Shown here one piece after another: positions 1 through 56,800 of a stretch of 56,800 nt of DNA. Within the stretch, counting starts at the first letter, position 1. Each line of letters opens with the position of its first letter. The translations under genes and the position numbers were made by a program. The DNA comes from a bacterium (lineage in GTDB: Bacteria > Verrucomicrobiota > Kiritimatiellia > CAIKKV01 > CAITUY01): contig JBAXDB010000002.1 in NCBI GenBank assembly GCA_037141135.1, positions 1 through 56,800 of the forward strand, written 5' to 3'. The notes under the pieces are model-generated. The model did not search any database, was not told the DNA's origin, and saw only the letters and a list, made by a program, of their open reading frames with translations.

Positions 1-1595
1 TTCATCTGGTCCGGCGTGAAATGATCCTGCCCGCGCGGATACATGTTCAGGCCGATCATGTCGTACACGGAAAATAGATCGAGGCCCCACTCATAAATGG
101 ACTTCATCTGGTTGAAACTGTCCAAGGCGTTGGAACAGGAAATCCGCTGGCCAATGGTAAGGATTGCCGGCCTGTACTTCCGGACGGTCGCAAGCTGAAA
201 GGCAAAGTACTCCCTCACATAATGCCGCAGGAACTCATAAACCAGATCATGATAAACGCCGCCGGCATCGGGCGGCATGTTGGTTTCAATCTCCGCGAAA
301 TCCCTGAACCGGGTCCCGTAGAGCCTATTATAGTCGTCGATGCGGCCGTTGAATTTGGTCCTGGCAAAGCTGGCAAACTCCCGGCGGCAGGCCGGCGAAT
401 AGATGGCCCGCGGAAGCTCCGCCCAGGGCAATTCATTGTCAAGACAGACCGCAAACAAATCCGCCCTGCCGCGCTTGTCGAACCACTCTTTGACATACCG
501 GTCGTAGGCGTTCCTGAACTTTTCACTAAACACATCGGGGAATAACGAGGCGGAACCCATGACGGGTTTTGCATTCCGGTCCATCATCACAAGATCCTCC
601 ACCTTCACCTTGCCCGCACCGTAAAGGCTTTCGGCAATCGCCCACAACCTGAAACCATGATGACCGGCCAGGCTGAGGTTCAACATGATCGTGTCCACAT
701 AGGGGAGGGTCGCGGCCTTGTCATGTTTCCTCATCTCAAGCGCGCGGTTCATCGGCTCGATTTCAATGCCCGCGCCGATGGAGTTGAACCCCCAGGCGAT
801 CAGGCTGTCAAAGATGGCATTTTCATAGGCGCGACTGTTTCCGGTATGCAGATAACGATCCCGGATAAACCGCCGCAAGGGCAATTCCCCATAATCCCCG
901 ATCGGGCCGCCCCCCCACAGGCTGACATTCCAAAAGGCCTTTCCCGCAGGATCAAACAACCACCAGACGCCCTCCACCTGCCTGACTGAATATTTCCCTT
1001 CCGGTGAAATTGTGGGCCGCGCCGCCGCTTTCCCGACCGGAATTTCCCGCATTTTCCCGACAAATGAAATCCGCTTCGCTTCATCGCGGCTGATTTCATT
1101 GATGGCCATATCGTCGATCCAATATTCTCCCGCCTCCTGCATTCTCAGGCGCACCTTGCAGGCAGTCGTGGTTTCGGGAAATACCAGAAGATAGTCTTTC
1201 TTTTCCCACTCTGCCTGATGATCCTGAAATGTAATGGACTGGGCGCCGAGACTATGGCCCGGCTTGAAGTACTCAACCGTGACGCCCGACCAGATCAGCG
1301 GCCGGGTTTTCGTTCTATAGTGATAATGCAACCGGTACTTCTTTTGGGGATCGAGGGTAATATATTGGGTTTCCATGCTGATTACCTGATTCGCCGGCAA
1401 GTTCACCTTGAGGCGCGGACGACCGGCCCAGCGCCGCTCAAAACCCAGCGCCTTTTCATCACCCTGCAGAACAGTCCAGGCCAGAGGCGGATTCTCTTTG
1501 GCGTGGCTCCACGGGCGGAGAAACAGGATCGCCAGCAGGGCTGCTCCCACCAGAAACAGCGCCAGCGCCTTGTGTATCTTGAAAACGGAAACCAT
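1..1595 (-). CDS. Glycoside-hydrolase-like protein (candidate clan GH-A TIM barrel) with N-terminal hydrophobic anchor/signal and a beta-sandwich-like module; 3' end runs off the window
   Basis: My own minus-strand translation gives an uninterrupted frame from the ATG (complement of 1593-1595) down to position 1. It is absent from the ORF track because no stop codon lies in the window. The N-terminus is MVSVFKIHKALALFLVGAALLAILFL. An internal ...FAVCLDNELPW... resembles the Asn-Glu acid/base strand of clan GH-A hydrolases. The start lies 3 nt after the stop of the upstream GT4 gene. Confidence 0.55.
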   Translation of the reverse strand, partial: MVSVFKIHKALALFLVGAALLAILFLRPWSHAKENPPLAWTVLQGDEKALGFERRWAGRPRLKVNLPANQVISMETQYITLDPQKKYRLHYHYRTKTRPLIWSGVTVEYFKPGHSLGAQSITFQDHQAEWEKKDYLLVFPETTTACKVRLRMQEAGEYWIDDMAINEISRDEAKRISFVGKMREIPVGKAAARPTISPEGKYSVRQVEGVWWLFDPAGKAFWNVSLWGGGPIGDYGELPLRRFIRDRYLHTGNSRAYENAIFDSLIAWGFNSIGAGIEIEPMNRALEMRKHDKAATLPYVDTIMLNLSLAGHHGFRLWAIAESLYGAGKVKVEDLVMMDRNAKPVMGSASLFPDVFSEKFRNAYDRYVKEWFDKRGRADLFAVCLDNELPWAELPRAIYSPACRREFASFARTKFNGRIDDYNRLYGTRFRDFAEIETNMPPDAGGVYHDLVYEFLRHYVREYFAFQLATVRKYRPAILTIGQRISCSNALDSFNQMKSIYEWGLDLFSVYDMIGLNMYPRGQDHFTPDQM

Positions 1596-1598
1596 GGA

Positions 1599-2711
1599 TC
1601 ATTCCCTGTCGAGCAATTCGCGATAAAGCGCCGCGTATTGTTCCGCCGTATTCCCGATGGTAAACCGGCTGACATTGCGAAGGCCGCCTTCCACAAGTTT
1701 CCCGGCCAGTTCACCCGGGCCCAGCAATCTCCGGACCGCTTCCGCCATGTGGGCCGGATTGGCGGGTTCCACCAGCAAGGCATCCTCGCCATCATGCAAG
1801 ACCTCAAGGAATCCATCCACCCGGGTGGCCACCACGGGAATGCCGGCGGCCTGCGCCTCTAGCGCAACAATCCCGAAAGATTCCTGGACCGAGGGGCAGA
1901 CCAGCACATCCAGCACGGCCAGCCAGGGCGCCACATCGGTTTTCATCCCCACAAACCGGATCCGTTCCGCAATCCCCTCCGCCGCCGCCTGCGCCTGCCA
2001 GTCCGCCATTTCGGGACCATGACCCACCAGCACGCCCCGCACGTGGGGATCCGTGCGGATCAGCCGCGCCATGAGTTGCACCCAGACCGCCCCTCCTTTT
2101 TCCGGACTGCAACGGCCCACCATGCCAATCAGCACGCCCTCCGGATTCAGCCCAAGCCGCTTCCGGTCGGCCGCCCGGGCGGAAGATCTGCGGAAAGCGT
2201 CTGGACGAATTCCATTATGAATGACCCGGATCAATCTGCCGGGCATGCCCTGCCTGATGAGGGAGCGCTTCACACTTTCACTTACCGCCACCATCCGGTC
2301 GGTGGCCGGACGCAAAAGGGTATTCCCCAGCCGTTGCTTCAAGGGCTGGCTCCAACCCGCCACCGTGTGGACGGTGGTCACAACCCGCGGCGTACGCGCC
2401 AGAACCGCCGCCAGCCTTCCCCAGAACCCCGCCGAGAAGGAATGGGTGTTGAGAATATCGATCTGCAAATCTCGCAGCAGGCGCCGGAGCCGCCACACGG
2501 CTCCCGGATCAAATCCCCTTTTCCGCCCGATGAAGTGGCCCGGAATGCCGCGCGCCGTCAGCGGCTCAAACAGGGCGCCCCGGTCATCCAAACAGGCCAC
2601 CCGGACATCAAAGCCCTTCTCCACCAGCAAAGGCATCAGTTCAACCAGCATCGTCTCCGCACCGCCCACGCGAAGATGATGGATCAGCTGGAGTACCCGC
2701 GGGCGGCTCAT
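1599..2711 (-). CDS. Glycosyltransferase, GT4 family (GT-B fold)
   Basis: 370 aa. The N-terminus RVLQLIHHLRVGGAETMLVEL and the C-terminal half (ESFGIVALEAQAAGIPVVATRVDG...) are typical of Glycos_transf_1/GT4 enzymes. ATGA overlap with the upstream gene at 2708-2711. Confidence 0.85.
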   Translation of the reverse strand: MSRPRVLQLIHHLRVGGAETMLVELMPLLVEKGFDVRVACLDDRGALFEPLTARGIPGHFIGRKRGFDPGAVWRLRRLLRDLQIDILNTHSFSAGFWGRLAAVLARTPRVVTTVHTVAGWSQPLKQRLGNTLLRPATDRMVAVSESVKRSLIRQGMPGRLIRVIHNGIRPDAFRRSSARAADRKRLGLNPEGVLIGMVGRCSPEKGGAVWVQLMARLIRTDPHVRGVLVGHGPEMADWQAQAAAEGIAERIRFVGMKTDVAPWLAVLDVLVCPSVQESFGIVALEAQAAGIPVVATRVDGFLEVLHDGEDALLVEPANPAHMAEAVRRLLGPGELAGKLVEGGLRNVSRFTIGNTAEQYAALYRELLDRE

Positions 2712-3940
2712 AAAGGCACTCCCCGGCTTCTCTCGCGAAGAGCCCGCATATAAATCTCACGGGCGTTGAACCGCGCCGCATAGACATAGGGGGCCGGCGC
2801 CGGGTTGCTGTCCAGCCAGCGGATCGGCCGCCCGGCCAACCGTTCGCCGATGAGAGGCCGCAGATCCATACCGACCGGGATCACGGCGGGCCCATGGTGC
2901 GAGTAAACCTCACGCCAGATGGCCTCTGTCTCATAAGGACATAGCAGCGGGCACCCCGTGAAATTCCGGACCACCTGATGGTAGTTGCCTACCAGGCAGG
3001 GAACCCGCGTAAGATGAATATCAAAAAATCCGGCAGGATTTTTTTGAAGGTAACGCCGATGAAAGGACCGACCCACATGCAGCGCATCAGCCGCAGAGCC
3101 GGACCAGAAGATACACTTGAAGTCATAACCTTTTGCGATCCGCCTGAGTGCCGGCAACCAACGCATATGGCGCGGGTCGGAATACAGGTCACTGCAAACG
3201 ATCTTTTGCTCCGTCTCCGCCGGCGTTTCCTCGTTCCGGTTGTCGTGACTGAAAAACCGGCCCGTATGCAAGTGGTTCTGTTCCATCCATTGCCGGACCA
3301 GGGGTCCGTTCGGCGCCGCACTAAAGACATGCCAGTGTTCCGGGTTCAGTTTGGGAATCAAAGCCAGAATCTGGCTGTCCTTGCCCCCCACCATCATGAC
3401 GTGATGGTGTTCGGGATAGCGCGTCTCGATGTCGCGCGTGAATTGCAAAAGATGCGCGGTCACGCCCTCCACCAGTTCATCAGGCTGTCGCATTGAAAAA
3501 TCCGGGCTGAAGTTTCCTGTCGCCCCCTCCGGCGTGACCCGTTCGAAAGGCCGGAGCTTGTGGACGCGGGCATCCAGAGTGGCCCAGGATTCATACCAGA
3601 ACCGGTTCCGGGCAAGCGGATTCAGGAGGAATGGAGGGAGCAGCCGTTTGGCAAGATCCTTCACCCCCTTGGGCAAGGCCGCCGTACCCTGGACAAAACG
3701 TTGCCGAGCATCATCTCCAAGCAGATATTCATGCGGTTGAAAAGCCGGATCCGGGTCCAGCGGGCCCGCCTCCGCGATCAGGTCAATGGCTGAGGTGGAC
3801 ACCTTCAGGCGGTCGGGCAGGCGCCGGTAATAACAGGGATGGATGCCGCAGGCGCCGTCGGTCAGGCACAGGGTTTCCACAACCCCGCCAGGCGGAACCT
3901 TCAGGTGCAAGTCAAGGCTGTCAAGACGGGGATGGATCAT
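2708..3940 (-). CDS. Hypothetical enzyme with a possible PP-loop (adenine-nucleotide alpha-hydrolase-like) motif
   Basis: The track ORF is 2708..4018. I prefer the internal start at Met27 (complement of 3938-3940) because it removes the 70-nt overlap with the upstream gene, whose stop is at 3948. The motif HVMMVGGKDSQILAL resembles the SGGxDS PP-loop. No other family signature was recognised. Confidence 0.45.
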   Translation of the reverse strand: MIHPRLDSLDLHLKVPPGGVVETLCLTDGACGIHPCYYRRLPDRLKVSTSAIDLIAEAGPLDPDPAFQPHEYLLGDDARQRFVQGTAALPKGVKDLAKRLLPPFLLNPLARNRFWYESWATLDARVHKLRPFERVTPEGATGNFSPDFSMRQPDELVEGVTAHLLQFTRDIETRYPEHHHVMMVGGKDSQILALIPKLNPEHWHVFSAAPNGPLVRQWMEQNHLHTGRFFSHDNRNEETPAETEQKIVCSDLYSDPRHMRWLPALRRIAKGYDFKCIFWSGSAADALHVGRSFHRRYLQKNPAGFFDIHLTRVPCLVGNYHQVVRNFTGCPLLCPYETEAIWREVYSHHGPAVIPVGMDLRPLIGERLAGRPIRWLDSNPAPAPYVYAARFNAREIYMRALRERSRGVPL

Positions 3941-3947
3941 CGGTCGT

Positions 3948-5348
3948 CTACCAGGGTTTCGCGGCCAGAGCCGCGAGTTGTTCCCGCCGGATATGGCCCG
4001 CCGCCGCCACCGCGCCAAAGACGATCCACATGTATTTATGCAAATCCGTAGGCTCGTACAGGGAAACGATCAAGAAGGCCACGATGATGACCTCGAGGAC
4101 TTCGACGGCCTGTTTGAGAAAACTGTCCCGCTCGCCATAAGACCTCGTCACAAACCGCATTTCGCGGAACGTCTCCCACAGGATCAGGCCAAACGCGGAC
4201 AGCCCCAGCAAGCCCGACTGCGCCGCAATGGACAGGTAGAGATTAAAACAAACGCTTGGAATGTGGGTGTGGTCAAACCGGAATTCGGGCGCCATGTACT
4301 GCATGATGAAATTACCCGGCCCGAAACCGAGCCACGGATTTTGCATGAACAACTGGTAACCAATGCGAAGGGAAGCCAGACGCCGGTTGATTGTCGCGTC
4401 AAAGCCAAAATGGTTAAACAAAGAAGACACTCGATCCCAGTAGGTATGCGGAATCAGCGGAAACAGACAGATCGCCAGCAACCCGGCCACAGCCAGCGCC
4501 ACCGGCAACGAAATGCGGTGCCTGATCCTGAATAACAGGAACCCGATTGACAATATCCCCACGACGAAGATTCCCCGCGCATACGTCTGGACAATGGCGA
4601 GCGCCAGGATCGCAATCACCGGCAGCAGGACGAACCGCAACCACACCTTCCGGGTCACAAAAAGGAAGTAGATACTGACCAGCATGGCCATCAGCACGTT
4701 TGTGCCAAAGGTCGGCGGATCATCGAAGGACCAGCCGATGGAACGGGCGTAACTGCCAGTGCCCTGGAAGGAGATCCCCGTGCCCGGCACAACAGAACTC
4801 ATGGCGGACACGAGACTGGCCACCACCATGACCGCAAGCAGCATGGCCAGATCGCTTTTCCTCCGGATCACATTAGCACAAAGGAAATAAAGCAGGAACA
4901 TGCTGAAGAATCGCGTGATAAAATACAACGAATGGGGGTTGCCGCCATTGGACAGCGAGGAGATCACCAGCAACATGCCGAATACCGCAACAAAAAAGCC
5001 CTGCCGGCCCAGGACGATGGGTCGCCGCGCCACAAACCAGTCCAGGATCAAGATCGCAAACGCCGGGACAAAGAGCAACTTGGTGAGGGAGTTGAAAGAC
5101 CCGAACGTCACCTGGGTATGCAGATAGCTGAGCGGCACCAAAGCCACAATGGCGAACAGGATCACCTTCGGAAGGTTCTCCAGCCTGTGAACGGCGCCCG
5201 CACACACCACCAGCCCGAACGCCGTGGCCAGCGCCGCCAGTTGCGATACGGAGGTCAGCAACGCGAACAACACCACCCCGACCATCAGGCCCAGATTGAC
5301 ACGTAATCCCTGCGACATAAACAATGCCTCCTTAAGGCAAATACCCAC
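3948..5348 (-). CDS. Polytopic membrane protein, O-antigen ligase/polymerase (Wzy_C)-like
   Basis: 466 aa, hydrophobic throughout with about 10-12 predicted TM segments. It sits inside a Wza/Wzc polysaccharide operon. The start is uncertain because the ORF overlaps the upstream deacetylase gene by 64 nt. Confidence 0.65.
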   Translation of the reverse strand: MGICLKEALFMSQGLRVNLGLMVGVVLFALLTSVSQLAALATAFGLVVCAGAVHRLENLPKVILFAIVALVPLSYLHTQVTFGSFNSLTKLLFVPAFAILILDWFVARRPIVLGRQGFFVAVFGMLLVISSLSNGGNPHSLYFITRFFSMFLLYFLCANVIRRKSDLAMLLAVMVVASLVSAMSSVVPGTGISFQGTGSYARSIGWSFDDPPTFGTNVLMAMLVSIYFLFVTRKVWLRFVLLPVIAILALAIVQTYARGIFVVGILSIGFLLFRIRHRISLPVALAVAGLLAICLFPLIPHTYWDRVSSLFNHFGFDATINRRLASLRIGYQLFMQNPWLGFGPGNFIMQYMAPEFRFDHTHIPSVCFNLYLSIAAQSGLLGLSAFGLILWETFREMRFVTRSYGERDSFLKQAVEVLEVIIVAFLIVSLYEPTDLHKYMWIVFGAVAAAGHIRREQLAALAAKPW

Positions 5349-6676
5349 TTCCTGGCCTGATGCATCACCGCCAGGAACGGATACACAAGATACCAGCCTT
5401 CAAATACTTTCAACTCCAAAACAAACGCCGCAAAATCCAGCCACTGGGAACGTATCCCCGCCGCCCGGCAACCGATAAACGTACGCACGATCATGCCCGG
5501 CGCCTCGCCCGTCACATTCCGGCTGTTATGCCGGTTTGACACCGTGGCCCTATACCCCAGTCGCCGCGCCACGGCCTCACCCTCCGGCGAAAAAGCATTT
5601 TCCGGCCAGCACAACACCTCGACCTTCGTGCGCAGTTTGCGCTCCAGCGTCTCCCGGGCCCGGCCCAAATCCTCCAAGACACGCCGGACGTATGCCTCTG
5701 GTTCCTCCATACTCCCATGTTTCACCGGATCGCAGATTCTTCGCTGCCACTCCTCGCGCAGACGTGCTTCCCAATCCGGTTTGTCAAAAATCGCCCCGCC
5801 TGCCTCACCCACCCACGACAGAAACCGCGCCACGGCCTCCGGGGCAGGTCGATAGGCCCGATGCGCCAGCGCGGGCCCCTGCCGGAACACCGGCTGGCCC
5901 CACAACGAACGATCCTCCGCCAGTTTATGCCACCATTGCCTTCGCATTTCCGGCAGGGCATTCCATAACATCCATAAATTGGGTTTGCCCGGTCCGATAA
6001 ACCCCTTCAGTTCCGGCTCCACAAAAACCTGCGTATGGGCCTCGCCGTGCGACTGGATTTCCACCAGCCCGCTGGCCTGCATGGCCTTTAATTCCGGCCA
6101 TGTCAAATACCCGCTCCAATCCAGACTGCCCCATTTCGCGCACTCATTCTGCTCAATCGTCGGACGGCAACCCAGCGCTTCCGCGACAAACCCGGTGCTG
6201 ACAAACAGCGTGGCCTTCATGCCGTATTTCCTTAACAGCGGGAACACCGCCATCCAGTTGTCGGCATACCCGTCATCAAAAGTAAGCGCCACATATCGGC
6301 CGCGCGACAGCAACCGCAGTTTACCGGTCAACGCCTGATTCACCTCACTGACGAACAGGGTCCGATAACCCTGCTTTGCCAGATAAGACAATTGACACTC
6401 AAACGCGGCAGGGGTCAACGACACTTGGTCGGCAATCTGGAGCCACTCCGGACAGGCGGACACACTGTGGTAATTCAAGACCGGGATCTTCCGCGGCCAC
6501 CGTCGCACCAAAATCAGCCAGGTTCCCAATCCAAAGGCCAGCAGCAGGCACAGCCGGATCCATGTCAAAAGCAGAGTCAGCCACCATAACGCTGCCATAA
6601 AGCCAACAAACCCCAGCCACCCAACCCAGGCCATCGCCCGTGCCCGAGTCGCTCCATTTTTAAAGATCGGTCGCAT
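5285..6676 (-). CDS. Membrane-anchored polysaccharide deacetylase (NodB homology domain)
   Basis: 463 aa. N-terminal TM helices are followed by YVALTFDDGYADNW (the NodB TFDDG motif) and a downstream HGEAHT His motif. Confidence 0.8.
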   Translation of the reverse strand: MRPIFKNGATRARAMAWVGWLGFVGFMAALWWLTLLLTWIRLCLLLAFGLGTWLILVRRWPRKIPVLNYHSVSACPEWLQIADQVSLTPAAFECQLSYLAKQGYRTLFVSEVNQALTGKLRLLSRGRYVALTFDDGYADNWMAVFPLLRKYGMKATLFVSTGFVAEALGCRPTIEQNECAKWGSLDWSGYLTWPELKAMQASGLVEIQSHGEAHTQVFVEPELKGFIGPGKPNLWMLWNALPEMRRQWWHKLAEDRSLWGQPVFRQGPALAHRAYRPAPEAVARFLSWVGEAGGAIFDKPDWEARLREEWQRRICDPVKHGSMEEPEAYVRRVLEDLGRARETLERKLRTKVEVLCWPENAFSPEGEAVARRLGYRATVSNRHNSRNVTGEAPGMIVRTFIGCRAAGIRSQWLDFAAFVLELKVFEGWYLVYPFLAVMHQARKWVFALRRHCLCRRDYVSIWA

Positions 6677-6690
6677 GACGGCCGCTCTTT

Positions 6691-8748
6691 TCAGGCATGG
6701 CGTGAGACCGGTTTGCTCGTCAGGGGACCCGTTGAATAACCGTTCCCATTGGTATGTCCGTTGGTACCGGCTTCAAAAAGGTGGTCGCCCGCATGCATCT
6801 TCTTGTTAAAAATGATTTTCATCCTGCCCGCCGCGCTCCCAAGTCGCTGGCGTACCTCATCGGCATCGCTCCGGCAGGATTTCGTGGCATCAAAGACACA
6901 CACAATATCAGTCGCCAGGGGCAAGAGGCGGGACACCGTGGAATCGACACGTAATGCCGCAGTATCAATCAAAATCAGGTCATACCCCGCCCTGAGCTGG
7001 AGGAGTTCCTGTTGAACTTTTTCAACGACCCATTTCGATTGTGCCGTCGGGCGCTTGAGGCCGGCATTGATCAGGGTGAGTCCCCCATCAACGGTCACGG
7101 AAACCGCCTTGGCTTCCACTGCGCCGGACAGAATTTCCGCCATACCGACCGACTGGGATTTGCCGAACGCAAGGTGGAGCGAGGGAGCGCCGAAGTTGGC
7201 GTCAACGAGCAGCACCTTGAGTCCCGACTCCCGTGCCAGCTTGGCGAGTTGCTCGATCAAATAGGTTTTTCCCTCGCCCCCATTCAGGCTCGCGAACATG
7301 CAGATCCGGGCGCCAATGCCATCCGTCAGGCGCATCAGCAAATGTTCCAGATGCCGCTTGGTGGTGCGCCGGTGCGCCACCGTGCCATAATGGCCATGAG
7401 CCACACTCTGGAAGAATTCTGTCAACCGGCCGGAGGGCTCGATATCAGGGTCCCCGTGACCGTTGGCAACCACGTAGGGCATGAGGCCGACGATTTCGCC
7501 GCCGTCGCGACCGAGGTCATCCCGGCTGCGCAGTCCGGGCCGCCACGCCTCGCAAACCAGCACATAACAGATTGAAAGCAGCAGGCCCACGATGAGCGAC
7601 GCCACGGCATTACGCAACAGAAGCGGCCCCTCCGGGTAGACTGGCGGGATGGCGCGATCAATCACCCTCGCCGTGCTCAGTTGGGCCAGTTCCGTGATCT
7701 TGGTATCCAGCAGCCTATCCTGCAAGGAACTGATGGTATGTTCCAAGTTCAGCCTTTCCCGGTACAAATCCAGAAGCCCGGCTTCTTTGGCTGGCAACTT
7801 GTCCAACACAGCCCCCTGGTCGCCAATCACCTTTTCAACCGCCGCCTCACGCATTTTAAGTTCGCTGCGTTCCGCCTCAATCGCAGCCAACGCCGCCGGG
7901 GTCTGGTAAGGCCTGAGCGCATCGATCCGGGCATCCAACTGGGCCCGGTTTACACGGGTGGCATTAAGATCGCGCAGGTACATTGATCTTTCCTGCAGCC
8001 CGAGTTCCATATCGGTCGAGGAGGCATAGAGTTTTTCTCCCACCCGATACTCCTTGATCTTCGTTTCCAGCACAGCCAAATCGGCTTTTGATTCCTTGAT
8101 CTTCGCCTCGATGTAGTCGCGAGTGGTCCGCATCTCTTCCCGGTTCGTCTGCAAAATCATCTGCACATGACGATCCGCCAGCGTATTCGCCACCGCCGCC
8201 GCGATCTTGGGATTTTCCCAAGTCACTGCAATCTGGTAGACAAAGGAACCCGGCAGATTCTGGACTTTGGTGCGGGCCTGAATGGTGTCCACCAATGACA
8301 TGAACGGATCGGGCGTCTCCCAGCGCCCGGTATTCAGCAGGGTCATTGCCCGGCCAAAGAGTCCGAAAATCGGGGCAATCAAATTATGCCGGATATGGCC
8401 CAGGACACCGCCGTTGCTCAACTCCGCCTTATCATGCGTCAGCATGGTGCGCGCCACATCCTCCGCCAGGGTGCGACTGGTCATGGTTTCAGAGTAGGTC
8501 TGGCCCAACAACGCCACCGGACTCCCGAACATATCCGGTCGGCCAGCCGCGAACCCGATCTCACTGCGGGTGGGCAGAATCGTCATTTTGGTGCGGGCCA
8601 CAAATTTCGGGCGGAAGGCCATGCTGAAGGCCGTCAGCACCAGCGTCAGGATAAACAGCCTGGAGGTAATCCACCAAATCCGTCGCCGGTGATAGGTCAA
8701 AAGCCGGAAGGAACGTTTGATCAAGTCGTCATATGAAGTTGTCGTCAT
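6691..8748 (-). CDS. Polysaccharide co-polymerase with C-terminal P-loop ATPase (Wzc/GumC/BY-kinase-like)
   Basis: 685 aa. Two TM segments flank a long coiled-coil periplasmic region (Wzz-like). The C-terminal domain has Walker A SLNGGEGKTYL, Walker A' VLLVDAN and Walker B DLILIDTAA. Confidence 0.85.
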   Translation of the reverse strand: MTTTSYDDLIKRSFRLLTYHRRRIWWITSRLFILTLVLTAFSMAFRPKFVARTKMTILPTRSEIGFAAGRPDMFGSPVALLGQTYSETMTSRTLAEDVARTMLTHDKAELSNGGVLGHIRHNLIAPIFGLFGRAMTLLNTGRWETPDPFMSLVDTIQARTKVQNLPGSFVYQIAVTWENPKIAAAVANTLADRHVQMILQTNREEMRTTRDYIEAKIKESKADLAVLETKIKEYRVGEKLYASSTDMELGLQERSMYLRDLNATRVNRAQLDARIDALRPYQTPAALAAIEAERSELKMREAAVEKVIGDQGAVLDKLPAKEAGLLDLYRERLNLEHTISSLQDRLLDTKITELAQLSTARVIDRAIPPVYPEGPLLLRNAVASLIVGLLLSICYVLVCEAWRPGLRSRDDLGRDGGEIVGLMPYVVANGHGDPDIEPSGRLTEFFQSVAHGHYGTVAHRRTTKRHLEHLLMRLTDGIGARICMFASLNGGEGKTYLIEQLAKLARESGLKVLLVDANFGAPSLHLAFGKSQSVGMAEILSGAVEAKAVSVTVDGGLTLINAGLKRPTAQSKWVVEKVQQELLQLRAGYDLILIDTAALRVDSTVSRLLPLATDIVCVFDATKSCRSDADEVRQRLGSAAGRMKIIFNKKMHAGDHLFEAGTNGHTNGNGYSTGPLTSKPVSRHA

Positions 8749-8758
8749 GGAGTCTCCC

Positions 8759-9955
8759 TTAGTTCAAATTGTAACCGAAGCCCAAGCCGGTCGGCACGGG
8801 CATCATCCGTCGGATGTATTGATCCACAAAGGTATTCAGGTTAGCCACACCGGTGCGGGGCACCAGCAGCATATCCCGGGGTGAGAGCGCAATCTCAGGG
8901 CCCAGCGGTTTACCGGAGTCAATATCCAGGTTGATCACATGCCAGCTCACCTTGCCATCTGACCGTCGATTTACGACCACCACCTGGGATTTCTTGGCGG
9001 TCTCCAGCGCGCCTCCCGCCATCGCCAGCGCAAAGAAGGGACTGATCGGATTGTTAATTGTGTAGCGCCCCGGATTCCGGACTTCACCCAAAACAGCAAT
9101 ATTCCCATCCGAACTGGAGGTTAAATTCAAGGCCACGGCGATGCCCCGCCGGAAAACCCGGTTGTATTTCTCATCCAGTTCCGCCGAAAGCGCAGGCAGG
9201 GTTTTGCCCATGGCGCTGACCTCGCCCACCAGCGGGAAGGTCACCGTGCCATCGTTCCGGATCTGGATGATGCGCGTGGAACCCAGGTCTGTGTTGCTGC
9301 GCAGGGTATTAAGGAAATCGCGGGCCATGGCATTGCCTTCCTTGAGGATCACGGTGATTTCCGCACCCGCCATGGACTTGGCCATCCGCGTGGTAATATC
9401 GGTCCGCACCTGCGCCACCGTCAGGCCGCGCACATACATTTCGCCGATCAGGAAAAAGGAAATGCAGCCATCCGGACGCACCGTCACATCTCCGGTAAAG
9501 GTTTGCTGCCCCGCGACACTGATAGTCAGAACATCCTGACTGTCAATCAGGTATTCCTTCGAATCGCCCGGAGGACGGGGGAAATACGAGACCGCCAGCA
9601 CATCGCCGGGGGAAATGCGGTAATTGGTTGGCCCCTCAAAAGGCATTTTCGGTGCGGGAGCGGCATTCGGCATTGCCGCAGTCTTGCCGGTTTCCGTAGA
9701 AGGCGCTTTGACCGGTGGCTCCTGGACGATTTCATCCGGCGGGGGGATAACCTGACGCTGAGGCTCCGCCTCCGGCGAGCCTGCGAAACTCCGGACTTCA
9801 TGACGCGCCGAGGCGTGGTAGATAATTCCGACGAGCCCATCGTCCTGATCCGGAGGGGTACTACAGGACGAACAGAGAACCAGACCCATGGCCAATGCCA
9901 TGCAGGCGCCGACCTTTACCCCGAAGGGTTGATGTTTTTGATCACGAGTTTTCAC
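8759..9955 (-). CDS. Outer-membrane polysaccharide export protein (Wza-like; Poly_export + SLBB)
   Basis: 398 aa. It has a lipobox-like N-terminus (LVLCSSCS), YRISPGDVLAVSYF (the Poly_export motif) and repeated SLBB-like segments. Confidence 0.85.
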   Translation of the reverse strand: MKTRDQKHQPFGVKVGACMALAMGLVLCSSCSTPPDQDDGLVGIIYHASARHEVRSFAGSPEAEPQRQVIPPPDEIVQEPPVKAPSTETGKTAAMPNAAPAPKMPFEGPTNYRISPGDVLAVSYFPRPPGDSKEYLIDSQDVLTISVAGQQTFTGDVTVRPDGCISFFLIGEMYVRGLTVAQVRTDITTRMAKSMAGAEITVILKEGNAMARDFLNTLRSNTDLGSTRIIQIRNDGTVTFPLVGEVSAMGKTLPALSAELDEKYNRVFRRGIAVALNLTSSSDGNIAVLGEVRNPGRYTINNPISPFFALAMAGGALETAKKSQVVVVNRRSDGKVSWHVINLDIDSGKPLGPEIALSPRDMLLVPRTGVANLNTFVDQYIRRMMPVPTGLGFGYNLN

Positions 9956-10055
9956 GTTAATTCAGTCCTCCCAGTTCATTGAAATGTTTGGCAGTAGACA
10001 CCTTCAGGATTTGGACTCAATTAGCGTGGTGTTACTTCTTGGCTTGCATTCGAAA

Positions 10056-10712
10056 TTATCGGCCATACCCCCGTGTTGTTCTCACTGGCGGCAATAATGA
10101 TTCCTCAGCCTTCACAGGAGCCTTGCTGATGTTCCGCTTCTGTTTCGGGAGCATGCCGTCGGATTGGAGTTTGGCCACCAGGTCCCTTGCCAGCGCTGGC
10201 ATATCTTCCGCCTTGATGAAGGCCCCGGCCGGATCCAGGTCGATGGAGCCACGCCAGGCCAGTTCCCGTTGGCTCCGGTCAGCGTAATGCTTGAACACCC
10301 CGGCCTCAAATTTGCGTTTGTAGCTCCGGCCCTTAGTATCCACTGTTCCATCGCCCGGCTCCACCACCAGGACCAGATCCGGATTGAACTCCCTGATCTG
10401 GGCGGCATAGCGGGCCTTGTCGGCCTGCAGAGCCAGGGGGGTTCGGCTCTGGATCAGAAAAGGTGACCCACTGCGCTTGAGCTCAAAATCCATAGCCTTC
10501 TCAAACGCGGCCGCCCAGGTTTCGTCCACCGAGGCCAGTTGCGACACCACGATCAGGGGTTGTCCTGCCGTGGCATGTCCGGTCTCCCCTTTTGAAATCA
10601 ATTGGATTCCCGTGGACACACAACCGGTGGCCAGGACCGCCAGTCCAGCCGCCATCAATCCTCCCCTCCAAGACAGGGCATGTTTCGACATACTTCCTCC
10701 ACAGTGGCGCAC
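10056..10712 (-). CDS. Lipoprotein, function unknown
   Basis: 218 aa. Signal peptide plus lipobox LAVLATGC. It is the last gene of the TonB-system operon. Confidence 0.55.
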   Translation of the reverse strand: MRHCGGSMSKHALSWRGGLMAAGLAVLATGCVSTGIQLISKGETGHATAGQPLIVVSQLASVDETWAAAFEKAMDFELKRSGSPFLIQSRTPLALQADKARYAAQIREFNPDLVLVVEPGDGTVDTKGRSYKRKFEAGVFKHYADRSQRELAWRGSIDLDPAGAFIKAEDMPALARDLVAKLQSDGMLPKQKRNISKAPVKAEESLLPPVRTTRGYGR

Positions 10713-10720
10713 GCGGCACC

Positions 10721-11620
10721 TTAAAATACGTAGTTTACACTTGCCATAACCGCATGATGATTCTCAATGAACAGCGCATCGCTGTTGTCCGGGAACACCA
10801 CGATCCCCGTGTCCGTGGAATCAAACGAGTAGAGCCATTCGCGCATATAATCGACCGAGACCCAAACCCGTTTGGTGATGGATACGTCCACCCCGAATGA
10901 CGCCCGGCCACCGTAGGCCAGCGAGTACTGGTCACTGTAGGTTTCAGAGATCACACCATCGACCCAGTTCGTGTCCATGCCGCTGCGGGCGGTTCCTGAA
11001 GCCTCGCCCAGGAAGAAAAGAAGGGAGCCGTGCGCCTGAAACAAAGGCGTTTCAAATGGCCGCCAGCTACCCGTGTAGCCGCCTTCCAGCATCAGCCAGT
11101 TCATATTGCCCCCGCCTTCCACCATCGTGGAGCGTTCCGTGATCGTGTCGTCCTTCTGCATGCCCAGATACCGGAACCCTATAATGGTCCCATACTCGGC
11201 CTGGTTGTTGCGGCCCGTGATCAGCGACCAGGTCACTTCAAAGTCACGGGAAACAGTGTCAATTTCCTGTTTGGCATCGGGCTTGGAAAACATGTATTTA
11301 AAGTCCGACTTGACGAAGGATACATCGAGCGTCCCATCGCCGCGGCCAACCTTCATCTGCAAGCCCGAGCCGTTGCCGGAGGTACTGCCGTTTTCCCAGT
11401 CTTCCCCGCCCTTGGACGTTGTGGGACCGCGCTGCTGCAGGGCATCGTGCTCGTAGAGCCAGTTTTTATATAATACTCCGGCTGAGATGCGCCAGGGGGT
11501 CGCCACCTCCTGTGCCACATCCCCCAACTCACTGTTTGCATCCAACTTCGTTTTCTCCTGTGCCGCGCACAGACTGACACTGCCTGCCACCATCATTGTC
11601 ATCCAGATCACCTTATTCAT
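10721..11620 (-). CDS. Outer-membrane beta-barrel protein, function unknown
   Basis: The track ORF is 10721..11665. I prefer the start MNKVIWMTMMVAGSVSLCAAQ (complement of 11618-11620), which is preceded by AGGAG at 5-nt spacing. The sequence shows an alternating amphipathic pattern and ends in ...SVNYVF, a terminal aromatic typical of OM barrels. Confidence 0.6.
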   Translation of the reverse strand: MNKVIWMTMMVAGSVSLCAAQEKTKLDANSELGDVAQEVATPWRISAGVLYKNWLYEHDALQQRGPTTSKGGEDWENGSTSGNGSGLQMKVGRGDGTLDVSFVKSDFKYMFSKPDAKQEIDTVSRDFEVTWSLITGRNNQAEYGTIIGFRYLGMQKDDTITERSTMVEGGGNMNWLMLEGGYTGSWRPFETPLFQAHGSLLFFLGEASGTARSGMDTNWVDGVISETYSDQYSLAYGGRASFGVDVSITKRVWVSVDYMREWLYSFDSTDTGIVVFPDNSDALFIENHHAVMASVNYVF

Positions 11621-11689
11621 ACCTACTCCTTTTTTGTTTTTTTTGGTTTTTCCAACGTTTTTCATTCTGAGCCGCCCTTGTGTTTTACG

Positions 11690-12112
11690 TTATTTTTTGT
11701 CTGTGTTAATTCCCACTTTGGCAATTCCGCACTTGCGGACTTCATCCAGCACCGCCACCACATTCTTGAAATTGGCACCAGCATCGGCATTGATAATCAC
11801 CTTGGGATCCTTGCTGGTGGTTTTGTAGTTCTGCAGCCGCATCGGCAATTGCGAGATCGATGTCTTTTCCTTGTTATAAAAAACTTCACCCTTCTCATTG
11901 ACACTCAACGTGACCGATTTCTGCATTTCCTGCTGGTCGCCCAGAGACGCTGCTGACGACGCGCTCGGCAACGCCACTGAAACCCCCTGGTTCTGCGTCA
12001 TCGACAGCGAGACCATGATGAACGTGGCCAGCAAAAAGAAAATAATGTCGATCAACGGGATGATCTCGATTCGCGCTTTTTTCCCTGGTCCACCGCCTCC
12101 ACCGCCATGCAT
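11690..12112 (-). CDS. exbD: Biopolymer transport protein ExbD/TolR
   Basis: 140 aa. ...KKARIEIIPLIDIIFFLLATFIMV... is the typical ExbD N-terminal TM segment with its flanking region. Confidence 0.85.
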   Translation of the reverse strand: MHGGGGGGPGKKARIEIIPLIDIIFFLLATFIMVSLSMTQNQGVSVALPSASSAASLGDQQEMQKSVTLSVNEKGEVFYNKEKTSISQLPMRLQNYKTTSKDPKVIINADAGANFKNVVAVLDEVRKCGIAKVGINTDKK

Positions 12113-12128
12113 ATCCTCATTCTCCTTG

Positions 12129-13571
12129 TTAATTATTATGATGCTGGGCCATGGCCTCCAACGGGCCTGCCGGGCGGTTTACCAGCAGTTCCAACTGAAT
12201 TGCCGCCGCCTCCATTTCCTGCCGGGCTTCTTCCATCCGGGTATTCAACATGTTGAAAGGAATCAGACTGGTAATGGCGACTCCCAGGCCGAAAGCCGTC
12301 GCAATCAAGGCCTCGGAGATACCGCCGGTGATGGCGCCCGGCGCACTGAGTTCGCCACCGATCAGCGAAAAAGAGCCCATCATGCCGGTCACCGTACCCA
12401 ATAATCCCAACAGAGGGGCCAGCGTAATCACGGTATCCAGGATGGGAATCCCGCGGCGGTAACGCCGCATCTCGCGCGACTGGGAATACAGCAACGCATT
12501 GGAAATGGATTTCTCCCGGTGTTCCAGCGCATACGCCAGCGCCCGCAGCACAAAGAATTTCGACTTGCCCCCAACCAGCAACGCTCGTTCAAAATTTCCC
12601 TCCGTGACGGCCTCAAGAAACTGTTGCACCGCCCGGGGATTACGGCGGCTTTGTTCGAGTGTCAGGAAGATGAGCCGCTCCACGACCGTCAGGAGCGACA
12701 GGCCGGCCGCCACCAGCAGGGGCCACATGATCGGGCCGCCCTTCTGAAATATGCTGATAATGTCAAATTTCTGGACCATCGCCTTCAGTGCGCCACCCCG
12801 TGAGGGATCCAGCGGCAGGGTCCCCTGGCCGGTCTTGACCAATTCTCCCAGCCCCGCCTGCATTTCATTTTCCATAGGACGTACCAGCGGTTTGGCAGAA
12901 CCGGGTTGCGGAATCACCAGTCCCACCAGCGAACCATTCTTCGAACCGAACATGACTGAGGGGCCCACCACCAGGAACTGGCCTTCCTCCACCGTCCCAT
13001 CCGGACCCACCGCCACGCCGCCAAAGCGCATGCCGCCAATCGCCTCGGCCAGCCGGGCGCTGGTCAGATCCACCACGGCCACCCGCCGGTCGAAAATTTC
13101 ATCCGGCGTCAGGGTCGGGTTGCCGGGCGCCTGTTTCGCGGCTTCCAGGGTCGTAGCCAGCGCCTGCATTTCGCTGACCGAAGACTTCGTTTCACAAACC
13201 CGGATATACTCGTCCAACAGGTTGGCAATGTAGGCCAGCTCATCCTCGCGGGCCTTTTGTTCCGCCTTCAGCGCCGCCATGCCCATGGCTCCCGCATCGG
13301 CGAGACGCTGGGCCTGGTCCAGCTTTTTCCGGCCCTGGATCAACTGGTCTTCCCACTTCGCCAATTCCTCGGCCAGCGGCACTTTTTCCGAGGCGACCTC
13401 GGCGCGCAACTCATTAAGTTCCGTCGTGGCCCGCTCCAGTTCCGTCTGGGCCGACTGGGAGAGTCCGCCCATTACCGCTCCCGCCGGAGCCGGCGGAGCC
13501 GCTTCCGGAGCAGGTTGCGCCGCCGTCGCCGTCCATGCCATCAATACCATTGCTGTCAGGATTCTTTTCAT
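12129..13571 (-). CDS. Long MotA/TolQ/ExbB-family proton channel protein with a large N-terminal periplasmic domain (TtpC-like)
   Basis: The track ORF is 12129..13679. I prefer Met37 (MKRILTAMVLMAW, a signal-like sequence), which forms an ATGA overlap with the upstream stop at 13568-13571. The C-terminal part ...ITLAPLLGLLGTVTGMMGSFSLIGG...GGISEALIATAFGLGVAI... is the MotA_ExbB signature. Confidence 0.85.
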   Translation of the reverse strand: MKRILTAMVLMAWTATAAQPAPEAAPPAPAGAVMGGLSQSAQTELERATTELNELRAEVASEKVPLAEELAKWEDQLIQGRKKLDQAQRLADAGAMGMAALKAEQKAREDELAYIANLLDEYIRVCETKSSVSEMQALATTLEAAKQAPGNPTLTPDEIFDRRVAVVDLTSARLAEAIGGMRFGGVAVGPDGTVEEGQFLVVGPSVMFGSKNGSLVGLVIPQPGSAKPLVRPMENEMQAGLGELVKTGQGTLPLDPSRGGALKAMVQKFDIISIFQKGGPIMWPLLVAAGLSLLTVVERLIFLTLEQSRRNPRAVQQFLEAVTEGNFERALLVGGKSKFFVLRALAYALEHREKSISNALLYSQSREMRRYRRGIPILDTVITLAPLLGLLGTVTGMMGSFSLIGGELSAPGAITGGISEALIATAFGLGVAITSLIPFNMLNTRMEEARQEMEAAAIQLELLVNRPAGPLEAMAQHHNN

Positions 13572-14359
13572 TGGAGCACCACCGGTAGGCCGACGAAGGC
13601 GGGCGGGCGCTTGCCTTCCTGAATTTCGATAGCCTTCTGCACATCCCGCGCGATCCCGTCCGATGCTTCCCAGGTCCAACCGTTGGTGGAGGGCCGCCCG
13701 ATCCCCGCCTGGCCTGCGGCGCTCAGGTAGTAGGCCTGGCCCAGCCCGACATACAGCACCCGGACCTCAGCGGGTTTCCCGCCCACCAGATTGCGCACTT
13801 CAAATACCACGGGAATCTCGGTGTTGGCCTTGATGGCCTCACTGAGGATACCTAAAACATTTTGGAACCGTTCGGCGGCAGAGACCCTGGTCGTGGCGGC
13901 ATCGGCAGGGATACGCTCGTACAGGGGTTTGAGTTTCGCCTGGATAGGATCCGGCAGGGTCGGAAACACTTTACGGATCTGGCCTTCCATCCGGGTCACT
14001 GCCACCGCCAGCCGTTCCACGGACCGCTTGAGCTTCGCGTTTTCGGCCTCCATCGTCTCGCGCTGTTTGGCGACGATCGCCGAAGCCGCCTCCGCCTGCT
14101 TGATTTTCTCCTCAATGGTGGCGGCTTCCTTGCGCGCCAGATCCAATCGCGAGGCCAACGTTTCCTTGCCCTGCTGCCAATCCTTGCGTTCCCGGGCAAT
14201 GACCTGCTGGGTCTCGATCCATTTGTCGAGAACCATCCGGGTCTCGGCCAATGTTGCGCCCCCGGCGGGTTCCGTGGCGCCGGATGCGGCCCCGCCGGCA
14301 CCCGTCACTCCGACTGCGCCACACAGGGCAGCCAATGTTAAAAGTGTCCATGCTTTCAT
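13568..14359 (-). CDS. Secreted coiled-coil protein, DUF3450-like TonB-system accessory protein
   Basis: 263 aa. It has a signal peptide and a long heptad-rich region. Its position directly upstream of a long MotA/ExbB paralog matches the arrangement known for TonB2/Ttp-type clusters. The family assignment rests on context only. Confidence 0.5.
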   Translation of the reverse strand: MKAWTLLTLAALCGAVGVTGAGGAASGATEPAGGATLAETRMVLDKWIETQQVIARERKDWQQGKETLASRLDLARKEAATIEEKIKQAEAASAIVAKQRETMEAENAKLKRSVERLAVAVTRMEGQIRKVFPTLPDPIQAKLKPLYERIPADAATTRVSAAERFQNVLGILSEAIKANTEIPVVFEVRNLVGGKPAEVRVLYVGLGQAYYLSAAGQAGIGRPSTNGWTWEASDGIARDVQKAIEIQEGKRPPAFVGLPVVLQ

Positions 14360-15750
14360 CGTTTGCTCCTTGCCACACGTTCAATTTGTTCAAGATACCG
14401 GGCAATTTCTTCGCGCGGTTTCACTTCCTGGACCCGTCGCAACAGGGGCACCGCATCACTGAAACGGCCCAGGCTGACCAGCAATTGCGCCTGCCGGGTG
14501 CGGGCCTGCACCTCGAATTCAGGGACTTCCGCGGCGCGCTCGTAATTCAGGATGGCGCGTTCGGGCTCACCTTTGCGTCCATAGTACTGGGCCATCAGGA
14601 TCAAGGCGTCCCCATCCAGCGGGTTTAACTTCAGCGTCTCCTCCAGGGCCTTGACCAGTTCCACGCCCTCCTCCCCCTGCGCCATGGCGATGCGAGCCCC
14701 CAGTTTGGCCAGTTGGGCGCGGTCGGCGGGCTCCAGGGTTTTCTCCCGCAAGGCGCGCAACCGGGCATTGACGGATCGCGCCTGAGAGAAGGCGCCCTTG
14801 GCGGACAACTGCTGGGCGGCGCGGATCACGCGGGAGGCCGGCAACGGGGGCTCCGCCGACAAGGCCAGGCAGTAGGCCTGCGCCGCCAGGTCCGGCAGGT
14901 CCTCACCCAGATAGAGATCCCCGAGCAACATCAGGTTTTCGGGCGTGGCCTTGCGCAACCGGTCAAGACATTCCAGATTGACGGCGGCCTTCAGAGGCTT
15001 TTTCAGACCCAGGAAGGCATTGGCCTGCAACAGCCAGAATTCCGGTTTTTCAGGGTAGCGCTGGATCAACACGTCCAGCAGGGCGACGGCATCCTCGAAC
15101 TTCTGCTGCTTGAAAACGCAACGGGTCAGCCCCAGACGCCATTCGGTGTTGTCCGGCTGGAGCAGCAAGGCATTGCGGAAGGCCGCCTCGGCGGCCAGAA
15201 AGTCTTCCTTGGCCGCATAGGCGAAGGCCAGCAGACCGTAGGAATAGGCATCGCCGCCGCCAAGTTCGATCATGCGGGTAAAGCTGGCAATGGCTTCGTC
15301 AAACTTGCCGTCCCTCACATGAATGATGCCCAGGTTGCGATGCGCCCGGCGGAAGGAGGGGAATTTTTCAACCGCGCGGCGATACTTCCTCAACGCCTTA
15401 TCCATCTGATCCTGCTGGAAATAGATACTCCCCAGATTGAAGTCCAGCATCGCCGAGGAATCCGGCTTCGCTTCGCGCTCGAGCATCTGGCCCGCCTTGC
15501 GCAAATCGGTTCCCATCAGCGGCCGGACACGCTCCAGAATCGCCACTTCCTCCGGCGTGACCCGCGGTTCGAGTTCCGCCGAAATCCCATAACTTCCGAC
15601 GAATTGCTTCTGGAACGTGGGATCCTTCCACAACGCCGTCAGGGCGGCGGTGGAGGACGGCGCATTGGTTTCCGCCCATGCCCCCGCACTCACGATCCAA
15701 AGACCGAGCGCGATTCCCGTCATGATATTGTGTTTTAAGGTTGGCATCAT
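14356..15750 (-). CDS. Tetratricopeptide-repeat (TPR) protein, periplasmic
   Basis: 464 aa. It has a signal peptide and multiple 34-aa A/L/Y/G-patterned repeats. ATGA-type overlap at 14356-14359. Confidence 0.8.
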   Translation of the reverse strand: MMPTLKHNIMTGIALGLWIVSAGAWAETNAPSSTAALTALWKDPTFQKQFVGSYGISAELEPRVTPEEVAILERVRPLMGTDLRKAGQMLEREAKPDSSAMLDFNLGSIYFQQDQMDKALRKYRRAVEKFPSFRRAHRNLGIIHVRDGKFDEAIASFTRMIELGGGDAYSYGLLAFAYAAKEDFLAAEAAFRNALLLQPDNTEWRLGLTRCVFKQQKFEDAVALLDVLIQRYPEKPEFWLLQANAFLGLKKPLKAAVNLECLDRLRKATPENLMLLGDLYLGEDLPDLAAQAYCLALSAEPPLPASRVIRAAQQLSAKGAFSQARSVNARLRALREKTLEPADRAQLAKLGARIAMAQGEEGVELVKALEETLKLNPLDGDALILMAQYYGRKGEPERAILNYERAAEVPEFEVQARTRQAQLLVSLGRFSDAVPLLRRVQEVKPREEIARYLEQIERVARSKR

Positions 15751-16455
15751 TTACCCCGCCTGAAATCGTATTGGAACCCGCATGAGACACTTCACCCTGA
15801 CGCCGCCCTTGACCGCCGGCTCAAATTTCCACTGGCGCACCGCCGCCAGGGCGGGCGCACCGAACGCCGGGTGGGAGGCGCGTTCCACGCGGGCATTCGC
15901 CACATGCCCGGTCGCCGTGACGATGAATACCACCTGGACATTGCCGCCCAATTTTTTTCCTTTTAATTCAGAAGGAAAGACGGGCGGGGTCTGCACAATC
16001 GGCCGCGGCTTCTGGTCGATGTCGTCCATGCCAAAGGCGCTATCCGTGTTGTCGCCGCCTTTGCCCGAGCCGGCTTTACCCGTGCCGCCGATGCGGCCGC
16101 CCGAGGCCAGGGAAACCGACGACCCGAATTCCCCGCCGCCCGCGCCGGGATCCAACGCCGACATGATGGAACTTAGGCTCGCGGCATCCAGCGCGGGGGT
16201 GCTGTCGGACTGTTGCGGGGTAACCGTCTCACTGATTTCAGACGGCTGGTCCTTCGGGGGCTGGACTTCCTCCGGCGGCTTATCCGGCGGGGGTTGATCC
16301 ACTTTCTTTTCCTCTTTCTTCAAGTCCTCGGAGAGCAGTTCCACGGTCTTGATATGAACGTTCTTTTTGCTCTGAGGCATAAGCAAACCTCCGAAGAGCA
16401 GGATGCCGACTATTGTGGCGATCCCCAAAATCAGTCCCATAACACGCCCTAACAT
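15751..16455 (-). CDS. tonB: TonB-family energy transducer
   Basis: 234 aa. It has an N-terminal TM segment, a Pro/Lys/Glu-rich spacer (PPPDKPPEEVQPPKDQP) and a C-terminal TonB_C-like domain (PPVFPSELKGKKLGGNVQVVFIV...AALAAVRQWKFEP). Confidence 0.8.
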   Translation of the reverse strand: MLGRVMGLILGIATIVGILLFGGLLMPQSKKNVHIKTVELLSEDLKKEEKKVDQPPPDKPPEEVQPPKDQPSEISETVTPQQSDSTPALDAASLSSIMSALDPGAGGGEFGSSVSLASGGRIGGTGKAGSGKGGDNTDSAFGMDDIDQKPRPIVQTPPVFPSELKGKKLGGNVQVVFIVTATGHVANARVERASHPAFGAPALAAVRQWKFEPAVKGGVRVKCLMRVPIRFQAG

Positions 16456-17369
16456 GAAACACCTCCCGTAACGGGATGGGCGTCAAACCTGGTCGCAAGC
16501 AACGTCATCATAGCGCTGGCGGCCTCGTCGATTTCCTGCGTGGCCGCCTCCAGGCTCTGGTTCATCAGGTTGAACGGAATCAGGCTGGTGATGGCAATGC
16601 CCAGGCCGAAGGCCGTGGCAATCAGGGCCTCGGCGATGCCGCCGGTGATGGCGCCCGGCGCGCCCAGATCGCCGCCGATCAGTGAAAATGAGGCCATCAT
16701 GCCCGTCACGGTCCCGAGCAGGCCAAGCAGCGGGGCCAGCGTAATGACCGTATCCAGAATCGCGATGCCCCGGCGGTACCGGTGCAGTTCCCGTTCCTTG
16801 GCGTATTGCACCGCGCCCTCGAGGGCGGCGTTGCGATGCTCCAGCGCATAGCCAATCACCCTCACTACAAAATGTCGGCTGCGCCGGCTCATCTGGATCG
16901 CCTGCTCGATGTGTCCCTCGCCGAGGGCCTTCATTAATTTTTTTTGTTCCGCCGTTTTCCGGCGGAAGTGCTCCAGCAGAAAGAAACCGGCGCGCTCCAA
17001 TACGGTGGCAATGGCAAGGAACGCGGCGCAGAGCAGCGGCCACATGATTGGCCCCCCTTTTTTGAAGACGTGAAACAGGTTACCCCGCTCCACCACATCA
17101 AGGAAGGCCCCGGCCATCCCGCCCATCGAAGAGCCGGAATCATCCTGCTCCTCGCCGGTCCACATGCGTGCCAGGCGTTTCGCCCAAGGCTGTTTGGCCA
17201 GCGTGTCCAGCCAGGTCGGGACAGCTTCAGCGGCGACGACCGCCGGCGGGGGAACCGCGCCGGTTTCCACGGCTTGGGCGGCAAGAGGAACCCACAGCGC
17301 CATGGTCAGCGTCAAAAGACCGCATCTTATTCGTGTTCTGTTGCCAGTCATGTTCATGAAAATCACCAA
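16449..17369 (-). CDS. exbB: MotA/TolQ/ExbB proton channel protein
   Basis: 306 aa. ...ITLAPLLGLLGTVTGMMASFSLIGG...GGIAEALIATAFGLGIAI... is nearly identical to the channel core of the 12129..13571 paralog. The start is uncertain (alternative MNMTGN). Confidence 0.85.
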   Translation of the reverse strand: MVIFMNMTGNRTRIRCGLLTLTMALWVPLAAQAVETGAVPPPAVVAAEAVPTWLDTLAKQPWAKRLARMWTGEEQDDSGSSMGGMAGAFLDVVERGNLFHVFKKGGPIMWPLLCAAFLAIATVLERAGFFLLEHFRRKTAEQKKLMKALGEGHIEQAIQMSRRSRHFVVRVIGYALEHRNAALEGAVQYAKERELHRYRRGIAILDTVITLAPLLGLLGTVTGMMASFSLIGGDLGAPGAITGGIAEALIATAFGLGIAITSLIPFNLMNQSLEAATQEIDEAASAMMTLLATRFDAHPVTGGVSC

Positions 17370-20300
17370 GTGCCGGAAATACTGAACGTGTAACGAATCC
17401 CCTCACGGTAACTCCGTTTGGGGATCTCCTTTCCGTCGGGCAGGCGGTACACCTCCCGGACCTCCTGATCCAGGAGATTTTGAGCGCCCACCGTGACACT
17501 GACCGTTTTATTGAGTTTCTGAGTCAGCCCGAAATTCACCATGGACGCCTTTTTCGTATAGACATCGGGAATGGCGGCGCTCGCCACGGCGGCGCCGGTC
17601 TTAAGCATGTCGCCACGGATATTGTAGAACCAATTCAGGGAGGTTCCCCATTTCTCAATGTCATAACCCAGATTGAAGTTGAATAGAAAAGCCGGCTGGC
17701 CTTCCATGTCGCGCGTGGCGCCTTTCGCAGCGCCCAGATCATTCATATTGAAGAAACTGAAGGCAAAGCCCTTTACAAACTGGTCAAAGGGCGACACGTA
17801 TTGTTCAGCCGTGTCCCGCTCTTCGGGGTAGAGGTTGTAGGCTTTGAGCTGGTTTGCATAGTCAGCAGGCAACACCACCAATGATCTCATTTTCGTGTAG
17901 TTGGCACCCACATGCAAAGCCTCGAACGGGCCAGGGAGGAAATCCAGGTCTTTCCGGGCCTCGTATTCCATTCCTGAAACCTGACCCTCGGGATAATTGA
18001 CCGCCACGACGTAGGGATCGCCAAAATAGTTGAAGGAGACCTTCTCGATCGGATCGGAAATCTTTTTGTAAAACCAACTCACTGCCCACACCTCGCCGGG
18101 TTTCCTAAACCACTCCCAGCGCACATCATCGTTCTCAATATGCGAGACCACGAGGTTTTGATTGCCAAAAAAGTTTTCATTGTCAATGGGATCCACGGAC
18201 AGCACCGAGGCCGTTTCGCGGAAGGTGGGTCGCGCAATCGTCTGCGACCAGTTTACCCGCAGATTCATTTTCGGCGCCAGTTCGTAAACCAACCCCATCG
18301 ACCGCAGCCAGTCCGCCTCCTGCAGATGGGTCTGGGCCTGATCCCGCGTGACTTGTTGTATGAGATAGGCGCCTGCATTATTAGTCAGGGTATAATACGG
18401 AGCGGTTCCAGGCATGACGGCTTCAAAGGAAGAGTACGGGTTGACCGAAATGTCGGTAACTTCAAGCCTGGCACCACAAAGCGCCTTGAGCCGCGAGGTC
18501 AAAGGATAATCCAGCATCCAATAGCCCGAGGGGATATCCTGAGCCCCCTCATAACTCATGTTGTTCTGGAGTTGCGGCTTGATATACCAGCGCATTTCAT
18601 TTTGATAAGGACCCCCACCGATGTTGTCAGGGTTCGAGAATGAATCCGTCCATAATGCGCCTGGATCCGCCGCCGTCGTCTTAAAGGACGCGGCGTTGAC
18701 ATCATGGTTGTACCAGTCCACCGCATTCGAATTTGAACTGTCTGACGGGGGCTTCTGCTGGTATTGCGACACATTGACATAGGTAAAGGCTGACTGGGAG
18801 AACGTCCGTTTAGTCATATCCTTGACGAACCCGAGTTTGAAGTTTCCTTCCGACTCATGGGTCCGGAACGGAAAGGCCAGATTCATCCCCTCCTGCGTGT
18901 TATCCTCTTCAATATCGCGCCAGATCCGGGAGGCATTGAAAACCGCCTGGGCGCTGGTTGGTTGCTCCACGATATAATTCCAGGAATTTGAATCCGGGTG
19001 GGATACCAGTTCCCGGAACCGCCGCGTGTCCGGATCATACTGCCGCACCTTGTTCTGGGCCGCGAACAAGTCCACATCAAAGGCCTCGAATTTCCGCTGC
19101 CAGGTAAACTGCCGCGTATCCGTTGAACGTTCCGTGTACTGTATGCCTTGAAGCCGGTCGGATTGGCCGCTGTCCCCCAACTGGTAGGGAAACCTAACAT
19201 CATTGCGGATGGAGGCCCGGTCGGTGGCTGTCTGCGTGCGAAGCCAGGTGAAGCCAAATGACTGCTCATCCCCTTTTGCCAACCCCACCGAGAGCAGCAT
19301 GCTGTCCTTGATTTCCTGGATACCCGTCTGGCGGCGGTACTGGGCGCTATCGGCGGTCTCGATTCCGGGCGGATCCAACGCATACGTTCTTTCGTCCACA
19401 TCCTGTACCGAGAATTTATTGCCATAGGTGAAAGCGCCAATACCACCAAGAGTCCAATCGCCGCCCACATTTTTGCGACTTCCGCTGCTCAGGGAATACC
19501 CGTAGTTGCCATCAGGCACCTGGGTGGACTTGGTTCCCATGGCCGGCGACAGGGAGCGGGTGATCTTGTCATACTCCGCAAAGACCGGATCCTGCGGATG
19601 GTCAGCATCAACCAACTGGTCGTGCCGGGAATAGTTTCCGGGCAAGCTGCCTGAAGCAATACTGCCCGCGAGCGTCGGATTGTTAACCATCGAAGCCAAC
19701 TCCGCCGGCATGGCCCGCGATCCCTGATCGCGGCCCCACTGACTGCAGCCACCCCCCTCATAGGTCACAAAACCATCTTTCCCGGTATTCTGACCATTGA
19801 TTTCACGGGACATCGAGAATTTTGCAAACGGTTTTTCCGGGATCGAGATGGTGCGAATGTTGACGCCACCCCCGCTATAATCACCTGGCAAATCCGGGGT
19901 AAAGGTTTTGGACACCGTCATGCTCTCGATCGTTCCTGAAGGAAAGATATCCAACTGCACGGCTCGCTTCTTCGGATCCGAACTGGGGACCCGCATGCCG
20001 TTCAGCGCCACGCCCACATACCGGTCACTCATGCCGCGGACGGTCGCATATTTGCCGTCCACCACCGAGGCCCCCACCACTAATTTCAACGCACTGGCAG
20101 CATCCCCCGCCCCAGCCCGGCTCATCATGTCCTTGCTGACGGAATCCTGGAACGACAGTGTGCTTCTGCGCAAGTTCAGGAGCCCTGACTCACTGGCCGT
20201 ATCTGTCAGTTCCAAATCACGCACCATCAATTCCTCCATATCCGTGAATTCGCCTTTTAACTCAATCGCCAGATCCGCCAGCGTTCCGCCCCCCACGATC

Positions 20301-20629
20301 ACGGATGGCTCAACACGGCGTTCATAACCCGGCTTGGAAACCGTGACGGTGTAGGTTCCCGGAGGCACTCCCTCAAACAGAAAATGCCCGTCTTCAGTCG
20401 TGGTTTGCTTCAGGTTCAATTCGACCAACTGAACGACTGCCTGAGCGGCCGGTCCGCCGAACTCAGCGTCCGACACCGAACCTCGAAGCCCCCCAAATGG
20501 CACCTGCCCCCAGGCCGGCGCCCCCAAGGCAAGTTCAAGCACCAGGATGGCCCTGACCAGCCACCCTCTATGGCTGTGCGGCATCGAATGTCCCTGCCAG
20601 GCGCTCGAGCTTCTTTTGGATATCTCCAT
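17363..20629 (-). CDS. TonB-dependent outer-membrane receptor with N-terminal carboxypeptidase-regulatory-like domain
   Basis: 1088 aa. It has a signal peptide, then GLRGSVSD...TTEDGHFLFEGVPPGTYTVTVSKPGY (CarboxypepD_reg-like), a plug region and a long barrel ending ...FSISGTW. The alternative start at Met16 (position 20584) shortens the overlap with the upstream gene. Confidence 0.85.
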   Translation of the reverse strand: MEISKRSSSAWQGHSMPHSHRGWLVRAILVLELALGAPAWGQVPFGGLRGSVSDAEFGGPAAQAVVQLVELNLKQTTTEDGHFLFEGVPPGTYTVTVSKPGYERRVEPSVIVGGGTLADLAIELKGEFTDMEELMVRDLELTDTASESGLLNLRRSTLSFQDSVSKDMMSRAGAGDAASALKLVVGASVVDGKYATVRGMSDRYVGVALNGMRVPSSDPKKRAVQLDIFPSGTIESMTVSKTFTPDLPGDYSGGGVNIRTISIPEKPFAKFSMSREINGQNTGKDGFVTYEGGGCSQWGRDQGSRAMPAELASMVNNPTLAGSIASGSLPGNYSRHDQLVDADHPQDPVFAEYDKITRSLSPAMGTKSTQVPDGNYGYSLSSGSRKNVGGDWTLGGIGAFTYGNKFSVQDVDERTYALDPPGIETADSAQYRRQTGIQEIKDSMLLSVGLAKGDEQSFGFTWLRTQTATDRASIRNDVRFPYQLGDSGQSDRLQGIQYTERSTDTRQFTWQRKFEAFDVDLFAAQNKVRQYDPDTRRFRELVSHPDSNSWNYIVEQPTSAQAVFNASRIWRDIEEDNTQEGMNLAFPFRTHESEGNFKLGFVKDMTKRTFSQSAFTYVNVSQYQQKPPSDSSNSNAVDWYNHDVNAASFKTTAADPGALWTDSFSNPDNIGGGPYQNEMRWYIKPQLQNNMSYEGAQDIPSGYWMLDYPLTSRLKALCGARLEVTDISVNPYSSFEAVMPGTAPYYTLTNNAGAYLIQQVTRDQAQTHLQEADWLRSMGLVYELAPKMNLRVNWSQTIARPTFRETASVLSVDPIDNENFFGNQNLVVSHIENDDVRWEWFRKPGEVWAVSWFYKKISDPIEKVSFNYFGDPYVVAVNYPEGQVSGMEYEARKDLDFLPGPFEALHVGANYTKMRSLVVLPADYANQLKAYNLYPEERDTAEQYVSPFDQFVKGFAFSFFNMNDLGAAKGATRDMEGQPAFLFNFNLGYDIEKWGTSLNWFYNIRGDMLKTGAAVASAAIPDVYTKKASMVNFGLTQKLNKTVSVTVGAQNLLDQEVREVYRLPDGKEIPKRSYREGIRYTFSISGTW

Positions 20630-21794
20630 CCATGACCTCTTTGTGTCCTGTCAGCAACACACATACATCCACGCCGGCGATAGCCCGTGGACGGCGGTTC
20701 ACAAGTTCAATAGCGATGTCGAGCGCACGAAGGTAATAGGCCCGGGCCTTGGCTAAGTCGCCCGTTGCCGCATAGGTTTCAGCCAGCTTGGCATAAGCGA
20801 AAGGCTGGAAGATGACCTCCAATTTTCGCCCAATACTTTTTTCCGCCGCGTCAATCATGCCCTGGCTCTTGCCCCGGTCACCGAGTTTATTCCACAAAAC
20901 CGACGCTTCACCCAACATTGATATCTGAATATCCACCGGCAATCTTACGGCACCGATGATATTGGAGGCGACTTGATCCAAACATTCGCGAGCTTGATCA
21001 GCCAACCCGTGAGTTGCCATGGCGTCGATGACCTTTAACTGCAATTCCCAGCGCCGATAGGGCTTGACACGTTCCGTCGTTGTCCAGGCACTCAGAATCA
21101 TCTGGGTGGCTGTGCCCGGATTGATCTGGCCGGAAACCACCAGGTCCAGATACCCCCGCACACTTGCATCCGCCGTATCAAGCCCGTTGGTCTTCGCCAG
21201 GTTATTCAGGATGCCAGTGGCCTCATCCACCCGACCTGTTTTGGCAAGCGCGAGCGCCAGGTTGGCCGCCACGTCCCCCCCCAAACTGGAGTGGGCATTG
21301 AACTTGGCCGCACCCTGGGCCACATCGTTCCCCCTCCCCAGCAAGGCCTGGATGCGAATTATAGTTGAACGGAGATAATCACGCTGCCAATCTTTTGCCG
21401 TGAAACCACAGGTTTCGAGTTCGGGAAGCATGGCTTCAGCTTTCACCTTCTCACCGTGTGTGACCAGCCACTCTGCTATGGCAGCCAGAGCCATTCCCCT
21501 GCTCCAATCTTCAATTTGTATCGCACAGGCGCGGGCCTTTTCTGGATCTCCTTCCGCCAGGTAGGCGAGGGCTATCTTCTTCTGGGCCTGGCCGCGATCG
21601 CTCAAGTCGATGGCCGCGTTGGTTATCGCACAGGCATATTTCCAACCGTAACTGAGCGGGACGTTCGTGCCCGCGTCCGCCGGTTTGGTCACCGCAGGGC
21701 CGCAACCCGTCATCATTGCGAGAATCAGCATGGTGGACGCGGCGCATCCAGTCACCCAGCCTGCTGCATTTATTTTCTGTCTTATTTTGTTCAT
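20568..21794 (-). CDS. Lipoprotein with helical (TPR/HEAT-like) repeats, function unknown
   Basis: 408 aa. Lipobox LAMMTGC and Ala/Leu-rich helical repeats. It is the first gene of the TonB operon. Confidence 0.5.
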   Translation of the reverse strand: MNKIRQKINAAGWVTGCAASTMLILAMMTGCGPAVTKPADAGTNVPLSYGWKYACAITNAAIDLSDRGQAQKKIALAYLAEGDPEKARACAIQIEDWSRGMALAAIAEWLVTHGEKVKAEAMLPELETCGFTAKDWQRDYLRSTIIRIQALLGRGNDVAQGAAKFNAHSSLGGDVAANLALALAKTGRVDEATGILNNLAKTNGLDTADASVRGYLDLVVSGQINPGTATQMILSAWTTTERVKPYRRWELQLKVIDAMATHGLADQARECLDQVASNIIGAVRLPVDIQISMLGEASVLWNKLGDRGKSQGMIDAAEKSIGRKLEVIFQPFAYAKLAETYAATGDLAKARAYYLRALDIAIELVNRRPRAIAGVDVCVLLTGHKEVMDGDIQKKLERLAGTFDAAQP

Positions 21795-21907
21795 TATCTA
21801 CCTTCCTGCGACATCTGTTATTCCGCTTAATTGAAGAATGAGTAATTATGCACAGCCATGTTAGGCATCCATTAGGGGAGTGCTATTATTGCGCGAGATC
21901 CTCTCTC

Positions 21908-21939
21908 AAAAAAAAGGCGGCGGGAAGATTCCCGCCGCC
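21908..21939 (-). terminator. Rho-independent terminator of the 705-aa secreted-protein gene
   Basis: Perfect 10-bp GC-rich stem ggcggcggga/tcccgccgcc (21916-21925 / 21930-21939) with a 4-nt loop. The A8 run at 21908-21915 becomes a U-tract on the minus-strand transcript. Confidence 0.75.
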
Positions 21940-21985
21940 AGTACTCCACTGAACCCCTTATCTGCAGGTTCAACTGTTTATTTCA

Positions 21986-24103
21986 TTACTTGACGATATG
22001 CACACCCGCAACATAGAGCTGATCAAAGGTCACGATATTGTCTTTGACCAGATCCACACCGAAGTAGATGTCATATGTGCCAGTCGGCAACGACGCGGTT
22101 GAGATCGCGATCGGGGCGGTGGTGCTCAGGAGAGGCCCTTGCAGCGTACTCGTCAAACCGACCACCCAAGCGCCCGTGGCGAGGTTGAAGCGGTAGATGG
22201 CGCCCGTTGATTTCACCGCCACCAACCAGAAGTCGGCGTTGATGCCTTCATAGGTATCGGAGTTAAGCGCGATATTCACGACGCCAGCGCCACTGGTGAT
22301 CGTCGGCACAATGCCGGTTTCATCACCCGTAGGAACGTTGTTCGTCACGAAACCGCCCAAACGCCACGGGGTGCTCCACGGACCCGCCCAGTTCTTCTTG
22401 CCCATGGCGCCGATGAACTGCACAGGAGTATAGAACCCGTCCGCAGGAGGCTGCACACCGTAGGTCGCAATGGCGCTCCAGAAGTTCGTATTGGCCCGTG
22501 GGTCGAGCTTCTTCACGCAGGTGTAGGGATGCGCAACAGGACGCATTGTGGTCTGGAAATTATAGACGGTGGTATCTCGCTCGTAATAGGCAATCGGGGT
22601 CATTGCCGGAGCCGGCAAGCTGGTGTTGTCGAAGACAAGGTTGCCGCCCGCGTTACCCGCCGCGACGACATCATAACCCGTGTTATTGGGGGTATACCCG
22701 AAGTGCTCATGGGTGGAGAAGCGGCTATTGTCTGTTCCAACCAGCACTTTACCGGCTGTGGTCGGATATCCGTTCGTCATACCAATGGAGTGCGGGGTCG
22801 CGAAGTTCCAGAACAAGTTGCGCTTGAACTCGAGCTTCTTGGAGCCGGCAATGGCATCAGGGTAACCAATGTAGCTGGCAAACCCGGGGATGTTCACAGC
22901 CAAACCCTGACGGTTCGTGTTGCCCAGGAAATAGCCGTCTTGCGCATAGTCCTGATACAACTTCATCGCCGAGCAGTTCGAGCCAAACGCCCAAGAGTTG
23001 GTATTGCCTTCAATCAATGTGATACCGCCGGCGAAGTCCATCGCGATACCGTTGTAGATCCGGCCACCGGCATTGTCGCGAAGGTTCGCGAAGGTGTTCG
23101 CAGGATCACCGGAACCTCCAAGGCCAACAAATGTGTAGTTGAACAACGAGCCGCAGGACTGGGGATCATCATTGAACCCTGTTCCATCGCCAGCGCCGTC
23201 CCACTCCAGCCCTTTGTCGGAACTGTCAGGCAACTGCGTACCACCGCCCGTGATGGTGCAAACACCCTGCACGACCAGTGCAAACTGGATTTTGCCCCGC
23301 CAGCCGGTGTCGGTATCGATACCGTCATCGGTGCCATTCCAGGCAACCAAGTGCTTCATGTTGGCGGTACCACCAAAGAACTCAATGACGTCATCCTTCG
23401 TGTTGTACACGTCCAGATGATCAATGGTTGTCCCTCGTCCCACGCCGCAGAAGGTGATGCCGTTGATCTCCTTCGTCGGGCCAAGCACGAATCCACCGTA
23501 TCGGCTCGAGACGTAGTTCAGGATACCGCTGTTGTCCATATCATCCTGGCCACCGTAACTGCAATCGCCAGTGATATGGCTCAGCCCTTCGATAGCCGAC
23601 TCAATACGACCATCTGGCGGGTAGATACCTGAGCTATCCAGGGAATCCCACGCGATGTATGACCGCCCGGCAAGGATCAGTCCGCCCCACTGACCGGTGA
23701 GTTGATTGTTCAACTTACCGTAGTCTGTGCCGACGGGGTTATTGGTGCTTCCCGGATTGGCGCCGATGCTGTCATCGTACTGATCCGTGAACACGATCGG
23801 GTTTGCCGCCGTGCCCTGGGCGTTGATCTTCGCACCACGGCAAATGAGCAGAGAACCCGGCTCGCTGGCCACAGGTCCCACGGGGAGTCCCCGGATGACC
23901 GTTCCTGGCTGAATCGTCAGGGTCGCGCCGTTCTTTACCAAGATCAGGCGATCCAATTTGTACACATTACTGCTAAACCAGGTCGTGCTCGCGGTAACGT
24001 CGTTTGAAACGACGATATCGGCAGCTCCGGCCTGCTGCGCACCGAGCGCAAGCGCCGCCGCGGACATCAGTCCCGCTAAAACTTTGTTTGTATTCGTTTT
24101 CAT
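21986..24103 (-). CDS. Secreted protein, function unknown (possible beta-helix/adhesin-like fold)
   Basis: 705 aa. Clear signal peptide (MKTNTNKVLAGLMSAAALALGAQQAGA) and a Gly/Asn/Thr-rich sequence. No catalytic motif recognised. Confidence 0.6.
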   Translation of the reverse strand: MKTNTNKVLAGLMSAAALALGAQQAGAADIVVSNDVTASTTWFSSNVYKLDRLILVKNGATLTIQPGTVIRGLPVGPVASEPGSLLICRGAKINAQGTAANPIVFTDQYDDSIGANPGSTNNPVGTDYGKLNNQLTGQWGGLILAGRSYIAWDSLDSSGIYPPDGRIESAIEGLSHITGDCSYGGQDDMDNSGILNYVSSRYGGFVLGPTKEINGITFCGVGRGTTIDHLDVYNTKDDVIEFFGGTANMKHLVAWNGTDDGIDTDTGWRGKIQFALVVQGVCTITGGGTQLPDSSDKGLEWDGAGDGTGFNDDPQSCGSLFNYTFVGLGGSGDPANTFANLRDNAGGRIYNGIAMDFAGGITLIEGNTNSWAFGSNCSAMKLYQDYAQDGYFLGNTNRQGLAVNIPGFASYIGYPDAIAGSKKLEFKRNLFWNFATPHSIGMTNGYPTTAGKVLVGTDNSRFSTHEHFGYTPNNTGYDVVAAGNAGGNLVFDNTSLPAPAMTPIAYYERDTTVYNFQTTMRPVAHPYTCVKKLDPRANTNFWSAIATYGVQPPADGFYTPVQFIGAMGKKNWAGPWSTPWRLGGFVTNNVPTGDETGIVPTITSGAGVVNIALNSDTYEGINADFWLVAVKSTGAIYRFNLATGAWVVGLTSTLQGPLLSTTAPIAISTASLPTGTYDIYFGVDLVKDNIVTFDQLYVAGVHIVK

Positions 24104-24523
24104 TGTTTCTTTGTTTCCTAACAGTTTATCGATCTCTTGTTTATTGTTCTTTACTTTGGATTAACTACCACACTGACTTTTTATTTTGCCGTTTTACCAT
24201 CGTTTCACCTTGATGCCCCGCGCCTTGCCGTTGCCCGCGAACCCACCTCCCTTTCCTCTTTTTTTCTTTTCGCGGTTTGCGGTTTTTGCCCCCGCCTTCC
24301 GCTCCTCTTTTCTGATTTCTGATGGGCTCATACTCATAAACCCCCGTTTGCAGTGAATTAGGAGTTCTATTTTTTTCGATTAGTCTTCAGGGGCGGATGG
24401 AGACAGAAAATGACTGTTTCAGGAGCGGAAGATTAGGCTAAGAAGAAGAGAATCTAACATGGATGTACATGATAGACAGGATGGGAAAGACGGAGTGGGT
24501 TTAATTCGAACGGAAAGAAATAC

Positions 24524-25243
24524 TCAGACATCCTTGAACCGGTAGCCGACGCCACGCACGGCCTCGATGCAATCCGCATACGAGCCAAGTTTCTTGCGTA
24601 AGCCAACCATCTGGACGTCCACGGCTCGCTCGGTTACGGCGATTTCCTCACCGCGCACGGCGTCGAGAATCTGCTGACGGTTCAGCACTCTGCCGGGGCG
24701 GCTGGCGAGAAAATGTAGCAGATGAAATTCCGTCACTGTGAGACTTTCGATGGGCTTACCTCTGGCAAGTACTTGAAAACGGCTTGGGCTGATCTCTAGG
24801 TCGCCCGCCCGCAGTTCACCCTTCTGATTATAGACGTGAACCTGCTGTCGGCGCAGTACCGCGCGGATCCGGGAGATTAGAATTTTGATGCCGAACGGCT
24901 TGCCCACATAGTCATCCGCCCCGAGCTCCAAACCCAAGATGATATCCGATTCCTCACCCTTGGCTGTGATCATGATGATCGGAATGTCAGCCGTTGCAGG
25001 GTCTCTTTTCAATTTCCGGCATACCTCGAGCCCGCTCATTCCCGGTAACATGAGATCAAGAAGAATGAGGTCGGGCTTCTTCTGGGCCACCACATTCAGC
25101 CCCCCCTCACCGGACATGGCTGAGACGACTCCAAAGCCTTCACGTGTCAGGTTAAAGTTCACCAGCTCGAGAATGTCTTTCTCGTCGTCGACAACCAGTA
25201 TCTGTTTTTGAGCCACGGCCATAGGACATCCCACGCAATCCAT
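24524..25243 (-). CDS. OmpR/PhoB-family response regulator (PhoB-like paralog 1)
   Basis: 239 aa. The receiver domain has ILVVDDE...DLILLDLMLPG...; the winged-helix domain has ...LTVTEFHLLHFLASRPGRVLNRQQILDAV...ERAVDVQMVGLRKKL...VRGVGYRF. The likely true start is MAVAQKQ (complement of 25220-25222). Confidence 0.85.
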   Translation of the reverse strand: MDCVGCPMAVAQKQILVVDDEKDILELVNFNLTREGFGVVSAMSGEGGLNVVAQKKPDLILLDLMLPGMSGLEVCRKLKRDPATADIPIIMITAKGEESDIILGLELGADDYVGKPFGIKILISRIRAVLRRQQVHVYNQKGELRAGDLEISPSRFQVLARGKPIESLTVTEFHLLHFLASRPGRVLNRQQILDAVRGEEIAVTERAVDVQMVGLRKKLGSYADCIEAVRGVGYRFKDV

Positions 25244-25334
25244 TCACACGGATAAGTATTCCGAAATACCCGCCTACTTTGCCGCAGGTTCATTAGCTCC
25301 CGATTAGTGGAATGTCAGATATTCGTAAGAACAC

Positions 25335-25349
25335 TGGCACTTGAACTGC
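25335..25349 (+). promoter_or_regulatory. Candidate sigma-54 (-24/-12) promoter facing the megasynthase operon
   Basis: The sequence TGGCAC-ttgaa-cTGC keeps the invariant GG-N10-GC spacing and has one mismatch to the consensus TGGCAC-N5-TTGC. It lies on the plus strand, about 0.8 kb upstream of the 26162 start. Confidence 0.35.
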
Positions 25350-25905
25350 GTTCTAACAGCACTCTGATTGTGCGCTAAAGATCATGGCTGGGGGCCGGTC
25401 GGCGCACGAGGGGCAAGGCGTAGCCGCTGAAATTGGGTGAACTTGCGAACACCACTTGAAAGGGGGGATCACGGAAAGGGGGTTTCCAAAGGGGGAAAAC
25501 TGAGGAGGGAAACAGCATTGACAGTTCCAGTCCCCGCGTATGCGGGGCTTCGAGGGCGGCTACCGCCGACCGAGGTATTCAAGGGACTCAGCGCTGGAAC
25601 CGACTTCGGAGGTTCGAGCGCGTGTGGGACAAGTCAAAAACGATGCACCGCCATGACCCTGAGAAAGCAACTGAATGGATCATAGGCAGTCCCGGCGGTG
25701 CTACGAGTAGCGGAGCCGACGGCGTGCTGGCTGGCCTTTTCCCGCAGCCAGCATGACGGAGGCGTAGCGGTCAGTGGGGAGTCAATAAAAGGCCCGAAGG
25801 GTCATGGCGAGTGTAAAATCGATGCAAGAGACCGAAGGTCATTATCGGCAAAGTTGCAATTTTCGGGCTGACCCGTCCGGTTCTGTGATGTGACTCCTAT
25901 GCCTC

Positions 25906-25933
25906 AAAAAAACGAAAACGTTTTCGTTTTTTT
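25906..25933. repeat. Perfect 28-nt palindrome aaaaaaacgaaaac|gttttcgttttttt
   Basis: The two 14-nt arms are exact reverse complements with no spacer. It is the only strongly AT-rich element in a GC-rich leader. Confidence 0.8.
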
Positions 25934-26161
25934 CGGCGAACAGTCCCGGCGGCGCTCCTGTCGGAACCGAAAAGTCATCACCATCAGCCTTCGTCGCTAA
26001 TCATTCGCCCAGAACATCTTCAATTAACCTGTCCCTTATCTTCCCTGGTATGGGACACTTTTCATGCTTCACGCTTCCCGAACCTCGTTCTAACGTTTTC
26101 CTGATTGAGGACTAACGGAAGCATGAAATCATGAGCACCTTGTTTATCGGAGATCAATACA

Positions 26162-29100
26162 ATGACAGGGCTGGGCGATTTTCATTTCATGGCGACCTCG
26201 ATTGCGGGCTTTATGGCTCCTGATATCGCCCTAGCCGCCATCCGGGCGGGCGAAATCGGCATTATCAATGGCGAGTCGGCGCCGTCCGAGGCCGCCCTGC
26301 GCTCCGCCCTCGCCGAACTCCGCGACGCCCCCCGCGAACGATGCGGTTTGCGCCTTGACCTGGGCAATACCACCATCACTCCCGGCCTCCTGAAAGACCT
26401 GCCTCCGCAGGTGGGCTGGATTATCCTCGCCCGCACTAAACCCGCGGAAGTGGGCGGGCATATCCTCCGCCTGCACAAACACGACGTGCGGGTCTTGGTT
26501 GAATCCGTTGAGCTTGAGACGGCCCAAGCGGCGGAAACGGCCGGGGCAGACGGCGTGATTGCCAAAGGAAACGAGGCGGGCGGCTGGGTCGGCGAGGAAA
26601 CCTCCTTTATTCTCCTGCAACGGCTTCGCCAGGTCATCACGTTGCCAATCTGGATTCAGGGAGGCATCGGCGCCCATACGGTTGCTGCAGCCTATGTCGG
26701 GGGAGCGGTCGGCGTCGTGTTGGATTCCGCCCTGGCATTGCTGCAGGAATCAAAACTTCCCTCACAGGCCAAAGCCCTTATTGGACGTATGGATGGCAGT
26801 GAAACTCAGTGTTTCGCCGTGGATGGGGCCCTGTATTTCCGCTCCCTTGCACCCCGTGGTACGGCCACGCAAGGACTCCGGGCAGAGGATATCCTCCGCC
26901 AAGTCGGCTGGGAGGATGATCAGATGCACCTGTTACCGCTCGGGCAGGATGCGTGTTTCGCGCGTTCCCTGGCTGAGCGCTACGGCACCGTGGGCAAAAC
27001 CCTGAGAGGCCTGCGCGCCGAATTGCAGTCTCATCTCAGCGCCGGATGCCGTCACACCCTCCTTATGAAGGATTCCCCCTGGGCGCTCGCACACCATACC
27101 GCGTATCCGATTGTCCAAGGGCCAATGACCCGCGTCAGCGACACGCCCACTTTCGCCAGAGCCGTGGCCGACGCCGGTGGCCTGCCCTTTCTGGCGCTGG
27201 GGTTGCAGCGTGAATCTGAAATCGAAGCGCTCCTCTCTGAAACCCGGCGCCGCCTCGGTGACAAACCCTGGGGCGTGGGCCTGCTGGGATTTCTGGACGC
27301 CTCCCTGCAAGAAGAACAGTTGGCGGTGGTTCACCGACATCACCCGCCCTTCGCGCTCATCGCTGGCGGTCACCCCGAACAAGCCCGGAGTCTGGATCAG
27401 GAGGGCATTTTGACCTATCTTCATGTGCCCGCCTCCGGCCTGCTCAGGCTATTCATCGAGGATGGCGCGCGCCGGTTTATTTTTGAAGGCCGCGAATGCG
27501 GCGGACATGTCGGCCCGCTCTCCAGTTTCGTGCTCTGGGAACAGACGGCTCAAGTTCTACTGGAATCGGTACCCGCCCATGAACTGCCCGACTGCCACAT
27601 TCTGCTGGCAGGCGGCATTCATGATGCGACCAGCGCCGCCATGGCGGCTACCTGCATGACATCACTGGCGGAACGCGGAGTGAAAATCGGTGTTCTCATG
27701 GGAACGGCTTATCTCTCAACCCGGGAAGCGGTCTCTTCCGGGGCCATTTTGGAAACCTTCCAGCGACAGGCGCTGGCCTGTCAACATACCGTCCTTCTCG
27801 AAACCGGACCCGGCCACGTGGTGCGCTGTGCGCCCACCCCTTATGCGGACGCCTTTGCCACACGCAAGGCCCGGTTGCGCGCCGAAGGAGCTTCCACCGA
27901 CCAACTGCGTACCACCTTGGAAGCCATGAATCTCGGACGGCTGCGACTGGCCGCAAAAGGGGTGATGCGTCAACAGGCCGACCCGGAAGCCCTGGTCCCG
28001 GTGAATGAAAACGAGCAAATCGCCGGGGGGCTTTACATGCTGGGACAGGCGGCCGGATTGCGGGAGAAGGTTTGCACCCTGCAGGAATTGCATCACGAGA
28101 TCAGCGTGGGCGGAACCGAACTCCTGCGCGAGACCCGCCCCGCCACCACAGGCCGGGAACACGAATGCATCGCCATAGTTGGCATGAGTTGTCTGTTGCC
28201 AGGAGCCCGGAATCTCGACCAATTCTGGACCAACATCCTGAACAAGACGAATTCCATTCGCGAAGTACCCCCCACCCGCTGGGACTGGAAACTGTATTTT
28301 GACGAGCACCGCGAGACACCTGATCGCATTTACGCGCGCTGGGGCGGGTTCCTTGACCCCGTCGCATTTGATCCGGCGAGTTACGGCATGCCGCCCAGTT
28401 CGCTCGCCTCCATCGAACCCATTCAGTTGCTGGCGTTGGAACTGGCGCGCACCGCGTTGCGGGACGCCGGATACGAAAATCGTTCTTTCCCAAGGGAAAA
28501 CACAGCGGTCATCATCGGCGTCAGCGGCGGTCTGGCAGAGTTGGGCCAGGACTACGTTCTGCGTTCTGCGCTGTCGGCTGGGCCTGACAGGCCCACCATG
28601 ACGGGCATCCAGCGGAAACTGCCCGAGTGGACGGAAGATTCTTTTGCCGGTATTCTCCTTAATGTTATTGCCGGCCGCATCACCAACCGTTTCGACCTGG
28701 GTGGGCCCAGTTTCACTGTGGACGCGGCCTGCGCGTCTTCGCTGGCCGCCGTATATCTTGCCTGTCGTGAACTTGAAAGCGGTGCAAGCGACATGGTTCT
28801 TGTCGGCGGGGCCGATACTTTTCAGAGTCCTTTCAACTACCTCTGTTTCTGCAAAACACAGGCGCTCTCCCCACGCGGTCGTTGCCGCACCTTCGACCAT
28901 ACCGCTGACGGCACCTGCATCAGCGAGGGACTTTCCATGCTGGTTCTGAAACGGGTTAGTGATGCGGAACGGGATGGCGACCGCATCTACGCCGTCATCA
29001 AGGGAGTAGGCGCCTCCAGTGACGGGCGCGCCAAAGGTTTAACGGCACCCTCACCGGAAGGGCAGATCCGCGCGCTCCAGCGCGCTTATACCTCGGCAGG

Positions 29101-32100
29101 CGTTTCGCCCGCGACAATCGGTTTGATCGAAGCACACGGAACTGGAACCGTGGCGGGCGACCGGGCGGAGACCGAATCCCTGCGCCGGGTCTTCGAGACT
29201 GCCGGCGCCAAACCCGGTTCGGTAGCCCTCGGTTCGGTGAAATCCATGATCGGCCATACCAAGGGCGCCGCAGGCGTTACCGGCCTGCTCAAGGTAGCCA
29301 TGGCACTCCACCACAAGGTCCTGCCCGCCACCCTAGGCGTGGAGAAACCGAACGACAGCCTGACCAACGGGGCGCTTTACGCCAACACCGAAACTCGCCC
29401 CTGGATCTCCGCCACTCCTGGCCAACCCCGCCGCGCAGCGGTCAGCGCTTTCGGGTTTGGTGGCGCAAACTATCACGCTATTGTTGAAGAATATGCCGGG
29501 GCGGCCGCCCCGGCCGCCTCCGAACAGTGGCCCTGTGAGCTTTTTCTGTGGCGCGCCCTCTCCGTCACAGAAATCGGGTCCCGCATCACCGCGCTGCTGG
29601 CGGACTTGAAGGCGGGTGCCCGCCCGGAGCTGAAAGACCTTTCCTTTACGTTGTGGCACATCGCCCAACACCAACTCGAGGGCGTCACACTGGCCATCGT
29701 GGCCTCCTCGCTTCAAGACCTGTCCGCCAAACTGGAAACGGTCGGCGCCAAACTGGGCGACGGGACAGCCGCCGTATGGGACACCGCCTCCGGCACCTAT
29801 CTGGCCCCGCAGGCGCTGGCGCGGAACAGCGGCCTCGCCTTTCTATTCCCGGGACAAGGCTCACAATATCCCGACATGCTGCGTGAACTGGCTGTTCATT
29901 TCCACGAAATCCGCGAAGCCTTCGAGACCGCCGACCGGACCCTCGCCGGCCACTTTGGAAAGCCGCTATCGTCTTTTGTATTCCCGCCGCCGCGCTTCAA
30001 TGAAGAAGAGGAACGTGCGGTGCGCCGGTCCCTCACGGCCACTCATGTGGCTCAACCTGCGCTCGGCGCCGCCGCCACGGGCCTGCTGGACTTGTTGTGC
30101 GCCCTGGGTGTGACTCCCAACCGGGTGGCAGGCCACAGTTATGGCGAGTATGCGGCACTCCACGCCGCTGGTTGCCTTACCGCCGAACAATTGTTGGCCC
30201 TGTCGGAAGCCCGCGGACGGTTCATCACGGAAGAAGCCCAAGGGGATCTGGGCGCCATGGCGGCGGTCGAGGCCGACGAGGAGAAGACCCGCGCCCTCGT
30301 GGGCGACCTCCCCGACCTCTGGATCGCCAACCTTAATTCACCGCGCCAGACCATCATCTCCGGCGCCAAATCCGCGATTGCGGCCGCGCTGAAGCGCCTC
30401 GAATCCCAGGAGGTCACAGCTCAAGCGATTCCTGTGGCCTGCGCCTTTCATTCGCCTCTCGTGGCTCCCGCCAAGGAACGGCTGCAAACGCTGCTCGGGG
30501 AGACGTCCTTCGCCGTACCCAAACTGGCCGTTTATTCCAACTCCACTGGCGGCGCCTATCCGGCTGACCCGGCCGCCATCCGGGCGCAACTGGGGGAACA
30601 TCTGGTATCGCCCGTGCGGTTCGTGGCGGAAATCGAGGCGATGTATGCGGCAGGAACACGCGTCTTTGTCGAAGTCGGTCCCCGTAGCGTGCTGACCGGA
30701 CTAACCGAACAGATTCTGGGAGATCGCGAGCGGATGGTCGTGCCGTTGGAGACGCGCAAACGCTCCGGTCTGGAAGCGCTGTTGCACGCCCTGGCTCAAC
30801 TGGCCGCCCATGGAACACCGGTACGATTGGACCGGCTATTCGAAGGCCGGTGCCCTTGTAAATACGCATTGGAGCACTTAATCAAGGAAACCCGCGACGC
30901 CCCCTTCCCGCCCACCGCCTGGTGGGTGGAAGGTGGCCGAGCCACACCCATGCACTCACAAACCCTTCCTTCACAAGAGCAAAAACCAACTGTCCCGGTT
31001 TCAACTCAGGGAGAATCCGGCAACCTTGCGGCGATGCTGAAGGCTCATGAACAGGTCATGCAACGCCTCCTCGATACTCATCAACGCGTCATGGCAGCAG
31101 CGCTGGGTAAGCCCCCCCCCGTGGTGATGGCAAAGTATTCTGCACCCGCGCCCCAGACGCCCGTTCCCGCAGCAACGCCCATCCCGGTGGCGCCGGTCAG
31201 TCCCGCATCACCGGCAACACCCGTTGCGCAGAAATACAGCGCCGAGCACATCCGGCAGGAGGTATTGCGTATTGCGGGCGAACGTACCGGGTATCCGCCG
31301 GATATGCTGGATGTTGACGCTGATCTTGAAGCGGATCTCGGCATTGATTCCATCAAGCGCGTCGAAATCGCCGGCCGTCTGCGCAAGGCGTTCCCCCATC
31401 TCGGCGCCTCCCCCGACGCCTCAACCGCCGGAAACCTGGCAAGTCTCAGAACATTGCGGGGTCTCATCGAACGGATCGCCTCGGTTCCTGTCAACGGAAG
31501 TCCGGCGGTCCCGAAACCCGAAGGGGTTGCAACGGCTGAACCTGTCACGAAGGCCGATGCGGACGTTCCGGTGCCGCGCTTCATGATGCGAATGGAAGAT
31601 GCGCCCGCACCGGCGGAGAAGGCCGGATTGCCGCAGGGCGTGCTCCTCATCACGGATGACGGGAATGGACTTGCCGACACCGTGGCAGACGCCCTCCGAG
31701 CCGAGGGTGCCCGTGCCGTGGTGGTTTCGGCAAATGGCAAGCCAGGCGGTACGGCCACCCATTATCCGGCCGATTTTTCAAGCCCGGCGAGCCTGCATGA
31801 ACTGGTCGCCACCCTCCGCCGGACCGAGGGCCAAATCGCCGGCCTGATTCACCTGCGGCCACTCCGTCACCGCGCCCCCGCCGCCGAAAGGTCCCTGGAC
31901 CTGTGGCGTCGGACGATCCAGGAAGACGTCAAAGCGCTCTTCTATCTGGCCCAGGCGGCCGCAGCGGATTTAAAATCTCCTCCCGCAGGCCACCATTGTG
32001 TGTTCGCGGTCATCGGAATGGCTGACGGGTTCCCCGGCCATGGTGGCCTGACGGGATTGATCAACACCCTTGCCACGGAATGGCCCGGCCTCAGGGGCCG

Positions 32101-34090
32101 CACCCTCGCCCTCGACAACCGCGAGTCCCTGCTCACGCTGGCGCAAGCGATCATGGATGAACTGCACTGCGACGACCATGCCCGGTTCATCAGTTTCAAA
32201 CAGGGCAGGCGGCAACAGGTCCGGATCGAGCCGGCTGAACTGCGCCCGGGCAAGGAGGAATCGATGCGCATCGGCCAGGACTGGGTCATTCTGATCACGG
32301 GAGGCGCCTGCGGCATCACGGCGCAGGTCGCGCTGGAACTGGCTGAACGCTTCAAGCCCACGCTGGTGCTGGCAGGCCGTTCTCCCTTACCCGCCGCCCA
32401 GGAAGCCGATCCGACGCGAGGCATCATGGAACCCGTGGAACTCCGCCGCATTCTTGCCGAACAATTATCAAAAGCGGCAGGCAAGGCGACCATGGCCGAT
32501 ATCGAGGCCGCCTATCGCCGCCTGTGCCGGGAACGGGAAATTCGAGCCACCCTGTCGGACCTTCGTAAAACCGGCGCCAAGGTAACCTATGTTCAAACCG
32601 ATGTACGCGATGCCCAGTCTTTCGGGGACACCGTGGATCACCTCTATACCGAGTTCGGGCGATTGGATGGCGTGATCCATGGGGCGGGCCTGATCGAGGA
32701 CAAGCGGGTGGAGGACAAAACTCCCGGATCTTTCGACCGCGTTTTCGACACTAAGGCGGATGGCGCATTTATACTGGCACGGCATTTACGACTCGACTCG
32801 CTTAAATTCCTGGTCTTTTTCTCATCCGTGGCCTCGCTCGGTAATGCCGGGCAAAGCGATTATGCAGCCGCCAACGGTGTGTTGAACGCTTTGGCCTGCG
32901 ATTTGGATCGCCACATGGCGGGGCGGGCTATCGCCATTTTATGGGGCCCCTGGCAAAGCGCCGGCATGGCATCGGAAGAGGTCCAGCGCCGGTTTCAGGA
33001 TCGGGGGGTACAGATTATCCCCCTCACGGCAGGCCGGCGTCGCCTGATCGAAGAGTTGCTCTACGGACGCAAGGGTAACGTGGAGGTGCTTTATGGCGAC
33101 GCCCCCTACGCTTCCGTAGAGGCCCGGGCGAAGGAAGGGCGAAAGGCGCTTCCCCTGATCGCGGGTGATGAATCCGTGATCCACAACAACGGCTCGGTCG
33201 AAATCGCCTGTGTGCTCGATACCGCCGAGCAGGCCTACCTGCTCGATCATCAACTCGACGGCAAGCCGGTGTTTCCCGCGGCCATGGCCATGGAACTGAT
33301 GGCGGAATCGGCCTGGGTCTTCACGGCGCCCAAAACCGGCGGGATTGAAATAACCTCACTGCAGATCCAGCAAGGCATCGTGCTGCAGGCGGGGCGGCTG
33401 CCTCTACGGGTCATCGGTTGCCTGGCAGCCACTCCGCCCAGCCTACCGAACACCTCGTCCTGTTCCATGCAAATCCACACCTCCAAGACCCCGCAGCGCG
33501 CGAATTACCTGGCCGGAATCACCCTCGGCCTCGATTCAACACCCCCTTTGTTGTTTCCCGAAACAGACGGAACATTTTACCCTTTTCCGCTCAGCGTACC
33601 CGAGGTCTATGCACGCTGGCTTTTTCAGGGGCCTTGTTTTGCGGGCATCACGGCGATTGAAGGAATACGGAAAGACGCTATTGCGGGAATGCTGCACTCG
33701 GTGTCCCCGGCGCAGTGCCTGTCCAAGGCTCCCCACGAAAGCCAATGGCTAATTGATCCCACAGTGGTCGATGCCTCGCTTCAACTCGTCATTCTCTGGG
33801 AGCGTCACTGGCACAACATGACGCCCCTGCCCATGCAAATCGGACGGTTCCGACTTTATCACTCCCTCTCCACACAGCCCGTTCGCTGCTGTGTCAAGGC
33901 GGCGGTGTCCGATGGAGGAGAATTACTGACAGCCGATCTGTATTATACCAATACGCAAGGCCAGTTGCTTGCGGTCATGGAGGGTTTGCAATGCGCCTGT
34001 ACGCGGGCGCTTAACCGACTTAGCAACTCGCCCGTCCATCAAATGTCCATCCATGGCGACAAAGAAAGGCGGCACATCGCGGCATGTTGA
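26162..34090 (+). CDS. Iterative type I PKS/FAS-like megasynthase ('secondary lipid' synthase): ER-like, ER, KS, AT, ACP, KR, DH
   Basis: 2642 aa, one uninterrupted ORF. All domain signatures were read directly from the translation (see the domain entries below). RBS GGAG lies 9 nt upstream of the ATG. Confidence 0.9.
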   Translation: MTGLGDFHFMATSIAGFMAPDIALAAIRAGEIGIINGESAPSEAALRSALAELRDAPRERCGLRLDLGNTTITPGLLKDLPPQVGWIILARTKPAEVGGHILRLHKHDVRVLVESVELETAQAAETAGADGVIAKGNEAGGWVGEETSFILLQRLRQVITLPIWIQGGIGAHTVAAAYVGGAVGVVLDSALALLQESKLPSQAKALIGRMDGSETQCFAVDGALYFRSLAPRGTATQGLRAEDILRQVGWEDDQMHLLPLGQDACFARSLAERYGTVGKTLRGLRAELQSHLSAGCRHTLLMKDSPWALAHHTAYPIVQGPMTRVSDTPTFARAVADAGGLPFLALGLQRESEIEALLSETRRRLGDKPWGVGLLGFLDASLQEEQLAVVHRHHPPFALIAGGHPEQARSLDQEGILTYLHVPASGLLRLFIEDGARRFIFEGRECGGHVGPLSSFVLWEQTAQVLLESVPAHELPDCHILLAGGIHDATSAAMAATCMTSLAERGVKIGVLMGTAYLSTREAVSSGAILETFQRQALACQHTVLLETGPGHVVRCAPTPYADAFATRKARLRAEGASTDQLRTTLEAMNLGRLRLAAKGVMRQQADPEALVPVNENEQIAGGLYMLGQAAGLREKVCTLQELHHEISVGGTELLRETRPATTGREHECIAIVGMSCLLPGARNLDQFWTNILNKTNSIREVPPTRWDWKLYFDEHRETPDRIYARWGGFLDPVAFDPASYGMPPSSLASIEPIQLLALELARTALRDAGYENRSFPRENTAVIIGVSGGLAELGQDYVLRSALSAGPDRPTMTGIQRKLPEWTEDSFAGILLNVIAGRITNRFDLGGPSFTVDAACASSLAAVYLACRELESGASDMVLVGGADTFQSPFNYLCFCKTQALSPRGRCRTFDHTADGTCISEGLSMLVLKRVSDAERDGDRIYAVIKGVGASSDGRAKGLTAPSPEGQIRALQRAYTSAGVSPATIGLIEAHGTGTVAGDRAETESLRRVFETAGAKPGSVALGSVKSMIGHTKGAAGVTGLLKVAMALHHKVLPATLGVEKPNDSLTNGALYANTETRPWISATPGQPRRAAVSAFGFGGANYHAIVEEYAGAAAPAASEQWPCELFLWRALSVTEIGSRITALLADLKAGARPELKDLSFTLWHIAQHQLEGVTLAIVASSLQDLSAKLETVGAKLGDGTAAVWDTASGTYLAPQALARNSGLAFLFPGQGSQYPDMLRELAVHFHEIREAFETADRTLAGHFGKPLSSFVFPPPRFNEEEERAVRRSLTATHVAQPALGAAATGLLDLLCALGVTPNRVAGHSYGEYAALHAAGCLTAEQLLALSEARGRFITEEAQGDLGAMAAVEADEEKTRALVGDLPDLWIANLNSPRQTIISGAKSAIAAALKRLESQEVTAQAIPVACAFHSPLVAPAKERLQTLLGETSFAVPKLAVYSNSTGGAYPADPAAIRAQLGEHLVSPVRFVAEIEAMYAAGTRVFVEVGPRSVLTGLTEQILGDRERMVVPLETRKRSGLEALLHALAQLAAHGTPVRLDRLFEGRCPCKYALEHLIKETRDAPFPPTAWWVEGGRATPMHSQTLPSQEQKPTVPVSTQGESGNLAAMLKAHEQVMQRLLDTHQRVMAAALGKPPPVVMAKYSAPAPQTPVPAATPIPVAPVSPASPATPVAQKYSAEHIRQEVLRIAGERTGYPPDMLDVDADLEADLGIDSIKRVEIAGRLRKAFPHLGASPDASTAGNLASLRTLRGLIERIASVPVNGSPAVPKPEGVATAEPVTKADADVPVPRFMMRMEDAPAPAEKAGLPQGVLLITDDGNGLADTVADALRAEGARAVVVSANGKPGGTATHYPADFSSPASLHELVATLRRTEGQIAGLIHLRPLRHRAPAAERSLDLWRRTIQEDVKALFYLAQAAAADLKSPPAGHHCVFAVIGMADGFPGHGGLTGLINTLATEWPGLRGRTLALDNRESLLTLAQAIMDELHCDDHARFISFKQGRRQQVRIEPAELRPGKEESMRIGQDWVILITGGACGITAQVALELAERFKPTLVLAGRSPLPAAQEADPTRGIMEPVELRRILAEQLSKAAGKATMADIEAAYRRLCREREIRATLSDLRKTGAKVTYVQTDVRDAQSFGDTVDHLYTEFGRLDGVIHGAGLIEDKRVEDKTPGSFDRVFDTKADGAFILARHLRLDSLKFLVFFSSVASLGNAGQSDYAAANGVLNALACDLDRHMAGRAIAILWGPWQSAGMASEEVQRRFQDRGVQIIPLTAGRRRLIEELLYGRKGNVEVLYGDAPYASVEARAKEGRKALPLIAGDESVIHNNGSVEIACVLDTAEQAYLLDHQLDGKPVFPAAMAMELMAESAWVFTAPKTGGIEITSLQIQQGIVLQAGRLPLRVIGCLAATPPSLPNTSSCSMQIHTSKTPQRANYLAGITLGLDSTPPLLFPETDGTFYPFPLSVPEVYARWLFQGPCFAGITAIEGIRKDAIAGMLHSVSPAQCLSKAPHESQWLIDPTVVDASLQLVILWERHWHNMTPLPMQIGRFRLYHSLSTQPVRCCVKAAVSDGGELLTADLYYTNTQGQLLAVMEGLQCACTRALNRLSNSPVHQMSIHGDKERRHIAAC
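26183..26761 (+). other. Megasynthase domain 1: degenerate nitronate-monooxygenase/FabK-PfaD-type enoyl-reductase-like TIM barrel
   Basis: FMAPDIALAAIRAGEIGIING...GVIAKGNEAGGWVG...IQGGIGAHTVAAAYVGGAVGVVLDSAL. The usual EAGGH histidine is Trp (W142, nt 26585-26587). The GTxFL motif is replaced by LDSAL. Confidence 0.6.
27095..27976 (+). other. Megasynthase domain 2: FabK/PfaD/trans-AT-PKS-type enoyl reductase (NMO family)
   Basis: YPIVQGPMTRVSDTPTFARAVADAGGLPFLAL...FIFEGRECGGHVGP...LLAGGIHDATSAAMA...VLMGTAYLSTREA. The canonical GGH and GTxYL motifs are retained. Confidence 0.75.
28160..29491 (+). other. Megasynthase KS domain (active)
   Basis: IAIVGMSCLLPGA...; active-site TVDAACASS (Cys857, nt 28730-28732); IEAHGTGTVAGD; GSVKSMIGHTKGAAG; AVSAFGFGGANYH. 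Confidence 0.9.
29834..30721 (+). other. Megasynthase acyltransferase domain (malonyl-type motifs)
   Basis: FLFPGQGSQY...VAGHSYGEYAAL (Ser1326)...VACAFHSPL... Confidence 0.85.
31238..31486 (+). other. Megasynthase ACP domain (single copy)
   Basis: DADLEADLGIDSIKRVEI with Ser1730 at nt 31349-31351. It is preceded by a Pro/Ala-rich linker. Confidence 0.85.
31634..33031 (+). other. Megasynthase KR domain (structural plus catalytic subdomains)
   Basis: WVILITGGACGITAQVALELA is the Rossmann motif. ...SSVASLGNAGQSDYAAANGVLNA supplies the catalytic Ser/Tyr/Asn region. Confidence 0.8.
33164..34006 (+). other. Megasynthase PKS-type dehydratase (double hot-dog)
   Basis: LLDHQLDGKPVFPAAMAMEL matches HxxxGxxxxP (His2363). 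The downstream DASLQL region fits the second-half Asp motif. Confidence 0.7.
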
Positions 34091-34923
34091 CGAAAGAACC
34101 CATCGTCGAACCCTTCCCCATACCCCTGGGGTTTGGTCCCCTCCCGGGTTACCGGGTGCAAGGCATTGTCCGGAGCCCGTGGCAACATCCCGTTCAAGCG
34201 GCGGGCCTCAAACATGGCTGGTGCTGCCAGTGTGTTGACGAATACCGGGCCAATGCCTGGGAGGAAACCGCCGCCCCCTTTATTTTGCTTGAGTCCGAGT
34301 GGAAACACTGGCGCAGCCTGCCGCACACCGCCGCCAAGCGCCGCTGGTTGCGCGGCCGCGTGGCCGCCAAGGACGCGGTAAGGTTACTTTTGATGGATCG
34401 TTACAATATGGCGGCTGCCCTGGAAACCATCAGCGTGCTCCCGAATGAACATGGACAACCCCAGGTCCATTGTACCGCACTGCCGAAAACGGGTGCCTGG
34501 GTTTCTGTATCGATCTCGCATTGCGGGAACAGTTCCGTGGCACTGGCCGCCGAACGCTCCGAAGCCAGTCACGGGGTAGGCATCGACGTCGCCGCCCAGT
34601 TTGAAAGCCATGAGGGTCTGGCGGAAGGCGGGTTCGTCTCCACCGAAATGGCCTTGCTGGAAGATTGCCCCGGGGAGGAGCGTAGCGATTGGCTGCTGCG
34701 CCTGTGGTGCGCAAAAGAGTCCGTTGGCAAAGTCCTTGGTTTCGGGTTGATGGGAAACCCGTTGAACTATCTCGTACGCCGGGTAGACCGCGGCGCAAGC
34801 GTAGTGGAGGTCGAGATCAAACTTGAGTCTTCCGTCACGCCCCAAAGCAAGACACGGATGGCCGTCAACGTCGGGAGCGACCGGGGGATGACTTTCGCCG
34901 TGGCGCACCGGGAGGGAAACTGA
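34084..34923 (+). CDS. Sfp-type 4'-phosphopantetheinyl transferase
   Basis: 279 aa. GVGIDVAAQ (the G-x-D motif) and WCAKESVGKVLG (the W/F-x-x-K-E-x-x-x-K motif). The ATG at 34084 overlaps the megasynthase stop (ATGTTGA). Confidence 0.8.
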   Translation: MLTKEPIVEPFPIPLGFGPLPGYRVQGIVRSPWQHPVQAAGLKHGWCCQCVDEYRANAWEETAAPFILLESEWKHWRSLPHTAAKRRWLRGRVAAKDAVRLLLMDRYNMAAALETISVLPNEHGQPQVHCTALPKTGAWVSVSISHCGNSSVALAAERSEASHGVGIDVAAQFESHEGLAEGGFVSTEMALLEDCPGEERSDWLLRLWCAKESVGKVLGFGLMGNPLNYLVRRVDRGASVVEVEIKLESSVTPQSKTRMAVNVGSDRGMTFAVAHREGN

Positions 34924-35247
34924 ATGAGCTGGCCCTGGCAAAAACCTGAGAACGAACCGAAGGAAACCTTGTTGCAGGAGGTGACCCAGGCCATTGCCCA
35001 AGTTCTTGGCTGCTCCAGTGGCAGAACTCACGCGGACATTCAGCCCACCGCCTACCTCGGCGCCGATCTCGGCTTAAGTTCCATCGCCGTCGCCCGATTG
35101 GCGGGTTTGCTGCAAAAACAACATGGGAAAAAACCCCTGCCTTTCCACAAGTTGTTCGTAAAGCCGGATGGCTCGATGCTCCAGGACATCCGGGTATCGG
35201 ATATCGTGACGTTTCTCGAGTGGCACGTCCTTAACAGTCATCCATGA
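34924..35247 (+). CDS. Stand-alone acyl/peptidyl carrier protein-like protein
   Basis: 107 aa. ...YLGADLGLSSIAVARLAGLL... aligns to the DLGxDS(I/L) phosphopantetheine attachment motif. It starts 1 nt after the PPTase stop. Confidence 0.6.
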   Translation: MSWPWQKPENEPKETLLQEVTQAIAQVLGCSSGRTHADIQPTAYLGADLGLSSIAVARLAGLLQKQHGKKPLPFHKLFVKPDGSMLQDIRVSDIVTFLEWHVLNSHP

Positions 35248-36332
35248 GTACCCCTACATCAGTCTATACGGCACGTCCCGCCACCTTTGACGACCTCGAG
35301 GAGGTCGCTGTCCTGTTGCAAAGGGTCTTCGACGTGAAAAAATCCGCTGACACTTTGAAATGGAAATTTTCCGGGTGCGCGGGCCATCTGGTAGGATCCA
35401 CCGTACTGACAAGCAACCACAAGATCGTGGGTTTTCTCGGCCAGATTCCCCTGCGTACCCGCGTGGCGAACAGGGACATCCTCGCTGTCCAGGGGGCGGA
35501 TGTGGGCATTCTGGAGGAACATCGCCGGCTCGACGCCTTTCTTAACTTGCTCTTGAAAAGCGTTGATGACCTCGAAGCCAAGGGCATCGCGCTGGCTTAC
35601 GGAACAGCCAATGCGGAGGCCACGATCACCTTGTCGACACTGCTTGGACAACCTACCGTATCCAGAACCCCTCTGCTGGTGCTGCCACTCAGCGATGCCG
35701 TACCGGTCTCGGCCCGGACGACCTTTCCGCTCCTCACCCGCCTCTTTGCCGCCTGCATCCGTATGGTGGAACGTGGGGTGGCGAGGTTGCCAGATTTGGC
35801 TCATGATCCGCTCCGGGTGATTCGACTGGATCGTTTCGATTCCCGTTTTGACGTCTTCTGGGAGCGGATTCGGGATGACTACCTGATCCTGCTTGTCCGT
35901 GACGCCAGATATTTGAACTGGCGTTATGTGGAGGTGCCCGGTGTCGTGTATGAGCGCATCGGTATCGAATCGACCGTTTCCGGCGAGATCGAAGGTTATG
36001 CCGTCCTGGGCCTATCACGGCGGGGTGCCCAAGTCCGCGGACGGATTTGTGATCTGGTCACCCCACGGCGGGAAAACGGCCGGGCCGCCCACAAACTGAT
36101 TACGGCATCCATCGAGTGGTTCCGCGCCCAAGGAGCGGATATTGCCGACGTCTGGATGTTCCCCCATGCCCATTTGCGTTTCCCCTTGCGACTCCACGGC
36201 TTTATTCCCCGCAACACAACCCGGGGCCGGTTCCAGGCAAATACCCTGATGGCAAGCGCCGCGTTGCAACTCCAGTGCGTGGAAAGGGCGGACAACTGGT
36301 TTCTATCGATGGGCGACAGTGATACGGTCTGA
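35244..36332 (+). CDS. Two-domain GNAT-superfamily N-acyltransferase
   Basis: 362 aa. N-terminal GNAT pattern (ATFDDLEEVAVLLQRVF...IVGFLGQIP...VQGADVGILEEHRRLDAFLNLL...). ATGA overlap with the carrier-protein gene. Confidence 0.6.
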   Translation: MSTPTSVYTARPATFDDLEEVAVLLQRVFDVKKSADTLKWKFSGCAGHLVGSTVLTSNHKIVGFLGQIPLRTRVANRDILAVQGADVGILEEHRRLDAFLNLLLKSVDDLEAKGIALAYGTANAEATITLSTLLGQPTVSRTPLLVLPLSDAVPVSARTTFPLLTRLFAACIRMVERGVARLPDLAHDPLRVIRLDRFDSRFDVFWERIRDDYLILLVRDARYLNWRYVEVPGVVYERIGIESTVSGEIEGYAVLGLSRRGAQVRGRICDLVTPRRENGRAAHKLITASIEWFRAQGADIADVWMFPHAHLRFPLRLHGFIPRNTTRGRFQANTLMASAALQLQCVERADNWFLSMGDSDTV

Positions 36333-36339
36333 GGCCGCA

Positions 36340-38070
36340 ATGAAAATGGCGACACAAAACACCCTTTACTGGATTGTCTCCTTGGGCGTGGTGTGCATGA
36401 TCTATCTCTCGGCGCTGTTATCGCTGCATCCGTCTGTATTCTGGTCACCCGACGAGGGCGCCAAATTCATCCAGATGCACAGCCTGGTTTCAAACACCGG
36501 GACTGCCCATCCCATTTCCTATGGCGCCGCGGCGCAGGATCCGTCTTTCACGTACTATCCCACCGCCCCGATTTATCCGCAGCCGCTCTGGCCCACAGGT
36601 GTTCTCAACCACTGGCCCAATTTGTTTCCTCTTGTTTCGTTACCGTTCTTTCAGCTCTTCGGCCTGCGGGGGCTTTATGTCATTCCTTTGCTCTGCGGCC
36701 TTTTGTCGGTGGTCGCCGTTTCCCGCCTGGCCCGGAACATGGAACCCGGCGCGGCCACACCGGGAATTCTGCTGGCAGGACTAGGCACGCCTTTGCTCTT
36801 CCAATCCGTTCTGTTTCTGGAACATACGTTGGCCGGCGCCCTGGGCCTTGGCGCCCTGCTTTGCGGTGGGGCCGCCTACGGTTCGACGCGGAGTCGCCCA
36901 GGGTTTTCTATTGCCATGATCGCCTGCCTTGTGGGACTGTTCGCCTTGCGCGATGAAACGCTGATCTTCCTGGCCGCCCTGTCATTAACCGGGCTCCTCA
37001 TGCTGGCCTTTGAACGAAAACCCACCGGCCTTCGCGCCGGGCTGATGTTGCTCGTTTTCTTTCTGTTCCTTGTCATGGTGAAAACGATGGGCGATAATAT
37101 GGGCGGCTCCAACCGGGTCGCGGAACTCGTCCGCAATATAACACGGGCTCTGGCAGGTCTTCAAGATCCTGCCTTGTGGAGCGCTTTCCCCGATCACCTG
37201 TTACAGGTATTCATCAATAACCCCGGGCAGTTCGGGGTCCCGTTATCACCCGGATGGACTGTGACAGGACTTGTCGGACTCGGTTTGTGCGCGTTCTCCC
37301 TGATGGCAGGCACCCGGTGGCGGTTCCCCTGCTGGCTGCTCGGGGCGGTCCTCGTCAGCATCCCCAGTCTCCTCGGGCTTTGCCTGCCGGATCGGTACCG
37401 GGCGGTTCACGGCCTGTTGCTCGCGGCGCCCTGCCTGGTTCTGGCCTGGTTGCCATCGCGGTTGGGCAGTCAACCACGGCGCCGCACCGAACGGTTTCTC
37501 ATGATATTACTGCCGGTTTACCTGGTCATCTATGCGCTTGCCACCTGGCTTTTCCGCCGCCCCTCGGGCGGGCCGGAATGGGGACTGCGGTATGCCCTGA
37601 TCGCCTATCTGCTGGCGGCGGCTTTGGGCGCGGTGGCCGTTACCCGATTCCAGCAGACAAGCAGGGGCTGGCACCGGTTTACCGGACTCGGGGTGGCCGC
37701 CTTGCTCCTGGCCTTGTCGTGCGGTTATGGCATGCGCGGAATTGTGGAGGTCCAGGTCACCAAACGGGATCTTCAGGCCTTTGAACAGGAGATTCTTGAA
37801 GCCCACTGCCCGATCATCACCGACCAATGGTGGCTGGCGTCGGCTCTGGCGCCCGCCTTCGTCCGCACTGAATTTTACACTGATAATCCCTGCACTGCCA
37901 GCGGCTTGTGGCTGGCTCGCATCGCGCCCCGAAAACGGGAGTTCCTCTATGTCAGTTATGCCCCTCCGCCGGACTCGGCCAAGGGGCCCAATGGAGTGAG
38001 GCTCACTCTAGCAGGGCGTCGCACCATTCAGGGCATGACATTCTCCCGCTACAATCTGGAGACACCATGA
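36340..38070 (+). CDS. Polytopic membrane protein, GT-C-fold (ArnT/PMT_2-like) glycosyltransferase candidate
   Basis: The track ORF starts at 36319. I prefer ATG 36340, which is preceded by GAGG at 5-nt spacing. The protein has at least 12 TM segments and an acidic motif (WSPDEGAKF) in the first loop, as in GT-C enzymes. Confidence 0.55.
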   Translation: MKMATQNTLYWIVSLGVVCMIYLSALLSLHPSVFWSPDEGAKFIQMHSLVSNTGTAHPISYGAAAQDPSFTYYPTAPIYPQPLWPTGVLNHWPNLFPLVSLPFFQLFGLRGLYVIPLLCGLLSVVAVSRLARNMEPGAATPGILLAGLGTPLLFQSVLFLEHTLAGALGLGALLCGGAAYGSTRSRPGFSIAMIACLVGLFALRDETLIFLAALSLTGLLMLAFERKPTGLRAGLMLLVFFLFLVMVKTMGDNMGGSNRVAELVRNITRALAGLQDPALWSAFPDHLLQVFINNPGQFGVPLSPGWTVTGLVGLGLCAFSLMAGTRWRFPCWLLGAVLVSIPSLLGLCLPDRYRAVHGLLLAAPCLVLAWLPSRLGSQPRRRTERFLMILLPVYLVIYALATWLFRRPSGGPEWGLRYALIAYLLAAALGAVAVTRFQQTSRGWHRFTGLGVAALLLALSCGYGMRGIVEVQVTKRDLQAFEQEILEAHCPIITDQWWLASALAPAFVRTEFYTDNPCTASGLWLARIAPRKREFLYVSYAPPPDSAKGPNGVRLTLAGRRTIQGMTFSRYNLETP

Positions 38071-39638
38071 AACAGAAGGCAGGAGGCAGGAGGCAGAAGG
38101 CAGAAGGGAAGGGAAACCCTGGCCTCCTGAACCCTGACCCCTGCCCCGAGTCTCGTTCCCACCTCCTTGGGTTGCTGGTTTTCCTGGCGCCCTTCTGCCT
38201 CTACTTCAACACCATGGCGCAAACGGTTTACGGGCTTGACAGTGCAGAACTGACCACCGGGGCCTATACGCTCGGCATTGTGCACAGTCCAGGCTCCCCG
38301 CTCTACCTTCTGGTGGGCCGGCTCTTTTGTTTTTTGCCCTTTGGCGATGTGGGCTGGCGGATGAACCTGCTCTCGGTGGTGACGGGTTCCCTGAGTGCTT
38401 TTTTTATCTATGCCATAGTAGTCCGGCTCACCGGCCGCGCCTGGATCGGCGTGGTCACCGCCTGGCTGCTGGCGGCCTCCTATTACATCTGGGTCTGGAA
38501 CGTCGTGGCCGAACTTTATTCGCCGCATCTCTGTATCGTGTCAACCTTGATCTGGCTGATCATCAAGTGGCGCGATACGCATCGCGACGGGTTTCTATGG
38601 GTCACCGGCATCCTGGCAGGGCTGGGGACGGGTAATCATACAGCTTTGATTCTGGTCGGCCCTGGCCTGGCCTGGTTGGTCTTCACCTCTGATCCAACGC
38701 TCTGGCGAAAGCCCTGGCGCTTCCTCGGTCCGGGACTCGCCTTTCTGGGCGCTTTTATCGCGATCTTCCTGTACATACCGATCCGCTCGATGGCTCACCC
38801 GGCCCTGGATTACGTGCACGATTATTTTCCCCAGATCAACCTGCTCACGATCAAGGGGGTGATCTGGATGATCCGGGGAGGCATGTTTGAAAGCCTTTTT
38901 TTCAACGTCACCTGGAGCGAGATCGGCAGCCATCTGTTCCGACTCGGAACGCAACTGGTGGCCAATTTCGGGTTCATGGCAACCGCCGTGGGACTGCTGG
39001 GCCTGGTCGCCGGGCTGGCCGGTTCACGCGAACGCCGCCATTTCATCCTCTCATGCCTGCTTATGTTCCTCTTTCACTCCGGCTTCTATCTGACCTACGG
39101 TGCCGCGGACATCGAATGGATGTATTCGGTGAGTTACCTGGTTCTGGCTTTATTCTTCTGTTTGGGATTGTCCGAGCTGGCCGACCGAATTCCCGTTTTG
39201 CCGCTGCCGGGCGGAAAACTCCCTGTCACGGCCCTGAAAATACTCGCGGGACTCATGGTGCTACGGCTCATCTGGTTCAACTACCCCTATCTGGATCTCA
39301 GCCGTGATTTTTCGGCCCGCGCCACCGGGGAAAGGATCCTGACCGCCATCGGACCGCAGGCGCTCTTTGTCGGCATGTGGGAACACGAACCCATACTCGA
39401 ATACCTGCAACTGGTTGAAGGCCGGAGACCGGACGTGCGCATCATCAACGGGGTATTCACTGGGCCCATTGGGGCGCAACAACTTTCCTGCGAGGCCCTC
39501 CGCGATGGCCATCCTGTTTACACGACATATACCAATCTGTTCGGGCAGGATTTCATCATCAGCCCTTTCAAAGGCGGGATTTGTTATCGCGTTTTAGCAA
39601 ATGAGATTCTGACAGGAAGTCAATCACTTCCTCACTGA
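38067..39638 (+). CDS. DUF2723-type GT-C-fold membrane glycosyltransferase-like protein
   Basis: The track ORF starts at 37908. I prefer Met54 (ATG 38067), which forms an ATGA overlap with the upstream stop. VYGLDSAELTTGAYTLGIVHSPGSPLYLLVGRLF resembles the conserved N-terminal DUF2723 block. The protein is polytopic with a C-terminal soluble domain. Confidence 0.6.
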   Translation: MKQKAGGRRQKAEGKGNPGLLNPDPCPESRSHLLGLLVFLAPFCLYFNTMAQTVYGLDSAELTTGAYTLGIVHSPGSPLYLLVGRLFCFLPFGDVGWRMNLLSVVTGSLSAFFIYAIVVRLTGRAWIGVVTAWLLAASYYIWVWNVVAELYSPHLCIVSTLIWLIIKWRDTHRDGFLWVTGILAGLGTGNHTALILVGPGLAWLVFTSDPTLWRKPWRFLGPGLAFLGAFIAIFLYIPIRSMAHPALDYVHDYFPQINLLTIKGVIWMIRGGMFESLFFNVTWSEIGSHLFRLGTQLVANFGFMATAVGLLGLVAGLAGSRERRHFILSCLLMFLFHSGFYLTYGAADIEWMYSVSYLVLALFFCLGLSELADRIPVLPLPGGKLPVTALKILAGLMVLRLIWFNYPYLDLSRDFSARATGERILTAIGPQALFVGMWEHEPILEYLQLVEGRRPDVRIINGVFTGPIGAQQLSCEALRDGHPVYTTYTNLFGQDFIISPFKGGICYRVLANEILTGSQSLPH

Positions 39639-39705
39639 TATCAGGTTGAATTCCCACGTTTATCTAGCAGTTCAACGGTATTATTTTGCCGCAGGGAGAG
39701 AAACA

Positions 39706-39933
39706 ATGACCGCAGTGCCCGAATATATAAAGGTGGGCAGACAGGGAATCGTGATTAAAGGCGCACGGATACCCGCCTCGTTCTTCCGCCATTTGATGCC
39801 TGGCAAGAGTTTCGTCGTTCTTGCCGAGGGAGATCGACGCCTGATGCACGTCCGTGCCAAAGACGTCAAGGCCCTCCAGCGCGCCTATCGCGATTATATA
39901 CGCAATCTTGGAAGTCGCCGCACCAGAAACTAA
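39706..39933 (+). CDS. Small basic protein, unknown (weak AbrB/MazE-like resemblance)
   Basis: 75 aa from ATG 39706, preceded by GGGAGAG at 5-nt spacing. KVGRQGIVIKGARIPASFFRHL loosely resembles SpoVT/AbrB swapped-hairpin motifs. Confidence 0.4.
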   Translation: MTAVPEYIKVGRQGIVIKGARIPASFFRHLMPGKSFVVLAEGDRRLMHVRAKDVKALQRAYRDYIRNLGSRRTRN

Positions 39934-39998
39934 TAGACCTCTAACGAGGGGCGAATAGTCGTTGGAGATAATGCGTCACCTGAAAGGAATTTGGGACA

Positions 39999-40373
39999 AT
40001 GCAAAACATTCTTATTCGATCATGGAAACAAGTGGTGGTGGTCTTGCTGCTCATCGGTGTGGACCTGGCCGTGAGTCTGCCGATCATGGGGGCAACGTAC
40101 CGGCCGTTCCAATGGATGACCATTGCTTCGACAAATACGCCCGTGCTCTACCCGGTGATCCAGAATCTGTCCTTTGTGGGCGGCAAACCCTATCTGGCCG
40201 TTCAGACAACCAACGGCCAGTCTTGTGTGTTGCAGTGCAACACCAACCTGAAAAACTCAACCGGATGGTTCAATGTGGTGACCATAACGGCAACCGGTCG
40301 GGTGATACATCTGACGGATACGAATCCCATTCCCCGCAGTTCCGCGTTCTACCGCGTAACAGGCTCATTCTAA
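39999..40373 (+). CDS. Small secreted or anchored protein, unknown
   Basis: 124 aa. It has an N-terminal hydrophobic segment (VVVVLLLIGVDLAVSL) and a beta-rich remainder ending ...AFYRVTGSF. Confidence 0.5.
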   Translation: MQNILIRSWKQVVVVLLLIGVDLAVSLPIMGATYRPFQWMTIASTNTPVLYPVIQNLSFVGGKPYLAVQTTNGQSCVLQCNTNLKNSTGWFNVVTITATGRVIHLTDTNPIPRSSAFYRVTGSF

Positions 40374-40380
40374 GAACGAC

Positions 40381-43300
40381 ATGAATGCCCCCCTTCCAGA
40401 TATCGCCCTCGTTGGCATGGCGGGGATCTATCCCGGAGCTCCCGTCCTCAGCCGACTTTGGAATAACATCGTGGCCAAAATTGAAACGGTCTCCGACGCC
40501 CCCGCCAGTTGGAATGCCGGGCACTTTCACGATCCCACCGCGGGGGGGGATAACAATACGCACACCTATTGCCAGCGGGGGGGATTCATCGAAGCCTTTG
40601 CCGAGTTCGATCCACTGGATTTCGGTATTATGCCCGGTTCTGTCGATGGCAGCGACCCCGGACATTTTCTAACCCTGCGGGTCGCCAAGGAGGCGCTGGC
40701 GGATGCCGGCTACCTGGAACGCCCCTTTGACCGCCAGCGCACCGGCGTGATCATCGGGCATGGCAGCTATCCGCATCGAGGCATGACATCCAGCGGTGCC
40801 TATGGCGAAGCCGAACGGTTTGTTGAACTGCTGCGGACAATTGTCCCCGAACTTCCACCCCAGGTCATAGATACCCTCGTGAGCCGGATCAAAAGCCGGC
40901 TTCCGCCATTCACCCCGGATACCTGCCCGGGCCTGATTTCCAATGTCCTTTCCGGCCGCATCGCCAACCGCCTGAACCTGATGGGACCCAATTACCTGGT
41001 GGATGCCGCCTGCGCGTCCTCGCTCATTGCCCTCGATGCGGGCATGCGGGAACTGGTGGCCGGACGGTGTGACATGATGCTCGTTGGCGGAGCGCAGGAA
41101 AACACCAACGCCGGTGTCTTCATCGTCTTCTCCATGTTGGGCGCTCTCTCCAAACGCGGCAAGTTACGCCCCTTCGACAAAAATGCAGATGGCACCCTGC
41201 TGGGCGAAGGCGTGGGCTTTGCCGTGATCAAGCGCCTGGCGGATGCCGAGCGGGACGGGGATCGCATTTATGCGGTGATCAAAGGGCTCGGCCTCTCCAG
41301 CGACGGGCAGGGACAGGCCTTTCTCGTACCCCGGCTTGAGGGCGAAGTGACCGCCATGGAACGTGCATATCAGGCCGCCGGCTTTTCCCCGTCCACGGTG
41401 GACCTGGTGGAGGCGCATGGAACCGGCACGGCCGTCGGCGACCGCATCGAGATTCAAGCCATGACCAGGATTTTTGGCGCGCGCAACGGCCAGTTACCGC
41501 GCTGCGCGGTGGGTTCCGTGAAGTCCATGATCAGCCACACGATCCCGGCATCAGGGATGGCCAGTCTTTTCAAAACCTCGCTCGCCCTATTCCATAAGGT
41601 GTTGCCCCCGACCCTGTGCGAGGAACCAAACTCCGAATTGGGAATCGATGAGAGCGCCCTTTATATCAACACCGAGTCACGGCCCTGGATCCATGGCAAG
41701 GCCTATCCACGTCGTGCGGGCGTGAATGCCTTCGGCTTCGGCGGCATCAACAGCCACGTCGTGCTTGAAGAGTATGCGCCGGATTGTGCGAAGGGTACGC
41801 TTCTACGCGATTGGCCCTGCGAATTGGTTACGGTGCGGGGCGCCTCACGTCTGGCTGTCAGCGAAAAGGCCCGTGTTCTGCGCCAAGGTCTTGCGAAATT
41901 GCCGTCGGAGACAGCCCTCCGAGACATAGCCTTCACCCTTAACAGTCTGGATAAACCCTACACCGCACCTTGCTGCCTGACCATCGTGGCGGAATCCTCT
42001 CAGGACCTGAATTCGAAACTCGATGCCGCCGTCGCGGCTTTGGAAGATCCCGAACGCACCGCCATTCAGGAGCGGCAGGGGATCTATTATTTTGACAAGC
42101 CTCTGGCCCGTGAGGGGAAACTCGCCTTTCTCCTGCCCGGCGAGGGAGCCCAGTATGCCGGCATGCTAGGGGATCTCTGCATCCATTTCGACGAGGTCCG
42201 GAGCTGGTTCGACCGGGCTGATCGCGCTTTCATCGATCGCGGCCGAAGCCCGTTGCCCAGCCAGATTGTATTTCCGTCCCCCCACTTGACCCAGCCCGAG
42301 CAACAGGGCGTGGAGGCCGCCTTATGGAGCATGGAATATGCCCTGCCCCTTGTCGCCACTGCCGATAGCGCCCTGTATCATCTACTTCTGGTATTAGGCG
42401 TGCGGCCACAGGCAATTGCCGGCCATAGCACGGCCCAGGACCTCGCGCTCGAAGCCGCCGCCTTCGCCGATTGCACGACACCAGCCAATGTCATGGATAA
42501 ACCGGTGATCGAGGATCGCGTGATTGAGCAATGGGTTCGCGACCTGGTTCCTGCGGCGCAACTTCTTTCGGTAGGTGCCTCGGAGCCCGCACGTATCGCG
42601 CAGTTGGCGGCGGAAAGCGCAGGAGCACTCCATGTGGCCATGGACAACTGTCCGAATCAGGGTATCCTGTGCGGCAGTCCGGAAGCGATTGCGGCGGCGC
42701 GCGCCACACTGGAGTCCGAAGGCGCGCTATGCCAGTTCCTGCCCTTTGACCGCGGATACCACACGCCGATGTACCGACCCATCTGCGACCGGATCGAACA
42801 AACCGCCGGCACGTATGAGGACCGCATCCCGAAGATTCCCGTTTATTGCACCACCACGGGCAAGCGCCTGCCGGAGACGCCGGCCGAGATCCGGCGCATC
42901 ATGATTGACCAGTGGGCTGATCCCATCCGGTTCCGGGAAACGATAGAAACCATGTACTCCGACGGAGTGCGCCTTTTCCTGGAAGTGGGCCCGCGCGGCA
43001 ACCTCACCGGATTTGTGGATGACATTCTGGCCGGGCGCGACTACTCGGCCATCCCCTGCAATCTCGCTTCACGGGGAGGACTCCTCCAACTTCACCATGC
43101 CTTGGCGCAACTCTGCGCCCACGGCGTGGAGGTGTCCCTGGATCGGCTTTACTCTCAACGTCGTCCCAGCCAACTGGCTATGGATGCTACTGGACTGACG
43201 TCCACCGCGTCGCCCCGCCGGCGTCCAATAAAACTCAAAATGGACATTCCCCTGATAACCCTGGATGAAACTGATCGCCGGGAGTTACGAGATCAACTGA

Positions 43301-43482
43301 CCGCCATACTGGGCGGCAGTCAGGCACCCGCACCGGCCGCGGTTCCGGCAAGCGTTTTTCAAACTCCACCAACCGATTCGCCCGTGCTGCAAGCGCACAT
43401 TCAGACATTGGATCGAATCCTGGCAACACACGAGGATGTCATGCAAGCCCTGTTCACCCAAGTCGGCACACACGCCCCATAA
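40381..43482 (+). CDS. Second type I PKS-like synthase: KS plus divergent acyltransferase/hydrolase-like domain
   Basis: 1033 aa. See the KS and AT entries below. The C-terminal tail carries the helical motif LQAHIQTLDRILATHEDVMQALF, which parallels LKAHEQVMQRLLDTHQRVMAAAL located after the AT of the large synthase. Confidence 0.85.
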   Translation: MNAPLPDIALVGMAGIYPGAPVLSRLWNNIVAKIETVSDAPASWNAGHFHDPTAGGDNNTHTYCQRGGFIEAFAEFDPLDFGIMPGSVDGSDPGHFLTLRVAKEALADAGYLERPFDRQRTGVIIGHGSYPHRGMTSSGAYGEAERFVELLRTIVPELPPQVIDTLVSRIKSRLPPFTPDTCPGLISNVLSGRIANRLNLMGPNYLVDAACASSLIALDAGMRELVAGRCDMMLVGGAQENTNAGVFIVFSMLGALSKRGKLRPFDKNADGTLLGEGVGFAVIKRLADAERDGDRIYAVIKGLGLSSDGQGQAFLVPRLEGEVTAMERAYQAAGFSPSTVDLVEAHGTGTAVGDRIEIQAMTRIFGARNGQLPRCAVGSVKSMISHTIPASGMASLFKTSLALFHKVLPPTLCEEPNSELGIDESALYINTESRPWIHGKAYPRRAGVNAFGFGGINSHVVLEEYAPDCAKGTLLRDWPCELVTVRGASRLAVSEKARVLRQGLAKLPSETALRDIAFTLNSLDKPYTAPCCLTIVAESSQDLNSKLDAAVAALEDPERTAIQERQGIYYFDKPLAREGKLAFLLPGEGAQYAGMLGDLCIHFDEVRSWFDRADRAFIDRGRSPLPSQIVFPSPHLTQPEQQGVEAALWSMEYALPLVATADSALYHLLLVLGVRPQAIAGHSTAQDLALEAAAFADCTTPANVMDKPVIEDRVIEQWVRDLVPAAQLLSVGASEPARIAQLAAESAGALHVAMDNCPNQGILCGSPEAIAAARATLESEGALCQFLPFDRGYHTPMYRPICDRIEQTAGTYEDRIPKIPVYCTTTGKRLPETPAEIRRIMIDQWADPIRFRETIETMYSDGVRLFLEVGPRGNLTGFVDDILAGRDYSAIPCNLASRGGLLQLHHALAQLCAHGVEVSLDRLYSQRRPSQLAMDATGLTSTASPRRRPIKLKMDIPLITLDETDRRELRDQLTAILGGSQAPAPAAVPASVFQTPPTDSPVLQAHIQTLDRILATHEDVMQALFTQVGTHAP
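40393..41775 (+). other. KS domain of the second synthase (catalytic Cys-His-His retained)
   Basis: IALVGMAGIYPGA...; LVDAACASS (Cys211, nt 41011-41013); VEAHGTGTAVGD; GSVKSMISHTIPASG; NAFGFGGINSH. Confidence 0.85.
42118..43020 (+). other. Divergent AT-like domain of the second synthase
   Basis: FLLPGEGAQY replaces GQGSQ. IAGHSTAQDLAL (Ser683, nt 42427-42429) has GHSxA in place of GHSxG. FDRGYHTPM stands where AFHS is expected. Confidence 0.65.
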
Positions 43483-43496
43483 TACTGCTAACCAAT

Positions 43497-44540
43497 ATGA
43501 AAAATCACTCCTTACGGTTGTCTTTCTGCCTCTTGCTTCTTCCTTTCCCCGCGCTCAGTTCCACTCCTCACTCCGCGTTTGATCGATACTCGGTCATCCT
43601 CACGCGCATGCCCTTTGGCAATGAGTCTTCCGCCGCCCCACTAGCCACCAGCGCTACTGTCGTGACCCCGCCTCCCCTGGAGAGCTTCACCAAGAACCTC
43701 AAGATGTGCGCCATCACCCGCAACCACTTTGACGGTAAAATTCAGATCGGTATCGTCAATATGATCACCCGGAAAAGTTATTTCCTCCACGAAGGTGCCT
43801 CGGAAGACGGCATGGAACTCGTCCGGGCCGATTTCGACAACGAAAAGGCGCTGTTGAAAAAGAACACCGAGGCAGTATGGATGGATATGACGTCGGCGAC
43901 GGCAGCTACACCCGTGGTCACCTTTGGACCGCACGGCATGCAAATTATCCCGCCTTCACCAGTAGCGCAGCCTGTACTTTCCACAGGGGTAAATGATAAT
44001 TCCACCGGCAACGCGGATAACCGCGCGGGCTCATCCTCCTCAAGGTCTTTAGACGCGGAGTTTCAACTAAAAATGGGGCAACCTCAGGTGGAGCGTACCA
44101 TTTCCCGAGAAAGTTCCGAAATGATTCCCCCTCCTACGCCTGTGGGGGCGGGCGGTTTTGGGCGGGTGAATAACAGTCCCGTGGTTGCATCCACGACCAA
44201 GGGTCAGACGGCGACGGCAAGTTCTGCGGCGCTGGCCTTAAACCAGAGCATGGCGAGCGCGTTGGAAGTGGCCGCGCTGATTCCGCCCCCGGATCCAATT
44301 CCGGCTCAAGTGGCCGCGACGCCCGGTTCTGCCTCGGTGAACAATGATGTGAGGGTTATGGATTACACTCAAGAAGTGCCTCAGTTAACCGCCGCGTATC
44401 TGCAGAAACAACTTCAGGATTATCAGATGGAGTTAATCCGAGCGCAAGGCGCAAAAGGCCCGCCATTACCCATTGTATTGACTCCCTCGATGGACGCCCA
44501 GTTGGTCTCCGAGGGCGTCCTGCCCCCCAGTGCGCAGTAA
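43497..44540 (+). CDS. Secreted protein, unknown; Ser/Thr/Ala/Pro-rich low-complexity middle
   Basis: 347 aa. It has a signal peptide (LSFCLLLLPFPALSS) and is the last gene of the megasynthase operon. Confidence 0.55.
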   Translation: MKNHSLRLSFCLLLLPFPALSSTPHSAFDRYSVILTRMPFGNESSAAPLATSATVVTPPPLESFTKNLKMCAITRNHFDGKIQIGIVNMITRKSYFLHEGASEDGMELVRADFDNEKALLKKNTEAVWMDMTSATAATPVVTFGPHGMQIIPPSPVAQPVLSTGVNDNSTGNADNRAGSSSSRSLDAEFQLKMGQPQVERTISRESSEMIPPPTPVGAGGFGRVNNSPVVASTTKGQTATASSAALALNQSMASALEVAALIPPPDPIPAQVAATPGSASVNNDVRVMDYTQEVPQLTAAYLQKQLQDYQMELIRAQGAKGPPLPIVLTPSMDAQLVSEGVLPPSAQ

Positions 44541-44756
44541 GAAGGATTCAGGACTCCAGGTCCACTATCCCTGACAGACGTAACCGGCATACGTTGCAAC
44601 AGACCCTTGCCTGTTTTTCAACTAATCAATTTTTCACGCACCACTTTTCAATTCGCAATGGCGCCGGACTAGTGTCTGCTCCATCGAACGAACACGAGGT
44701 GACACGGGGTCACTTTCACCAAAAAAGCCGACCCGTAAGTCCCCGGATCGTTCCGG

Positions 44757-44791
44757 CCGGAGTGGCCGCAAGGCTGCTCCGGTTCTTTTTT
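44757..44791 (+). terminator. Rho-independent terminator
   Basis: The stem ccggag..ggcc / ggc..ctccgg closes a GCAA tetraloop and is followed by ttcttttttt. It lies about 215 nt downstream of the 44540 stop. Confidence 0.65.
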
Positions 44792-44882
44792 GATAACGCA
44801 GTCCTAATGCGCGCCCAATATTGCCCTAACAGCCGAATGCTATTCATGCTGACTTGCACATTCAAATGGGACGCGCATTCAT

Positions 44883-45830
44883 ATGACATCATTCCTTCGC
44901 CTGCTCGCATTTCAATTCCTGGCTATGACGGCCCTGGTTCAAGCCGCCGATGACAAGAATATCATTGCCGAAGTGACCGGGCGGTTTCACCCCACAAAAC
45001 CGGCCGTCATGATGAACTATGACGTGACCTATGTGCTGTTCAATATCAGTTTGAAACGCGTGGCCGAGGCCACCCTTAAAGCAACCGAGGGGGTGTGGTG
45101 CAGCAACCTCTCCACCGGAGGCGTCCCCGCCTGCCTGATCGACTTTCAGGTGGAGTCCCCTCGAACCGGTGACGCCGCCGATGACAATATCCGCCTGTTT
45201 AAGCGAACCGTATCGGTGCTGACCATGCCGGAGCTGAAGATTATCACTTATGCCAAGCATAACGATGAATTCATTAAACCGTTCTTCAGCCCAGGGCGCC
45301 GCATGAGCTATGTCGAAATCTACAATTTCGAGGCCGGCACTCCCACCTACCGGCATCATGATCTTTTCTCAGGCACCGTGGAGACGAATCTCCCGGGGAT
45401 GGCCGATCTCGCCAAGCAAAGCACCGAAGTGGCCAACGTATTCCAGACCTTGTATGCCGCCTATAGCGGGCAACCGGCGCCGCACCACGCCCGCGCGAAC
45501 ACGGTTCACTTCAATGTGGATGGCACCGTCAGGACTTTTGATTTAAAGATGAAGAAGGGACGGGTATCAGCCCTTGCTTTACCCGGGAAATTCAGCGCTT
45601 TGTATGCTGATATCCAGCCTGAAAAGGACAGTGATGGCCGTAATGAAAGTTTTTCCATGTGGTGTGTTCCATTCCGTCAGTTCGCGCATGACACCTCTGA
45701 TCCGGAACTGAAGAAACTCGCGAAAACGAGTTTGGAATGGTCCATGTTGCCTCTATCTGGCGAATATGGTCTGTTTCTCGGAGCCATTCAGTGTACCCTC
45801 ACCAAAATTTGTGTCCAGCCCCAGGGATAA
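44883..45830 (+). CDS. Secreted protein, unknown
   Basis: 315 aa. Signal peptide MTSFLRLLAFQFLAMTALVQA. No recognisable motif. Confidence 0.55.
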   Translation: MTSFLRLLAFQFLAMTALVQAADDKNIIAEVTGRFHPTKPAVMMNYDVTYVLFNISLKRVAEATLKATEGVWCSNLSTGGVPACLIDFQVESPRTGDAADDNIRLFKRTVSVLTMPELKIITYAKHNDEFIKPFFSPGRRMSYVEIYNFEAGTPTYRHHDLFSGTVETNLPGMADLAKQSTEVANVFQTLYAAYSGQPAPHHARANTVHFNVDGTVRTFDLKMKKGRVSALALPGKFSALYADIQPEKDSDGRNESFSMWCVPFRQFAHDTSDPELKKLAKTSLEWSMLPLSGEYGLFLGAIQCTLTKICVQPQG

Positions 45831-45906
45831 CCCCCTCGACTTTTCCTGGCCCATTTCCAATAATTTATACTTTCCCTTTGCTTAAGCGGCAGCCTAATAT
45901 GTACTC

Positions 45907-46593
45907 ATGGTTAAACAACACATCTTCATTGTCGAGGATGAGCCGGATATTGCCGACCTGCTGTCGTATAATCTGACCCGCGAAGGGTTCAAAGTCAGTC
46001 TGGCTGCCCGGGGCGATCGGGCTGTGAGCGAGATCCCCCTTCGCAAACCCAACCTGATCCTTCTGGACCTGATGTTACCCGGAATGGGAGGAATCGAGAT
46101 TTGCCGTTTGCTGAAGGCCAAACCCGAGACGGCAGGAATTCCCATTATTATGGTAACCGCCCGGGGCGAAGAAACGGACATCATCGTAGGGTTGTCGATG
46201 GGCGCCGAGGATTACATCGTCAAGCCCTTCAACATCAAGATCGTTCTGGCACGGATAAAAGCCGTGCTGCGCCGCCGGGATACGGTTCCCACCGGAATGG
46301 ACCAAACCCTCCATGTCCATGACATCACTATCAATCCTGGCCGTCATGAAGTGTTATGCGGAAAGAGGGCGCTGGAGTTAACGGCCTCCGAGTTCCGGCT
46401 GATTCATTTTCTTGCCCGGCGGCCCGGCTGGGTTTTCACGCGCGAGCAGATCGTGGACGGCGTAAAAGGAGTTGATTACATCGTCACGGATCGCGCCGTG
46501 GACGTCCAGATGGTCTCCCTGCGGAGAAAACTCGGAAAGCATGGGGATTGCATCGAGACGGTACGGGGAGTTGGCTACCGCTTAAAAGAGTAA
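45907..46593 (+). CDS. OmpR/PhoB-family response regulator (PhoB-like paralog 2)
   Basis: 228 aa. IFIVEDEPDIADLL...NLILLDLMLPG...; LTASEFRLIHFLARRPGWVFTREQIVDGV...DRAVDVQMVSLRRKL...VRGVGYRL. It aligns along its full length to the 24524..25243 protein. Confidence 0.85.
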   Translation: MVKQHIFIVEDEPDIADLLSYNLTREGFKVSLAARGDRAVSEIPLRKPNLILLDLMLPGMGGIEICRLLKAKPETAGIPIIMVTARGEETDIIVGLSMGAEDYIVKPFNIKIVLARIKAVLRRRDTVPTGMDQTLHVHDITINPGRHEVLCGKRALELTASEFRLIHFLARRPGWVFTREQIVDGVKGVDYIVTDRAVDVQMVSLRRKLGKHGDCIETVRGVGYRLKE

Positions 46594-46670
46594 AGGGTCA
46601 ACCTCCCCTCTCACAAACTCCTAACGGGCGCCCAACACCTCGCTAATGTCTGAATGATAGCATTTCATTC

Positions 46671-49055
46671 ATGACAAATACTCATACCCCTCACACACAC
46701 ACACTGGACCGCCATGATCTCAAGCGGATTCGCGGCGGCCTGGGGATGAGCGAAACAGGCGATTCTATCGAGTCGCTGCCCTTTGGAGTGGGTGATGTCA
46801 CCGCGGGTGCCGAAAATGAACTCCTGACAATCACCCACGGCCCCCGGGATCAGGTTGACCTGGCGCGCAGCGTGGAGGAATCCAACTATTTCAAGAATCT
46901 CACACGCCGCGCCGCCACAGGAGACGCCCCAAAACGGCTGGTGCGGGGAATTGAAGACTACCTCTCCGATAATCCGGATAACGCCTGGGAAAACAGTTGG
47001 GTATATTTTCCCGCCGATCTTATAACCCCTTATGCTCGTGAGGTGTTCGACGGGGATCTTTTTGCCGACAAAAGGGAACGATGCGCCCGCCGATCGGATG
47101 CCAGCCGTTTTGAAGTTGTACGCAACGGTCTTCGTTGCATCCGCATACCGGTGAGTTATCTGCTCAAGCTAGCCCTGGCCGATGCCATCAGTGTCGGGCA
47201 GGGTCGGCATCCCTCAATCCGTTGCACGGGCGAGAAACTCATGAAGTGTTTCCTCAGCGATAACACCTCGCCTGAAACGCTCTCGTTCCACACCGTCGGC
47301 CCGGACTCCGGGACCGGTCTGGGCCGCGCGCTGGCATCGGAGACCCAGCGGCGGTTGTTACTTGTGCAGTTATTGACGATGTACGCCAATGAAAAGTTCG
47401 AACTGCGTTCACGGGGCCAGGAAACACAGGTATGTCTGGCGCCGCAAACCCCGTTGCGACAGAAGCGCCTGAACGAGCTTGTCGCGGATTCATTTTACCG
47501 CGACCTCTTCATGAGCCCGTGTCTGTCGGGCTGGGACAAAGGCGAATCCAAGCATCAGTACATGATCCTGTGTCATGAGGTATTATCGCGGAGCCGCCTG
47601 AACACCATGGAAAAACTGCGCGAGTGCGGCATTCTCGCGCGTGACTTGATTATCCTGCCAACTGTCTCCAACACCAGCCTCGCCAACAATGGCACGCATA
47701 TCAGCCTGGGTAGTCGCCACCTGACCGCCTTGATGAATTCAGGTACTCCCGATTTCACGGCTGAGGACGAAAAGCGTGTCGGGGATCTCGTGGTGAAGAT
47801 CGTCGAGCACTTTCTACCACTCTTCGTAGGAACCTACACCGCCGCTCCCCATCGTCTGGACTTCCGGGATTTTCATCCGGAGACGGTGTTGGGATTTCTG
47901 CCGCACGAGCTGGATTTCACCCACCTTCGCATGCTGTGGCGGCGCTGGAAAGGCAAGGCCGACCTTAAATGCTTCGGCTTCCCGCTTACGCCCTTCGGTC
48001 CACGCGGGCTGGACCGGGTCCTCGGCACGGTTCTGGGGCTGCGCGGCGACTGGATTCCCGACCAGCGTCTGATCGATTATCTTGTGTCCCCGCTCAGCAC
48101 GGATAATAGTCCCGCCCTGGACGGAACCCTCGGTAACGATCAGCGGCTCAAACGGGATCTTTCCGAAATGGGCGTGTTCGATCAGCGCATGTCATCCTAC
48201 TCACTCTACCGCCAGCGCCACTTTGCCAGCATGGGGTTCTGTGGGTTTGAAGGACGCCACTACAGCCAGTTTGCCAGCCTTGATCGAGATATGGCCGCCG
48301 CCACAGATATGCAGCGGCTCATCACGGCGCTGGCCTACAAGTATGTCCTCAGCGGTCAAGTGACACATGCGGACATACCCGACACACCCGAGGTCGAGAG
48401 CGAACGGCGGCAGACCTTTTTCGGGAGCGCCATCGGCATTCCCACTTTTTTTGTCGGAACCCGGACCCCGAACCAGTTCCTTAAGAGGATTCTGAGCCGG
48501 ACAGCCAGCACGCGAGACAGTCAACGTTACCCAGGTCGGACACGTGTCCAGCATATCGAGTACCGTCGCGCGCTGGTGACCCTGCTGGAGCAGGATGGCG
48601 CCGACCTGATCGAAGCCTTTAGGCTGACGGACACGATTCGCGATTTGAAACAGCGACTGAAACCCGCGAACAATGGCTCCGCCCTGGAGTCACTTCTCAA
48701 CGGCATCCTGAATGAGACGGGCGCGTCCACTCCGCTACGATCTTCTGCCGAGACATTTAACACGGCCACCGAGCGTTACTACCGCGGTCCACTGCTTAAA
48801 AACTTTGTCGGTGAAGCCCTGGATCTGTTCGCCCGCGATCTTAAGGATCTCATTGATCGCTCGGCAACGGGTAACAACCAGGACCTTGCGGCACTGCAAA
48901 CGGTGCTGAACGGGGAAGAACCGGTCTCGTTCTTAAAGGCCGTGAGGGAGAACGTGCTGGCAGGCAAGGCCTCACAGTCGGTTGTGATCAAACTAATCGG
49001 CCTCCTGCTGCTGGTGATCCGCCACCATTGTGAATGCAACGGAGGTCAGCCATGA
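46671..49055 (+). CDS. Large soluble protein of unknown function (no family recognised)
   Basis: 794 aa, uninterrupted. There is no P-loop and no TM segment, except a hydrophobic C-terminal stretch (VVIKLIGLLLLVI). No obvious SD precedes the ATG. The stop overlaps the next start (ATGA at 49052-49055). Confidence 0.6.
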   Translation: MTNTHTPHTHTLDRHDLKRIRGGLGMSETGDSIESLPFGVGDVTAGAENELLTITHGPRDQVDLARSVEESNYFKNLTRRAATGDAPKRLVRGIEDYLSDNPDNAWENSWVYFPADLITPYAREVFDGDLFADKRERCARRSDASRFEVVRNGLRCIRIPVSYLLKLALADAISVGQGRHPSIRCTGEKLMKCFLSDNTSPETLSFHTVGPDSGTGLGRALASETQRRLLLVQLLTMYANEKFELRSRGQETQVCLAPQTPLRQKRLNELVADSFYRDLFMSPCLSGWDKGESKHQYMILCHEVLSRSRLNTMEKLRECGILARDLIILPTVSNTSLANNGTHISLGSRHLTALMNSGTPDFTAEDEKRVGDLVVKIVEHFLPLFVGTYTAAPHRLDFRDFHPETVLGFLPHELDFTHLRMLWRRWKGKADLKCFGFPLTPFGPRGLDRVLGTVLGLRGDWIPDQRLIDYLVSPLSTDNSPALDGTLGNDQRLKRDLSEMGVFDQRMSSYSLYRQRHFASMGFCGFEGRHYSQFASLDRDMAAATDMQRLITALAYKYVLSGQVTHADIPDTPEVESERRQTFFGSAIGIPTFFVGTRTPNQFLKRILSRTASTRDSQRYPGRTRVQHIEYRRALVTLLEQDGADLIEAFRLTDTIRDLKQRLKPANNGSALESLLNGILNETGASTPLRSSAETFNTATERYYRGPLLKNFVGEALDLFARDLKDLIDRSATGNNQDLAALQTVLNGEEPVSFLKAVRENVLAGKASQSVVIKLIGLLLLVIRHHCECNGGQP

Positions 49056-50068
49056 CCGTCCATCATTACGTGGATCATCGCGACTCCCGCGGGATTCCCG
49101 AAAAATTTTTCGGCGACCCGATTGTCTCATTTCTCTACTCACATGTCCGTGAAGATGCCGGCTGGCTGTTCAAGGCCCTGACCTCATCCCGACTGACAGA
49201 ACTGCTGGGAGCGTTACATTTCGATATCCGCCCCGGGTGTCCTTATCGAATGCGCCGTGATCTGAAGAAAACCCTTGGTATCGACTTTAATGAGTGCGTT
49301 GATCCTCCAGAATCTCTTGATACTCCCCGCAAAGTGTTTGAACGCAGGATTCGCTACTGGGATTGTCGCCCCATGGACCCCAGACCCTCCGCAATCAGCT
49401 CTCCGGCTGATGCACGTCTTCTGGTAGGCTCGTTTCAACGAACGTCAGACCTTTATTTGAAGGACAAGTTTTTCTGTTATGAAGAAATGTTCGGGAAGGG
49501 AAAATTGGTCTGGTATGATGCGTTTCATGGAGGTGATTTTGCCGTGTTGCGCTTGACGCCCGACAAGTACCACTATAACCATGTTCCCGTAAGCGGCGTG
49601 GTGCGAGACATTTACGAAATTGACGGCGTGTTTCAATCATGTCACCCCGCCGTTGTCATCGCCCAGGCCACTCCCCACTCCAAGAACCGGAGAATGGTGA
49701 CTATTATCGACACAGACGTCGAACACGGAACACAGGTGGGATTGGTGGCCATGATCGAGGTGGTCGCGCTCATGATAGGTGACATTGTCCAATGCTATAG
49801 TTCCAAATGCTATCAGAAGCCAACCCCCCTCCATATCGGTATGCCAGTCGAGCGAGGCTGCCCGAAAAGCCTGTTCCGCCCCGGCAGTTCCACGGTCGTG
49901 CTTATTTTCCAGAAGGAGCGTGTTCGATTCTGTGACGATATTCTCACGAACCTCCGGCGTACCAACCTGAGCAGCCTCTACAGCGCGGCATGGGGTGAAT
50001 CGTGGGTAGAAACGGACGTGCCCGTTCGAGCCACGATCGCATGGGCTATTCAAGGAGGGAACCTATGA
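49052..50068 (+). CDS. Phosphatidylserine-decarboxylase-family (pyruvoyl-dependent) protein
   Basis: The track ORF starts at 49034; I prefer ATG 49052. SSPADARL..., RLTPDKYHYNHVPVSG (compare LSPxDYHRxHxPxxG), KNRR, VVALMIGDI and ERGCPKSLFRPGSSTVVLIF align with the PSD blocks. The self-cleavage motif G-S-S (nt 49883-49891) stands where canonical G-S-T is found. Confidence 0.75.
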   Translation: MTVHHYVDHRDSRGIPEKFFGDPIVSFLYSHVREDAGWLFKALTSSRLTELLGALHFDIRPGCPYRMRRDLKKTLGIDFNECVDPPESLDTPRKVFERRIRYWDCRPMDPRPSAISSPADARLLVGSFQRTSDLYLKDKFFCYEEMFGKGKLVWYDAFHGGDFAVLRLTPDKYHYNHVPVSGVVRDIYEIDGVFQSCHPAVVIAQATPHSKNRRMVTIIDTDVEHGTQVGLVAMIEVVALMIGDIVQCYSSKCYQKPTPLHIGMPVERGCPKSLFRPGSSTVVLIFQKERVRFCDDILTNLRRTNLSSLYSAAWGESWVETDVPVRATIAWAIQGGNL

Positions 50069-51117
50069 TTGTGACCTTGATTGTGATGTTGATGGCACTC
50101 TGCCTGTTTGCGCTTTTCGTCTGGTCATTTCACCATCTGCCGGGAGAGAAATGGCAAATACTGGCTACTTTCCCGACACATAGGGATGAAACAGGCATCT
50201 GGCACGGCGTCAACCTGACCTATTATGGTTTTTTCAACGCATTGGGCGTTGCGGTCGCGGTGGCCGTAACCCTTTTTCTGGCAGGCGCTGCGGGACTGCC
50301 CCTGACACAATTGATGTGGATCATCGCGGCGCTCCTGACGGTCTGCATTCCCGCTTCAAAAATCATCAACCGCATTGTGGAAGGCCATTGGCATGGATTC
50401 ACTATTGGCGGAGCGGCGTTTACCGGGATGGTGCTTGGCCCCTGGCTGGCTGGGGGTATCTTGCAACTGGGGCAAAAAACGGGAGGTGGCTCACAGGCGA
50501 CCCTGTTCGTGCTGGCGGCCATAGCCACGGCCTATGCCCTGGGCGAAGGGATTGGCCGACTCGCCTGCATCAGTTTCGGCTGTTGCTATGGCCGCCCCCT
50601 GGCGAATTGTCCCTCCTGGCTTCAGACTCTCTTTAGTCACTGGTTTGTCATATTCGAAGGGCATTTGAAAAAATCATCTTATGCACACGGATTCGAAGGA
50701 CAACGGCTTATTCCCGTGCAGGCCATAACGGCAATCATCTCAAGCACAGCGGGGTTGACCGGAGTGGTGCTGTTTCTGATTGGCCGACCCATGCTTGCCT
50801 ACGTTCTGACGATCATCATCACACAACTCTGGCGGTTCGCATCGGAGTTTCTGAGGGCCGACTACCGGGGAACAGGTCGAATTTCAACCTATCAGTGGAT
50901 GGCCCTTGCGGGAACAGTGTATACGATGGCCTTCAGCCTGCTATGGCATCACGCCCCACAACCAATTCTGGATGTGACTCGCGGGCTGGCCATGGTGTGG
51001 TCACCCGGCGCAATTCTTCTGATCGAGGCTCTTGCCGCCATCGTTTTCGCACGAATGGGGATTAGCACGGTGACGAGCGCCCGGATCAGTTTCGATCTCA
51101 AGCGGCAGAAACCCTAA
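50065..51117 (+). CDS. Lgt (prolipoprotein diacylglyceryl transferase)-family polytopic membrane protein, divergent subfamily
   Basis: The track ORF starts at 50002. I prefer ATG 50065, which is preceded by AGGAGGG and forms an ATGA overlap. The protein has about 7-8 TM segments. GRLACISFGCCYGR (nt 50554-50595) matches the spacing of the Lgt signature GRxGNxxNGExWGR, but Cys replaces the conserved Asn and Glu. Confidence 0.6.
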   Translation: MIVTLIVMLMALCLFALFVWSFHHLPGEKWQILATFPTHRDETGIWHGVNLTYYGFFNALGVAVAVAVTLFLAGAAGLPLTQLMWIIAALLTVCIPASKIINRIVEGHWHGFTIGGAAFTGMVLGPWLAGGILQLGQKTGGGSQATLFVLAAIATAYALGEGIGRLACISFGCCYGRPLANCPSWLQTLFSHWFVIFEGHLKKSSYAHGFEGQRLIPVQAITAIISSTAGLTGVVLFLIGRPMLAYVLTIIITQLWRFASEFLRADYRGTGRISTYQWMALAGTVYTMAFSLLWHHAPQPILDVTRGLAMVWSPGAILLIEALAAIVFARMGISTVTSARISFDLKRQKP

Positions 51118-51210
51118 CCAATTTCTAACTTGCCGCTCATTTTCTTCTTACAAGGTTTCTTTCTAATGGCCCCCATGAACCGACAACTAACAACAAGGAG
51201 AAACAAAGAT

Positions 51211-52395
51211 ATGAAGAAAGTAGTAGCAGGATTAGTTTTGATGGCGGGTGTGAGTGGGACGTGCCTGGCGGCTGAAAGCAATGCGCCGGCGGCAACTCCG
51301 GCTCCAGCCCCGAAGACCTGGGCGGACTCGATCACACTCAAAGGCGACTTGCGGTATCGTTATGAGACTATCAATGACGACTCCAAGAAAAACGCAAGCA
51401 AGGAAACCTATACGCGTCAACGTGACCGGGTTCGCGCCAGGCTCGCCGCTGAAGCCAAGGTGAATGACCAAACGAAGGCGGTGGTTGGTTTTTCAACCGG
51501 CGGCAATGACCCTATCTCTGGCAACCAGACCCTCGGTGACGGTGGGCAAAAGAAGGACATGAAACTTGACCTGGCTTATATTGATTACAGCTTTCTGGGC
51601 GATGCAACGGAAACAGAAGCGCACGCCTATGCCGGCAAGATTAAAAATCCCTTCATCACCATGAACGACGACCTGGTATGGGATAGTGACTTGTCTCCTG
51701 AAGGAATCGCCTTCAAAGGCCAGACGGGCAACGACAAGGTGACGGCTTACGGAAATGCAGGCTATATCTGGATCCAGGAGCGCGATAGCAAGGATGCGGC
51801 TCAGTTGTTAGCCGGTCAGGGTGCAGTGAAATTCCAGTTCATTCCCGAGGTGGCTTTGACCGTTGGCGCCAGTTACTACGGTTTCCAGAACCTCAAAAGT
51901 TATGACGTGATTGACTGGGAAGGCAAAAACAACGGCTACGGCAATACCACCAAAAAAGGCACAGTCAGTGGTGGCACCACCAACAAGGCCTGGGCCACGG
52001 AATACACTCCCGTGGTGTACTTTGCCTCGCTCGACATGTGGGTCGCCGGGTTGCCGGTTTCCATCTTCGGCCAGGAACTCTCCAATTCCGACGCCTCAAA
52101 ACTTGACAAGGGACACATGTATGGCGTCTCGCTGGGTAAAGCCAAAAATCCTGGCACGTTTGAAGTCGGTTACAGTTATACCGAACTCCAGAAGGATGCC
52201 ACTTTGGGTATGTGGACGGATTCCGATCGTTGGGGCGGCGGCACTGATGGCAAAGGCCAGAAAGTCTATGCCAAGTATCAAATCAAGAAGAACCTCCAGC
52301 TTGGTGCCACTTACTTTACGGACGACAAGGGCATCGCTTCCGGCAAGCCGACAAATTATGACCGGATGCAACTGGATCTGGTTGCGGCGTTTTGA
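51211..52395 (+). CDS. Outer-membrane porin (context suggests phosphate-regulated)
   Basis: The track ORF starts at 51130. I prefer MKKVVAGLVLMAGVSGTCLAAES (ATG 51211), which is preceded by AGGAG. The sequence has a beta-strand-rich alternating pattern and ends ...QLDLVAAF. It lies directly upstream of pstS. Confidence 0.65.
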   Translation: MKKVVAGLVLMAGVSGTCLAAESNAPAATPAPAPKTWADSITLKGDLRYRYETINDDSKKNASKETYTRQRDRVRARLAAEAKVNDQTKAVVGFSTGGNDPISGNQTLGDGGQKKDMKLDLAYIDYSFLGDATETEAHAYAGKIKNPFITMNDDLVWDSDLSPEGIAFKGQTGNDKVTAYGNAGYIWIQERDSKDAAQLLAGQGAVKFQFIPEVALTVGASYYGFQNLKSYDVIDWEGKNNGYGNTTKKGTVSGGTTNKAWATEYTPVVYFASLDMWVAGLPVSIFGQELSNSDASKLDKGHMYGVSLGKAKNPGTFEVGYSYTELQKDATLGMWTDSDRWGGGTDGKGQKVYAKYQIKKNLQLGATYFTDDKGIASGKPTNYDRMQLDLVAAF

Positions 52396-52400
52396 GGATG

Positions 52401-52442
52401 TGAGACGTGAAGCGTAAGACGTGAGATGTTAAACGTGAAAAA
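52401..52442 (+). repeat. Three tandem 14-bp direct repeats containing ACGTGA
   Basis: The units are tgagacgtgaagcg, taagacgtgagatg and ttaaacgtgaaaaa. The ACGTGA cores sit at 52405, 52419 and 52433, so the period is exactly 14 bp. Confidence 0.7.
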
Positions 52443-52449
52443 GGATAAA

Positions 52450-53274
52450 ATGAAAAAGATAAATAAACTGATGACGATGATGGCGGTGGCGGGAATGGGT
52501 GTCGGAGCGGCGGTGGCCGGTGATGCCAATTCTATTGTGGTGGATGGGTCAACGACGGTGGGCCCTGTGGCAAAGGCATTTGCCGAGTATTACATGGGTA
52601 AACACCAGGGGGTGAACATTACAGTGAGCGAATCCGGCAGCGGGAATGGGGCCAAGAGTCTCATCAACGCAGCTTGTGATGTCGCCACGATGTCGCGTCC
52701 GATGAAGAACTCGGAAAAGAAAGCCGCCCAGGAAGCCGGCGTGCTCGCGATTGAGAATGTCGTGGCCCTCGATGGCCTGGCAGTCATTGTGCACCCCTCA
52801 AATTCCCGCGGTAATCTGACCATTGAGCAGATCCGGGATATCTACACGGGCAAGATCACCAACTGGAAAGAACTGGGCGGGGCTGACCAGAAGATTGTGG
52901 TGATCAGTCGAGATACCAACAGCGGCACCTATGAGAGTTTCAATACCCTGGTGCTGAAGGATGCCAAACTGACAGGCGGAGCAGAGTATGTCGGCAGTGG
53001 TGGTGCCATCCGCCAGCGCGTGCTGAGCACCGAAGCAGCCATTGGCTATGTCGGACTCGCCTTCACAGAAGGGGTCAAGACGTTGCAGGTGAATGGAGTC
53101 GCTCCTACGCCCGAAACGGTCATCGCGAAAACCTATCCCATCGCCCGCCCGCTGTTCATGTATACGAATGGTCGGCCAAAAGAAGGTACGGCCCTGTATG
53201 ACTTCGTGAACCTGAGCAAGACCGCGGAAGGCAAGCGCATCATCGAAGATGTCGGTTATGTCCCGGTGAAGTAA
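52450..53274 (+). CDS. pstS: Phosphate ABC transporter substrate-binding protein PstS
   Basis: VDGSTTVGPVAKAFAEYY...SGSGNGAKSLINAACDVATMSRPMK...ISRDTNSGTYESF... are PstS-family blocks. I prefer the start MKKINKLM (52450) over the track start at 52426. Confidence 0.85.
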   Translation: MKKINKLMTMMAVAGMGVGAAVAGDANSIVVDGSTTVGPVAKAFAEYYMGKHQGVNITVSESGSGNGAKSLINAACDVATMSRPMKNSEKKAAQEAGVLAIENVVALDGLAVIVHPSNSRGNLTIEQIRDIYTGKITNWKELGGADQKIVVISRDTNSGTYESFNTLVLKDAKLTGGAEYVGSGGAIRQRVLSTEAAIGYVGLAFTEGVKTLQVNGVAPTPETVIAKTYPIARPLFMYTNGRPKEGTALYDFVNLSKTAEGKRIIEDVGYVPVK

Positions 53275-53350
53275 TTCCCCTGAAGGGGAAGGGTTATTGG
53301 TTATCCGTTAGGAGTTATTGGGAATTTCCCCATAACAAATAACGGATAAC
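53275..53350 (+). promoter_or_regulatory. pstS-pstC intercistronic hairpins (candidate attenuator or mRNA-stability element)
   Basis: Hairpin ttcccc-tgaa-ggggaa at 53275-53290. A longer-range inverted repeat pairs ggttatccgtta (53299-53310) with taacggataac (53340-53350). An alternative pairing is possible between ggggaa (53285-53290) and ttcccc (53326-53331). Confidence 0.5.
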
Positions 53351-53365
53351 TCTTTCGTAGGCATC

Positions 53366-54538
53366 ATGATTAACGATCGTGTCATTGCAAATTCTGCTGC
53401 CGCCGGGCGCGATGGCTCATCGCTTCTGTTGAGCCATCGCGCCCGGCGGCAGCAGCGTTTGCTGGGGTTTCTGGGATCAGGCTTCCTGCTTGCCGTAACC
53501 TCCCTTTCGATGTTTGCGGTCTTGTTTATTTTTTATTTTATCGCACGTGATGCCCTGCCATTCTTTCAGTTGCAGGGCTTCAAGCAGTTTTTTACCAGTA
53601 CGCATTGGTATCCTTCGGCGGCAACCCCTGAATTCGGATCGCTTGCCATTTTTGTGGGGAGCGGACTGGTGACCCTTGGGGCGGCGCTTGTCGCCGTCCC
53701 TCTCGGCATCACAGCGGCTGTATGCCTGAGTGATGTTCTTCCTTTTTCGGTCAGACAGGTTGTCAAGCCGGTGATTGAGATCCTGGCAGCTATTCCGTCG
53801 GTCGCTTATGGTTTTTTTGCATTGGTCGTGTTTGCCCCTCTCCTACAGGAGCGTGGGGGCCATATTCTTCAGGTGGCCGGCTGGATCATCGGCGCGCCAG
53901 TGGCCGTGCTCGTCATCGTAGTGGTCAGTGACCTGTTGACCGACCGGATGTCCACGGCCCACCGGCCCTGGGCGCGGTGGGCGTTGATGGCTGTCTTGTC
54001 CGCGGCCGCTTTCTGGGGGCTATGGAAACTCGGCTTGTCATTGGGCGGAATATCAGTCACCAGCGGCACCAACGCACTGAACGTTTCGATCATCCTGGGT
54101 ATCATGGCCTTGCCAACCGTCGTGAGTGTAGCCGAAGATGCGATTCAGGCCACAGGCCGAGAATTGCGGGAAGGTAGTTACGCGCTGGGCGCCACCCGGT
54201 CTGAAACCATTCTGAGAACAATCCTTCCAGCGGCCAGCAGCGGCATTATGGCCGCCGTCATTTTGGGTGTGATGCGCGCCGTAGGCGAAACCATGGTGGT
54301 GTGGATGGCCTCGGGTAACGCCGCCCAGATCCCCCAGCCCTGGTACAATATGCTCCAACCGGTCCGCACCCTCACGGCCACCATCGCAGGGGATATGGGC
54401 GAGGCCGACCAAGCCACCGGATCCTCACGTTTCCACGTCCTTTTCGCAATGGCTCTCTGTCTTCTAGTGTTTTCTTTTGTCTGCAATCTGGTCAGTGAAT
54501 GGGGCGTGAGACGCACCCGCCGGAAAGTGGGTAAATAA
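53366..54538 (+). CDS. pstC: Phosphate ABC transporter permease PstC
   Basis: 390 aa, polytopic. It has the BPD_transp-type permease core, sits as the first permease after pstS, and carries an N-terminal extension. Confidence 0.8.
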   Translation: MINDRVIANSAAAGRDGSSLLLSHRARRQQRLLGFLGSGFLLAVTSLSMFAVLFIFYFIARDALPFFQLQGFKQFFTSTHWYPSAATPEFGSLAIFVGSGLVTLGAALVAVPLGITAAVCLSDVLPFSVRQVVKPVIEILAAIPSVAYGFFALVVFAPLLQERGGHILQVAGWIIGAPVAVLVIVVVSDLLTDRMSTAHRPWARWALMAVLSAAAFWGLWKLGLSLGGISVTSGTNALNVSIILGIMALPTVVSVAEDAIQATGRELREGSYALGATRSETILRTILPAASSGIMAAVILGVMRAVGETMVVWMASGNAAQIPQPWYNMLQPVRTLTATIAGDMGEADQATGSSRFHVLFAMALCLLVFSFVCNLVSEWGVRRTRRKVGK

Positions 54539-54541
54539 CCC

Positions 54542-55888
54542 ATGCGCCTGGATACCCGTAAAATGCTGGATCGCTCGTTCACCGCTTCAGGAGTGCTGGC
54601 GATTATATTGATGACCTCCGCTCTGATCATTCTGCTGGCCCCGATGTTTGTCCGGGGCATAGGGGCTATTTTCTTTATAGGAACGGTGGAGCATCGGCGA
54701 CTGATGCTGGAAAAGTTTGAGCGGGGGAACCGTCCGGCGATCGAGACCGAGGTGGCTTCCGCACGTACGGCACGCGAACCGGTCTTCCAGATGGTCGCGG
54801 AGTTTGAAAAGCAGCTGGAGACAATGCCTTCCGCCGAACGTCGGAAGGTTATGCCATCCTTCAAGGAACTGAAAAAGGCCCTTAATGCCCTGTTGGGCCC
54901 GGCACCCGGCGCACAACGGCCCATGCTGATGCGGGACCAGTTCGGCCAAACCCGATGGGACCGGGCCCAGGTGAAACTTGAGCGCGTTCTTTTCCGGGAG
55001 GAGTGGGACTACAGCCATACCGAACGTGGGGGCGTGAAAATACTCAAACCCAGGGTCAATGATTTTGCCGGCACCGCGTTGGAGCCGCTGTTCCCCTATC
55101 TTGCCGCCAACCTGGACAAGATGTTATTGCCCCATAGAACGGTTTATTGGCAGTTTTTAACGGATGAATCTTATGACTCGCATTTTTTCGGGGGGATATG
55201 GCCGGAATTATTAGGGACATTGTACCTGACGGTCGGGGCCATGCTCTTCGCAATCCCGATGGGGTTGATTGCGGCAATCTACCTGACCGAATATGCGCCG
55301 GAAAATTCTTTTGTAAGTTTTCTGCGGACCTGCATCAGCACACTGGCCGGAGTACCCAGCATCGTCTTTGGACTGTTCGGCCTCGCCTTTTTCATCAATA
55401 CCCTTGGTGTGTCGCATTCTAAAAGCGTGCTGGTCGGCTCCATGACCCTGGCCCTGATGATCCTTCCCACCGTCATTCGGGCATCAGAAGAGGCCATTCT
55501 CGCTGTGCCCCGAACCTATAAGGAGGCAGCTCTGAGTCTGGGCGCCGGGCGCTGGCACACCGTTATGACCATTATTCTCCCAGCCGCATTGCCGGGAATT
55601 CTCACCGGTATCGTGATCAGCATGGGCCGGGCGGCCGGAGAGACGGCGCCCATCATTTTCACCGCGGCCGTCAGCATCGGCAAACCCCTAGCCCTGTGGC
55701 AGGTGTTCAGCCACCCGACACCGGCACTTTCGTGGAACATTTACAATCTGGCTACCGAGCATGAGGCGATGGATGAAATCCGTCATGTTCAGTACGGCCT
55801 TGTGCTGGTGCTGGTCACGCTGGTACTTTTGTTAAATTTGGCAGCCATTCTAATGAGGGCCCGGGTCGCCAAGCGATTGAGAGGTTGA
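54542..55888 (+). CDS. pstA: Phosphate ABC transporter permease PstA (long form with a large periplasmic loop)
   Basis: 448 aa. TM1 is followed by a hydrophilic loop of about 190 aa, then the permease core (...[29 protein letters not shown]...). Confidence 0.8.
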
Positions 55889-55901
55889 GAGGAGTTTTAC
55901 T

Positions 55902-56711
55902 ATGAATCAATTTGAGCGCGCGATGGATAAGGACCGGACAGACAAAACCCCCGACGGGGCAGCCCATGTTCAGACCTCTGATTTTTCGGTTTATTACCGT
56001 GCCAATCATGCTGTCAAAAATGTTCACCTGTCTTTTGGCAGCGGCTTGGTTACGGCCATTATCGGCCCCAGCGGCTGCGGCAAAAGCACATTACTGAGGG
56101 CAGTGAACCGGATGAATGATCTGGTGCCGGGTTGCCGGACGGATGGCGAGTTACTGTTCGATGGGCAAGACATCTATTCGCCCAGTATTGACGTCGTCAC
56201 CCTGCGGCGTCGGATCGGGATGGTGTTCCAGAAGCCAAACCCGTTCCCGAAAACGATTTTTGACAATGTGGCCTATGGACCGCGCCTGCACCGGCAGGTC
56301 ACCCAGAATGAATTGGCGGAGATTGTTGAGCGCAGTCTGACCGGAGCGGCCTTATGGGACGAGGTCAAAGATCGCCTGCAGCAGAATGCTCTGGGGTTGT
56401 CCGGGGGGCAGCAACAGCGGCTATGCATCGCCCGGGCGCTCGCCGTGGATCCTGAAGTCCTGTTAATGGACGAACCTACCTCGGCGCTGGATCCACGGGC
56501 GACGCTGAAGATCGAGGACCTGATTGATGATCTACGAGGAAAGTACACCATCATCATTGTGACACACAATATGCAGCAGGCTGCCCGGGTTTCGGACTTT
56601 ACGGCATTTATGTATGAGGGTTCAATGATTGAGTATGGGCAAACGACGGCTATGTTTACCAAGCCGAAAGAAAAACAGACGGAAGATTATATTACCGGCC
56701 GGTTCGGGTGA
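55902..56711 (+). CDS. pstB: Phosphate ABC transporter ATP-binding protein PstB
   Basis: Walker [13 protein letters not shown] signature LSGGQQQRL and Walker [13 protein letters not shown]. The length and N-terminal region are typical of PstB. Confidence 0.9.
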
Positions 56712-56732
56712 GAAGATACCCCTCACCTTAAT

Positions 56733-56800
56733 CCTCTCCCCCAAAGGGAGAGGAAACAGACAAATGACCCCCTCTCCCTTCAGGGGAGAGGAAACAGACA
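56733..56800 (+). repeat. Two tandem copies of a roughly 30-nt hairpin repeat ending in aaacagaca; the array may continue past the window edge
   Basis: Copy 1 is cctctccc-ccaaa-gggagagg-aaacagaca (56733-56761). Copy 2 is cctctccc-ttca-ggggagagg-aaacagaca (56771-56800). The period is 38 nt, beginning directly after the pstB stop. Confidence 0.7.

Follow-up and report, generated by a model that had tools for sequence, protein, structure and literature searches.

How does a megasynthase that probably builds long acyl chains part with its product when no recognisable release enzyme is encoded beside it? The question is raised by an operon at positions 26162–44540 of a 56,800-nucleotide stretch of bacterial DNA (GCA_037141135.1, JBAXDB010000002.1:1-56800), which is here called the window. 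The single operon comprises ten genes, all on the plus strand (as are the features below unless stated otherwise), and is closed by a strong intrinsic terminator (44755–44784; a T-run after a 13-bp stem, 8 of whose pairs are GC). The megasynthase and phosphopantetheinyl transferase (PPTase) genes overlap by 7 nt, the PPTase and free acyl carrier protein (ACP) genes meet with a 0-nt gap, and the ACP and GNAT genes are joined by an ATGA; a 7-nt gap separates the GNAT gene from that of GT-C #1, which shares an ATGA with GT-C #2, and the remaining gaps measure 67 nt (GT-C #2 to the 75-aa protein), 65 nt (75-aa to 124-aa protein), 7 nt (124-aa protein to KS-AT) and 14 nt (KS-AT to the secreted protein). 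The initial annotation had described an uninterrupted plus-strand operon, and all ten genes were recovered at the positions it gave.

The megasynthase and the missing release functions

Pfam and NCBIfam profiles, together with homology to ArsA, resolve the first gene (26162–34090) into a 2,642-aa megasynthase with the domain order ER'-ER-KS-MAT-ACP-KR-DH. Specifically, a first FabK-like half-barrel (ER', aa 14–208, 26201–26785), which matches residues 20–211 of FabK 2z6i, precedes an ER of the FabK/NMO type (aa 314–647, 27101–28102; TIGR03151 FabK, E = 5e-38; PDB 5gvh). A ketosynthase with intact Cys-His-His (KS1, aa 669–1060, 28166–29341; PF00109 and PF02801; motifs DAACASS, EAHGTGT and KSMIGHT) is followed by a canonical malonyl transferase (AT1, aa 1227–1547, 29840–30802; PF00698, 153 bits) in which all motifs were found (PGQGSQ, HVAQP, GHSYG, EARGR and AFHS). 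The remainder consists of a single integrated ACP carrying the motif LGIDSI (aa 1699–1748, 31256–31405; PF00550), a KR (aa 2043–2265, 32288–32956; PF08659, E = 1e-38) and a PKS-type DH (PS-DH, aa 2350–2616, 33209–34009; PF21089 and PF14765) whose HxxxGxxxxP motif reads HQLDGKPVFP. The tandem ER'-ER-KS N-terminus recurs in 690 proteins from many phyla. Against the PfaA subfamily model of NCBIfam (TIGR02813), the megasynthase scores 1093.6 bits (cut-off 1010.1), with pieces aligning to model positions 8–915, 1599–1956 and 1999–2579; its orthologues are 62–80% identical. Judged by its sequence, the megasynthase is an ArsA/PfaA-type iterative type I FAS/PKS, of the long-chain fatty-acid kind that makes Azotobacter cyst lipids, and the score above the PfaA subfamily cut-off bears out its earlier description as an iterative synthase for secondary lipids.

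Domain searches of the whole window detected no thioesterase, reductase or Ole gene, and neither the operon nor the window contains a chalcone-synthase or FabH-like gene as a type III PKS, in agreement with the initial annotation, which had listed a thioesterase, a terminal reductase, Ole genes and a type III PKS as missing. FabA-type DH had no Pfam or NCBIfam match anywhere in the window, and no KS-CLF pair is present, since both KS domains of the operon retain Cys-His-His. The accompanying statement that tandem ACPs, a KS-CLF pair and a FabA-type DH pair are lacking likewise held, the megasynthase having one ACP; the wider claim that the hallmarks of known FAS-PKS hybrids are absent stood for the Pfa features and fell overall, the megasynthase being collinear with an ArsA homologue. 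In Ars systems, the acyl chain remains bound to the ACP until the next enzyme receives it directly, without a thioesterase (PMC6274091), and because the ACP-bound chain is passed on in this way, a missing thioesterase is normal in the Ars class. For the Ars-type product, a saturated C22–C26 acyl chain retained on the ACP, precedent is cited in PMC6274091 and PMC13291983.

Conserved core and candidates for chain release

At least 12 independent loci, every one of them from an uncultured member of the Verrucomicrobiota or Lentisphaerales, keep the gene order at 49–80% amino-acid identity, and with this conservation and Pfam E-values down to 1e-69 the cluster is far beyond chance. Every complete locus holds a six-gene core: the megasynthase, the PPTase, the free ACP, the GNAT, the 75-aa protein and KS-AT. 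Genes 3' of KS-AT are unrelated among orthologous loci, so no release enzyme is hidden there. The Sfp-type PPTase (34084–34923; PF01648), which would activate both carrier proteins, shares 32% identity with the PPTase domain in the Beijerinckia homologue of ArsD and carries a VSISH motif that conforms to hShxH, the P1b' motif of types M–T in the scheme of Shulse and Allen. The second carrier, a free ACP of 107 aa (34924–35247; PF00550) whose gene is ATGA-coupled to the GNAT gene, is 41% identical to the free ACP that comes after KS-AT-DH-PPTase in another locus (L004) and weakly resembles the integrated ACP of the KS-AT relative P0320; it is probably both the carrier for the second subunit and the acyl donor to the GNAT.

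The GNAT-family acyltransferase (35244–36332) matches PF13527 (Acetyltransf_9), a Pfam family that includes plain acetyltransferases such as Eis. Its AlphaFold model (pLDDT 82) comprises two GNAT-like halves, and the top 50 Foldseek matches of this model in the PDB were all N-myristoyltransferases, aligned over the full length (E about 1e-14, TM about 0.6, 350–380 aligned columns, 12–15% identity), a moderate fold match that may hold for any tandem GNAT. Family membership does not extend to the primary sequence, for which PF13527 was the only match and a profile search of PDB sequences came back empty. The C-terminal motif W-x-L-S-M-G-D-S-D is conserved. In one planctomycetotal locus (L019), a 3,325-aa PKS ends, after KS-AT-KR-ACP, in a fused GNAT-family domain of 28% identity. 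Distant relatives of the GNAT adjoin enzymes that supply acyl groups, namely PKS and ACP (L004), AMP-ligase and SDR (L018 and L037) or FabH-like proteins (L023 and L038), and they also adjoin sugar de-N-acetylases of the PIG-L (L004, L006, L018, L037 and L039) or NodB type (L022); the operon itself contains no deacetylase or other gene to name the amine. Fold, PKS fusion and family neighbours point to the GNAT as the likeliest route to an amine, as the initial annotation had proposed, and make it the best candidate for the release enzyme: a chain-release N-acyltransferase that most likely frees the chain as an N-acyl lipid.

A GNAT paired with a discrete ACP could also be read as a loading module of the CurA type, which would prime the synthase through decarboxylation of malonyl-ACP or transfer of a starter acyl group by the GNAT; GNAT domains that initiate polyketide chains are cited in PMC10006239. 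However, the CurA-type GNAT is a single domain N-terminal to the loading ACP, whereas the protein encoded here is tandem and N-myristoyltransferase-like, and the GNAT domain of L019 lies C-terminal to the last ACP. Further, the neighbours of the GNAT family suggest amino-sugar acylation, and ArsA-type synthases have no such module and begin with malonyl units. We regard a loading function as most improbable.

The second subunit, KS-AT (1,033 aa, 40381–43482; Pfam), consists of KS2 (aa 7–412) and AT2 (aa 583–879) and is conserved more strongly than any other protein of the cluster, its orthologues being 70–90% identical. It shares 44–54% identity with second subunits of the form KS-AT-(ACP)-DH(-PPTase) and 34–41% with the ArsA/megasynthase clade, and it has the appearance of a second copy of the KS-MAT in the synthase itself. 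KS2 retains Cys-His-His and the DAACASS motif and is predicted to be active. The AT2 motifs (PGEGAQ, EYALP, GHSTA and GYHT) are invariant in 9 orthologues and common to the second-subunit relatives, with Glu instead of Arg in the column of FabD R117. Terminal ATs of the PfaB type are defined by a retained Ser-His dyad and loss of the malonyl-binding Gln-Arg pair, and PfaB acts on long acyl chains (PMC12895367). AT2 has this pattern, and the PfaB-like loss of the residues that bind malonyl makes KS-AT a candidate for off-loading or shuttling the chain; AT2 has GHSTA and not the GYSMG-type motif II, and KS2 is not Cys-less as in DHA-type PfaB. With KS2 catalytically intact, elongation may be all that KS-AT does, and KS-AT is also a conceivable site of release.

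Were KS-AT to release the chain, it would do so either through AT2, by hydrolysis or transacylation as reported for PfaB-type ATs, or through KS2, by hydrolysis or amidation like CalA3, and the GNAT would be a tailoring acetyltransferase or act later on a free intermediate. The PfaB pattern of AT2 and the strong conservation of KS-AT suit this reading, as do its lack of an ACP of its own and the precedent of CalA3, an ACP-less KS-AT module whose C-H-H ketosynthase can release chains by amidation or hydrolysis (PMC10006239). Yet close relatives of KS-AT have their own ACP and DH (KS-AT-ACP-DH in P0320), the free ACP encoded in the operon means that the system is not really ACP-less, and the PKS-GNAT fusion of L019 and the tight ACP-GNAT coupling would be left unexplained. 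Release by KS-AT appears unlikely to us.

Under the preferred reading, release by the GNAT, the megasynthase would use its integrated ACP to assemble malonyl units into a fully reduced long acyl chain, as suggested by its homology to ArsA. KS-AT would take over the chain for late elongation, for transfer to the free ACP or for both, and the tandem GNAT would acylate an amine with the chain carried by the free ACP, thereby releasing it as an N-acyl lipid; the most plausible acceptor is an amino sugar or some other small amine. To this whole reading, a secondary-lipid cluster in which the GNAT releases an ArsA-type chain from the free ACP as an N-acyl lipid, we would give an even chance.

Accessory genes, small proteins and the upstream region

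Two GT-C genes and two genes for small proteins had been listed in the operon. GT-C #2 (38067–39638) is TMEM260/PMT-like, with clear matches to PF11028 (101.3 bits, cut-off 24.2), PF13231 (PMT_2; 40.3 bits, cut-off 26.1) and PDB 9rql (TMEM260, E = 1e-21). The assignment of GT-C #1 (36340–38070), a polytopic membrane protein and putative GT-C, comes from a sub-threshold match of its N-terminal 250 residues to the NCBIfam LA_3751/LA_3752 family (NF047440; 130.4 bits, cut-off 200; E = 8e-38); neither Pfam nor the PDB yielded a match for it, and it does not resemble GT-C #2. Both small proteins are present, their true genes lying at 39706–39933 (75 aa) and 39999–40373 (124 aa). The 124-aa protein, which has an N-terminal hydrophobic anchor or signal in its sequence and no Pfam match, occurs only where the GT-C pair occurs, and all three proteins are absent together from four loci (L009, L010, L011 and L031). 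They form an optional accessory block, and the GT-C pair thereby falls outside the conserved core. Equally outside the core is the last gene of the operon (43497–44540), which encodes a secreted low-complexity protein of 347 aa with a signal peptide and no Pfam match; its homologue was found in the closest relative (L001) only. In some lineages, one may speculate, the GT-C-like pair and the small secreted protein could process or use the product at the periplasmic face.

The 75-aa protein, an orphan of basic character, is a core gene found in every complete locus, at 57–69% identity and with Lys9 invariant; its family of 55 proteins is seen with this cluster type only, and it has no Pfam match, fold match or recognisable acylation motif. 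Its constancy, and the confinement of the 124-aa protein to GT-C-bearing loci, would suit a scheme in which the chain is attached to a protein, either the 75-aa protein or, in GT-C lineages, the 124-aa protein. To the latter, the TMEM260-like enzyme would also add a glycan, and the product would be a lipidated, possibly glycosylated protein. The enzymes nearest to the GNAT in structure acylate proteins at their N-termini and at lysines, and TMEM260 is a protein O-mannosyltransferase. Against this, the link to the small proteins is one of association alone, distant GNAT relatives occur in sugar or lipid contexts without such proteins, and the 75-aa protein offers neither a fold nor an acylation motif; we consider protein acylation highly improbable.

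Divergent from the operon, on the minus strand, lies an OmpR-family response regulator (24524–25243; Response_reg and Trans_reg_C) whose best NCBIfam match is PhoB (244 bits, below the cut-off of 296) and whose position is kept in L001, L013 and L014 at 71–86% identity. Two response regulators with PhoB as best match flank the operon, which is near pstSCAB, and two relatives of the cluster adjoin alkaline phosphatase. Upstream of the megasynthase, the sole aligning block in 9 loci is a 30-nt element, GTTCTAACG-N5-CTGATTG-N4-CTAAC (26087–26116, 46 nt before the ATG), with a second copy at 25350–25379 (2 mismatches); the window holds 2 matches against 0 expected. The 9-locus upstream alignment revealed no conserved RNA fold, and the element is probably an operator or promoter. 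It is on the PhoB-like regulators, the operator-like element, pstSCAB and the alkaline phosphatase neighbours that a phosphate-limitation reading draws.

Release by the GNAT can be extended to the proposal that this enzyme takes a very-long-chain acyl group straight from the carrier, and that freshwater Verrucomicrobiota make the product, either an N-acyl membrane lipid devoid of phosphorus or a small lipidated protein, under phosphate limitation. We hold this extended version to be very unlikely; if true, off-loading by a GNAT would be a previously unknown termination of type I FAS/PKS.

Comparison with known systems

As the initial annotation had supposed, no characterised pathway matches the cluster as a whole: counterparts exist only for the megasynthase and the PPTase, and no characterised cluster proved orthologous to the whole neighbourhood. 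The pairing of a megasynthase with a tandem-GNAT acyltransferase has not yet been described, and its partners (KS-AT, free ACP, GNAT and 75-aa protein) are new. With the Ars system (Type P of Shulse and Allen; Beijerinckia indica pBIND02 homologue), the cluster has in common the order ER'-ER-KS-AT-ACP-KR, a DH, an Sfp-type PPTase and the lack of a thioesterase, and the megasynthase is 44% (aa 20–1616) and 37% (aa 1695–2310) identical to the Beijerinckia ArsA homologue. Gene borders are shifted in that the megasynthase here includes the DH and the PPTase has a gene of its own, whereas ArsD is a DH-PPTase; the two DH domains have no BLAST match to each other. Type III PKS genes occur in the Beijerinckia cluster and in a second ars-type cluster found in Methylosinus; here, their place is taken by a second KS-AT subunit, a free ACP, a tandem GNAT and the 75-aa orphan.

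PUFA synthases are approached by the KS-MAT-ACP-KR-DH part, which scores above the PfaA cut-off, and by AT2, which lacks the Gln-Arg pair like PfaB. By contrast, PfaA has 4–6 tandem ACPs and the megasynthase one, PfaC (KS-CLF and a FabA-type DH pair) is missing here, the ER is fused and duplicated, KS2 retains its Cys, AT2 has GHSTA and not GYSMG, and the PPTase has a non-PUFA P1b' motif. Uncharacterised two-subunit synthases from many phyla, composed of a megasynthase and KS-AT-(ACP)-DH(-PPTase), resemble KS-AT over its full length (44–54% identity) and share its AT motifs PGEG[AS]Q and YHTP. A megasynthase followed by a second subunit recurs in L026 and L027, and the captured DNA of L004 covers only the second subunit and its free ACP. 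In our cluster, however, the second subunit retains only the KS and AT, the ACP and PPTase being encoded by genes of their own, and GT-C proteins stand where the two-subunit synthases are partnered by GT1 or GT4 glycosyltransferases, NRPS or sulfotransferase. CalA3 is likewise an ACP-less KS-AT polypeptide; its C-H-H ketosynthase is intact, and its cluster has no thioesterase. It differs in its inactive DH-KR and modular assembly line, whereas the operon described here includes a gene for a free ACP, and an ACP is built into relatives of its KS-AT subunit.

N-myristoyltransferase, the best structural match of both GNAT halves, is itself a tandem GNAT and transfers a long acyl chain from a thioester to an amine. 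Its donor is acyl-CoA and its acceptor a peptide N-terminus, whereas the donor proposed here is acyl-ACP. Deacetylation followed by N-acylation is the logic of the Nod factor (NodB, NodA, NodF and NodE) and lipid A (LpxC and LpxD) pathways. Homology to NodA or LpxD was not detected in the operon, nor was a deacetylase found there by Pfam or NCBIfam; the same logic is matched by distant relatives of the GNAT, which adjoin sugar de-N-acetylases and dedicated acyl-chain enzymes.

Operon content and conservation

The plus-strand region 26162-44540 holds ten co-directional genes, linked by overlaps or short gaps and closed by a strong intrinsic terminator at 44755-44784. The initial annotation had read it as a secondary-lipid megasynthase operon without a recognisable chain-release enzyme, and nearly all of its gene calls were borne out by Pfam and NCBIfam. 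Specifically, the operon encodes a 2642-aa megasynthase (two FabK-like enoylreductase modules, ER' and ER, then KS, AT, one ACP, KR and a PKS-type DH; Pfam and NCBIfam), followed, by Pfam, by an Sfp-type PPTase, a 107-aa free ACP and a GNAT (Acetyltransf_9). Downstream come two membrane proteins, two true small genes encoding 75 aa (39706-39933) and 124 aa (39999-40373), a 1033-aa KS-AT protein (Pfam) and a 347-aa secreted protein. Both membrane proteins had been described as GT-C-like. This holds for the second, which is TMEM260/PMT-like by Pfam and matches PDB 9rql (E 1e-21), but all that links the first to glycosyltransferases is a below-cut-off match to a putative family of these enzymes; BLASTP found no similarity between the two, which are thus not paralogues. 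The absence of release enzymes (thioesterase, reductase, Ole gene and type III PKS), as well as that of CLF and FabA-type DH hallmarks, was confirmed throughout the 56.8-kb window.

GNAT homologues exceeding 45% identity correspond to about 47 clusters, all metagenomic, on contigs that keep an identical gene order at 49-80% identity. The named genome bins with the cluster are in all cases uncultured Verrucomicrobiota, one of them Lentisphaerales. A metagenome scan with a narrow profile identified 14 loci. The same operon occurs at 99-100% amino-acid identity on a 36-kb metagenome contig (JGI Ga0194060_10000287; L030:1-11524), so the window organism has been sampled independently.

Based on tblastn of each window protein against all fetched loci, six genes form a core present in every complete locus: those for the megasynthase, PPTase, ACP, GNAT, 75-aa protein and KS-AT. 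Of the PKS, GNAT and DUF2723 combination singled out in the initial annotation, the PKS and GNAT core is therefore kept, but the membrane pair is missing from four loci (L009, L010, L011 and L031), being gained and lost jointly with the 124-aa protein. The 347-aa secreted protein has a homologue in the nearest relative only. In the other loci, KS-AT is followed by unrelated genes (GrpE, integrase, AbiEi, alkaline phosphatase and CNNM), and hence no further gene belongs to the cluster.

The second subunit, the GNAT and proposed chain release

Conservation within the cluster is highest for KS-AT (70-90% identity). Its KS retains an intact Cys-His-His triad, and its AT keeps the Ser-His dyad while the malonate-binding residues are replaced: PGQGSQ by PGEGAQ, the motif-I Gln by Leu and GHSxG by GHSTA, with Glu in the FabD R117 column. 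These replacements are invariant in nine orthologues. They match the residue losses that recent work (PMC12895367) describes for PfaB, a KS-AT duplicate of PfaA acting on long acyl chains. An exhaustive representative search with KS-AT was dominated by giant modular PKSs owing to summed scores, leaving four usable full-length, single-stretch matches. In this search and in local alignments, KS-AT was 44-54% identical to second subunits of KS-AT-(ACP)-DH(-PPTase) architecture, versus 34-41% for the ArsA/megasynthase clade. It also has its AT motifs in common with these second subunits, the family in which its sequence places it. A second subunit of this kind lies 3' of a megasynthase in L026 and L027. 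In L004, where the captured DNA holds the second subunit and not the upstream part, a free ACP 41% identical to that of the window comes next. Judged from such comparisons, the free ACP of the window is probably the detached carrier of the KS-AT subunit, though direct evidence for this is weak. The pair in L027 (megasynthase and KS-AT-ACP-DH; L027:1-25505) is flanked by an NRPS (C-A-PCP-TE), a PPTase, four GT1/GT28 glycosyltransferases, a sulfotransferase and methyltransferases, a gene set that probably makes a sulfated glycolipid.

KS-AT might release the chain on its own, given that hydrolase activity has been reported for PfaB-type ATs (PMC12895367) and that the ACP-less CalA3 module frees chains through KS-catalysed amidation (PMC10006239). 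However, relatives of the KS-AT subunit bear an ACP, and the window operon encodes a free one.

Several lines of evidence point instead to the GNAT. Its AlphaFold model (pLDDT 82) consists of two GNAT-like halves, and all 50 of its 50 best PDB matches are N-myristoyltransferases, aligned over the full length (E about 1e-14, TM about 0.6); no solved structure of any sequence-level relative was found. In a Planctomycetota MAG (JALSID010000365; L019:486-10463, the same as L036), a single 3325-aa PKS comprises MaoC, SDR, KS-AT-KR-ACP and a C-terminal tandem GNAT. This last domain belongs to the family of the window GNAT (28% identity over the full length) and directly follows KS-AT-KR-ACP, the place usually taken by a release domain. 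Distant members of the family lie beside genes supplying non-acetyl acyl groups, namely PKS and ACP (L004), AMP-ligase and SDR (L018 and L037) or FabH-like proteins (L023 and L038), and beside sugar de-N-acetylases of the PIG-L (L004, L006, L018, L037 and L039) or NodB type (L022), frequently with glycosyltransferases or flippases close by. A C-terminal W-x-L-S-M-G-D-S-D motif is kept across the whole family, typically two residues before the end. In the window, the ACP and GNAT genes are ATGA-coupled. Taken together, the fold, the PKS fusion, the neighbours and this coupling make the GNAT the best candidate for removing the chain from the carrier and forming an amide. A loading role as in CurA fits neither its fold, which is tandem, nor its position, which is C-terminal in the Planctomycetota fusion. 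By analogy with the distant members, the acceptor of the GNAT-released chain might be an amino sugar; this is our best guess, and a weak one because the window operon encodes no deacetylase.

Lipidation of the conserved small proteins may be another outcome, with association alone as its basis. The 75-aa protein is a basic orphan with invariant K9, G11, G14, IPAS, FRH and GK, and its family of 55 proteins is found only alongside this type of cluster. By eye it had suggested an AbrB/SpoVT-like protein, a candidate rejected after finding no Pfam match and, for a model of moderate confidence (pLDDT 71), no Foldseek match better than E 3.9. The 124-aa protein, found only with both GT-C-like genes, carries an N-terminal anchor or signal and a C-terminal AFYRV motif; it could serve the TMEM260-like enzyme as substrate or partner. 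It was also considered as a hidden hotdog thioesterase, an idea set aside on account of its N-terminal membrane anchor or signal and the lack of a Pfam match even at E 10.

Upstream element and genomic context

The sole alignable non-coding block upstream of the megasynthase across nine loci is a 30-nt element, GTTCTAACG-N5-CTGATTG-N4-CTAAC, with two CTAAC repeats 22 bp apart. The window contains two copies of the element (26087-26116 and 25350-25379), versus zero expected. An RNA leader was rejected (no consensus fold, -0.75 kcal/mol; no Rfam match), and this lack of a conserved fold favours a putative DNA operator or promoter, probably an operator site of the neighbouring response regulator. 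The intergenic region between regulator and megasynthase spans 918 nt in the window versus 199 nt in the closest relative (L001); the additional ~700 nt (25380-26086) lie between the two element copies and contain a perfect 28-bp palindrome (25906-25933).

Response regulators at 24524-25243 and 45907-46593 flank the operon, both with PhoB as best match (244 and 240 bits, below the cut-off of 296). In addition, pstSCAB lies 8 kb downstream, where 51130-56711 encodes a porin, PstS, two permeases and an ATPase, and an alkaline phosphatase gene is directly 3' of the operon in two relatives (L012:12247-13983 and L013:18686-20212). Collectively, these features hint at control of the operon by phosphate supply.

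Elsewhere in the flanks, a phosphatidylserine-decarboxylase-like gene overlaps one for an LGT-like membrane protein (49034-51117). In the relative locus L014 (19886-20896), the decarboxylase (67% identical) and the preceding 794-aa protein also adjoin the operon, inverted. Upstream lie a polysaccharide cluster (1599-9955) with a GT4, a Wzy_C-type ligase or polymerase, a polysaccharide deacetylase and a Wza-like exporter, and then a TonB/ExbB/TPR/TonB-dependent-receptor cluster (12129-20629).

Relation to known secondary-lipid synthases

The megasynthase passes the NCBIfam cut-off of the PfaA subfamily, and the window PPTase has the hShxH motif, which is tied to types M-T and not to the PUFA types (Shulse and Allen). 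With KS placement resting on pairwise identities and NCBIfam cut-offs, the megasynthase belongs to the known ArsA/PfaA-type class of secondary-lipid synthases. The ER'-ER module ahead of its KS (26162-28141) is very widespread (690 matches at 42-53% identity), and carriers of ER'-ER-KS include Planctomycetota, Actinomycetota, Chloroflexota, Cyanobacteria and others; the tandem FabK-like domains may form an intramolecular pseudo-dimer.

The relationship to ArsA was tested directly on plasmid sequence. The decisive relative from tblastn of plasmids was Beijerinckia indica pBIND02, where annotation and Pfam identify a 2674-aa ER'-ER-KS-AT-ACP-KR protein, two type III PKSs, a DH-PPTase protein and a GT4. 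Shulse and Allen list Azotobacter and, as second genome, Beijerinckia indica ATCC 9039 as carriers of the Type P ars cluster, with which we identify this locus from its gene content. A second ars-type cluster was located on a Methylosinus plasmid. The window megasynthase is collinear with the pBIND02 ArsA homologue (44% identity over aa 20-1616 and 37% over the ACP-KR part), and its PPTase is 32% identical to the PPTase domain of ArsD. Megasynthase and PPTase are therefore equivalent to ArsA and ArsD, with gene borders shifted in the window. Since the fatty acid of the Ars system is kept on the ACP and handed straight to type III PKSs (PMC6274091), the lack of a thioesterase is the norm for this class and not an anomaly.

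The synthase is thus not the orphan without known counterpart that it had first seemed, but the combination of a non-malonyl KS-AT, a free ACP and an N-myristoyltransferase-like GNAT is undescribed in the literature searched, which also yielded no system of GNAT-mediated chain release or of DUF2723 with a PKS. For two-subunit synthases made of a megasynthase and a KS-AT with a non-malonyl AT, which are very widespread and without an assigned product, our results offer a working hypothesis. The wider GNAT family, defined by its C-terminal motif, could guide genome mining for N-acylated glycolipids because it recurs beside acyl-activating enzymes and sugar de-N-acetylases. Known products of secondary-lipid synthases amount to a handful: PUFAs, heterocyst glycolipids, the phenolic lipids of Azotobacter, zeamines and fabclavines, and megapolipeptins and chitinimines (PMC13291983). 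If our reading is true, the cluster would add to these a new lipid class from a freshwater phylum that is abundant yet uncultured, along with a new off-loading logic in which a tandem GNAT acts on the ACP-bound chain.

Follow-up and report, generated by a model that had tools for sequence, protein, structure and literature searches.

Under phosphate limitation, bacteria replace phospholipids with phosphorus-free lipids under the control of PhoB (literature including the discussion of PMC11181052). The described enzymes are PlcP with Agt/Pgt for glycolipids, BtaAB for betaine lipid and OlsBA/OlsF for ornithine lipid. In the sulfate reducer Desulfatibacillum alkenivorans, Ding et al. (2024; PMC11181052) found that PE, PG and CL give way to glucuronosyl lipids and to sulfur-containing aminolipids of the butyramide cysteine glycerol (BACys) class. 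BACys lipids appear only at low phosphate, share their DAG, AEG and DEG cores with the phospholipids, and yield a head-group ion at m/z 205.064 (C7H13O3N2S+) whose structure is tentative, being drawn as N-butyramide-cysteine from MS2 alone (PMC11181052). That study put forward no genes for these lipids (PMC11181052), and a gene assignment was not found in the literature that we searched. Two further systems are relevant here. The first is the diacylglyceryl transferase Lgt, every characterised member of which lipidates protein cysteines; its residues Y26, R143, R239, E243 and R246 bind the diacylglycerol (glycerol) and phosphate part of the donor, and its H103GGL motif is the proposed binding site of the lipobox peptide (PMC4728403). 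The second is the decarboxylase Psd, whose substrate is phosphatidylserine.

We analyzed a stretch of 56,800 nucleotides (the window) from a bacterium of the PVC group, unlike the sulfate-reducing BACys producer. This window contains three genes, ORF-A, ORF-B and ORF-C (Table 1), which a preliminary description had reported to be joined by ATGA overlaps. This gene structure was observed directly: the overlaps lie at 49052-49055 (ORF-A/ORF-B) and 50065-50068 (ORF-B/ORF-C), and a Shine-Dalgarno sequence precedes each of them (GGAGG at 49041-45 and AGGAGG at 50053-58). The triad had also been placed between a PhoB-like regulator and a porin-pstSCAB operon, and the Pfam and NCBIfam assignments bear this out. 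The best NCBIfam match of the regulator is TIGR02154 PhoB (240 bits, under the cut-off of 296), and the start codon of the porin (ATG at 51211) is preceded by AAGGAG. None of the glycolipid, betaine lipid or ornithine lipid enzymes named above is found within the triad. A strong terminator-like hairpin is present at 44755-44784, ahead of a gene encoding a 315-aa protein without any match in Pfam or NCBIfam, and from 44784 to pstB the only terminator-like site is located within the coding region of ORF-C. The transcription unit may begin with the 315-aa gene, whose membership is uncertain; in the closest relative, a Victivallales MAG (L003), the homologue of this gene is immediately 5' of gene A.

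Table 1. Features of the triad locus and of its surroundings, in positions of the window.
Feature	Position	Strand	Description
315-aa protein	44883..45830	+	Signal-peptide-like N-terminus, function unassigned; homologue beside gene A in L003
PhoB-like OmpR-family response regulator	45907..46593	+	Upstream of ORF-A; Response_reg and Trans_reg_C matches
Candidate Pho box of ORF-A	46610..46625	+	Direct repeat CTCAC-N6-CTAAC, 11-bp period, 46 nt 5' of the start codon
ORF-A	46671..49055	+	794 aa, isolated family, putative ligase forming a Glu + Cys type amide with ATP
ORF-B	49052..50068	+	338 aa, PSD-family self-processing pyruvoyl decarboxylase (PF02666)
ORF-C	50065..51117	+	350 aa, Lgt-fold membrane transferase (PF01790, AF2 model)
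Candidate Pho box of the porin-pstSCAB unit	51114..51151	+	CTAAC / CTAAC / CTCAT / CTTAC, four repeats in tandem with an 11-bp period
Outer-membrane porin (Porin_5)	51211..52395	+	First gene past the triad; PF16930, E = 1.6e-41
pstS, pstC, pstA, pstB	52426..56711	+	High-affinity phosphate transporter; ORFs 52426..53274, 53366..54538, 54542..55888, 55902..56711

Synteny in relatives had been proposed as a check on the preliminary interpretation. About 60 genomes from at least six phyla were observed to preserve the order A-B-C, and among the related loci extending at least 2.6 kb past A, only one departs from this order on a single strand. This recurrence exceeds chance. Of 185,579 species genomes, no more than a few hundred contain the triad as a unit. 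It was found in Thermodesulfobacteriota (Geobacter, Citrifermentans, Trichlorobacter, Syntrophobacter, Desulfonema and Desulfococcus), Nitrospirota, Nitrospinota, Ca. Brocadia, Acidobacteriota, SAR324, Victivallales and Verrucomicrobiota. The triad is common in Desulfobacterales, the order of D. alkenivorans, and this species itself is absent among the named top ORF-A or triad matches listed. Eighteen loci present a neighbouring gene for a PHP+GT4 glycosyltransferase, which is located between B and C in three of them (L044, L045 and L049); its best NCBIfam matches include lipid glycosyltransferases, every one far under the cut-off. A Zn-dependent phospholipase C is a neighbour in six loci.

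The preliminary description considered phosphate control of the triad likely, and several lines of evidence point the same way. The pattern CTMAY-N6-CTMAY, which was drawn post hoc from the sites at 46610 and 51114, has six occurrences in the window relative to 0.69 ± 0.86 expected. All six are intergenic and aimed at the downstream gene, and they include the sites before ORF-A and before porin-pst. Across loci, the motif [GT]TCA[CT]-N6-[GT]TCA[CT] was detected 5' of A in 14 of 72 cases (controls: 0-2 with other spacings, 1/312 in coding DNA and 0.3 ± 0.5 in shuffled sequences). Association with Pho genes was observed directly: the triad has pstSCAB homologues beside it at many other loci, 25 of 83 loci contain pstSCAB or phoU no further than 8 kb away, and 47 of the 83 have a Pho-type gene of some kind nearby. 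The triad is even found inside the pst/pho genes in L013 (pstSCAB-phoU-phoR-phoB-A-B-C) and in L052 (A-B-dksA-C-pstSCAB-phoU). These sequence patterns support the view that the triad is a phosphate-starvation cassette regulated by the Pho system.

ORF-C matches the LGT model of Pfam over its full length (PF01790; 35.4 bits, cut-off 24.9) and scores far below the NCBIfam Lgt equivalog (38.8 bits, cut-off 334). The protein has nine helices, and for its AF2 model (pLDDT 91.8) Foldseek ranks the E. coli Lgt structure 5azb first (probability 1.00, TM 0.56), with the rest far behind. Relative to Lgt (5azb/5azc), ORF-C presents an identity of only 17% and an extra transmembrane helix at both ends. 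The E. coli residues Y26, R143, G154, R239, E243 and R246 are kept in ORF-C, in which Y54, R165, C168, F171, C173, C174, G176, R257, E261 and R264 are invariant (61 sequences). In contrast, its motif GRLACISFGCCYGR aligns with E. coli GRLGNFINGELWGR with the replacements N146->C, N149->F, E151->C and L152->C, in agreement with the reported substitution of Cys for the Asn and Glu of Lgt. The three invariant cysteines occupy the position of the Asn/Asn/Glu head-group filter of Lgt, and H103 of HGGL is absent, the aligned position being V/L/I/T. The active site of Lgt is periplasmic, whereas that of ORF-C is predicted to face the cytoplasm in an inverted topology; this prediction is based solely on the positive-inside rule, with K+R counts of 18.0 on the active-site side vs 1.9 on the other side. 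The scores, the replaced residues, the extra helices and the predicted inversion all agree with the claim that ORF-C is not the housekeeping lgt. Since the Lgt fold and the donor-binding residues are present, ORF-C is expected to form a thioether by transferring diacylglyceryl from a phospholipid; the acceptor is probably a small thiol rather than the lipoprotein of Lgt.

ORF-B belongs to the PSD family (PF02666; E = 4.8e-32). Aligned to E. coli Psd (7cnw, 6l06), it resembles this self-cleaving pyruvoyl proenzyme in retaining D90 (sPaD), H144/H147 (YHYnH) and the Gly-Ser site. The first ~95 residues are unlike Psd, and the cleavage motif L-G-S-T of Psd is replaced by P-G-S-S. The G-S-S noted earlier at the processing site was recovered as FRPG/SSTV (the slash marks the cleavage), and the motif rPG/SS is invariant in a 57-sequence alignment of the family. 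ORF-B falls under every PSD equivalog cut-off of NCBIfam (best 103 bits vs 371), which argues against a housekeeping psd, and the tryptophan decarboxylase PsiD is among its weak PDB matches. Like Psd, ORF-B probably has an alpha-amino-acid moiety at the surface of the membrane as its target; its proposed substrate would be a gamma-glutamyl or other amino-acid head group.

The 794-aa ORF-A, which the preliminary description could not place, presents no sequence match in Pfam, NCBIfam or PDB. Its ~2,900 homologues are all annotated as 'hypothetical'. A profile search of 1.84 billion representatives yielded only 879 matches, and the best 150 listed have the appearance of further members of this family or of pieces of them. 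The low-confidence parts of its AF2 model (pLDDT 77, pTM 0.85) correspond to its most conserved loops. When the model was compared to PDB with Foldseek, only glutamate-cysteine ligases (GCL) exceeded a TM of 0.2 and none was significant (3nzt, 1v4g, 2d32, 3ig5 and 3ln7; E ≥ 1, TM ≤ 0.41). Using hhalign against an alignment of eight GshA sequences (one row of 1 residue only), we obtained P = 0.45, and the Pfam and PDB searches detected no sequence or profile relation to GCL or GS families. ORF-A is also ~300 residues longer than GCL; it contains large insertions, and its C-terminal domain is entirely helical. In an alignment of 30 sequences, more than 100 positions are invariant, and charged residues or His account for many of these. 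E48, E50, E107, H343, E527 and R529 are invariant across 70 sequences, and this E-x-E, E, H, E-x-R series lies on predicted beta-strands. The series presumably follows the order of the metal/ATP ligands of E. coli GshA (E27/E29, E67, H150 and E328/R330). From the model we infer, tentatively, that ORF-A may be an ATP-dependent ligase with a GCL-like core. The Glu-Cys amide chemistry of GCL corresponds to what the head group of BACys needs.

We lean, at slightly better than even confidence, towards a pathway in which the Pho-regulated triad turns existing phospholipids into a phosphorus-free, zwitterionic, sulfur-containing aminolipid of the BACys class or an isomer of it. ORF-A would use ATP to couple glutamate, through its gamma-carboxyl, to the cysteine amino group as an amide; the 794-aa protein would thereby probably supply the amide bond, a step not anticipated in the preliminary description. 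On the cytoplasmic side of the inner membrane, ORF-C would take the diradylglyceryl group from a phospholipid donor (PG or PE) and attach it to the cysteine thiol, freeing the phospho-head group for phosphate salvage. A cytoplasmic site agrees with the location of ORF-A, ORF-B, glutamate and cysteine. The three cysteines of ORF-C, which replace the Lgt residues that select PG and hold the lipoprotein peptide, may hold a metal activating the small-molecule thiol. Finally, ORF-B would remove the alpha-carboxyl of the gamma-glutamyl moiety, leaving a 4-aminobutanoyl group, and the product would be S-(1,2-diradylglyceryl)-N-(4-aminobutanoyl)cysteine. Either the head group would be built first and lipidated last, or the cysteine would be lipidated first, with extension and decarboxylation following on the membrane, as in the conversion of PS to PE.

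Several observations link this putative product to BACys, itself a lipid and not a gene system. The triad offers three chemistries, namely the formation of a thioether, the formation of an amide, and decarboxylation. The computed formula of gamma-Glu-Cys (C8H14N2O5S) minus CO2 is exactly C7H14N2O3S, which on attachment through sulfur gives the C7H13O3N2S of the BACys head group; isomers such as beta-alanyl-homocysteine share this formula. The published drawing, in which the amide nitrogen is terminal, is itself an isomer of the predicted 4-aminobutanoyl amide. The cores that BACys shares with PE and PG are those that head-group exchange would give, and the companion glucuronosyl lipids fit the GT4 neighbour of the triad, which would explain such a lipid. 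The proposed transfer of diacylglyceryl to an amino-acid-like acceptor followed by decarboxylation is consistent with the C7H13O3N2S lipid of D. alkenivorans (PMC11181052). The pathway resembles known Pho remodelling in replacing phospholipids, and a glycosyltransferase and a phospholipase C are found near many triad loci. It differs in that diacylglyceryl would pass directly from phospholipid to thiol, without free diacylglycerol, and in that the head group would be a sulfur-bound decarboxylated dipeptide.

Other readings of the locus were considered. One that we regard as unlikely, while giving it real weight, is that the Pho-regulated cassette makes a different phosphorus-free or phosphorus-sparing glycerolipid and that ORF-A does not form an amide. 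S-diacylglyceryl-cysteine could be converted to S-diacylglyceryl-cysteamine, or an O-linked analogue could go from serine to ethanolamine, with ORF-A acting as an activator of the kinase type, as a scaffold, in head-group recycling or in lipid transfer. The conserved synteny, the link to Pho genes and the ORF-B and ORF-C chemistry support this reading equally, the analogy with PS to PE is the simplest interpretation of a PSD-family enzyme, and the fold assignment of ORF-A is without significance. However, lipids of these kinds are not known to have been reported, the numerous invariant charged and His positions of ORF-A resemble those of an enzyme, and the sole starvation lipid known from the phylum whose cysteine head group is compatible with a thioether also holds a C4 amide unit that requires a ligase.

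It is less probable still that the triad encodes a phosphate-scavenging or small-molecule pathway rather than one for a membrane lipid. ORF-C would then mainly strip phospho-head groups from phospholipids or alkylate a soluble thiol, and ORF-A and ORF-B would make a soluble thiol or amine (e.g., a decarboxylated gamma-glutamyl peptide) for redox or metal homeostasis under starvation. ORF-C nonetheless retains the residues with which Lgt holds diacylglycerol, including Y26 and the Arg pair, and an Lgt-type reaction keeps diacylglyceryl on the acceptor, so that a lipid would be formed in any case. The phospholipase C and lipid-type GT4 neighbours likewise indicate lipid remodelling. These points weigh against a reading that draws on the Pho context, on the use of soluble amino acids by PSD-family enzymes such as PsiD and on the soluble thiols produced by GCL-like enzymes.

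We find it improbable that ORF-C is a second Lgt lipidating a dedicated cytoplasm-facing or exported protein during starvation, with ORF-A and ORF-B modifying the substrate or the donor lipid. Protein cysteines are the acceptors of all characterised Lgt (PMC4728403), and ORF-C exceeds the Pfam LGT cut-off, but it lacks the proposed lipobox-peptide site H103GGL and its predicted cytoplasmic active site is away from exported lipoboxes. In addition, no conserved lipobox-bearing gene was found beside the triad in the loci examined, and the PSD-family enzyme would be left without a role. Lastly, it is very improbable that ORF-B and ORF-C are the housekeeping psd and lgt and ORF-A an unrelated neighbour: both exceed their Pfam thresholds, but their equivalog scores are 3.6- to 8.6-fold under the cut-offs, residues essential to Lgt function are replaced, the three genes overlap translationally and track Pho genes, and the triad is a unit in so few genomes.

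Overall, the sequence comparisons support each element of the earlier interpretation that was examined computationally. Its suggestion of an undescribed route stands for the genes and less so for the product, a lipid that is likely not wholly new (PMC11181052). We propose that the triad, which is shared by many anaerobic bacteria, probably represents the genes behind a BACys-type sulfur- and nitrogen-containing lipid that replaces phospholipids when phosphate is exhausted.

The genes of the window are arranged in the order phoB-A-B-C-porin-pstSCAB. The stop codon of ORF-A and the start codon of ORF-B share an ATGA at 49052-49055, and the stop codon of ORF-B and the start codon of ORF-C share another at 50065-50068; both overlaps had been reported in the preliminary description and the list of open reading frames gives the same coordinates. 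A GGAGG or AGGAGG sequence is found 6-7 nt 5' of both overlapping starts. Longer alternative starts are present in the mechanical ORF list (ATG at 49034 for ORF-B and GTG at 50002 for ORF-C); the ATGA starts correspond to the first residues of the family alignments of the two proteins. The location of the triad between a PhoB-like regulator and a porin-pstSCAB operon, also noticed previously, was confirmed by the Pfam and NCBIfam matches of the neighboring genes: a Porin_5 porin lies directly 3' of the triad, followed by pstS, pstC, pstA and pstB. We identified one strong terminator-like hairpin upstream of these genes and none convincing from there to the end of the window, which lies inside the pst operon. 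For this reason, the region from orf315 (a 315-aa ORF upstream of the phoB-like gene) through pstSCAB looks like a single Pho-type supra-operon. A homologue of orf315 precedes ORF-A in the closest relative (Victivallales), and orf315 is not similar to the DUF3108-like gene located 5' of ORF-A in Geobacter-type loci.

Coordinates of the features discussed in the window and in loci of other genomes carrying a homologue of ORF-A (L numbers)
Feature	Position	Strand	Remarks
ORF-A, 794 aa	46671..49055	+	no Pfam/NCBIfam match
ORF-B, 338 aa	49052..50068	+	PS_Dcarbxylase match
ORF-C, 350 aa	50065..51117	+	LGT match
PhoB-like response regulator	45907..46593	+	77 nt upstream of ORF-A; best NCBIfam model TIGR02154 (PhoB), 240 bits vs cut-off 296
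orf315	44883-45830	+	signal-peptide-like N-terminus; no family match; 5' of phoB and triad
Terminator-like hairpin	44755-44784		strong
CTMAY-N6-CTMAY	46610-46625	+	46 nt before ORF-A
CTMAY-N6-CTMAY, four-repeat array	51114-51151	+	before porin-pstSCAB
CTMAY-N6-CTMAY	21860-21875	-	one of three further sites, before other operons
CTMAY-N6-CTMAY	25292-25307	-	one of three further sites, before other operons
CTMAY-N6-CTMAY	39930-39945	+	one of three further sites, before other operons
Second OmpR-type regulator	24524..25243		behind one of the three further sites
PUFA-synthase/type I PKS-like cluster	26162-44540	+	just upstream of the triad region
orf315 homologue	L003:4139-5089		precedes ORF-A
ORF-A copy	L059:8001-10136		matched only to residue 747
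PHP+GT4 gene	L032:4453-6897	-	one of 18 loci
PHP+GT4 gene	L001:727-3138		one of 18 loci
PHP+GT4 gene	L045:13639-16092		one of 18 loci
DUF2062 membrane protein and Zn-dependent phospholipase C	L012:12379-13860	+	after the triad
Gene of 735-aa protein	L045:11283-13490	+	no Pfam/NCBIfam match
Gene of 735-aa protein	L012:15520-17694	-	no Pfam/NCBIfam match

The triad is not restricted to the window. Homologues of ORF-A number about 2,900 (roughly 3,000 protein clusters), every one of them named 'hypothetical', and when one genome of each species was scanned, carriers were detected in at least 343 species, of which 80 genomes were fetched for locus comparison. Co-occurrence of the three genes across genomes had been suggested as a check: using tblastn, we found A, B and C in the same order and on a single strand in all the loci reaching at least 2.6 kb beyond ORF-A, with the exception of L059. 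In Geobacter pickeringii and Desulfonema ishimotonii, for instance, the genes that come after ORF-A belong to the PSD and LGT families and are equal in size to ORF-B and ORF-C. The main carriers are Thermodesulfobacteriota (Geobacter, Citrifermentans bremense, Trichlorobacter thiogenes, Syntrophobacter and Desulfococcus, as well as Desulfonema, Desulfosarcina, Desulfomonile and Smithella); others were found among Nitrospirota, Nitrospinota, Acidobacteriota and SAR324 and in Ca. Brocadia sapporoensis. The closest relatives of the window are a Victivallales MAG (78% identity) and a Verrucomicrobiota MAG (77%). The triad is thus a conserved cassette and not a chance neighborhood. The copy of ORF-A in L059, the sole long locus with neither B nor C within 8 kb, may be decaying. 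Another homologue, P0049, is 743 aa long and aligns with 71% of the query at 80% identity; it contains in addition the enoyl-CoA hydratase domains PF00378 and PF16113 and may represent a fusion or an artefact of assembly or gene-calling.

We further analyzed the neighborhood of the triad by clustering all the ORFs located within 8 kb of ORF-A in 83 loci. After B and C themselves, the commonest companions are PhoR-like kinases (23 loci), a glycosyltransferase composed of PHP and GT4 domains (18), PstS and PhoB-like regulators (14 each), PstB (13), PstC/A (12), PhoU (11), PIN-PhoH (8), and polyphosphate kinase and Zn-dependent phospholipase C (6 each). Genes of pstSCAB or phoU were found within this distance in 25 of the 83 loci, a frequency far above chance for genes of which a genome has only one or two sets. 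In two loci the triad is embedded in pst/pho genes, with the orders pstSCAB-phoU-phoR-phoB-A-B-C (L013) and A-B-dksA-C-pstSCAB-phoU (L052).

Direct repeats with an 11-bp period are the layout of Pho boxes, the sites of PhoB-type regulators. The pattern [GT]TCA[CT]-N6-[GT]TCA[CT], which has this period, was found on the coding strand within 200 nt 5' of ORF-A in 14 of 72 loci (controls: 0-2 loci for other spacings, 3 for the reverse strand, 1 of 312 for coding sequence and 0.3 ± 0.5 for shuffled sequences). A similar site, TTCAT-N6-GTCAT, is located 5' of pstS in four loci. The half-site of the window deviates from this pattern: CTMAY-N6-CTMAY occurs in six copies relative to 0.69 expected, and all six are intergenic and oriented toward the next gene. 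Since this pattern was defined post hoc from the sites preceding ORF-A and porin-pstSCAB, only the three sites found elsewhere count as independent support. The genes behind these three sites are a TPR/TonB-dependent-receptor/ExbB-TonB operon, the second OmpR-type regulator, and a small ORF with a KS-AT gene. Judging from these sequences, CTMAY-N6-CTMAY may be the Pho box of this organism and may outline a wider regulon. Together with the pst/phoU neighbors and the gene orders of L013 and L052, the predicted Pho-box-like repeats 5' of ORF-A support the phosphate control that had been considered likely, and the link of the triad to phosphate starvation is conserved.

ORF-B matched the family PF02666 (PS_Dcarbxylase) with E = 4.8e-32 (111.7 bits relative to a gathering score of 22) and aligned with the phosphatidylserine decarboxylase of E. 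coli (PDB 7cnw and 6l06; E = 4e-11). In an alignment of 57 sequences comprising the family and E. coli Psd, the motifs sPaD (D90), YHYnH (H144/H147) and rPG/SS (cleavage site G253-S254) are all conserved; the last one is the G-S-S processing site already recognized along with the other conserved blocks. Because these motifs are kept, ORF-B should self-process into a pyruvoyl enzyme. It missed the cut-offs of all five PSD equivalog models of NCBIfam (best score 103.2 bits relative to 371), and the N-terminal ~95 residues bear no relation to those of E. coli Psd. These comparisons indicate that ORF-B is a PSD-family decarboxylase whose substrate is not necessarily phosphatidylserine.

ORF-C matched PF01790 (LGT) with 35.4 bits relative to a cut-off of 24.9, its residues 49-290 covering positions 9-237 of the 240 of the model. 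The profile of its family did not retrieve Lgt (5azb) when searched against PDB sequences. Its AlphaFold (AF2) model presents a pLDDT of 91.8, and Foldseek returned E. coli Lgt 5azb as top match of this model (probability 1.00, TM 0.56, 17% identity), followed by a match with a probability of 0.18; by predicted fold, 5azb is the only real PDB match of ORF-C. We mapped its motifs onto the E. coli Lgt reference sequence, which is identical to 5azb, using hhalign in local mode and the family alignment, and determined invariance over 61 sequences. Six positions of Lgt are kept and invariant: Y26 (Y54 in ORF-C), R143 (R165), G154 (G176), R239 (R257), E243 (E261) and R246 (R264). Four others are replaced by residues that are also invariant: N146 by C168, N149 by F171, E151 by C173 and L152 by C174, which includes the replacement by Cys of the important Asn and Glu seen at first reading. 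Finally, H103 is replaced by variable residues (V/L/I/T). The motif is therefore GRLGNFINGELWGR in E. coli Lgt versus GRLACISFGCCYG(R/K) in the family of ORF-C, where neither the signature G142-RLGNFINGELW-G154 nor H103GGL is kept. In Lgt, catalysis and donor binding rely on a network of R143, R239, E243 and R246, Y26 touches the glycerol of the donor, E151 belongs to the first site, which selects PG, and H103GGL is the proposed binding site of the lipobox peptide (PMC4728403). This pattern of residues suggests that ORF-C retains the handling of diacylglyceryl phosphate and has lost the part involved in lipoprotein handling and PG selection.

The two proteins also differ in predicted topology. 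In Lgt, which possesses seven transmembrane helices, the active site is on the periplasmic side (PMC4728403), whereas the model of ORF-C presents nine long helices, with one extra transmembrane helix at either end, and a predicted cytoplasmic active site. On average, members of the ORF-C family contain 18.0 K+R in the loops on the side of the active site and 1.9 on the opposite side, so that the positive-inside rule, the sole basis of this prediction, places the catalytic face in the cytoplasm, the reverse of Lgt. This orientation fits a small-molecule acceptor located in the cytoplasm as well as cytoplasmic partners A and B. Cys3 zinc sites activate homocysteine in MetH and BHMT, and the C-x4-CC of ORF-C recalls these sites, an analogy that we regard as a lead. 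ORF-B and ORF-C could alternatively represent the housekeeping psd and lgt, as their matches to both families might suggest. Scores, residue replacements and gene distribution all led us to reject this possibility: ORF-C reached only 38.8 bits relative to the cut-off of 334 of the equivalog NF000778 and has lost H103, N146 and E151, in agreement with the initial doubt that it is the housekeeping Lgt.

ORF-A, in which no motif could be placed at first, remained an orphan: it has no match in Pfam or NCBIfam, a Pfam search at E ≤ 10 over 30 members was also empty, and its profile (hmmsearch) matched no PDB sequence. An exhaustive search of 1.84 billion representatives with this profile returned 879 proteins only, the best 150 of which appear to be members of its own family or pieces of such members. 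The AlphaFold model of ORF-A is decent as a whole (pLDDT 77, pTM 0.85) and poor in the loops with the highest conservation (307-338, 403-420 and 469-518); Foldseek found no significant match to it in the PDB and the fold search against BFVD was uninformative. Glutamate-cysteine ligases (GCL) represent 10 of its 47 weak PDB matches and the sole ones with TMq > 0.2, none being significant (chains 3nzt, 1v4g, 2d32, 2d33, 1va6, 3ig5 and 3ln7); the best of them is 3nzt (TMt 0.41, E = 1.0, probability 0.30). The residues E48-x-E50, E107, H343 (in NNGTHISLGS) and E527-x-R529 are invariant in the family and located on predicted beta-strands. Their order matches that of E27/E29, E67, H150 and E328/R330, which we take to bind metal and ATP in E. 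coli GshA. We rejected D397-x-R399 as an equivalent of the E-x-R motif, as the consensus of 30 sequences varies at position 399. When the profile of ORF-A was compared to an alignment of GshA/GshAB (seven usable sequences, from plasmid records) with hhalign, the result was not significant, the best local alignment pairing ORF-A 399-429 with GshA 332-362 (P = 0.45); in a low-stringency comparison with E. coli GshA alone, hhalign paired only E48/E50 with E27/E29, again without significance. From the model and the order of these residues, we lean slightly toward the hypothesis that ORF-A is a GCL-like ATP-dependent ligase. One of the plasmid records, from Lactiplantibacillus plantarum (CP096866.1, 832-2928), carries a GCL gene directly followed by a gene of the gamma-glutamyl-gamma-aminobutyrate hydrolase family; this pair has no relation to the window and brings a Glu-Cys ligase together with an enzyme acting in gamma-glutamyl-GABA chemistry.

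In the pathway that we propose, ORF-C would be a thioether-forming diacylglyceryl transferase, ORF-B a pyruvoyl alpha-decarboxylase and ORF-A possibly a Glu-Cys-type ligase. Three such activities under Pho control predict an S-linked glycerolipid with a decarboxylated dipeptide as head group. A lipid class of this kind has been described: in Desulfatibacillum alkenivorans grown under phosphate limitation, PE, PG and cardiolipin are almost fully replaced by glucuronosyl glycerolipids and by a new class of sulfur-containing aminolipids, the butyramide cysteine glycerol lipids or BACys (Ding et al. 2024, PMC11181052). Their head-group ion (m/z 205.064; C7H13O3N2S+) was tentatively read from MS2 as butyramide linked to cysteine, their cores are diacyl, acyl/ether and diether, as in phospholipids, and no genes were proposed for them (PMC11181052). 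We calculated a mass of 205.0641 for C7H13O3N2S+. The removal of CO2 from gamma-Glu-Cys (C8H14N2O5S) leaves C7H14N2O3S, which, once S-bound, is exactly the C7H13N2O3S head group. The product of the pathway would carry N-(4-aminobutanoyl)cysteine, which combines a C4H8NO and a cysteine piece, as does the N-butyramide structure drawn in the publication, and is isobaric with it; isomers such as beta-alanyl-homocysteine share this formula. The proposed product would be zwitterionic and so could substitute for PE, and an anionic glucuronosyl lipid could substitute for PG and CL. Head-group exchange of the Lgt type, as proposed here, would explain why the new lipids retain phospholipid cores, and it would free glycerol phosphate or phosphoethanolamine for phosphate salvage. 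D. alkenivorans belongs to Desulfobacterales; an orthologue of ORF-A from this species was neither among the named best matches nor among the 120 matches listed for the Desulfobacterales profile.

The route to a phosphorus-free or otherwise modified aminolipid suggested in the preliminary description is supported as far as computation reaches and is narrowed to a specific product. We consider it likely that the triad represents a Pho-regulated synthesis of a phosphorus-free thioether aminolipid. The specific BACys-type pathway stated here, with its predicted activities for A, B and C, appears only somewhat more probable than its opposite. Slightly below even odds stands the most novel claim, which we present as tentative: that this triad is the pathway still lacking for the sulfur-containing aminolipids of phosphate-starved anaerobes, with three new enzyme activities and a head group revised to 4-aminobutanoyl-cysteine. 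These activities would be an Lgt homologue of inverted topology, with a Cys3 (possibly zinc) site, transferring the diradylglyceryl of a phospholipid directly to a small-molecule thiol; the decarboxylation of a gamma-glutamyl head group by a PSD-family enzyme; and a previously unrecognized family of ~800-aa ligases. Systems of Pho-controlled lipid remodelling are already known; what is new in our proposal is its enzymes and its route. Our literature search, which covered pairs of Lgt-like and PSD genes, phosphate limitation in Geobacter, gene assignments for BACys, and the formula and mass of the head group, found no paper in which the triad is given a function or BACys is given genes.

Several neighbors of the triad may also be related to lipids. 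The commonest one outside of the Pho genes is a lipid-type GT4 glycosyltransferase, a protein of ~814 aa with a PHP phosphoesterase-like N-terminus fused to GT4, whose gene lies between B and C in three loci (L044, L045 and L049). Its best NCBIfam matches include GlcN-PG synthase, MGlcDAG synthase and LTA anchor IagA/BgsA, all far below the cut-offs, and we regard this protein as a candidate for the synthesis of the glucuronosyl lipids found with BACys. Six Geobacter-type loci, L012 among them, carry genes of a DUF2062 membrane protein and a phospholipase C (PF00882, Zn-dependent) directly after the triad, which again points to turnover of phospholipids. A 735-aa protein was found in six loci, its gene being located between B and the GT4 gene in L045. 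In the window itself, the PUFA-synthase/type I PKS-like cluster may make another unusual lipid; it includes a 2642-aa ER(NMO)-KS-AT-ACP-KR-DH protein, a phosphopantetheinyl transferase, a GNAT, a putative glycosyltransferase of the LA_3751/3752 family, a PMT_2/TMEM260-like glycosyltransferase, a 1033-aa KS-AT protein and a 347-aa secreted protein, with one CTMAY repeat inside.

The use of phosphorus-free lipids in place of phospholipids is a major microbial answer to phosphate scarcity, and these lipids serve as environmental biomarkers. For the sulfur- and nitrogen-containing class of anaerobes reported in 2024 without genes, the cassette constitutes a concrete and testable candidate. Because the triad ranges over Geobacter, syntrophs, sulfate reducers, Nitrospira, anammox bacteria, Acidobacteria and PVC bacteria, the lipid may be far commoner in sediments and soils than one culture suggests. 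Lgt is pursued as an antibiotic target and, to our knowledge, its fold is known only from protein lipidation. If our proposal is true, this fold has been flipped in the membrane and reused for the exchange of lipid head groups, and the large orphan family of ORF-A would gain a function.
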